Positions 1 through 37,477 are shown, counted from the first letter of the stretch. The stretch is DNA of 37,477 nt from Moniliella sp. 'wahieum' (GCA_003971905.1 RSEE01000103.1:186001-223477); one strand, 5' to 3'. The notes: a model not told the origin generated them from the sequence alone. Program-made: numbers and translations.

Positions 1-489
1 TCGATCTCCCAACACACAGCGCAGCGCAGCGCTCGACGCAAAACACAGTGACCGGTGACCTAACTTGGGATTGCTTGTCACCCTCTGAGGCTACTTAAAC
101 ACTCCATTACAACTTCACACTTGTCCCACGATACCTTACGATTTCATCACATCTGCTCCCATTCCCGCGCCTGCCATCCGCATCGCTGGTATAGCTTGGG
201 CAGAAGAGCAAGCACTATGAGGGACAGTGGAAAACATAGTAAGAGCGTCATTGGCGTTGTTGCGTTGACGCGGACGTCGAGCACGTCGAACGTGGAACTT
301 CATATCAGATCTCAGAATCTCTCCGATCCGGAATTCAGACACAACCCTATGCAGCGGAGGGTGCAACCCTACTGCTGGGAGGGCTCCACCTCATTTCCGC
401 GCGGCGAGGATTTATCTCATCAAGACGCCGTACGAAGCGCCACCGCCACTTGTGCCCAACACCCAACATCCCACACCCCAACCACCGCC

Positions 490-1419
490 ATGGCGCTGTG
501 TCCCTTGTCCAGCGCTGGTAACGGCGTCCCCCCGCCGCTATCCGATGGTCCGCTACCATCACAATCTACCTCGCTGACCCTCCGCCTTTTCTCCACGGCA
601 TCACCGCTGCCAACGGCGAAGTGTGCATCAGCGACGAGGCTATCCGCTTCTCTGCCGCTCCGGGCGGAGTGAGTTTTGTGCTGGCCCCACGGCAGTGGCA
701 GTACATGCACTCAGTCCGCTTCCCCAACATCCTGAGCGGGAAGCACTTTACATCCTCATTGATGATGCCCCGGACCAAGATGAGGGCGGAGCGGTAGAGC
801 TGTGGATTTCGGCACCTGCTTCGGAGCGGGGACTTAAGGAGGCGTACGATGCCCTCTCTGAGGTGGTTAGGTTGCATACTCCATCTCCACCTACATGGGT
901 GGAAGAGGACGAGGAAGGAAAGGAAGGAGATGGAGGAGAGGGAGAAGTGGAAGAGGGAACGTTTGACGATGCGGCGGGAGATTCGGATCAGGGTTCGGAA
1001 CCGGTTGGTTCAGAATTGGAGGGAGAGATGAATTTGAGTGTCCAGGGGAAGGTATGTTGGTTCCCGATCACCGATCACACAGAAGAGGGTACTGACTGGG
1101 CTCCCTAGCGCACGCTCGCACACTTGGAGAACATCTTGGATTGGCCATCGGACATTCCTGGACCTTTCCCCGGTGCCGCAGAACAGGGTCGATCGCCTGT
1201 AGCGACCACGGCCTTGTCTGCGTCCGCGTCACTAGGGGCGGGATTGTTCCCTACCGTCACTTCTCGGGGTTGCAACCTACGTCGTTCCCGCCCTTGCCCA
1301 GTACGATTTCTGAGCCCGAGGGGGACTTGACTGCCGACTTGACTGAAGGGGCTCTGGATGATGCAGAGGAAGAGCCAACGAGCTGGCCCAAGCCAAGGCG
1401 GAACCGGAAACAACGGTGA
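490..1419 (+). CDS. pICln/Lot5-like (Voldacs domain) protein, frameshifted in this read
   Basis: ATG at 490 in good context (accgccATGg). Reconstructed across frames: NGEVCISDEAIRF...AVAVHALSP...ALYILID...VELWI...LKEAYDALSEVVRLH, then an acidic tract. Intron 1052-1108 (GTATGT...TACTGAC...CTAG) joins QGK|RTLAHLENIL, and an acidic tail reads GALDDAEEE. This layout matches pICln/Lot5. The stop is 1330 or 1419 depending on one frameshift. Confidence 0.65.
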
Positions 1420-2331
1420 CGACCAAAAAAGCCCGACGCCTTCGCTGTATTGATCTTCACAGGTCTTCCACCGGAATTCTTTGAGTTTCCTCGCTTGGGA
1501 AAAGCGCTGCTGGACCTGCTTCATGCGTATGGCGAGTTGAGGCGGTACGTGCCGCTTCCAGCCCATGGACGTGCAATCGTGGTCTATGCCCAAACCGATG
1601 CGGCTGGGCGGGCCAAGGCAAAATTGGATCGCCTGCTGATTCCGCTGGAAGGCGATGCGCCAAGCGCTTCGTCTCAGTCGGGCGAAAAGGTGGTCCACTT
1701 GCCCGCCGGCAGAGCGGGTCTAGCGCTCCGTGTGTACTTTGGCCAGAAGGGCGACGAGCTCATCTGGGCTCCCCTGCCCAGTAAGACAACGGACGAGTCG
1801 AACCACCTCATTGTACCGGCAGCTGAACGCAACTTCCTCATCTCCCCTCCTGGCAGTCCGCCTGTGGGATGGGAACCGATCGTGGAGGATGCACCCAATC
1901 GAGACACGCTGGCAGACGACTTGATTGCAGCGTTGGGGCGGTTGCGAGATGTGGGTGGGATTGCCTTTGCCGACAACGACCTTTCTTTGGACGCGCAGCA
2001 TTCCGAACCCAAGGGAACACCCACCTCCACCCCTCCGCCAGAAACCGCGCAGCTACTTGTCCGCCTGCGGACGCTCCGATGCTTGGGCACGCGGATCCGG
2101 GGGGAGGACCACAGGTGCTCATCGTGCCGCAGGGGGACATGCCTGGTTACAAGTCGTTTGCATCAAGGAGAGGGGGTAGTGCCTGCCCTGGGGGCACCTA
2201 CCCATTCCATCTCGACCGTCAAGGCCACCGTCGATGCGTTCTACGCGACCCATGGTCACATGGGAGAAGCCGGGGGGAAGCAAGGGGTGGATCATCGCCC
2301 ACCTACACCGACTCCTCCCATGCTCACCTAG
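1358..2331 (+). CDS. RCN1: Calcipressin / regulator of calcineurin (RCAN family)
   Basis: Hallmark FLISPPGSPPVGWE motif, RRM-like N-terminus (LIFTGLP...RAIVVY...LRVYFG), and a PxIxIT-like PQVLIV in an alternate frame near 2107. ORF 1450-2331 has no N-terminal ATG. The nearest ATGs (1358/1361) need a frameshift, so the start is uncertain. Confidence 0.9.
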
Positions 2332-2789
2332 CCGAGGGGGAGAAAAGGATATTCCCCACGGCGCGGCCGCGGTGGAGCTACGAGACGAAGACTAGTGGGC
2401 TTGATGGATGAAATGAACCCTTTTGAAGGAAGAGGCCATACGAAAGGGCTCCTGCAGCTCAAATTTTATCTGCTCCCATCTGTACATCTCATACCTGGTT
2501 GGTCCAGTGGATGACAGCTTGCGCCATGTCCTCTGGGCAGTATGAAGGAGTGTGCCCACACATGGGGAATCGGATGGGGGTGACCAACTTGTGATGCTGA
2601 GTGATGAGTGTGAGTGCACGTGCCTCTCTAAGAGACGAGAGATGTGGTTGTGTCCCATCCCTTGTTGCGCAGCCATCATTAGCCTCTGTCACTTCGACCG
2701 ACTCTATCCGCTGTGCTTCCTGTGGCTCATGAATGCATTCTGGGAACGGGAGCATCCGCGAGATAGGAGGTCCACCTGAGATCTGGAGA

Positions 2790-2936
2790 TCTGAAGAGGG
2801 GAGCCTGCCCACTGGTTGAGTAGAAGGGCGAGCAGGGGGTGCGCAGCCTGTGAGCGGAACTCTTCCGCCTGACCACAGGCGAGCGTCACCGATCAATGGA
2901 GGGCCGTGCTGGGGAACCCTAGCATTACCCTTCTCA
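2790..2936 (-). mobile_element. Degenerate 5' part of the solo-LTR family
   Basis: Reverse complement TGAGAAGGGTAATGCTAGGGTTCCCCAGCACGGCCCTCCATTGATCGGTGACGCTCGC...GGCGGAAGAGTTCCGCTCACAGGCTGCGCACCCCCTG aligns to the 5' half of the copies at 17853 and 24200. No TSD found. Confidence 0.75.
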
Positions 2937-3959
2937 GATCTCGCCCAACTCGTACTGAGACTGTCAGGTCGATCTTAGAACTCTCCTCCCCGACCAACCA
3001 ACAAGAGGCCAGAGCGCTGGAGAGGAACAAAGATGGCGCAAGGTGCTGGGTTGTCCCGTTGCCCTTGTCCGAGCACCAGACCAGAACAGGTCAATGAGAA
3101 AAAACTGGGATGATCAATGATTCTCATAGCCAGACCAGGCCAGACCCCGGGTGAAGATTCAAGATTCAGGCGAGGATCCAGATTCAGATTCGCCGATGCG
3201 TTCATCGAGTTCAACGCCCACAGGCCCACACACGGGTAATTGCGACTTAGCACCTAGCCCTTATACGAACCCTCTTATGCGCAGAGCAGTTACGTCCGTA
3301 CGTATTGTACCACTGCCAGGCAACACGTGCAGTCCTACGGCCTACCCCAGGAATGTGCGGGGTAGTGTGTCAGGCGGCTCTCGGATCAAATAATTGTCGG
3401 GTCACTTATTCGTAGTACTCTAGCAGTAGCCAGTAGTAGTAGGTACTAAGTCTGGAAACTCAGCACTCAGACACCTTCTAGAATGTTTCCACCCCCGCAG
3501 CACGCCCTGTGGGCGCACAGACCACCCCCTCTTCGGCGGAAGCCAGCGCCACTCTCGGCGTCTGCCGTGCCGACAGGTGGGTAACCGGTATAACAGGTAA
3601 CCGGTAACCCCGGTATCGCCTACATCGCGCGCCTCGAGAGGAAAAAAGAGAGAACATTCAATATCCATCGGCCATCTCAGTTAGTGCCTGATGAGTGGCG
3701 TGCACACAATCAGCTGCTTTGCGTGTCTGTCTCATGGCATCGCCTCCTTTCACCCGTCCGCAGTACGAGCCCGCACAAGAGAGGGCACGCGTCTTGGCTT
3801 GTACCTCAGCACGTACACGTTGAGCATCCCTCTATGTGCCCAAGTGTCTCGCTCGTGCATCATGCGTATGCAGACTGCCCATGAGCCTTTGCCCCTCTTC
3901 CCTTCAAGCTTCAGGTGGAGAGAGAGCAGCAAGCCCCCATTTGGAGCAATGCTGGGGCG

Positions 3960-3967
3960 TATTTAAA
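3960..3967 (+). promoter_or_regulatory. TATA-like box of the SDR gene
   Basis: TATTTAAA 150 nt upstream of ATG 4110, followed by a CT-rich leader. Confidence 0.4.
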
Positions 3968-4109
3968 AGGGCAGGACACGCACGACTCAATGAATGCTAG
4001 AATTCTTCAAGAACACACCCCAGCATTTCCTCTGCAACCCCACACAACACACTCTATCTCTTTCCAGCTTTTCACTACTACATCTCCCTTTTCCTCACTC
4101 ATCCGCACA

Positions 4110-5077
4110 ATGTCTACCACCTCCGCGCACAACTCGGTTCCTACAGGCACTGCCCCTCGCTTTCTTCCCGGGCTTTCGCTGACGGGCAAGTCGGCGCTGT
4201 TGACTGGTGCAGCTGGCGGGATTGGCAAGGCGATCGCCCGGGGCTACATTGAAAGTGGTGTGAACCGGATGGCGATCTTGGACTTTCATGAGGCGGATGC
4301 CAAGCAGGCCGCGCGGGATTTGATTAAGGAATACGAGGAGGAGAAACACTTGGTGCCCAAGGGCACGTTGGCCATTGAAGGGTTTGGCGCGGATGTCGGC
4401 GACGAGAAGCAAGTGGAAGTGGTGATACCCAAGGTGGCGAACTATTTGGGTCAGATTGACATTTGTTGCACGCAGCGGGCATTATTGCCAACTTCCCCTC
4501 TGAGGCGTACCCGCACGAAGATTACCGCCGCATCCGTTCCACGGACATTGATGGTGCATGGTTCGTTGCCACGCACTGTGCTCGTCATGCGCTCGAGAAT
4601 AAGTACCCGGCCTCGTTCATCCTCATTGCCAGTATGTCGGCAACGATTGTCAACCACCCGCAAAAGCAGTCGCCCTATTGTTTCAGCAAGGGCGCGGTTA
4701 AGCATATGGGCGCCGCTTTGGGCGTCGAGTGGGCCAAACAAAAGATCCGTGTCAACACCATTTCTCCGGGCTATGTTCTTTCTGATCTGAGCCGCAGCGT
4801 GCTTAAGAATGCTCCAATGGCCATGAGATGTACGAGGATTGGGTTCGGAAGACCCCGCTCGGCCGGCTGGGCGAACCGGTACGTGAAGACACCTCACCTC
4901 CTTATTCCTTCAGCTCTGTTGTGACGCGGACATCAACGAAACGAGTACTGACTTTTCTTGGACGTCGCTCTATAGGAAGATATCCAAGGCCTCGCCGTCT
5001 TCCTTGCCTCGGACGCTTCCGCTTATGTCACTGCGACCGACGTGCTTATCGACGGAGGATTCTGCAAGCAAGGATGA
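4110..5077 (+). CDS. Short-chain dehydrogenase/reductase, D-arabinitol 2-dehydrogenase / sorbose / L-xylulose reductase type
   Basis: TGAAGGIG cofactor motif, IASMSATIVNHPQKQSPYCFSK (YxxxK), IRVNTISPGY, and TPLGRLGEP|EDIQGLAVFLASDASAYVTATDVLIDGGF. Intron 4879-4975 (GTACGT...TACTGAC...TAG). Frameshifts near 4470 and 4815. Confidence 0.9.
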
Positions 5078-5745
5078 AGTCATGCACGGAACACGTGCTC
5101 TCGGTAATGAACCACTTTATTTTGCCCCACCCCACACCTCTCTTGCTCAAGTTGGCCAGCGTTCAGTTGTACAGGGGATGCTGCGGTACTGTCATAGACC
5201 GGGGATAGGTCAGCCTCAGAAGGAGGAAGCAGCATCACCTATAGATTGTTGTTGATGAGAACAGAAACAAAGCCTCCGCGAACGCAGTCTTTGATCGTCG
5301 GGTACTGGATCACTTTTTACGCCCGACATATCTCTGGCTCCCGTTGGGGGGATGATGGTCAGGGAGCAGTGAGTGTTGCCAATGACATGGATGCAGAGTA
5401 GAGAGAATCCACTTGAGGGAGTGCGAGTAGTATGACTAACTAGAGCTACTCAAGCTCACTTGAAACTAGAAGTTTGAAGCTTGACTAGCCTCAGGATTAT
5501 GACATTGAAATTTCATCCAACTAAACCCTACTCGAACGGCAGGTAGACCATCTTCGCTCGGCGCAATAATGTATTGAGTCACATCACTGCCGCAGTGCTG
5601 GACTGTGGGGATGCAGCACTGTACCTGTGTCGAAGATCGGGAGGCACTAGGGCTGCTTTGCATCTCCGTCGCTTGCCTAGGCCAGCCCAACGTCGTGGCA
5701 TCCCAACTCGCCGACTCGACACCTTCACCACCCGTTGCTCTCAAG

Positions 5746-5801
5746 GTACGCCACGCTTCAGCCACGCGTACCGTCCGAAGCTAACCGCACCTTTCTCTTA
5801 G
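5746..5801 (+). other. 5'-UTR intron of RPS11
   Basis: AAG|GTACGC...GCTAAC...CTTTCTCTTAG| ends 9 nt before the ATG at 5811. Confidence 0.75.
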
Positions 5802-5810
5802 CCACCCACC

Positions 5811-6295
5811 ATGTCCAACGTAGAGCTTGGTGTGCAGCACGAGCGCGCTTTCCAGAAGCAGCCTCTCTTCCAGAACGCCAAGGTGGCCGCTGGCAAGAAG
5901 GTCAACAACAAGACCAAGCGGTGGCACAAGGACATTGGTCTTGGTTTCAAGACGCCAGCTGCTGCGATTGGGGGCACGTACATTGACAAGAAGTGCCCCT
6001 GGACGGGCTTGGTGTCGATCCGCGGCCGTATCCTCACTGGACGTGTGGTGTCGACCAAGATGACGCGTACCATCATCCGCCGGGAGTACCTGCACTTTGT
6101 GCCCAAGTACAACCGGTATGAGAAGCGGCACAAGAACTTGGCTGCGCATGCTCGCCTGCGTTCCGTGTTGACGTCGGGGACGAGGTGACGGTAGGCCAGT
6201 GCCGCCCGCTTTCGAAGACGGTGCGGTTCAACGTGCTCAAGGTGACCAAGAACAAGGCGCTGGAGAAGGCGGCGAAGCAGTTTGGTCGTTTCTAA
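5811..6295 (+). CDS. RPS11: 40S ribosomal protein S11 (uS17)
   Basis: ERAFQKQP...IGLGFKTP...[21 protein letters not shown]...[15 protein letters not shown]. After a 1-nt frameshift near 6150: [31 protein letters not shown]...KQFGRF*. Confidence 0.97.
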
Positions 6296-6643
6296 CTTGC
6301 ATCCCGTGCATCCCTGTGTTGTGCGTGTGGCGGAGGGAGGTGGCTATGTGGCTAATGGGCTTGGGACCCCTTATGCTTTGTCTCTCCTATCTGACCTTGA
6401 TCTTCGCCTGTCGCCTGCTCAGCGAAGAGCAAGTCGTCACCAAATAAAATTCCAGGCCAGCCGCTCTACCCCTTGTGCATGCGCCTCGTGTACACTGCGG
6501 ATCCTCCGTATCCTCAGACGCCCATGCATCTATGCCTACCATTTTTGGGGTTTTTTGTAGCTCATTTCTCCGGTTCACCGGGGAAGAGGAAAGAAAGAAG
6601 CAGAGCAAACGGATGATGCAGATGTTGGATTGCGCTAGAGCTC

Positions 6644-7409
6644 CTAGTGTGAATTTGGAACGGTTGTCTCATCGTCCTCTTCTGGCTCGCGGCCGGGCAA
6701 GTACCCCGTCAAGCTGTTCCCGCTCGGATCTAGGCCATAAGCATCGGCAACAGATTGGATGCCCATCTGCTGTCCGCGCAGGCTGCCCACCAAGTAGCCT
6801 GGGATGGAGATGCAAAACGATATCCACAATGCCTGGAGCATCGTGAACCGTACCCGCTCCATAGCGGCCAAGGAGCGATAGGTGAAACGATAAAGCGGAT
6901 GAAAATGCGTGGGAGTTTCTGGGGTGGTTCAGAGGGGCTCTTACGTCCCAATGAACTTTACCACGGGGGGAGGCTTTGCCCATTGGCTGCAGCAGGTCCG
7001 GCGGGGTGGCCCGTTTCCAGAGGAGCTCGAGAGCCGAGCGGAGGGAAGGGAATCTGCGCCTCGGTTGGGATGTTGGCGGGGCAGGGGGGGGTTCGGTGTC
7101 CCTCACTGGCTCACGAGGGGGCGGACTGGCTTTCCTCTGGCCAGCAATGCGGCGGGGGGGAGAAGGGCCAGCGGAAGGAAGGGGTTTCTTGCCGCCGGAC
7201 GAAGCCCATCTTTGGAGAGATGGAAAAATCCGGATGGCCGGGGGACCAGCGACGGGGCAAGCTTCATCTGCCCGGCCGGTCCGCCGCGGGCGATGGCGCC
7301 CAACCGATTCATGCGCCTGAAGCGTCACTTGGGCCGGGGGGGGTGTGTGCCGTCGTCAGCTGGCCAGGCAATCTTCTTGCGGCGGACGCGAGCGAGCCGA
7401 GAGAGCCAT
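6644..7409 (-). CDS. Hypothetical protein with one predicted transmembrane segment
   Basis: ATG at 7409 with an Arg-rich N-terminus. Protein-like segments lie in successive frames (RRFPSLRSALELLWKRATPPDLL; AMERVRFTMLQALWISFCISIPGYLVGSLRG...EPEEDDE). No family recognised and the gene model is tentative. Confidence 0.35.
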
Positions 7410-7566
7410 GGCCAGCAGCGCTGAAATGTTCAGGTGGGCTGCGGGCGGGCGGAAGGCCAGCGGGCGGCGGCGGAACGAAGGTTGTCGGGTGGGTTTTGTG
7501 TGGGTTTTATCACGCCCTCCCGCTGGGCGGCCGGGCTTCCTCTCCACCAGCGTTGCCTCGGCCGCC

Positions 7567-9051
7567 ATGCCCGATGCTTCTGCGCCCGATGCTCCTGCGC
7601 CCGATGCTCCTACGCCGATGCTCCTGCCCTGAGCTGCTGCTACACTTGACCCTCCTCCCGACCCTCCTCTGTCCCCGTCTTGTCCCGTCCCCTCCGGCAC
7701 ACGCAAGCGGCCACGTGACGGCTCGCCCCGTCTGTCCGCTGCTGCGTCCAGCTTCCAGCCCAAAAGCCCAAGATGCGGTCGTCGTCTCCTGAGGAAGAAG
7801 GTGAACTGCGCCTGATATGGAGGAAGGAGAAGTCCCTCCTGGCCCCACAACGCCCCCACGGCCCCTACTCCCACTTCCCAGCAGAACCTTGTCTGGTCCA
7901 CGCACACCTCCCCGCCCTCGTCGCCCTCCTCCGCCTTCAAGCATGGAGCTGGACTACGACGGCGGGCAGATGGACGCGCCCGTCGAGGCACGGGCGCCAC
8001 CGTCTTCTACCGTGACCTGGACCACCCTTCTGCGCACTACAGGCCCCCACCACGACTCAGTGCTCCCTCGCGCCGACCACCTCCTATGCCTCCTATGGAC
8101 CGACCACCTCCGATGGACCGAATGCCTCCATGGGCCATGCCCCCTCCCGTCGGATACCAGGGTACGTCCTTCTTGTTGGCTTTCGCTTCTGACTTGGTAC
8201 CATAGGCTATGATCTCTGGCCCCCCACCTACCCTTATTCCAAGGACCCTATCCTCTTCCAGTTGGATTTAACCTCCCCCAAGCTCCTGCGAACTATGGTG
8301 CACCAGTCCTGCTTACCCTCCTCATGCTTTCCCAGTACCGCCGCCGAGCATGGCCCAGTCTCCGCGAGGGTACCCCTTCCCCCCTCATGACGTGGGAAAC
8401 GTGACCCAGACCCCCCCGCCACGGCAGGAGGAGAGCACAGAAGAAATGGTCGCTCATCTCGCTTCGCTTCGCGCCAAGTTGCAGGCCACGCTGCAGGCGC
8501 AGGGCGCGCAAGGCAGAATGGCGGCGTCTAGCGTGTCTAGCGTGCCTAGCGTACCAGCCGTGTCGGACCCCCCATCAGGACCTGCCAAACCGTTCAAGTC
8601 GACTTGGACCAACCCAGAACTTGCTCGGGGTCCGTTTGTGCACGAACAGGAAGTGGTGATCCCCCTTGAAGGAGAACTGGACGGGGAAAAGGACACCCCA
8701 CTTCTCTTCCCGAGCTGCAAGAAAACGCCACGGGTTTCTGCAATACCTGCTCACTGTCTGTCCCACCCCGCCAAGCTCGAGTGGGCCGACGCCGGTACTT
8801 TCTCGGCCGAAAGCAGTGCACACGGTACCGGCCAAGGAGGTACCGCCGACCCCGCTGTGGCGCCCGCCACCGAGCTGGAGATGAAGGAACGGCAAATTCA
8901 AGAGATGCAAGCGATGATCCGGGCGATGGAGAAGCGTCGTGCCAAGGCGGCCCAAGCCCGTGCCCCGACAGTTGACACGACTGCTTTACCCTGCGCCTGC
9001 CGAGACAGCACAGTCAGCTTTGTGATGTTGGATAGGTATGCCCCGCTCTGA
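7567..9051 (+). CDS. Pro-rich low-complexity protein with EEGE[LV] motifs and a coiled coil (Red1/ZFC3H1-like features)
   Basis: GCCGCCATG at 7567, PDAPA repeats, EEEGEL and MEEGEV motifs, intron 8162-8205 (GTACGT...CTGAC...TAG), EQEVVIPLE, and coiled coil ELEMKERQIQEMQAMIRAMEKRRAK. The 3' end is uncertain (possible donor GTATGC at 9036). Confidence 0.5.
7569..7627 (+). repeat. 15-bp tandem repeat (GCCCGATGCTCCTGC) x4, coding PDAPA
   Basis: Four near-identical units visible directly after ATG 7567. Confidence 0.85.
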
Positions 9052-10022
9052 TTCTGGTTGCGTGAGGCTGAACCGGTTCTTGGTGCGTTTTGTGGTTGGG
9101 AGGACAGGTAGATATGGGCAAGCAAGACGCTCAAGCCATCCGCGGTCATTAGGTCCCCTACTAACCCCCCTGCCCTGCCCTGCCCTCCCCTCGGCCTCCC
9201 CCATTCGGTACTTCCCATACCATACTCGGCACTGTCCTTTTGTTGTATGATGTGCATCGCAGGTTCCAGTCTCTTTTCTTTCATTTCGCTTCGTTTTGCT
9301 ATCCACCCATCTGCATCCCCCATCTCAGTCCAATTGCGTGAGATGCTGCTAACCCACCCACTGCCTTTATCAATTATCGTCATTACCGTCAAGTCGACTG
9401 TTTTCATGCCAAGCTGCCCCCGCCCTTTGCCCCTCCGGAGACGCCCGTCGCGTGTCTCGCAAGTTCGCCAATCGCACCTTCTTGCCATTTCTCTGATGCT
9501 TCTGGAAGTAGTCTTCATCTAGTCATAGCTAGTCACTCTTCACTCTAGTCACTGCAACGAGTCACGCGTCACGAGGGTGCTGGCCACGCTCACGAGGGTT
9601 ACTAGGTTGCTGGTGCGGCCGCCGTTGTTGATAGGATAGCGATAGCTGCTCTCCGCAGAAGGTCAGGCATTTTAGGGGAACGCGCTCATTCACCCTGCCC
9701 GGGAAGGCCCGGGTGGGCGGAGTGGAGAGATGGGCTGAGCGCAGACGCGCATTACAAAGCGTGGCCGGCGGGAGAGCACACAGCGGGCACCGCACGCGGG
9801 CAGTGTGCCTGGCGCGGCGGGGGGCCAGTGTGCATTTTTCGCGGGTTGAGCAGCGCGGCAGCCAACATAAGAATCACCGCAGGACGCGTGACGCGACATG
9901 TGACAGCCGCAGGTGGGCCCACCGCCCTTTTTGGCTTTTGTTCCCGCCAACGCCAACGCCAACGCCCTCGCCTCCCGCCTTTCCCCGCCACACGTTGTGC
10001 CCCCACATCCCTCCACCCGGCC

Positions 10023-10090
10023 CCGCCGCTGCTCCCGCGCTGCTCCCGCCGCTGCTCCCGCCGCTGCTCCCGCCGCTGCTCCCGCCGCTG
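10023..10090 (+). repeat. 12-bp tandem repeat (CCGCCGCTGCTC) x~5 upstream of FZO1
   Basis: Directly visible tandem units. Confidence 0.8.
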
Positions 10091-10105
10091 TCCACGCCCT
10101 TGCCC

Positions 10106-12723
10106 ATGTCCAGCAGTACGCGCGCGGCCGCCCCGCCCAGCGACGCTGCCGCGCCAGCTCTCCTACCCGCTCTCTGTCCCACTCACCAGCTCCCTCCTCC
10201 TGCCTTTCTCCCCCGGCCGCGCTCGCACCCGAGGGCGATGGCTCCCCGTTCGATGCCCAGTATGGACTCAACCGGCAGCGGTACGTGCCCTTCCCCACCA
10301 TCACCCACGTGCCTTACGTTTCCTTCGTACTAACCGCCGCTCCCTCCGCCAGCCTGCTGGACGGCCTGCAGCGTACCCGCCACATCGTCAACCACCTGAA
10401 AGACTACACCAATGGTTCCTGGGTTATGCAGTACCCTGATAAGCGCCCCCCTGCGGGCTGTTGACGATGCGCGCCCCACCTAGAGCGAAGTCAGTCCATG
10501 TCGAGCGAGCAATCGTCGCGTGCGTCAGGCGGTCTGTCTTGCCTCTCGACGTGGCCGGGGAACCAGATGGATTGAACATCCTACGTGTCGACCTGCAAGT
10601 GGGTCCAGGATCGAATGTACCGACGAGTCCGGGAGCGGGTGCGCGACCGTCTGTGCTGCAGTCGCTGGAAAAGTCGTCGGTGGCTCAACTGTTAGCGGGT
10701 CGGATGGCGCAGGCGGTGCGGCACCTGGAAGCGCTGCGGTTGCGGATCAGTGATCGGCAGAGCAAGGTGCTGATCACAGGTGATCTGAACGCGGGAAAGA
10801 GCACGTTTGTCAACAGCCTTCTTCGGCGCGACCTCTTGCCCATCGACCAACAACCGTGTACCACTGCCTTTTGTGAGGTGCGGATGCGCTCGAGTTCAAT
10901 GCGGGCAAGGAAGAGATTCATCTGCCTCGTCCGGGCAAGATTACCGTCCTGAGGATGAGGATAGCTATACTCGCTACTCCCTTGAGCAGGCTGAGGAACT
11001 GATGGCCGCTTTTGAGGAGGGAGAAGGCTCATCTCTGTTGAAATGTTACTGCACGGATCGCCGTGGGACCCAGGAGAGCTGTTGCATAATGGCGTGGTGG
11101 ACATTTCGCTGATTGAGCGCCGGGTCTGAACCGCGACTCGCTCAAGACGACCGCTCTTTTGCTCGTCAAGAAGAGTGACATATCGTGTTGTGGTATCGGC
11201 GGAAAACCACTTTACCTTGTCCGCCAAGGAGTTCTGTGGAACGCCTCGAACGATAAGGCGTACGGTTTGTTGTGGTCAACAAGTTTGACCAAATCAAAAC
11301 AAGGACAAGTGCAAGCGTCTGGTGTTGGAGCAGATTAAGCAACTCAGCCCCCGTACCTACAATGACGCTGAGGAGCTGGTCCATTTTGTCGATTCGGAAG
11401 AGGTGTTCCCCCAGGAAGACGAGGCAGTGCAGCCCGGTGATCGTCAGCTCGCCTTTACGCGCTTGGAACAGTCGTTGCGCAAATTTGTCTTGCTCAAGCG
11501 ATCCAAGTCCAAGTTGCTCCCAGCGCAGGTCTACGTCCTTCGTCTCTTGTCGGATGTGATCCTACTTGCGGGCCGAACGCCTCGTATGCTCATGCAGAGG
11601 AAGCAAATGCCACCTCGGCTCTGGCCATTGCCAAACCGGCATGCACGAGTGCCGTCGGCGCGCTGAGAGGTTGACCTCCAAGCTGGAGGAGAAGGAGGAC
11701 AAGACCGTGTCCGAGGCAGAAGAGGCAGCGAACGATCAGCTGACCCGAGCGTTGGCTTGTATTCAAGCTGGTCGCAGTGCTCATCCCATCACCCTTCCTG
11801 TCTACCCAGGGTCTGGGAGGCGTGGCACTACGCCGAAGAAGTGCGGCAAGCCATGGTCGACTCGTCGGCTGCGATCCGGGAAGCCGAGCAGCAATCCCGT
11901 CAACTGACCACGGACGCGGTCAAGGCGGTGAAAGAGCTTGGCGAAGCGCACCTTCCCGCGGATGTAGAACGGTCTTCGCGTGTGTTCCTGCCCGACGCCA
12001 TGTTCTCCAGTAAGCGTGCTCATGCTCGGCGGGAATCGCGTGCCAGCATGGCGAACCATATGGCTTGGCTCGGCCTGCCCAAGGAGGCACTTCACTCGCC
12101 CGCACCGATTTGCTCGACGTACCCTTCCTGGTCGCGGGGCTGCTTGCCCCGCTCGACGCTCAGCGGAAGCAAGCCAGAAACTTGCTCCTCAAGTTGGCTC
12201 TCTGAGGTAGAACATCACCTGTTGGGAGTCTTACGCTCGGCCTTGGCGCTCTGAGCTTGGGGAGGGAAAGCGTTCGGGGCCAAGGCGGCGATTGAAGGGC
12301 TGATTCGAGTGGCAGACTTACTTGGAACCAAGAGTGTGCGGAACGCTGCTGGTCCCCTGTTTGCCCTTGCCGTTGCCGGGGCGGCAACGTACGTGATACT
12401 TGATCTGCCTAATACGATTCGCGAAACGTGGACGCTCGCTCTCGTTGGCCGCTTCGGCCAGTGTACCTGAAGGCCACGATCTCAGTGCGCAACACACTGT
12501 TCGGATCTCGCGCGAAGTACGCAAGGTGATGCGGTTGGCTAGCTGGGACTTGCAAGAAACGTTCCGTGCGGCGCTTGGTGCCCGGGCAGCCCAGGTGGCT
12601 GCAGCGGAGCAACAAGTTGCCCAAGCCCGGGAGGCTGGGATTTACTTTGACCGCACGCTCACCAAGGCGCTGGAGGTGAGGGAAGAAGTTTCCTCTGTGC
12701 ATATTGGAGACGACGCCCGCTGA
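10106..12723 (+). CDS. FZO1: Mitofusin, mitochondrial fusion GTPase
   Basis: SKVLITGDLNAGKSTFVNSLLRRDLLPIDQQPCTTAFCEV (G1/G2), VVNKFDQI (G4), FTRLEQSLRKFVLLKRSKSKLLPA, YDLP-like post-TM motif, REVRKVMRLASWDL. In-frame intron 10281-10352 (GTACGT...TACTAAC...CAG). Many frameshifts and the start is approximate. Confidence 0.93.
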
Positions 12724-13107
12724 GCCAGTCGCTGACCCTCGTCGCCACTTGATCTTTTCTTTCGCTGGCATGCCAACGAACAAAAATGGGGGGGTGGGGG
12801 ACGGGGAAGAGGAAGAGGAAGAGGGAGGGGGGGCAGGAGGCTTCTAAGCCTACCTGCCTGTCCCCCCACCTTACGCCCCCTTAGCGTTTCTTCTGATGTT
12901 GACCGATTTCCTGTGTGTTTCTTTATCTGTACTACTTACTGCTCATCGTGAATACCGATGCTGTCTATGCTCTCCATGTTAGCTGCTATGGTGTGACATG
13001 TAACACGAAACGCATAACGCCTCACTACGAGAACTAGATGAGTGCAAGCCGAGCCGTGGGGGTCGGGACGGTGGGGGGGGGAGGGTACACATGAGATGGA
13101 GATGTGC

Positions 13108-16100
13108 CTATAACCAGAGGCTGAATCGACTGAATGAATTACGGCCCTTGTACCGCTGTGCTTCCCAAGCGGACCAAACGCGTTTGAGCACCGCGCGTGC
13201 CGGTGGGGCGAGGTGGAAGCGAGAGCCATATCGCGTCCAGCGGGGGCCAAGGCCGCTGCGTCGCACAGCGCAAACAGGCCGGGCTCCAGCACCCGTTGCG
13301 TCTCGGGGGACACATGGCCCTGATCCATGGGCACGGGAGCAGGGCGGTCCAGGGGTTACGGGCGAGGTCCTGGGCACCAAGCAAGGTGCGCGCATAAACG
13401 AGCAAGAGGGCGTGTGCGTGTGGAGCAAAGTGGTCCGAGCGAGAGGGTAGTTCCACCCTGCCGATTGGCCATCCCTTTGAACGTGATGGTCTCCAGTGTG
13501 TGGGAGAGGGTGGTGGCGAGGCGCACTGTCAAAGGGGCATCCAGTGCGCTCATCCAGCTTGGCAAGTGTTGGTACCGACCGCAAGAGGGGCAAGAAGAGC
13601 CAAGTACCGCTGCAAGCGCAGAGAGCGAGTCACGGAGCATCGTGCGCCGTTGCCGCATGATCAAGCCCAATGCGGTGAGAAGATGAACCAGGGCTTCCAG
13701 CGTTCGTGTCGGATCCAGGGGAGGGGCACTCTCGATCCCAGCAGGGGTGAGGAGACCCGCACTAAAGGCAAGGAGCTGTTGGACGTGGGCACGGTCAAAC
13801 CAGCTGTGGTGTGCGCGGACCAGGCTCGCCGCAGCGGAAGCAAAGGCCAAGCCAAGGATGGGCGTGGAGGCGTGACCTGTGCATACCAGAGCAGCAGTAG
13901 AGAGAAGACGAAGCATATATGTGCGCACCGCTTCTTCGTCCTTGGTAGCTACGATGCACCCTACCAGAGCATCCATCCGCGCGGCAACACGGCAGGCCAG
14001 GCCAGGAGACGATGTAGCAAGGTGGATGCCCAAGTCCTCATCAAATGCCGGGAGAAGCTTCTGGAGAAGAGCAGTCTGTTCTTCCACAGGAAGCGCAGCC
14101 ACTCCCGAACGGAAGACCGCGGTGTGGAGCTCCCCTTTCCCAGCCGTACCACTGAGATAGGCAGCCTCTCGAGCATAGACATACGTGGTTACCAGCTGCT
14201 CCGTCTGCCTCGAGACAGGTGCAGTTCCAGCAGGGAGAGAAGAAGGCCGTCGAGTACCCCCGCGCGGGTGGGTTCCGAGCTCGTTCGGCCGCGAGAGAAG
14301 GCACAAGCCCAGTTGAGATAACGATGTCTTTCTTCTCTGAGAGGGAGACCGAGATGGCTGCGTCCCGCACGGTGCGTTCTAGCGTGCTCACCTCCTCGTC
14401 TGTGGCGGAAGCCGTGAAGGTCTTCAGGCTTGACGGGCTCGGGTGAAAGCAGTAGGGTCGACAGAGAGAAGGTCCGGATGAGAGCGGCCATAAGTCCTCA
14501 TGACGCTGGAAGAAAAGTGTACAGCACCCATTGTTGGCTGGCTGAGGAGGGTACGAGCCGTCTTGATAGCATCCTGTCCTCCCGCGCAGAGGCTTGGGCA
14601 TTGACCCACGCGCGCACAAAGAGAGCGGTCGAGGGCCGGATCTCTTTCGCCTTTCCGGCTGGGCGACAAACGTCAGCAGCTCCTCGGGGAAGATGGAGTC
14701 GCCGCCCTGCATCTGAGCCAACAGTTCCCGAACATGACCAGCTATGGTGAAAGAGCCATTGGCGATCAAGACCTCGTCCGCTTTGCGCGCTGCAGCTTGG
14801 ATCAAAGGGAGGGCACTCTGCCAGTACAGGCGAGGGAAGTGTCGGGCTCCGGCCAATTTGGAGGCGTCCCGCACTGGCTTGGAGCTGGTTTCCAACACAT
14901 TCTGGACAATCGCGTCGCGGAAAGAAGCAAGTTCGACGAACTGGGCGTTTCCGGCTGTGAGGCGGAGAATGAGGCGATGCCTGTCTTCTGTGCCGTCCCA
15001 AGCCTTGATAAGCGCCCGAGCGACGGGCATGAGGTCCTGAGCGGGGAACCGGTTGAGTCCTTCGGCCCAGGTGGCGACCGTTTGCCACATACCCACCGAC
15101 AAGACAGGGTCGGGCGACTCGATCGCCTCGAGGACAGAGACAACAACCTTCCTTGGGTCTGTAATTTGATCGGCGATGGCACAGCGCAGGAGAGTATCCG
15201 CCTAGAAAAAAAGTCAGTACATATTGCAGAAGACACACTCCTTAGGGAATGGGCGTACCAGGTCCAGGCGAAGCGCAGTGTTGCTAGCCGCTTTAAAGAT
15301 ATTGTGGAGGTGGGGGAGGTGGGGCCGGATGGACTGGGTGACGGTGGAGAGGGCCTCCAAGTCGGGTGCGTATACTTCTTGTGCCGTCGGCGAAGGGGGC
15401 ATGGCATTCTGCGCCCTAGAGAGTGCAGTATATGCGGATCGCCAAATGGCCAGTGTAGCTCGAACGGTAATCTCATCCTCGGCTCCTGCTACCTTCTTGA
15501 TCTGTTGGATACGACTTGAAAAGTTTCCCATCGCTGTGTAGGCTGCAACCCATGCCGCCAGCCTCCAGCATCAGGCACCAGTGTGGCTGTCGACAAGATC
15601 TGCGAAGCCAAGTACGCTTCCACAGCCCATGGTCCCTTCACCGCTTGGGCAAATGTGGTCTGCCGCTGGGCCAAAGTCTGTACCAATCCCACCGCCAATG
15701 GCGCTGGGAGAGATTGCAGTGCCTCGCACAAAGACAAGCGCTCGAGGAGTTTGGGGCAAGGGGGTGCCTCCCAAAAGGTTTGGAACCAGAGCCGAGGCTT
15801 CCTGCGCAGCATCCATCAGAGCCACGGCAAGTTGCGACACGCCACGGCTCTCCGGGCCGTTTCAAAGATGGAACGAAGTAATGGCTCGGCTGCGGCAATG
15901 CTCGTCGCATCTGTGGTGGCCCACATGGCCCGTAGAATGGCACCTAGATGGCTCGAGACCAAGGTGCTATCCACCGTCCACAGGTTATGAAGGGCTCTGA
16001 AGTCCGTCGAGCGTCCTTCCCCTTGGTGTTCAAGGCGAGCGAGCAGGCCCTCCAAGCAAGTAGAGAAGAGAGGCCCAGGAAAACCCCTGTCCATCGAGGT

Positions 16101-17267
16101 CGGGACCAGGGCGGTAGAGTCCGACCGTAGAGGTGGCGAAAAACGTTTGGGCAAGAAGCTCGGTTTGCTCTTCGTCAGCCACCCCGACAGCCGAAATGAG
16201 ATGGGACAGGAAGTGGAGCATGGTGATGCGAATGGTTTCCTCCTTTTTGGGAAGTTCGACGGGAAGAGCTCGCATTCGTGCGGTAAGGATCTGTACCAAG
16301 GCTGGGGCGAGAGTAAAGGATTTGGTACAACGAGCCGCTGCCTGGGCAATGCGCTTTAGCACATCCGTCTTCTCAGGGGTGAGAAGAAGAGTCCGGAGCG
16401 TGTCAGGAAGAAAGAGCGTGTCGTAAATGAAGGCTTGCGCATGGGACGCAAGGCTCGAGGATGGCTCCTCAGACACAGACCTCTTTCGCTTCCCCGTGAG
16501 TTTCGTCGAATGGGAAGACACGAGCGTAGCGCAATCCCGGAACGACTGGAGAACAACCTCGATCCCGACTTCGCGGCGGGCGGGACTGGCTTGGGCAAAG
16601 GCAGGAAGATACGAAGCGAGGACAGAATGAAGGACCGAGTTGATCCCTGCTTCTGCTTCTATTGCTGATGCTGGAAGGTTAGAAGCAAAAGAGAGAAGTT
16701 TGGAAATGGCTTCAGGGAGCGAGGATAGACGTTCTCGCGCCGTGGCAGTAGTTGCCCCAGCGCTGATGACGGGGTTTATCAGAGCACCCAGAACAGGCCC
16801 TACCAATGCAGCCAGCTCCAACGAAGGTTCTTCTGCCATTTCATGGAGACGGGAGGCAAACACCTCGACCGCGCGGATGAGGGGGGCATGGCGACTGGCC
16901 AGGACGCTGTGCAACTGGGGCTCAGCCTCGAGGATGCGCTCGAGAAGGACCCAATAGGAAAGACGAACGACCTGTTCGTTCTCGGTCAGTGCGTGGGACC
17001 CCTTTCCCTTCCCCTTTCCCTTTGCCTTGGAACTAGCGCCAGTGTTTGCGCTGGGCTGAGCCTTGGGTGAGAGGGCAAGGACAAGCCAGTCGGCGAGGAG
17101 CAGGCCCTTGTCCGGGACAAAGAAGGTGCTGGGGGGGGGTTCCAAACGGCGGTGGCGACGTCGATGGCGGAGGGAGATGCGTTGGCGGGAGATGTCTTGA
17201 GGTAGCGCACAAGAGCGGCGGTGGATGCGATGCCCGCGTGGGCAAGCACATCCGGAGCCAACGCCAT
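13108..17267 (-). CDS. URB2: Nucleolar pre-ribosome factor Urb2/Npa2
   Basis: Long helical protein spread over several frames. The N-terminus reads STAALVRYLK...AVWN...FFVPDKGLLLADWLV. The C-terminal Urb2-type block reads LEPGLFALCD...ARAVLKRVWSAWEAQRYKG. Confidence 0.75.
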
Positions 17268-17637
17268 GAGGGGCAGATGGATGTCGGTGGACGAAGGGGG
17301 GCAGAGCTTTTCCTTTTTCTTCAAGCGACAGCCGCTCTGGTGAAAAAAATGTCGCAGCATTGCCCATTCGACGCGATGTTTCAAAACGACGCGGATGGAA
17401 GTTTCAAATCGCATCCGGCTGCTGCTTCCCACCACACGACCTCCTCCCTCAAAAGACCAACTGTTCCATAGCACCAAACCCGACCCAAGTTCGACATGCT
17501 CTTCCTGCGCCATATGTCAGCGTCCCGTGGCATATATGAGAAGGAGGGCGTCGTTGTGACCATATAGATTGTGCTCTGTCTGCGCACCACCTTGTCATTG
17601 TTAGCTAGCACTGGCGTTCGCAACCGCCTGTATATAC

Positions 17638-17698
17638 TGCTAGAGGGTAGTGCTAGGGTTCACCTGCACTCTCTCCAATGGATCGGTGATGCTCGCTG
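17638..17698 (+). mobile_element. 5' fragment of the solo-LTR family
   Basis: TGCTAGAGGGTAGTGCTAGGGTTCACCTGCACTCTCTCCAATGGATCGGTGATGCTCGC matches the first ~60 nt of the other copies. Confidence 0.75.
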
Positions 17699-17852
17699 GT
17701 TCGGGTGATTCGCCCCTATCTGGACCCAAGCAGGAAATGCGAAGCAGCCAAAGAGGAGAACATACAGCACCGGTCATAATTACCGGCAACCTCCGACCTC
17801 ACGCATTTCATGAAGTCTGCCGCCGATTTTGACGGAAGATTTCCCTCAATTG

Positions 17853-18114
17853 TGTTAGAAGTAGTGCTAGGGTAACCGTGCACGGCCCTCAATGGATCAG
17901 TGACGCTCGCTTAGCCGTCGGGCGGAAGATATCCGCTCGCAGGCCGTGCACGCCCTGTATGCCCGCTCCATCTCCCTTCTCTCTCTCCTTTCTCCTCCCT
18001 TCAGACGTTGCTCGAAGACTGTGGCTCACCACTTTGCCTTCACGCCTTGTCTGAAGGCTGCTTTGCAGTAGCTGATCCATAGGATCGCATGTGCTCCCAA
18101 GTCGCACTCTAGCA
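17853..18114 (+). mobile_element. Solo LTR (~262 bp)
   Basis: TGTTAGA...CTCTAGCA termini (TG...CA with a short inverted repeat). Collinear along its whole length with the reverse complement of 23945-24200. Flanks AATTG / (A)ACTG look like a degenerate TSD. Confidence 0.85.
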
Positions 18115-20035
18115 ACTGACGTTGATCGATCTGAGATCTGATCGGATCTCCGTCGAGATGCATCGACCGCCGTGAACACATCGTCGGCGTCACGCGTCAT
18201 CGATCATCGATTCTCAGCGTCACCGGGGCTTCAGCGACATGCGATGCATCTTCTGCGGTTGACATACTCTTCCACAACTGGTGGCTGGACTACGGGAGCT
18301 GTGGACTGTCACATATGTCACAAGTCGTAACAACCGAAAAACTCCGCCAAATTACAGCAACTGCTAGCTGTTAAAGTTGTGCGACTTCCCAATAGTAGCG
18401 TGAGGTTGTGGCCTGTACCTGCAGTACCTATTTGTGGCAGTGACAGGCGAGCAAGGCAGGGAAGAGGTGGTGAGGATGCAATCAGGGGGAAGGCAGTCTG
18501 GAGTCGCAACAGGAAGGGCGGAACAGAGGCGGAACGGGGCCGCCTCGGACACTTTACGGGGCTTTTTCTCTGTCGATCTTCGGCCAGTACCCAGTCAAGC
18601 TAGTCACATGTCACAGGCGGAGCCTACCGGGACGCTTTTGGCCGTCCTCGAAACCACGGCGTCACCGGGTCACCACCACAGTCATATAATAGAGTGACAT
18701 GTGTGAGTTGCCAATCACCTAGTCACCCGTCGGTTGCCGCAATTATTGGTGCTTCCTGGTTACCGGTTACCGGATACGTCGTGCACCGCGGAAAGAACTT
18801 TCATGAACGTGGGCACCCGGGGCAACCTCATACCACTCTGCCACTACTACGCCCACTCGCTTTGCCGCCGGGAGTAACCTGGGGTATCCTTGATCAATAT
18901 CACTCTCCTTCCTCCCATCACGGTGTGCGTTCCTCGGTTGGTTTCTGTGGGGCTTGCCCGTCCCGCCTTGTGCTGCGCTCCTCTCGACAGTAGGGGAGGT
19001 GGTGAGCGGACACGGGGGTAGCGGTGCCGGTGACGCGGTGACGCTTCCAGCTTGGAAGCCTAGAAGCTTGGAAGCTTGAAGCTTGAAGCTGGTAAGGGCT
19101 ACGCGCTATTACGGGCGCTACAGGCTACAGGCCACCTAGTTCCTAGTCACATGTCACATGTCACAGTCTTTTTCGTGAGTGCGTATACCCAGTCCCGCGT
19201 GACGCGTGACGCGCGTGACGTCGGCCAAACGAAACGCAGGAGATCATCGATCACCGATTGCAATCCGCGATACAAGGCACTGCGTCTCAGTTCAGGTGGT
19301 GGAGTACGCTGACGTTGAGTAATCAGAGTGCTCAACTGGGTGTACTGAGTAACGTTGAACGTTGAGGGAGTACTGAGTACCTGCGCAGTCGATATGGTTG
19401 GAGGTTGGAGGTGGAACGCTGCCGCTCTGACGGGTGGTGGAGGGCAGGGGGTGCTGAGGCGCTGAGTACGCTGAGTGCTGGGTGTGTCGCAGTGTGACAG
19501 ACAGGTGACGGTGCCTGCTGTGCCGTGATGCCGCGGAGGTGCCGACGGAGGACGGATGGATGACGTCGTACCCTCTGATGGTGCCGGACGGGCGCAGAGG
19601 CGTGGCGCGTGGGGGCAGTGCCGTGTCGTCTGGGGACGACGCGTGCCGTGCGGACACGCCCGGGTCGAGTACTTTTGAGTCAATAGCCCTCTCGATTCCA
19701 GGGATTGCCGGCCAAGCGCAGTCGCTGGTCGCGGAGGGCGACAGACGCAGCACTTGGTCTGCCCACCCGCCTGGCCACGCACTGGCTCAGCACACTCAGT
19801 ACGCAGTGCCTCGTGCGCCCCTCAGCGTTTCGCACTTGTTAGTTGGTAGCACAGCAGGGCGCGCGCACAGTCTGCCAGCCCGGCCATGGAGGTAAACTTA
19901 TTCCCAGCACATCCCGCCCGTCCCGCCGCCTCGCCTGTGCCTCGTTCGGCCACTTAAACCCCTCCCGCCCACGCTCCGACCCACACCCTTCCGCCTTCAC
20001 CTTTTTGTCCTGCAGCGCCTTCCTGTCCCCCTGCC

Positions 20036-22194
20036 ATGAAGACAACGCTCTTCGCCAGCGCCCTCGTGGCTGCCGCCACGGCCCCCCTGGCCCACGCCGT
20101 CTCTCTCCCGATGGCCTCACTCTCGACCAGCGCGCCGAGGTCCAGAATGCGACCGTCGAGCAGATCGCCCGCGCCATTGTTGCCTCCGACATCATGCTCG
20201 GCAAGCGCACGGACCCCACGGGCTCCTACGCCCCCACGTACATCCCCTGCCCGCAGATCAACACCACCGGCGCCAACTACATGGCTTTGTGCGTAACGCC
20301 AGTGACTTTGCCCTCAATCCTGCTGAGGCGACCTACATCCGCAACCACCGTCAAGCCCGCCAGGCCGACTGGACCGCCTGGCTCAAGCAGGCCCAGGTTG
20401 GCCTCGATTCGCTCGTGCCCGGTGGTTTGACAACTACACCTCGGACCTGAGTCGCATTCCCCGGATTGGGATTTCTTCGTCGGGCGGTGGGTACCGTGCG
20501 ATGCTCAATGGGGCCGGTGTGTTCGCCGGTTTCGACGGTCGCAACCAAACCGCCACTGCAATTGGCACCGGTGGACTGCTGCAGTTGGCCGATACCTTGT
20601 CGGCCTGAGTGGCGGCAGCTGGCTCACGGGCTCGGTCGCCATCAACAATTACCCTACTACCCAGCACTCCACGACGAGGTGTGGAACTTGGACAGCAACC
20701 TTGTTGTCCCCTCGGACGGCAAGGTCAGCTTCTACTCGGGCTTGATCAGCGATGTGGAGGACAAGAAGGACTTTGTCGGGAACGGCAAATGGACCGGCAT
20801 CACTGACTACTGGCGCGCGCCTTGGCTCACCATCTGATCAATGACATGTACCCTTCCCATGGTGTGGCTACCACCTGGAGCGATGTGCGCAACGTATCCA
20901 ACTTCCGGAACTTTTCGTACCCGTACCCCATCATTGTTGCCGACGAGCGGGGGTACGTTTTGCCTCCTTTTTTTAGAGTATCCAGATGGGTTGGATCCGA
21001 ATGGAAACTGACTGTTTGACGGCGACCAAGCCTGGGCAGAAGACCACCCTCAGCGGCTCGCCATCTGGGGTTCACCCCGTACGAGTACGGCACCTGGGAG
21101 CGCAGGATCAGGGCGTTTGTGGACATTGACTGGCCGGCACAGAGTTTGTGAATGGCCAGCCCTCCAACACGTCCAGTGCGTGACGGGCTGGACGAATGCA
21201 GCGTGGACGATGGGCACGTCCACACCTTGTTCAATGGTGCGTTGATTGAACTAACGGAGGCCCAGGGGGGATTGATCAAGAAGGCCATCGAAGCTGTGCT
21301 GAAAGACATTGGTGAAGATGGCAACGACATCTCCATCATCCCCAACGCATTTGGAGGCCCGACCCCACCATGTCGTCAATTGCGACGAGCAACAACGTGA
21401 CCCATGTCGATGGTGGCGAAGATGGACAAAACGTGCGATCTGGCCTTTGGTGAACCCGGGACGGCAACTGGACTTTGTCTTGCTGAGGACTCGTCGGCCG
21501 ACATCAACTCCTGGCCCAACGGCACCAGTATTTGGACCACAGGTCGCGGTTCAACAACTCGAACGACTTTCGGACTATGCTTTCCCCTACATCCCTCCCA
21601 TGGAGACCTTTGTCAACCGTGGCCTCAACACTCGTCCGACCTTCTTGGGCCTGGCTCGCGGATCACCACCAGAACACCTCCTTCAACGGCCAGCCGTCGC
21701 CGATTGTTGCGTACCTGCCTTCCTACCCTTACAGTGGCTTTGGCAATACTTCCACATTCAAGCTGTCATACTCCATCAGAGAGCCCAGACTGTGATGGAC
21801 AATGCATTCAACGTGGCGACGATGGGCAACGCTACATGGGCGACTTGAACTGGCCTACGTGCCTTGCGTGCGGCATGCTTACCCGCTCCTTTGAGCGTTC
21901 CAACACGCCCATCCCGGACAAGTGCAACACGTGCCTCAACCTCTTCTGCTGGGACGGTGTGGAAGACAACACGGTCAAAACGGCCGACTACTCACCCGCG
22001 ATTGGCGTGCCCATGTTTATCACTTCGCAGGCAAGACGCTCACAGAACCTCCAACGACGGGTGGCAATGGTTCGGATAACGCCACAGCGGCCGCTCATCA
22101 TCATCACAGCCGGGCCTCGATCACGCTGCCCGCCTCCTCCAAGGCCTCGGTCGCACTGGCTCTCACAGCAGTGTTCGTTGCTTCCATGCTCTGA
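20036..22194 (+). CDS. PLB1: Secreted, GPI-anchored lysophospholipase / phospholipase B (PLA2_B family)
   Basis: Signal peptide MKTTLFASALVAAATAPLAHA, GSYAPTYIPCP, SGGGYRAMLNGAG, catalytic GLSGGSW, PYPIIVADER, VDGGEDGQN, WPNG, NRGLNTRPTF, WPTCLAC, and a hydrophobic C-terminus ASVALALTAVFVASML*. Intron at about 20953-21030. Frameshifted. Confidence 0.92.
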
Positions 22195-23944
22195 TTTCTT
22201 TTCTTCCCTCATCCCCCCTCCCTTTCGCCCCCATGCGCCCTTTACTTCATCCTCTCTCATCCTTCATTGTCCTCATCTCTTACTCTCGTGGGGGATCTCG
22301 GCGTGTTGTGCCGCACGTCAAGGACGAACATCCTAGGTTCGTTGCTACTTATGGATTGTACACCTCCATCATATTTGGTACCCTCTACCTTATCTATGTC
22401 TGGACTTTGACATCATTGACTGATGGGGCGAAAAAGGGGCTGTTTCTAGATCAACTAAAGTATATGTAGCTTCATAGATGTTGTGGCCAACTCCTTCCTG
22501 GGCTCCAACGTGAGAGCTCATCGGCTCACGTTACTTCACCAACTTCGTCGTCATCGTCCGCTGTTCACGCGTTCACCGTCACTAGTAGTAATGAGGTGGT
22601 AGAGAGCGTCGTCGCATCCCATAATGGTACTTCCGAACCAAAGAAACAGCGTAGGCAAGGAGGGTGCCACAGTCTCCACGTTTTTTGACCACTGGTCTTG
22701 CCGCCGCATTGGGCCCATATAACCCCCTTTCCCTGCAGATCGAACTGTAGTTGGTCAAATAACTTCAAGATAGGATGATTCCCAGTGTTAGGGGACCAGC
22801 TTGATCAGACCTTCACTCATGGTCCCGCTGGTATCACATGGAGAGGGTACGGGCGAGCTGCACGACCTGTTCCTTCTTTTTTTTTCGCCATGTTTGCCAC
22901 ACGGCTATGGTGGGAGCATCGAATTCCAGTGGGTGCCGGCCCCAGCACAGAGAGAATGTGGACATGAAATGGTTCTTCTGTTGAAGGAGGAGAATGGATG
23001 GTGTGGTGCTGAGAAGAGGTAAGGAGGACATGAGTAGAGCAGCGCCTTATATAGCCGAGGGTACCAGGGCGCAGAGGGGGCGTCGGGCGGATGCGCGTTC
23101 AACATTCAACTGGGTGCCCATTGAAGCGGGCGACAACCGGGCTAGCGCCAGTCGCTTTGAATGGGTCAGTTGGCATCTCTACTTTCCATATCGGAGGGTG
23201 CAAAGAAAAGTGCCAACAACCCTACTGCTCCCCGGCCTGCACGTGACGGGTGGGGGGGGGCTGGCTACGCCAATGATCGGGCATTGACAAGAGTCGCGTC
23301 GACGCATCCCTCCACTACCTTAAAAGGGGAGCGGTGGTGCAAAGAGCAGAGTGGATCAGTGGGGTACAATCTCTTAGATGAAGGACGACTCACGGTCGTT
23401 TCGGCTATTTGCTGGATCCGAGCCGAGGAGAAACCTTTGGGCGTGAAGCCGAGGCGGCTGCACGTTTGGCAAGGCTGCGTATGCGCCGGCTTGGGGTTAG
23501 TAACGTGTCTGAAGCCTCCGACGGGGCTTAGGGACAGGTAGATGCAGTGGAGGACAAACACAGCCAGGCTGAAGCTGGGCAGGGGCGGCCTGTCGACGTA
23601 GCTGTGATAGGAACCCGGGCGATATGCTGTGGTAGCGGGGGAATCGACGCGGCTGAAGGAAGTCTCGCGCCACCGGGCGGATGGAAAGCTGGAGGACGAG
23701 GTTGGATGATGAAAATGAGGCAGCTAAGTGGAGACGATAGGTTGCCTGCATTACTCAATCAGTTGGCCGTGTAAACAGTCAGGAGTTGGACAAGAAAGGC
23801 CGGAAGGGACCAGAATGGAAGGTGGGATAAAGTATCCCACTGATAGAGGATGCTGACTGTTGGTTGAGACCCTTTTTGGTAACCCCCTTCTGTATAAGCC
23901 CCATCGCACTGGCATAGATGTTGACAGAGCGAAACAGACGAAGC

Positions 23945-24200
23945 TGCTACAGAGTGCGACTTGGGAGCACTCGCGATCCTATGGATGAGGCTGCAAAGCA
24001 GCCTTCAGACAGGCATGAAGGCAAAGGGGTAAGCCACAAGTCTCAAGCAACATCTGAAGGAAAGGAGACAGAGTGAGAGAAGGGATGGAGCGAGCAGGGC
24101 GCGCGCGCCTTGCGAGCGGAACCCTTTCGACCGGTTAAGCGAGAGCGTCACCGATCCATTGAGGGGTGCAGGGGAAGCCTATAGCACTACCCCCCCAACA
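23945..24200 (-). mobile_element. Solo LTR (256 bp) with 5-bp target-site duplication
   Basis: GAAGC|TGCTACAGAG...CCCCAACA|GAAGC gives TG...CA ends and a perfect GAAGC TSD. It is an inverted homolog of 17853-18114. Confidence 0.9.
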
Positions 24201-25137
24201 GAAGCAAGCGGAGGCTGCGAAGGCACTAATAATGTCATCCGATAGCACTTCCTCGTAACATGATGTAAACACCTGGGCTGAGCGCTGACTATCTTCAGTC
24301 GATCTAAAGTGAGCTCTCAGTACTCAGTGCCGGCAAGTTTGACCGATTTGACGGGCTGTTAGCAGCAGGTCCGATGCGCAGGCAGCCATGGACCGCTAAA
24401 CCCTGTGGGTCAGGCGCTCAGATTGAGCTCTGGGCGAGACGACGGCCGAGGTGTGAGGTTTGTGAGGCTAACCTCTGAGGGAAGTGTTAAGTCGTTTTGC
24501 TAATCGCGCCACAGTGCAGGTACACTTTTGGTTTTCAATCTGAAATTGCAGGTGAGATCTGAGAGAGGGACACTGTCCCCAGCGCATGCCAACGGCAGTA
24601 GATCGCTCTTCACCGGACGACCGCCGAGAGCAATTAAGAGCAAGTCAGCAAAGCGACCATCATCTGCATCATCGCATCCAAGCGAGCGAGACGCCGACAG
24701 GCGCTGCTGCTTGCAACACTGACGAGACGTTGATCGTCTTTCACTGCACTGCCCTTCGAGCAAAACAGCGACATGGGGCGGCGAGCTGCCTCATCATCGA
24801 CGTCATCCATCGCGCGTGTGTCGTCTCTGCCCCTTCTCCTTGGCTGTGGCCGCAGCGCGTGTCAGCACGTCGGCACTGGTCAAGTCTGCACCAGCAGAAG
24901 GCACCAGCCTGCTGTCCGCGGGTGCGCATCCCCACCCACCACAACCTTCTCGTAGAGAAGCGCTAACCTCTCGTAGAGGGGCGCGGTCCCCAGCTCGCTC
25001 GCGAGTGGGCAAGGCGCATGTCCATGGAATTTCCTCTGCGCCCGTCCGCCCGCATCAACCCGTGACCGAAAAACTCTCCCTCTTCACCCGCATGGTGCCC
25101 CTTGGCCCACCTGCGCCGAACTGCAAGTTGGCTCTGC

Positions 25138-25143
25138 TATAAA
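25138..25143 (+). promoter_or_regulatory. TATA box of the small GPI-protein gene
   Basis: TATAAA about 130 nt upstream of ATG 25272, followed by a CT-rich leader. Confidence 0.5.
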
Positions 25144-25271
25144 CCGGGTCCTGCCTTGGGGCCATAGCCCTTTACCCCCCCTCTCTCACCGTCTCTTTGT
25201 TCTCCCTCTTACCACCACCTTCACACGATCGTTGCAGTCTGATCCCCCGCGGTCACAGTATTTCATCAGTC

Positions 25272-25983
25272 ATGCAGCTCTCCGCCCTCTTTACTTTCCT
25301 CGCGGCTACAGGTGTCGCTGTGGCCCAGCAGCGCTTCAGTATCAACACGCCCACGACGAGTGTGATCGCGGTACGCATCCATTTCCCCTCCTAGGCGCTG
25401 TTTACCCAGCAATGACTTCCAAAAGAGTTGTCTAACCATATCATTCTGCAGTGCGTGCCCCTTAAGGTTAATTGGTCGGGCGGGCAGGCCCTACTCACTG
25501 GTTGTCCACACCTACAGTGGTAGCCCTGGCCCTGTAATCGACACCATTCCCAACCTGTCCGGCACTTCGTACACGTACCATGTCAAGTCCTCTGCGGCCA
25601 ACCAGCAGCTCGAATTCCAGCTCACGACTCGACCGGTGCCACGGCTCAGTCGGGCGCTACACCCAAGGTGTCGAGCAACCCCTCGTGGTACGTTTCCCTG
25701 CTCTCTTTTTCCCTCTGCATCGGCCTCTTTTTCAATCATACCCTTCTGACCCATCGTCATTTGTTCAACAAGCTCGGGCAGCGGTTCGGGCGGCGGTGGC
25801 GGTCGGGTTCAGCCTCATCAGGTTCTGGACCTTCCTCTCGGCTGCGGCGTCGAGTGCGGGGAGCAAACCGTCCGGTTCTTCCGCCCCGAGCTCGTCCAAG
25901 TCCAATCCTCGGCCTCGGGCCCGCTCCGTGCCTCGGCGGCACTGGCTGGGATGGTGGGAGTGGCTGCTGCGGCACTGCTCTAA
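25272..25983 (+). CDS. Small secreted Ser-rich, GPI-anchored cell-surface protein
   Basis: Signal peptide MQLSALFTFLAATGVAVA, then FSINTPTTSVIA|CVPLKVNWSGG...GTSYTYHV...FQLTDSTGATAQS, a Ser-rich stalk and the hydrophobic tail ALAGMVGVAAAALL*. Introns 25371-25451 and 25688-25772. Confidence 0.8.
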
Positions 25984-26594
25984 TATCTCCCCTCTCTTAC
26001 GTCCTGTAGCCGCCCTTGCGATGCGTTCCTACGGGTCTCCTCCCGTATGCCTTTTGTAGGTTCTTTCCACAGGCGGGCTGGGCCAAGTCAACGGGGCCCC
26101 ATCTTAATCCCTGTTCCTTCGCCTTCCTAGTTTGTTTCGGTCCCTACCGCGCGTGGGCTGCGCACACTCTCATACGATATAGCAGCGGCCACCCACCTAC
26201 CCATCTATACTACTTTCCTGATTTTGCTCTCCGGATTGCCAACCTCTTTTCTTTGCCTTCGGGCCTCTTCAAAGTACCTACCTGTTGTTGCTTTTGTCTC
26301 ATCGATCGTACCCTCATCCCTTTGCCGCTTTTGTGTGTTTTCATCCTTTTTTTCCCTTTCCATATGTGCTCGCTCTATATATACTAGCCACGTAGTCGGC
26401 TGACAGGCTCTATCCGGCCCCATGACGGATAGAAAACCACCACACCGGCGTCATGGTCCTCGTAGGCAAATCAGGTAAATCTTCTCATTGCTCTCCGCCG
26501 ATCCTGTTCCCCTTCCCCTACCAGCGCATCCTTTGCTCCCCTTGGTACTTGATCTAATTCGTATCGCCCGTCCCTTACACCGGCGCTACCAATA

Positions 26595-29500
26595 ATGGCG
26601 AAGCGTTTATTCGCCTTGCCGCACGGTTGGATCTACGGTGTTGATACGTCGATCAAGGTGATTGAAATGTTCACGCCAGCCCAGGCGCCCATCACGAGAC
26701 GCAGCAACGCCGAGCAAGGCGTGGACAACCACTGGAATCGCGCGATGGCCATCGCGGACGCCGGCGTGACGCCCGCGGATATGCTCGGGCCAGCCCCAGC
26801 GCCACATGTGGTGCCGCGGGCAGCTCGAACGCAGTCGTGCCTGCTTGCTGTCCTGCTGGTCGCCGCCTCGGCCGACGAGGGCTCGCCGCAGATCGTCTTT
26901 CGCTGGCCGCGTCGGCCAGCGGTGCGCAAACGTCACTCGCGTGTCAAGTACTACACCCAGCAGGAGCATCCGCCCCACCACCATCGCCACCACCACCACA
27001 ATCAACCACAAGACTCTGATCACAACGCCACGCGCCCCTGCCCCCCAGGACCCAGCCCTGCCCGCCGTCCCCCCACGTCGAGCGGCGGCTATGCCTCTGT
27101 TGCCGCCGTCGCTGCCGCGTCATCTGGAATCGTCTCCCCCGGCACAGCTGCTGCCACTACCACTTCTCCGACTGCGCTGGCGAATAGCCGCGGTCGTGCT
27201 CCGACTGTGAGCACGGTGCGCGATCGCGCCGATGCTGTGCGGGGATTGCGGTACGAGGACCCAGTCACCACAGGCGCCACCCTTGCGTCGTAGGGGTGAT
27301 TCGAACCATGCCCACGCCTCCTCTTCGATCCGGGGCGGTACGGAAAAGGGTTTCATCGGCTACGTCTGGCAGTGGCATCGGCGCTCAGTATTCCGATCCT
27401 GTCGGCATGCCCTATTCCCAAGCCCCGCCGCCCGCAGACCCCTCGGATGTGTTTAGTGAAGATCACGAGGACTATTCCGGATACTCCACCTCCTCCTCTG
27501 ACTCCAGTCCTCTTCCCGCACCCAGTCGACCGACAGTGACGTGCCCATGGACGCTGCCGCCGCATGACCGCCGTGGCTCGGACCAGTCCGGCTCGGTGTC
27601 GAATCCAGGCGCACGGATGGGGGCGAGTTGGACCAGCCCTGCTCCAGGGTTAAAGGAGGATCTGCGTCCCGACTCGCAATCGCCGGGTCCGGGTACGATG
27701 AGGCGTCCCTGACCAAATCCTATAACCGCTACCTTGGCTTTGACACGACCTATCTTGCCAGCATGCTCAACCCTCGCGAGTTGAGCGACCGCAAGTTTGA
27801 ACTGATTGTGGACGACCTGGCCTTTGTTGGCCACCCAGTCTCGCTTTCACCTGGAACGACCGCGACTGGTACGGGGCAACCGATGGCGCGCAACTCGACC
27901 GATTACTTGGCTGCCGACACGGCTCCTCTCCCTGTTGATCCCGGCTGGGACGCCGCTGACATGGGACAGACACCAAGTTCTCGCTCGCACTCTTTTTCTT
28001 CCTCTGGTTCGCCGCTCCCGTTCGGCACGGAGAAGGAAGAGCCTGCTCGGGGAGTGGACTGCAGTTTTTTCCATTTTGTTCTCGTTTTGGACGGCCAGAC
28101 CCGTCGTGGGACATGCCGTTTATGGATGCCAACTTGGCCATGCAGTTTTTTATACTAAGTTGTCTTTAAGATGACCGCCGCCCTCTATGCCGAGCAGGAA
28201 CGAGTCAACTTTGTTGGCACCGAAGTCCACCGGCTTGTGGTGCTCAAGGAGAAGTGCATGCGCCTCGGCTTTTCCCTAAAGCAATTCCAAAACCAAGCCT
28301 TGGCCACCTCCTCTTTGGCCCGCAGCCTTCGGAACGTGTTCACCAAGATCTCGGCCGGCGAAGACTGTGGTGGTCATCAACATCGCATCGAGGCTCATCT
28401 GCAGTTGCCTCCCATCCTGCGACTGGGACCAGTGCTGCACAAGGTGCAGGATGTGGTGACCGACTTGGACCCGAACGATCCCGAGTGGCTCAAGGGCTCG
28501 GATTCGCTGGTTTGGGGGATGGGAGAGATACATTTGAAGCGATGATGCAGCTCGTCCCGAGGAGCTCATGTACGAGGAGTGGACGCGGACCATTGGGCCG
28601 TACCTGCTGCCATGGAAGACTCTGCTGATGATGGACGACTCGCTTTCAAATTCCCGACATCCTTTCGCCCACGGCCGACTGGGCGGAAGATGGTGCTCAC
28701 CCCCGCTCCGACACGTGGACACGTGGACTGGCTTCGACGTCCCTGTCCATGGCCCGCACTCGCCCCAGCTCTCCCGACCCCAAGCGGCCGAAATGTGGGC
28801 AGAGGCCGTCGGCATGGAACCATGGGCCGAGCAGTTTATCCGACTGCTGCGCCCTACGCCCGAGGGCATCCCCACGTACGTACCCGCTCCCGCCGTGTTC
28901 CTTGTGCGATGTGAAATTAAAACTGCGCCAGCTTTGCCGAGCTGCAAGACCTGCTCGGCTGGAGCCAATGCGAGGACATTTACCCCATGGTGCGCCCACC
29001 TGATCTACTACCGCGAGGCCAAGGTGGTGGATGTTCCGCGGATCAAGAACATCTACATGGTCTCCCCGCTGCTAGACCCGGTTGAGTGCGTCCCCCCCCC
29101 CCCCCCCTCCCCTTCCCTCTTCCGTCCGGACCCCGTCTGACTCCCCGCCTGCTTGCCAGTCTGCCCACCTACGCGTCGGCGTGGGCACGGGACATGCCCC
29201 AGTTCTCCCCCTTTCCCGCTTTCCTGCCGACTGTCAGCTTCGACTCAGGCGTTCAGCAAGCCCCCGACTTTATGCTACGGGGCAAGGCGCATGCTGTGGC
29301 CAAGGCACTCCACATTCGTCATGGAGGCAACCTAGGCGCGATCGTCAAAGCCCTTGCCTTCCGTGCGCTGATTTGGCTCTTGCGTGCCGACGTGATCGTC
29401 CAGTTGCACGTCGCCTCCGCATCCAGATCCGCCCCGAAATCAAGGCGGCTTGGCGGGCCAGCAAAACAGAGTTCGCGTGCTCGCGCCGAGGCCCGAGCCC

Positions 29501-30749
29501 GCGCCCATCCCAGCGCTTCCACCTCCTCTGGCCCTGCCTCCTCGGCAATGGGTGTGCCTCTTCCTGATCCGGTCGAGCCCCAACGGGTCCCCATGCAGCG
29601 TAAACTCTCCAGTTCCCTTACCCAGCTCCCATCTAGCCGTGGGCCCACCAGCTCGTCCTTCGTCGGGCCCCAATCAACTACCTTGGGCACGCTCTTGCGC
29701 GGCCCGCCCACTACCGAAGCTTTGCCCGAACTGACGTTTGATCGTATCCCCGTCAAGCCCATCGAATCCAATCCCGCTCCCTCAGGCGTGTCGCTGATGC
29801 AGCGTGGACGACTTGGCAAGCGAGCGACCGCTCGCGAGCCTCCGTCCGGACCCGCCTTTTCCCTCTGCCAGAACTGGGACGGGTCTGGCCATCCTTCCCC
29901 TGAAGTGCGTCACCCGGCGCTTCCCGGAGCTTGGGCACGGTACAGAGTGAGCCGGTGGCAGTGCGCTTGCTTTCCCACCACCAACCCCGCTCCATCTCGC
30001 GTCCGCGTAAGGTCATCCGTGGTTTGGCGGGGACGAGCAAGTGGCCATTCACCAAGATGACCGCGTTCCTGCCGATTCGCCCAGCCGAGCCAGACCGCCT
30101 TTGGCCTCACTCCGCTGAGCACACCCGTCGGTAGTGCACTTTCGGCAGCCGTCCCGCCTCGGCCCTGTCCCGGCCCCCCGAGGGCCCGGACCCGGCCCTT
30201 GCTCCAGTCTTTTCTCATCCCCCCGCCCCATGTCGGGCGAACGGGGGCTAGGCGAGTCCAACGCGATGAGTGCCGCCACGGGCCTGTCGAGCCTCTTTGC
30301 CGGTGCCCCCTGGGGCCGGGGAAACGGGACAGTAAGCACACCCTCTCCCGCTGGGGCCGAAGCCAAGCTATTCGAGGCCGAGGAACTGTTGGCTGAGTCG
30401 GATTGGCTCTCGATCCCGATTGACGAGGCAACTATCAAGGAGCCCACGCAGATGACCTGGTTCGAGGGCGAGTGGGTGGACTTGGTGATGGAGCGTGCGC
30501 AGCAAGGCGAACCGAGTCGACGCGCGGCGAGGTGCCTGACATGCCTGATCCACCGATGCCCCCTGCGGGCGGGAAGATGGAGAGTGGTCGTGGCTCGGCG
30601 GCGGCGGCGGTGCTGCGGCGCATCCTGCCCTACCTTAATGGCAAGCACTCGCTCGACGAGATTGCGCTGCGGGAGGATCTGCGACGGAGAGAGATTCGGC
30701 TGGTGCGGAGACGTTCAAAGAGGATCTGATTGAGTTCCTGCACCCTTGA
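26595..30749 (+). CDS. NPR3: Nitrogen permease regulator 3 (SEACIT/GATOR1 subunit)
   Basis: LLAVLLV...PQIVFRWP, YLGFDTTYLASMLNP...RKFELIVDDLAFVGHPV, FFHFVLVLD, KMTAALYAEQERVNFV, LLPWKTLL, HLIYYREAKVVD, and C-terminal RILPYLNGKHSLDEIALREDLRRREIR...LIEFLHP*. Introns at about 28876-28931 and 29086-29159. The start could be any ATG from 26595 to 26781. Confidence 0.88.
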
Positions 30750-31644
30750 GGCGGGTGGGCAGGTGGGGAGGTGTGTGTGGGTGGGGTGGTGTCTGTGCGT
30801 GGCAATCCACATGGACTGGAGGGATGGATGGAATGGGCGATGGAACAGACACGGGTCCAACAGGCTTGCAGCGTGTTGCGTGGCTCGATCGGCGTATCCA
30901 CTGGATGCGGCCGCCAGCTGCAGCTGCGCCGTTGGTAGAAGGACGTACTGCACCGGATAACAAGGATGTAGTCCCCACGGCGTTCTGAAGGGGGGATGGC
31001 TTGCCACCCGTACTGGGCGGAGTAGGAGGACGCACGCTGGAGAGATGCGATAATCCCACTATCATGGGCCACTGTTCTGGCAGCATAGCAATTCGACTAG
31101 CGACTGGATTATTATTCGCCTGTCCCGCTTGGCCCTCCGGCCCTCCTGGGTCTCCTGGCGAGCACCGTCGCCTTGGCCTCTCAGGAATGGGGTGCGGGAG
31201 AAACGTCAAGGGAAGCGAGACGCGAGCGCAGGCAGGTCCGGTAGACGAAGATCACCACCAGGCGCAGGAAAGCGTCTGCGCGGCAGGCCAGCTACCCGAG
31301 TGTCGATGGTGCTGATGTGTCGATGATGGACGTACTGGACACGCCAAGCGAGCCCTCCATTAATCAGCCGGGCCCTGCGCTGCAGTGCTGTGCCCGGCGG
31401 GTGGGTGGTGGGGGTGGCTGTGTGGGATGCAGCCAGCACTGCCACGGCACTGCGCCACTCCCCACCTGGCCCACTCTGCAGGAACCGCGTTGCATCGATG
31501 CACGGGGGCAGTATGCGCACGGCCATCGCCCGGCCTCACTGGTCTGCTGCGCGGGCTCGGCAAATGCACCCTGGCACTGGGCATCGCACGGCGCCGTGTG
31601 CACCAGCCACTCCACCTGCCTTTCTGCCTTTTCTGCCCCCCCAG

Positions 31645-31673
31645 CCACCACCACCACCACCACCACCACCACC
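31645..31673 (+). repeat. (CCA)n microsatellite in the cyclin upstream region
   Basis: About 9-10 CCA units followed by CT-rich tracts. Confidence 0.85.
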
Positions 31674-31852
31674 GTTCCGCCTCCACCTCCACTCTTCCTC
31701 TCTTCTTCTTCTTTTCTGCTTTTCTGCTCTTCTGCTTTCACTGGTCGAGAGGGCCACCTCCCTCTCTGTGCGCTCCCGCCATCCACGCTCGTTACTTTCC
31801 GTCCGCCCCCCCCCCCCCACGCTCCCTTCCTCCCCGTCCCACTGCGATCACT

Positions 31853-33409
31853 ATGATGGCCCTCAGCACCGACTCACGCCTTGCACGAACCCACATCCAC
31901 AGCATGTCCAGCACCACCGCCTCAGCTCGCTGCGGTAGCCTCAAGACCGCATCCAAACGTCACTCTGCTGTGTTGTCTCACGCGCGCCGCACTGCTTCGG
32001 TCCCCCACCCGGCTGTCCAGGCCGTGCCACGTGTTTTCCCGTGCCCCCTGGCCCCGCGCCATACTCCCCTTCTTCCGTCCATCGTTCCCACTTCTCGTCT
32101 TTCTCTTCGTCTTTCTCTTCCTCACCTGTACCCGATACCAACGCCTCTGACCACATGATCACCGACGTGTCTCCCTCTTGTCCGAGACGGAGGACTATGT
32201 GGACCTCGAATACCACAGCGAGGTGGTGGCCCACATGCTCAAGATGGAGGTGCGCACTCGATCCGATCACTCCCACGTGCATTTTTGGGATGAAACTGAC
32301 CGGATTCGCTGGTGGATGCTGCACTGCAGGATGCCACTCGTCCCACCTTGGCATGATGGACCAGCCCGAAGTCACCTGGCGCCTACGTCCGTATGTGTTG
32401 GACTTTATGATTGAGATGCACGTCATGTTCGAGTTTCGCCCGAGACACTCTATGTGGCGGTGGGTGTACTGGATCGGTACCTTAGCAAGCGAGTGGTGCT
32501 CAAGCGTCACTACCAGCTCCGGGGCTGTGGCAATGTGGATTGCGGCCAAGTACGAGGACGACAAGGACGCGGTTCCTACCCCCATCGAGCTGGTGGCCAT
32601 GTGTTGTAACTCGCTGATCAGTCGGCGTTCTACCAAATGGAGGCACATATGCTCTCTACCCTGCGCTACGCTATTGGGCGTCCATCGCATGAGGCCTGGT
32701 TGCGCATGTACCTTGCTGGTGATCCTGCGTTGCTGCGTGAGAAGAACCCAGCCGGGCTGATCGCGGTGGCCCGCCTGGCTCTTCATGTGAGCTTGTACCA
32801 GCGGGAGTTTGTGCCGCTGCCCCCCAGCTCAGTCACGGTAGGCGCGCTGTGGTTAGCCGATATTCTGCTCTCCCCCTCTGGTCCCGTGGCTTCTGCAATC
32901 AGTCGCGCCTACGACGAGCTGGACCCGTTGGCATGCGAGGCGATGTTGGCGCTTCACATGCGCTGCGGAATGAGGATGTGTCCCCATTGGTCCGGCAGTT
33001 GTTCCCAGCACGTACTTGCTGTGCAGCAGGCGTTCCGCAGGTGCATCAGCATGCCTCGATGGCCCTCTTGACCGCCACCCTGCCTTCGCCCCCCAGTCTG
33101 ATGGCCACCCCGCCCGCTCGCGGGCGCAGCTCGGGGTCGGACACCCCCATCACCCCTCCCTTGGGCGGGCTGTGGCCTACGCCCCAAACCGTGGGCACGA
33201 CCACGACGGACGACTATGACCCAGGACCCTATACCCCCTTCCACCGTGCTCTCCCCCCTGGTCAACTGTGCTCTTCCCGACGGCGCAGTGATGATGAAAA
33301 CGGACATGCCACTTTCCCCCACCAACCTCCTCACCCCTTGATCCAGTCCACTGCCTTGCCAACGGCCCGCGCGGGGCCCACGATCGTGGTGGATCGGCAA
33401 GATGTATGA
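31853..33409 (+). CDS. G1/S-type cyclin (Cln1/Ccn1-like)
   Basis: EYHSEVVAHMLKME|intron 32250-32329|...MMDQPEVTWRLRPYVLDFMIEMH...LDRYLSKRVVLKRHYQL...AMWIAAKYED...QMEAHMLSTLRYAIGRPSHEAWL. The C-terminus is PEST-like with several S/T-P sites. Start approximate. Confidence 0.88.
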
Positions 33410-34279
33410 CCCTGAGCAGTGCGCTCTTGGTCCCATGCGCATGGCCCAGCCCACGAGAGCACGAGAGCACGAGAGCACGAAAGCAATTTGGTTCTGTTTG
33501 ACTTTTGACGCTCGTGCTCCATCCATTACTACCACACTTCAATGCCCGCCCCCCTGCTGTATTTGACAGCTACTCAAGTTCAAGCTCTTCTCAAGTCTCA
33601 TCGATCACCACCTCACTTTTCACTCAAGATATCAAATTCAACATCTCCGATCCCGCATTGCAAGTATACGCTTCAAGCTTGAAGCTTCCAGCCTCCAGTC
33701 TCCTCCTGCTTTTCCACCCACGCCCACGCGAGTGTGCCCTGCCTCCTCTGCTTGCTCATGCCTTCGTTTTCTAGTTCCGCGGCACCTGCTTGTGGCCAGT
33801 CAGGGCCAGTACCAGCGGGTAAGCCGGCCATGCCCCCCAGTATGATTTGCGTATCCCTGCTGTGTGCTGTCGCCCGCTCGCCTGTCTTTCCTTCTGTTGC
33901 CGCTCGTTGTGTGGCCCGAGATGCGACTGCCGTGGTGGTTGAGTATGCATCGAGCCAGCATCTGTGCGTGTGTTGGTGTGGGGGGAGGGGTGCGCAGGCC
34001 AGATGACCAGCGTCAGGTAGGTTAGCCTCACTGAGGGGTCCTGACTGTGAAATGTGAAGTTGGATGGTGCCCACGTAATCGAGAAGCGCACGCCAGGAGT
34101 AGCTGCGCAGGTGTGACGTCATGGCACGGCCACCCGGCGTGACGTGGCGCCAGCGGGGCGCTGCCAGCGGATGGGGCTGGGATGGGCTGACTGGGCTAAG
34201 CGACGGGGGCCCACCCCTTACGCCGCAGCGCCCCATTCGCTTGCCTGCCCTCCACCGTGTCGTCTCTGCGCCGCCCTGC

Positions 34280-36653
<2,374 letters not shown>

Positions 36654-37107
36654 CCAGCGCCTATTTCACGAAAAGGCCACCACAGTGCCTACTTAGTAGC
36701 ATCGATATCACCTTAGATCTTACACCACTTGAGAAACGCATGCATCATGCCGTGGGCGCTGTCCTCTTTCTTCGGCTGGCCGCTGAGCCCGGGTGTGTTT
36801 TGGTGTAGGTATGGAATTGGCACAGGCATGATACTAGGACACTAGATGGATCCCGCCGGCTGAGCTGTGGTTGCGTGATGTTTGATTCTGCCCCAGGAGG
36901 TCATGAACCCAAAGGGGGTAGTAGCGGGAGAGCTTTTTCAGTGGTGGAACAACGCCACATGCCATTATATTGCCTCACTATCGTCGCGGGTGAGGTGGGG
37001 CGCGCACGAGACACGTCAGGTGCAGGTGCAGTTGGATTGGTGTAGCAGAGGTGTTCAGCGCCGAGCCGCGTCTCCGACATGACGGGAGAAGAGACCCCGT
37101 ACGCCGC

Positions 37108-37159
37108 CTGCATCAGTCAGACAAAAGAAGAGGTGCGGTGTAGGTCGGTTTTCCCTCAC
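37108..37159 (-). other. Probable intron of an unidentified minus-strand transcript
   Basis: Minus strand reads CCT|GTGAGG...TCTTCTTTTGTCTGACTGATGCAG| (52 nt, CTGAC branch point). The flanking peptide is not recognisable. Confidence 0.35.
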
Positions 37160-37477
37160 AGGTGCGGGGGAGCAACCCCCCCCTCGGCGGGCCGAGAACG
37201 GAATGCGGGCGGCAGCACCCATGGCGCCGCAGCCAGCGCCGACGCCGAGGCCCAGATGCCGCCCACGCCGGCCCAGACGGCGGCGGCTGCCCTCAGGGCG
37301 GGCCGGCAAATGCCGATGGGCGTCATCGATCATCGATCACCACGCGCTGTGTGGTGGGTAAATTGTATATGCCTCCCTCGTGCAAGCAGCCGCGTCACCC
37401 ATCCCCGTCATGGATCATCCACCTCGCTACGCCTTCCGCCGGGCCGGGGGCCGCCGCTGTGTGCGGAGACCAGCGCC

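Follow-up and report, generated by a model that had tools for sequence, protein, structure and literature searches.

Recurrent palindromic heptamers in the non-coding DNA of Moniliella sp. 'wahieum' are rule-bound insertions resembling hairpin-type excision footprints

Introduction

Short stutters recur in the intergenic DNA of Moniliella sp. 'wahieum', in which two TNA triplets flank a four-base palindrome and the unit repeats with a 7-nt period. What writes such a motif, and does anything read it? We studied it in a window of 37,477 nucleotides (C103:186001-223477), meaning the whole stretch of DNA first inspected, and in larger samples of the same 69.5-Mb assembly of 223 contigs. An earlier note on the window had offered two readings: a protein site recognised by its symmetry, or the scar of a mutational process.

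Genes in the window include a Voldacs-domain gene, calcipressin, a short-chain dehydrogenase, RPS11, a lysophospholipase, NPR3, a cyclin and an AFG3-type protease. Across the AFG3 domain, identity to Ustilaginomycotina proteins is 86-91%, indicating that the host is a smut-related basidiomycete. A second haplotype is present in the assembly: contig C63 aligns to window positions 17716-36028 at 91-94%, and C1 and C55 form a further matching pair. The assembly is rich in 1-nt indels and many genes are frameshifted.

Results

Palindromic cores are in excess between TNA triplets four bases apart

All 20 positions (23 units) cited by the earlier note were present exactly as written, but seven further sites had been overlooked (2459, 3904, 5506, 24279, 35464, 36616 and 36713). 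Palindromic cores occupied 30 of the 74 T.A-N4-T.A sites in the whole window, compared with 3.6 ± 1.9 (maximum 8) in 100 local dinucleotide shuffles. The chance figure for the whole window is thus closer to 4 than to the single hit previously estimated for its intergenic part. The two triplets shared their middle base at 25 window sites, against 1.2 ± 1.1 in shuffles. Spacer-4 T.A pairs overall were not in excess (74 vs 65.8 ± 8.7), the enrichment being confined to palindromic ones. When the window was compared with shuffles at other spacings, as the note had proposed, palindromic cores showed no excess at spacers 2, 6 or 8 (5 vs 14.9, 2 vs 1.0 and 0 vs 0.3). The triplets ANT, CNG and GNC likewise showed none in the window (3 vs 4.4, 12 vs 17.9 and 20 vs 17.3).

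In 237 kb we found 335 palindromic-core sites, 276 of them with the same middle base in both triplets. The claim of at least eight different cores proved modest, as all 16 possible palindromic cores occur. Perfect 7-bp tandem positions in these 237 kb were of the A-core-T type in 492 of 804 cases, whilst the three alternative first bases gave 6, 2 and 1. One 14-nt array word has 574 + 561 (1,135) copies genome-wide whilst its reversed control has 1 + 15 (16). The flanking dinucleotide, either the one after the second triplet or the one before the first, sets the core at 23 of the 30 window sites. A PIF/Harbinger-type element with a 3-bp TNA duplication was considered and rejected, since all 16 cores occur and are copied from the flank, not from element ends. 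The individual sites in the window are listed in Table 1.

The motif was also sought in 80 metagenome loci around relatives of RPS11, a set of mostly distant eukaryotes containing no close relatives. Their 628 kb held 13 rule-type sites (the rule is given below), compared with 26 in the 37-kb window. The best of these loci, an agaricomycete-like contig, had 5 of 51 sites palindromic, no higher than its own controls.

Table 1. Motif sites and related features of the window (positions counted from its first nucleotide)
Position	Strand	Feature	Context
49..60		Single scar TGACC-GG-TGACC (5-nt direct copy, 2 inverted bases)	5' of Voldacs-domain gene
305..316		Single scar TCAGA-TC-TCAGA	
3596..3913		Two scars (3598, 3904)	5' of short-chain dehydrogenase gene
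5475..5515		Sites 5475 and 5506; flanks do not match core, hence decayed or chance	Upstream of RPS11
9562..9573		Single scar TCACG-CG-TCACG	
12992..13005		Scar with middle base changed once later	
18130..19476		Densest cluster, 11 seven-base units	Long spacer, minus-strand gene to lysophospholipase gene
18190		Mixed-core array	Within cluster 18130..19476
18661, 19030, 19205, 19453, 19461		8-/9-base variants	Within cluster 18130..19476
18469..18475	+	Empty target GG-TGA-GG	C63 homologue filled by 7-nt insertion
18602..18615	+	Scar AG-TCA-CA + TG-TCA-CA	9-nt extra insertion in C63 homologue (full 7-mer + 2 inverted bases)
19453..19466	-	8-nt variant (6-base copy + 2 inverted bases)	C63 homologue without it
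23175..24253	+	Dispersed repeat, no target duplication, scar-free; internal control	Missing from C63
24277..24673		Scars 24279, 24317, 24553; 9-base variant 24658	
33598..33684		Sites 33598 and 33673	Upstream of AFG3-type protease gene
35464..35473		Perfect palindrome that breaks the rule; chance	Within AFG3 coding sequence
36616..37339		Sites 36616 and 36713 (flanks unmatched); two-unit array 37323	3' of AFG3

The motifs arise by insertion under a single rule

Comparison of haplotypes revealed how the motifs arise. Indels of 7 nt numbered 44, against 11, 27 and 16 of 5, 6 and 8 nt. Haplotype alignments totalling 118 kb and 4,306 substitutions contained 68 seven-nt indels, of which 9 noisy ones were dropped and 59 kept. 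Twenty of these clean indels follow, on either strand, the rule abTNAxy to abTNAxy + revcomp(xy) + TNAxy, and do so without being tandem copies. Nine others obey the rule but are also compatible with tandem duplication, and the remaining 30 lie outside it. Rule-following indels in the 118 kb were all T-centred, with none centred on A, C or G. The upstream dinucleotide did not match in the 20 non-tandem events, so the 7-nt duplication at pre-existing quasi-palindromes suggested by the earlier note is not needed.

Two 5-base repeats could also lose material by slippage, and events were therefore polarised in dispersed repeat families. The filled form was private to one of 6 copies, one of 16 copies and, twice, one of 3 copies. 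At one site the 7-nt form was present in 2 of 16 copies and a 9-nt form in a third. Two scars filled in most copies of one family are ancestral there and are decaying through point changes. Several other sites, being arrays or misalignments, were uninformative. Because the filled form is copy-specific, the scars are insertions and not losses.

We also considered slippage of an ordinary microsatellite, in which a new unit should copy its neighbour. This reading was rejected: the 20 events above are non-tandem, and 26 of 105 two-unit arrays have mixed cores, which is beyond what slippage can make. Most runs are in any case short (631 of 762 single, 105 double and 26 longer).

The duplicated unit is 7 bp centred on TNA

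We next asked how far the copied unit extends. In an extent test on 723 kb, the inversion point was fixed 2 bases past the A, with 2 inverted bases. The numbers of sites copying 0, 1, 2, 3, 4 and 5 extra bases upstream of the T were 820, 84, 70, 2, 3 and 2, whilst the same test on ANT gave 6, 3, 5, 0, 0 and 0 and all controls stayed within 0-9. The steep drop beyond two upstream bases indicates a duplicated unit of 7 bp (2+3+2) centred on TNA. This unit is symmetric about N, as expected of the staggered cut of a dimeric enzyme. A duplication of 5 bp with 2 bases added, as we had read it at first, gave way to 7 bp on these counts and on the 8- and 9-nt forms. With odd-palindromic targets left out, the 7-, 8- and 9-nt forms numbered 451, 78 and 56 at TNA, against at most 17, 6 and 5 at other centres. 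Forms with inverted bases from each side were found 4 times at TNA (2 sites, counted on two strands) and not in controls. Plain 7-bp duplications were hardly enriched (130 at TNA vs 148 at ANT). T(C/G)A is the preferred target, accounting for 198 of 236 isolated events, and there is little other preference. The unit also contradicts the other mutational route that had been suggested, excision of an element with a TNA target duplication that leaves its own bases behind: what is duplicated is nnTNAnn, 7 bp and not 3.

These counts also bear on template switching during replication or repair, in which a nascent strand would copy 2-3 bases of the opposite strand after TNAxy and re-prime upstream on the T. 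The main product can indeed be written as four copied and three inverted bases with T microhomology, and some arrays have surely been extended by slippage (the 9 tandem-compatible indels). Such a process should however act alike on ANT, CNG and GNC, which show nothing. It also gives no reason for the cliff at exactly 7 bp, and the 8- and 9-nt forms lack microhomology yet are TNA-specific (78 vs 3-6 and 56 vs 2-5). We therefore regard template switching as improbable.

Scars accumulate in long spacers and evolve neutrally

Next, the distribution of the scars was compared with gene structure, using a rough, self-trained gene model that penalises stop codons and may deepen the scarcity in coding DNA. 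Predicted coding DNA held 5 sites in 155 kb (0.03 per kb) and long spacers 570 in 277 kb, and the coding-versus-intergenic comparison proposed by the note thus came out as a near-absence from predicted coding DNA. Density was 2.8 per kb in divergent spacers, 2.1 in convergent ones and 1.6-1.7 in either half of tandem spacers, and fell to 0.19 per kb in intron-like gaps. Among 30 copies of the dispersed repeat of the window, 2 sites lay in 25 kb of interior compared with 208 in 72 kb of flank.

Clustering, confinement to long spacers (1.6-2.8 per kb) and scarcity in intron-like gaps and repeat interiors might be expected if the motifs were under selection as binding sites, in promoters, nucleosome-free regions or origins, of a factor that recognises their symmetry and 7-bp spacing. 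Sequence comparison makes this reading very doubtful. Motif bases diverge between haplotypes like their flanks (5.1%, 107/2,094, vs 5.0%, 521/10,358). In the other haplotype 62 of 132 motif sites are identical and 44 have been struck by indels. The 5' and 3' halves of tandem spacers are equally dense, giving no 5' bias, convergent and divergent spacers have similar densities, and the cores copy the local flank. The symmetry-read protein site of the earlier note thus finds no excess conservation, no 5' bias and frequent gain between haplotypes, whilst its alternative, a mutational scar, is borne out by haplotype indels and repeat families, though in neither of the two forms in which it was written.

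The 1-nt indels and frameshifted genes of the assembly could be taken to suggest an artefact of sequencing, amplification or assembly. This is scarcely credible: the 62 identical sites stand on two contigs 4-10% apart, some scars are common to 13 diverged repeat copies, and coding DNA is nearly free of them. The scars are real, neutral, rule-bound mutational insertions and most probably not a code that is read. Their distribution accords with a process that can reach open spacers, but not with a promoter code, and is consistent with such access combined with selection that removes frameshifts. Some scars may have been put to use later.

A search for the source detects Tnp2-type genes

We then looked for an element bounded by a 7-bp nnTNAnn duplication. 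None was found in the approximately 0.9 Mb scanned of the 69.5 Mb, and none of 9 large haplotype-specific gaps checked carried such a duplication (0/9). A 7.3-kb stretch of C63 with apparent terminal repeats and a CC-TCA-GG duplication was rejected: two copies of a dispersed repeat lie there in inverted orientation, and the 7-mer is an odd palindrome within them. The window repeat at 23175-24253 was also rejected as source for want of a target duplication, although some of its copies are bordered by arrays on both sides.

The sole cut-and-paste transposase family detected was Tnp2-type (CACTA, PF02992), with four loci in the genome, one of them above the cut-off. They sit between host genes without clear terminal repeats, and one keeps its syntenic position in the two haplotypes. 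In one, the reading frames cover the full length and are broken by frameshifts alone, in an assembly rich in 1-nt indels. As read from its motif, the C17 gene encodes His where the first catalytic Asp would stand, and its C62 homologue has stops; no homologue of the C17 protein came up in a search of longer proteins. No terminal repeat with a 7-bp duplication was found near the C17/C62, C34 or C127/C44 loci. At C34 a weak CAC..GTG pair (16/20) has a 3-bp duplication and may be chance. Examination of the four loci found no tie to the scars. Profile searches for the hAT dimerisation domain (PF05699) and for KDZ (PF18758) gave no match, and their control searches were blank too.

The empty search raises the possibility that an enzyme acts alone. 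A host-encoded enzyme, transposase-derived or some other nuclease, would make a 7-nt staggered cut at nnTNAnn; filling, hairpin formation, opening and joining of the ends would follow in one event, with no element ever at the site. A Tnp2-type gene without recognisable ends might encode the enzyme. The lack of an occupied site in the scanned DNA and the haplotype gaps favours this, as do the setting of the Tnp2-type genes (one syntenic, one frame-complete bar frameshifts) and the great uniformity of the product. The altered catalytic residue of the C17 gene and the stops in its homologue argue against it. A hairpin of tyrosine-recombinase or protelomerase type would invert TNA, but the middle base is identical in both triplets at 276 of 335 sites. 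Moreover, we know of no chemistry by which, with no element inserted, a 7-mer would be both directly repeated and closed by a terminal hairpin. An enzyme acting alone is thus unlikely, though less so than the alternatives considered above. If one did exist, and we give this only a small chance, it would be a sequence-specific, self-propagating germline mutator that used P-nucleotide chemistry to place tens of thousands of palindromic heptamers in accessible non-coding DNA and seeded most 7-bp repeats.

Discussion

A cut-and-paste DNA transposon is the probable source of the motifs, which would be its excision footprints: it would visit repeatedly, duplicate 7 bp at nnTNAnn and leave flank hairpins that are opened by 2 nt and sealed by end joining. 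The directly supported parts of this reading are the rule of insertion and the direction of the events, the 7-bp length of the unit, the specificity for TNA and neutrality. Three features expected of hairpin footprints were found: a direct duplication of fixed length, inverted bases that take the flank end as template, and a derived state relative to the empty site.

In the proposed sequence of events, a 7-nt staggered cut at nnT(C/G)Ann would let the element land and duplicate abTNAxy. Excision would then seal each flank as a hairpin with its tip exactly at the end of the duplicate. A host nuclease of the Pso2/Artemis type would open both hairpins at a point 2 nt beyond the tip and leave palindromic 3' overhangs of 4 nt (xy y'x' at one end and b'a' ab at the other). 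Joining would keep one overhang and trim the other fully, a presumed route to the 7-nt gain seen in about 84% of cases; one or two bases of the trimmed overhang, if left, would give the 8- and 9-nt gains. Opening by 3 nt with one-base T-A microhomology is an alternative that would explain the dominance of the main product, and the data cannot separate it from 2-nt opening. Each scar would provide two new targets in 7-nt register, and revisits together with slippage could build the short arrays, some with mixed cores.

The individual steps have precedents. Pso2 and Artemis cleave hairpins 2 nt 3' of the apex (PMC3299998), flank hairpins are formed by hAT, Transib, MULE and RAG (PMC5499845, PMC4840297), and 7-bp duplications are made in basidiomycetes by hAT7 and Kyakuja elements (PMC12730594).

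Several observations count against a transposon. Extrapolation from 605 sites in 499 kb gives about 84,000 genome-wide, which is very many visits for an element that was not found in the DNA scanned. One hopping element could scar widely without gaining copies, which may ease the difficulty without removing it. The 30 off-rule indels among 59, the near-absence of enrichment for plain 7-bp duplications (130 vs 148 for ANT) and junctions more uniform than published Ac/Ds footprints also weigh against it.

Among known systems, the scars resemble Ac/Ds (hAT) footprints in plants, S. cerevisiae and C. albicans in the kept target duplication and the short inverted additions from flank hairpins. Ac/Ds footprints are varied, one study describing 28 kinds in 128 revertants (PMC5873905), whereas the scars are far more uniform and are fixed at about 1.2 per kb genome-wide. 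Ac palindromes are described there as centring on the complement of the element-adjacent base, whilst the scars are even and keep the last base; the Ac-like single-base-centred form was not in excess (56 at TNA vs 56 in the ANT control). Within the same superfamily, hAT7 of rust fungi duplicates 7 bp (PMC12730594).

V(D)J coding joints, made by RAG of the RAG/Transib group, would share with the scars flank hairpins, 2-nt P additions and end joining (PMC4840297, PMC3299998). The Transib duplication is given as 5 bp and GC-rich (PMC4840297), whereas the scars are 7 bp around TNA, heritable and fungal. The 5-bp Transib/RAG duplication was not matched, as 6- and 7-base copies are enriched and 8-base copies are not. 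Fungal EnSpm/CACTA elements (CMC; Tnp2, PF02992; e.g. CNIRT6 and CNEST) are grouped with Transib as CMCT and are represented here by four loci, but known members duplicate 2-3 bp (PMC12730594, PMC12810828) and the scars imply 7 bp. Kyakuja (KDZ) of Agaricomycotina shares the 7-bp duplication and, lacking terminal inverted repeats, is easily missed (PMC12730594); the KDZ profile search here, like its control, was blank. Heptanucleotide microsatellites likewise form short 7-periodic arrays of varying copy number, but the scars are mostly single, arise without a prior unit and follow one rule. By analogy, then, the scars may form as V(D)J coding joints and hairpin-type excision footprints do. The literature searched, with subscription papers mostly outside it, yielded no published report of such scars as a genome-wide feature.

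If the transposon reading is right, there should exist a hairpin-forming element whose target is nnTNAnn, 7 bp long. Excision scars, usually studied per locus in the laboratory, would then be a main force in non-coding evolution in this genome; between haplotypes there is about one fixed rule-type insertion per 215 substitutions (20 vs 4,306). The scars would provide a route from transposon visits to microsatellites and a wild-fungus read-out of hairpin opening and end joining. They would also form a fossil map of where an element was able to land, in long spacers and rarely in intron-like gaps or repeat interiors. The finding carries a warning that an over-represented motif of promoter regions can be a mutational by-product.

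Haplotypes and assembly quality

The assembly comprises two haplotypes or subgenomes with 78-97% identity (contig pairs C103/C63, C1/C55, C17/C62 and C127/C44). Homology between the window and C63 ends upstream of window 17716, suggesting a rearrangement or contig join. The two haplotypes differ by 677 one-base indels, and several apparent genes in the window contain frame switches; both are signs of erroneous indels in the assembled sequence. At C1:154385, every middle base of the heptamer array differs from that of its C55 homologue (C versus G), as if the array had been inverted in place or the two had been built independently on opposite strands.

Features located in the window and elsewhere in the assembly
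Feature	Position	Loci
Dispersed repeat copy	window 23175-24253	L005, L063-L090 (family copies)
Partial repeat copy, inverted	window 17861-18117	
Frame switches within apparent genes	window 4463-4469, 6147-6152, 20282-20427, 30510, 34483-34638	
Haplotype-specific insertion, 285 bp	C1:139990-140275	
Tnp2-type transposase gene	C34:513300-516700	L092, L095-L096
Tnp2-type gene, both haplotypes	C17:556200-558350 and C62:282000-283100	

Transposase-type genes, insertions and repeats

The C34 Tnp2-type gene, apparently single-copy, retains catalytic-type motifs and homologous frames without stops, and is interrupted by several frameshifts. The CAC..GTG pair around it, at 511854-516747, is weak and is accompanied by a duplication of 3 bp. 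The C17/C62 gene occupies a position common to both haplotypes, lacks terminal repeats and is possibly domesticated or dead. Tnp2-like remnants also lie inside a large inverted duplication at C127:103700-117000. The C1 insertion, with TC..CTAG ends, a 3'-side hairpin and an A|T target, is a non-autonomous Helitron.

The dispersed repeat family has a unit length of 1.0-1.5 kb and 738 candidate matches. One copy adjoins a near-perfect fold-back of approximately 200 bp made of heptamer arrays (L083:2390-2600). The family lacks a target duplication. Their right end is constant, and judged by eye, approximately 22 of 29 copies carry AT at bases 6-7 beyond it. The resulting GT-N5-AT arrangement is reminiscent of a tyrosine-recombinase-type target.
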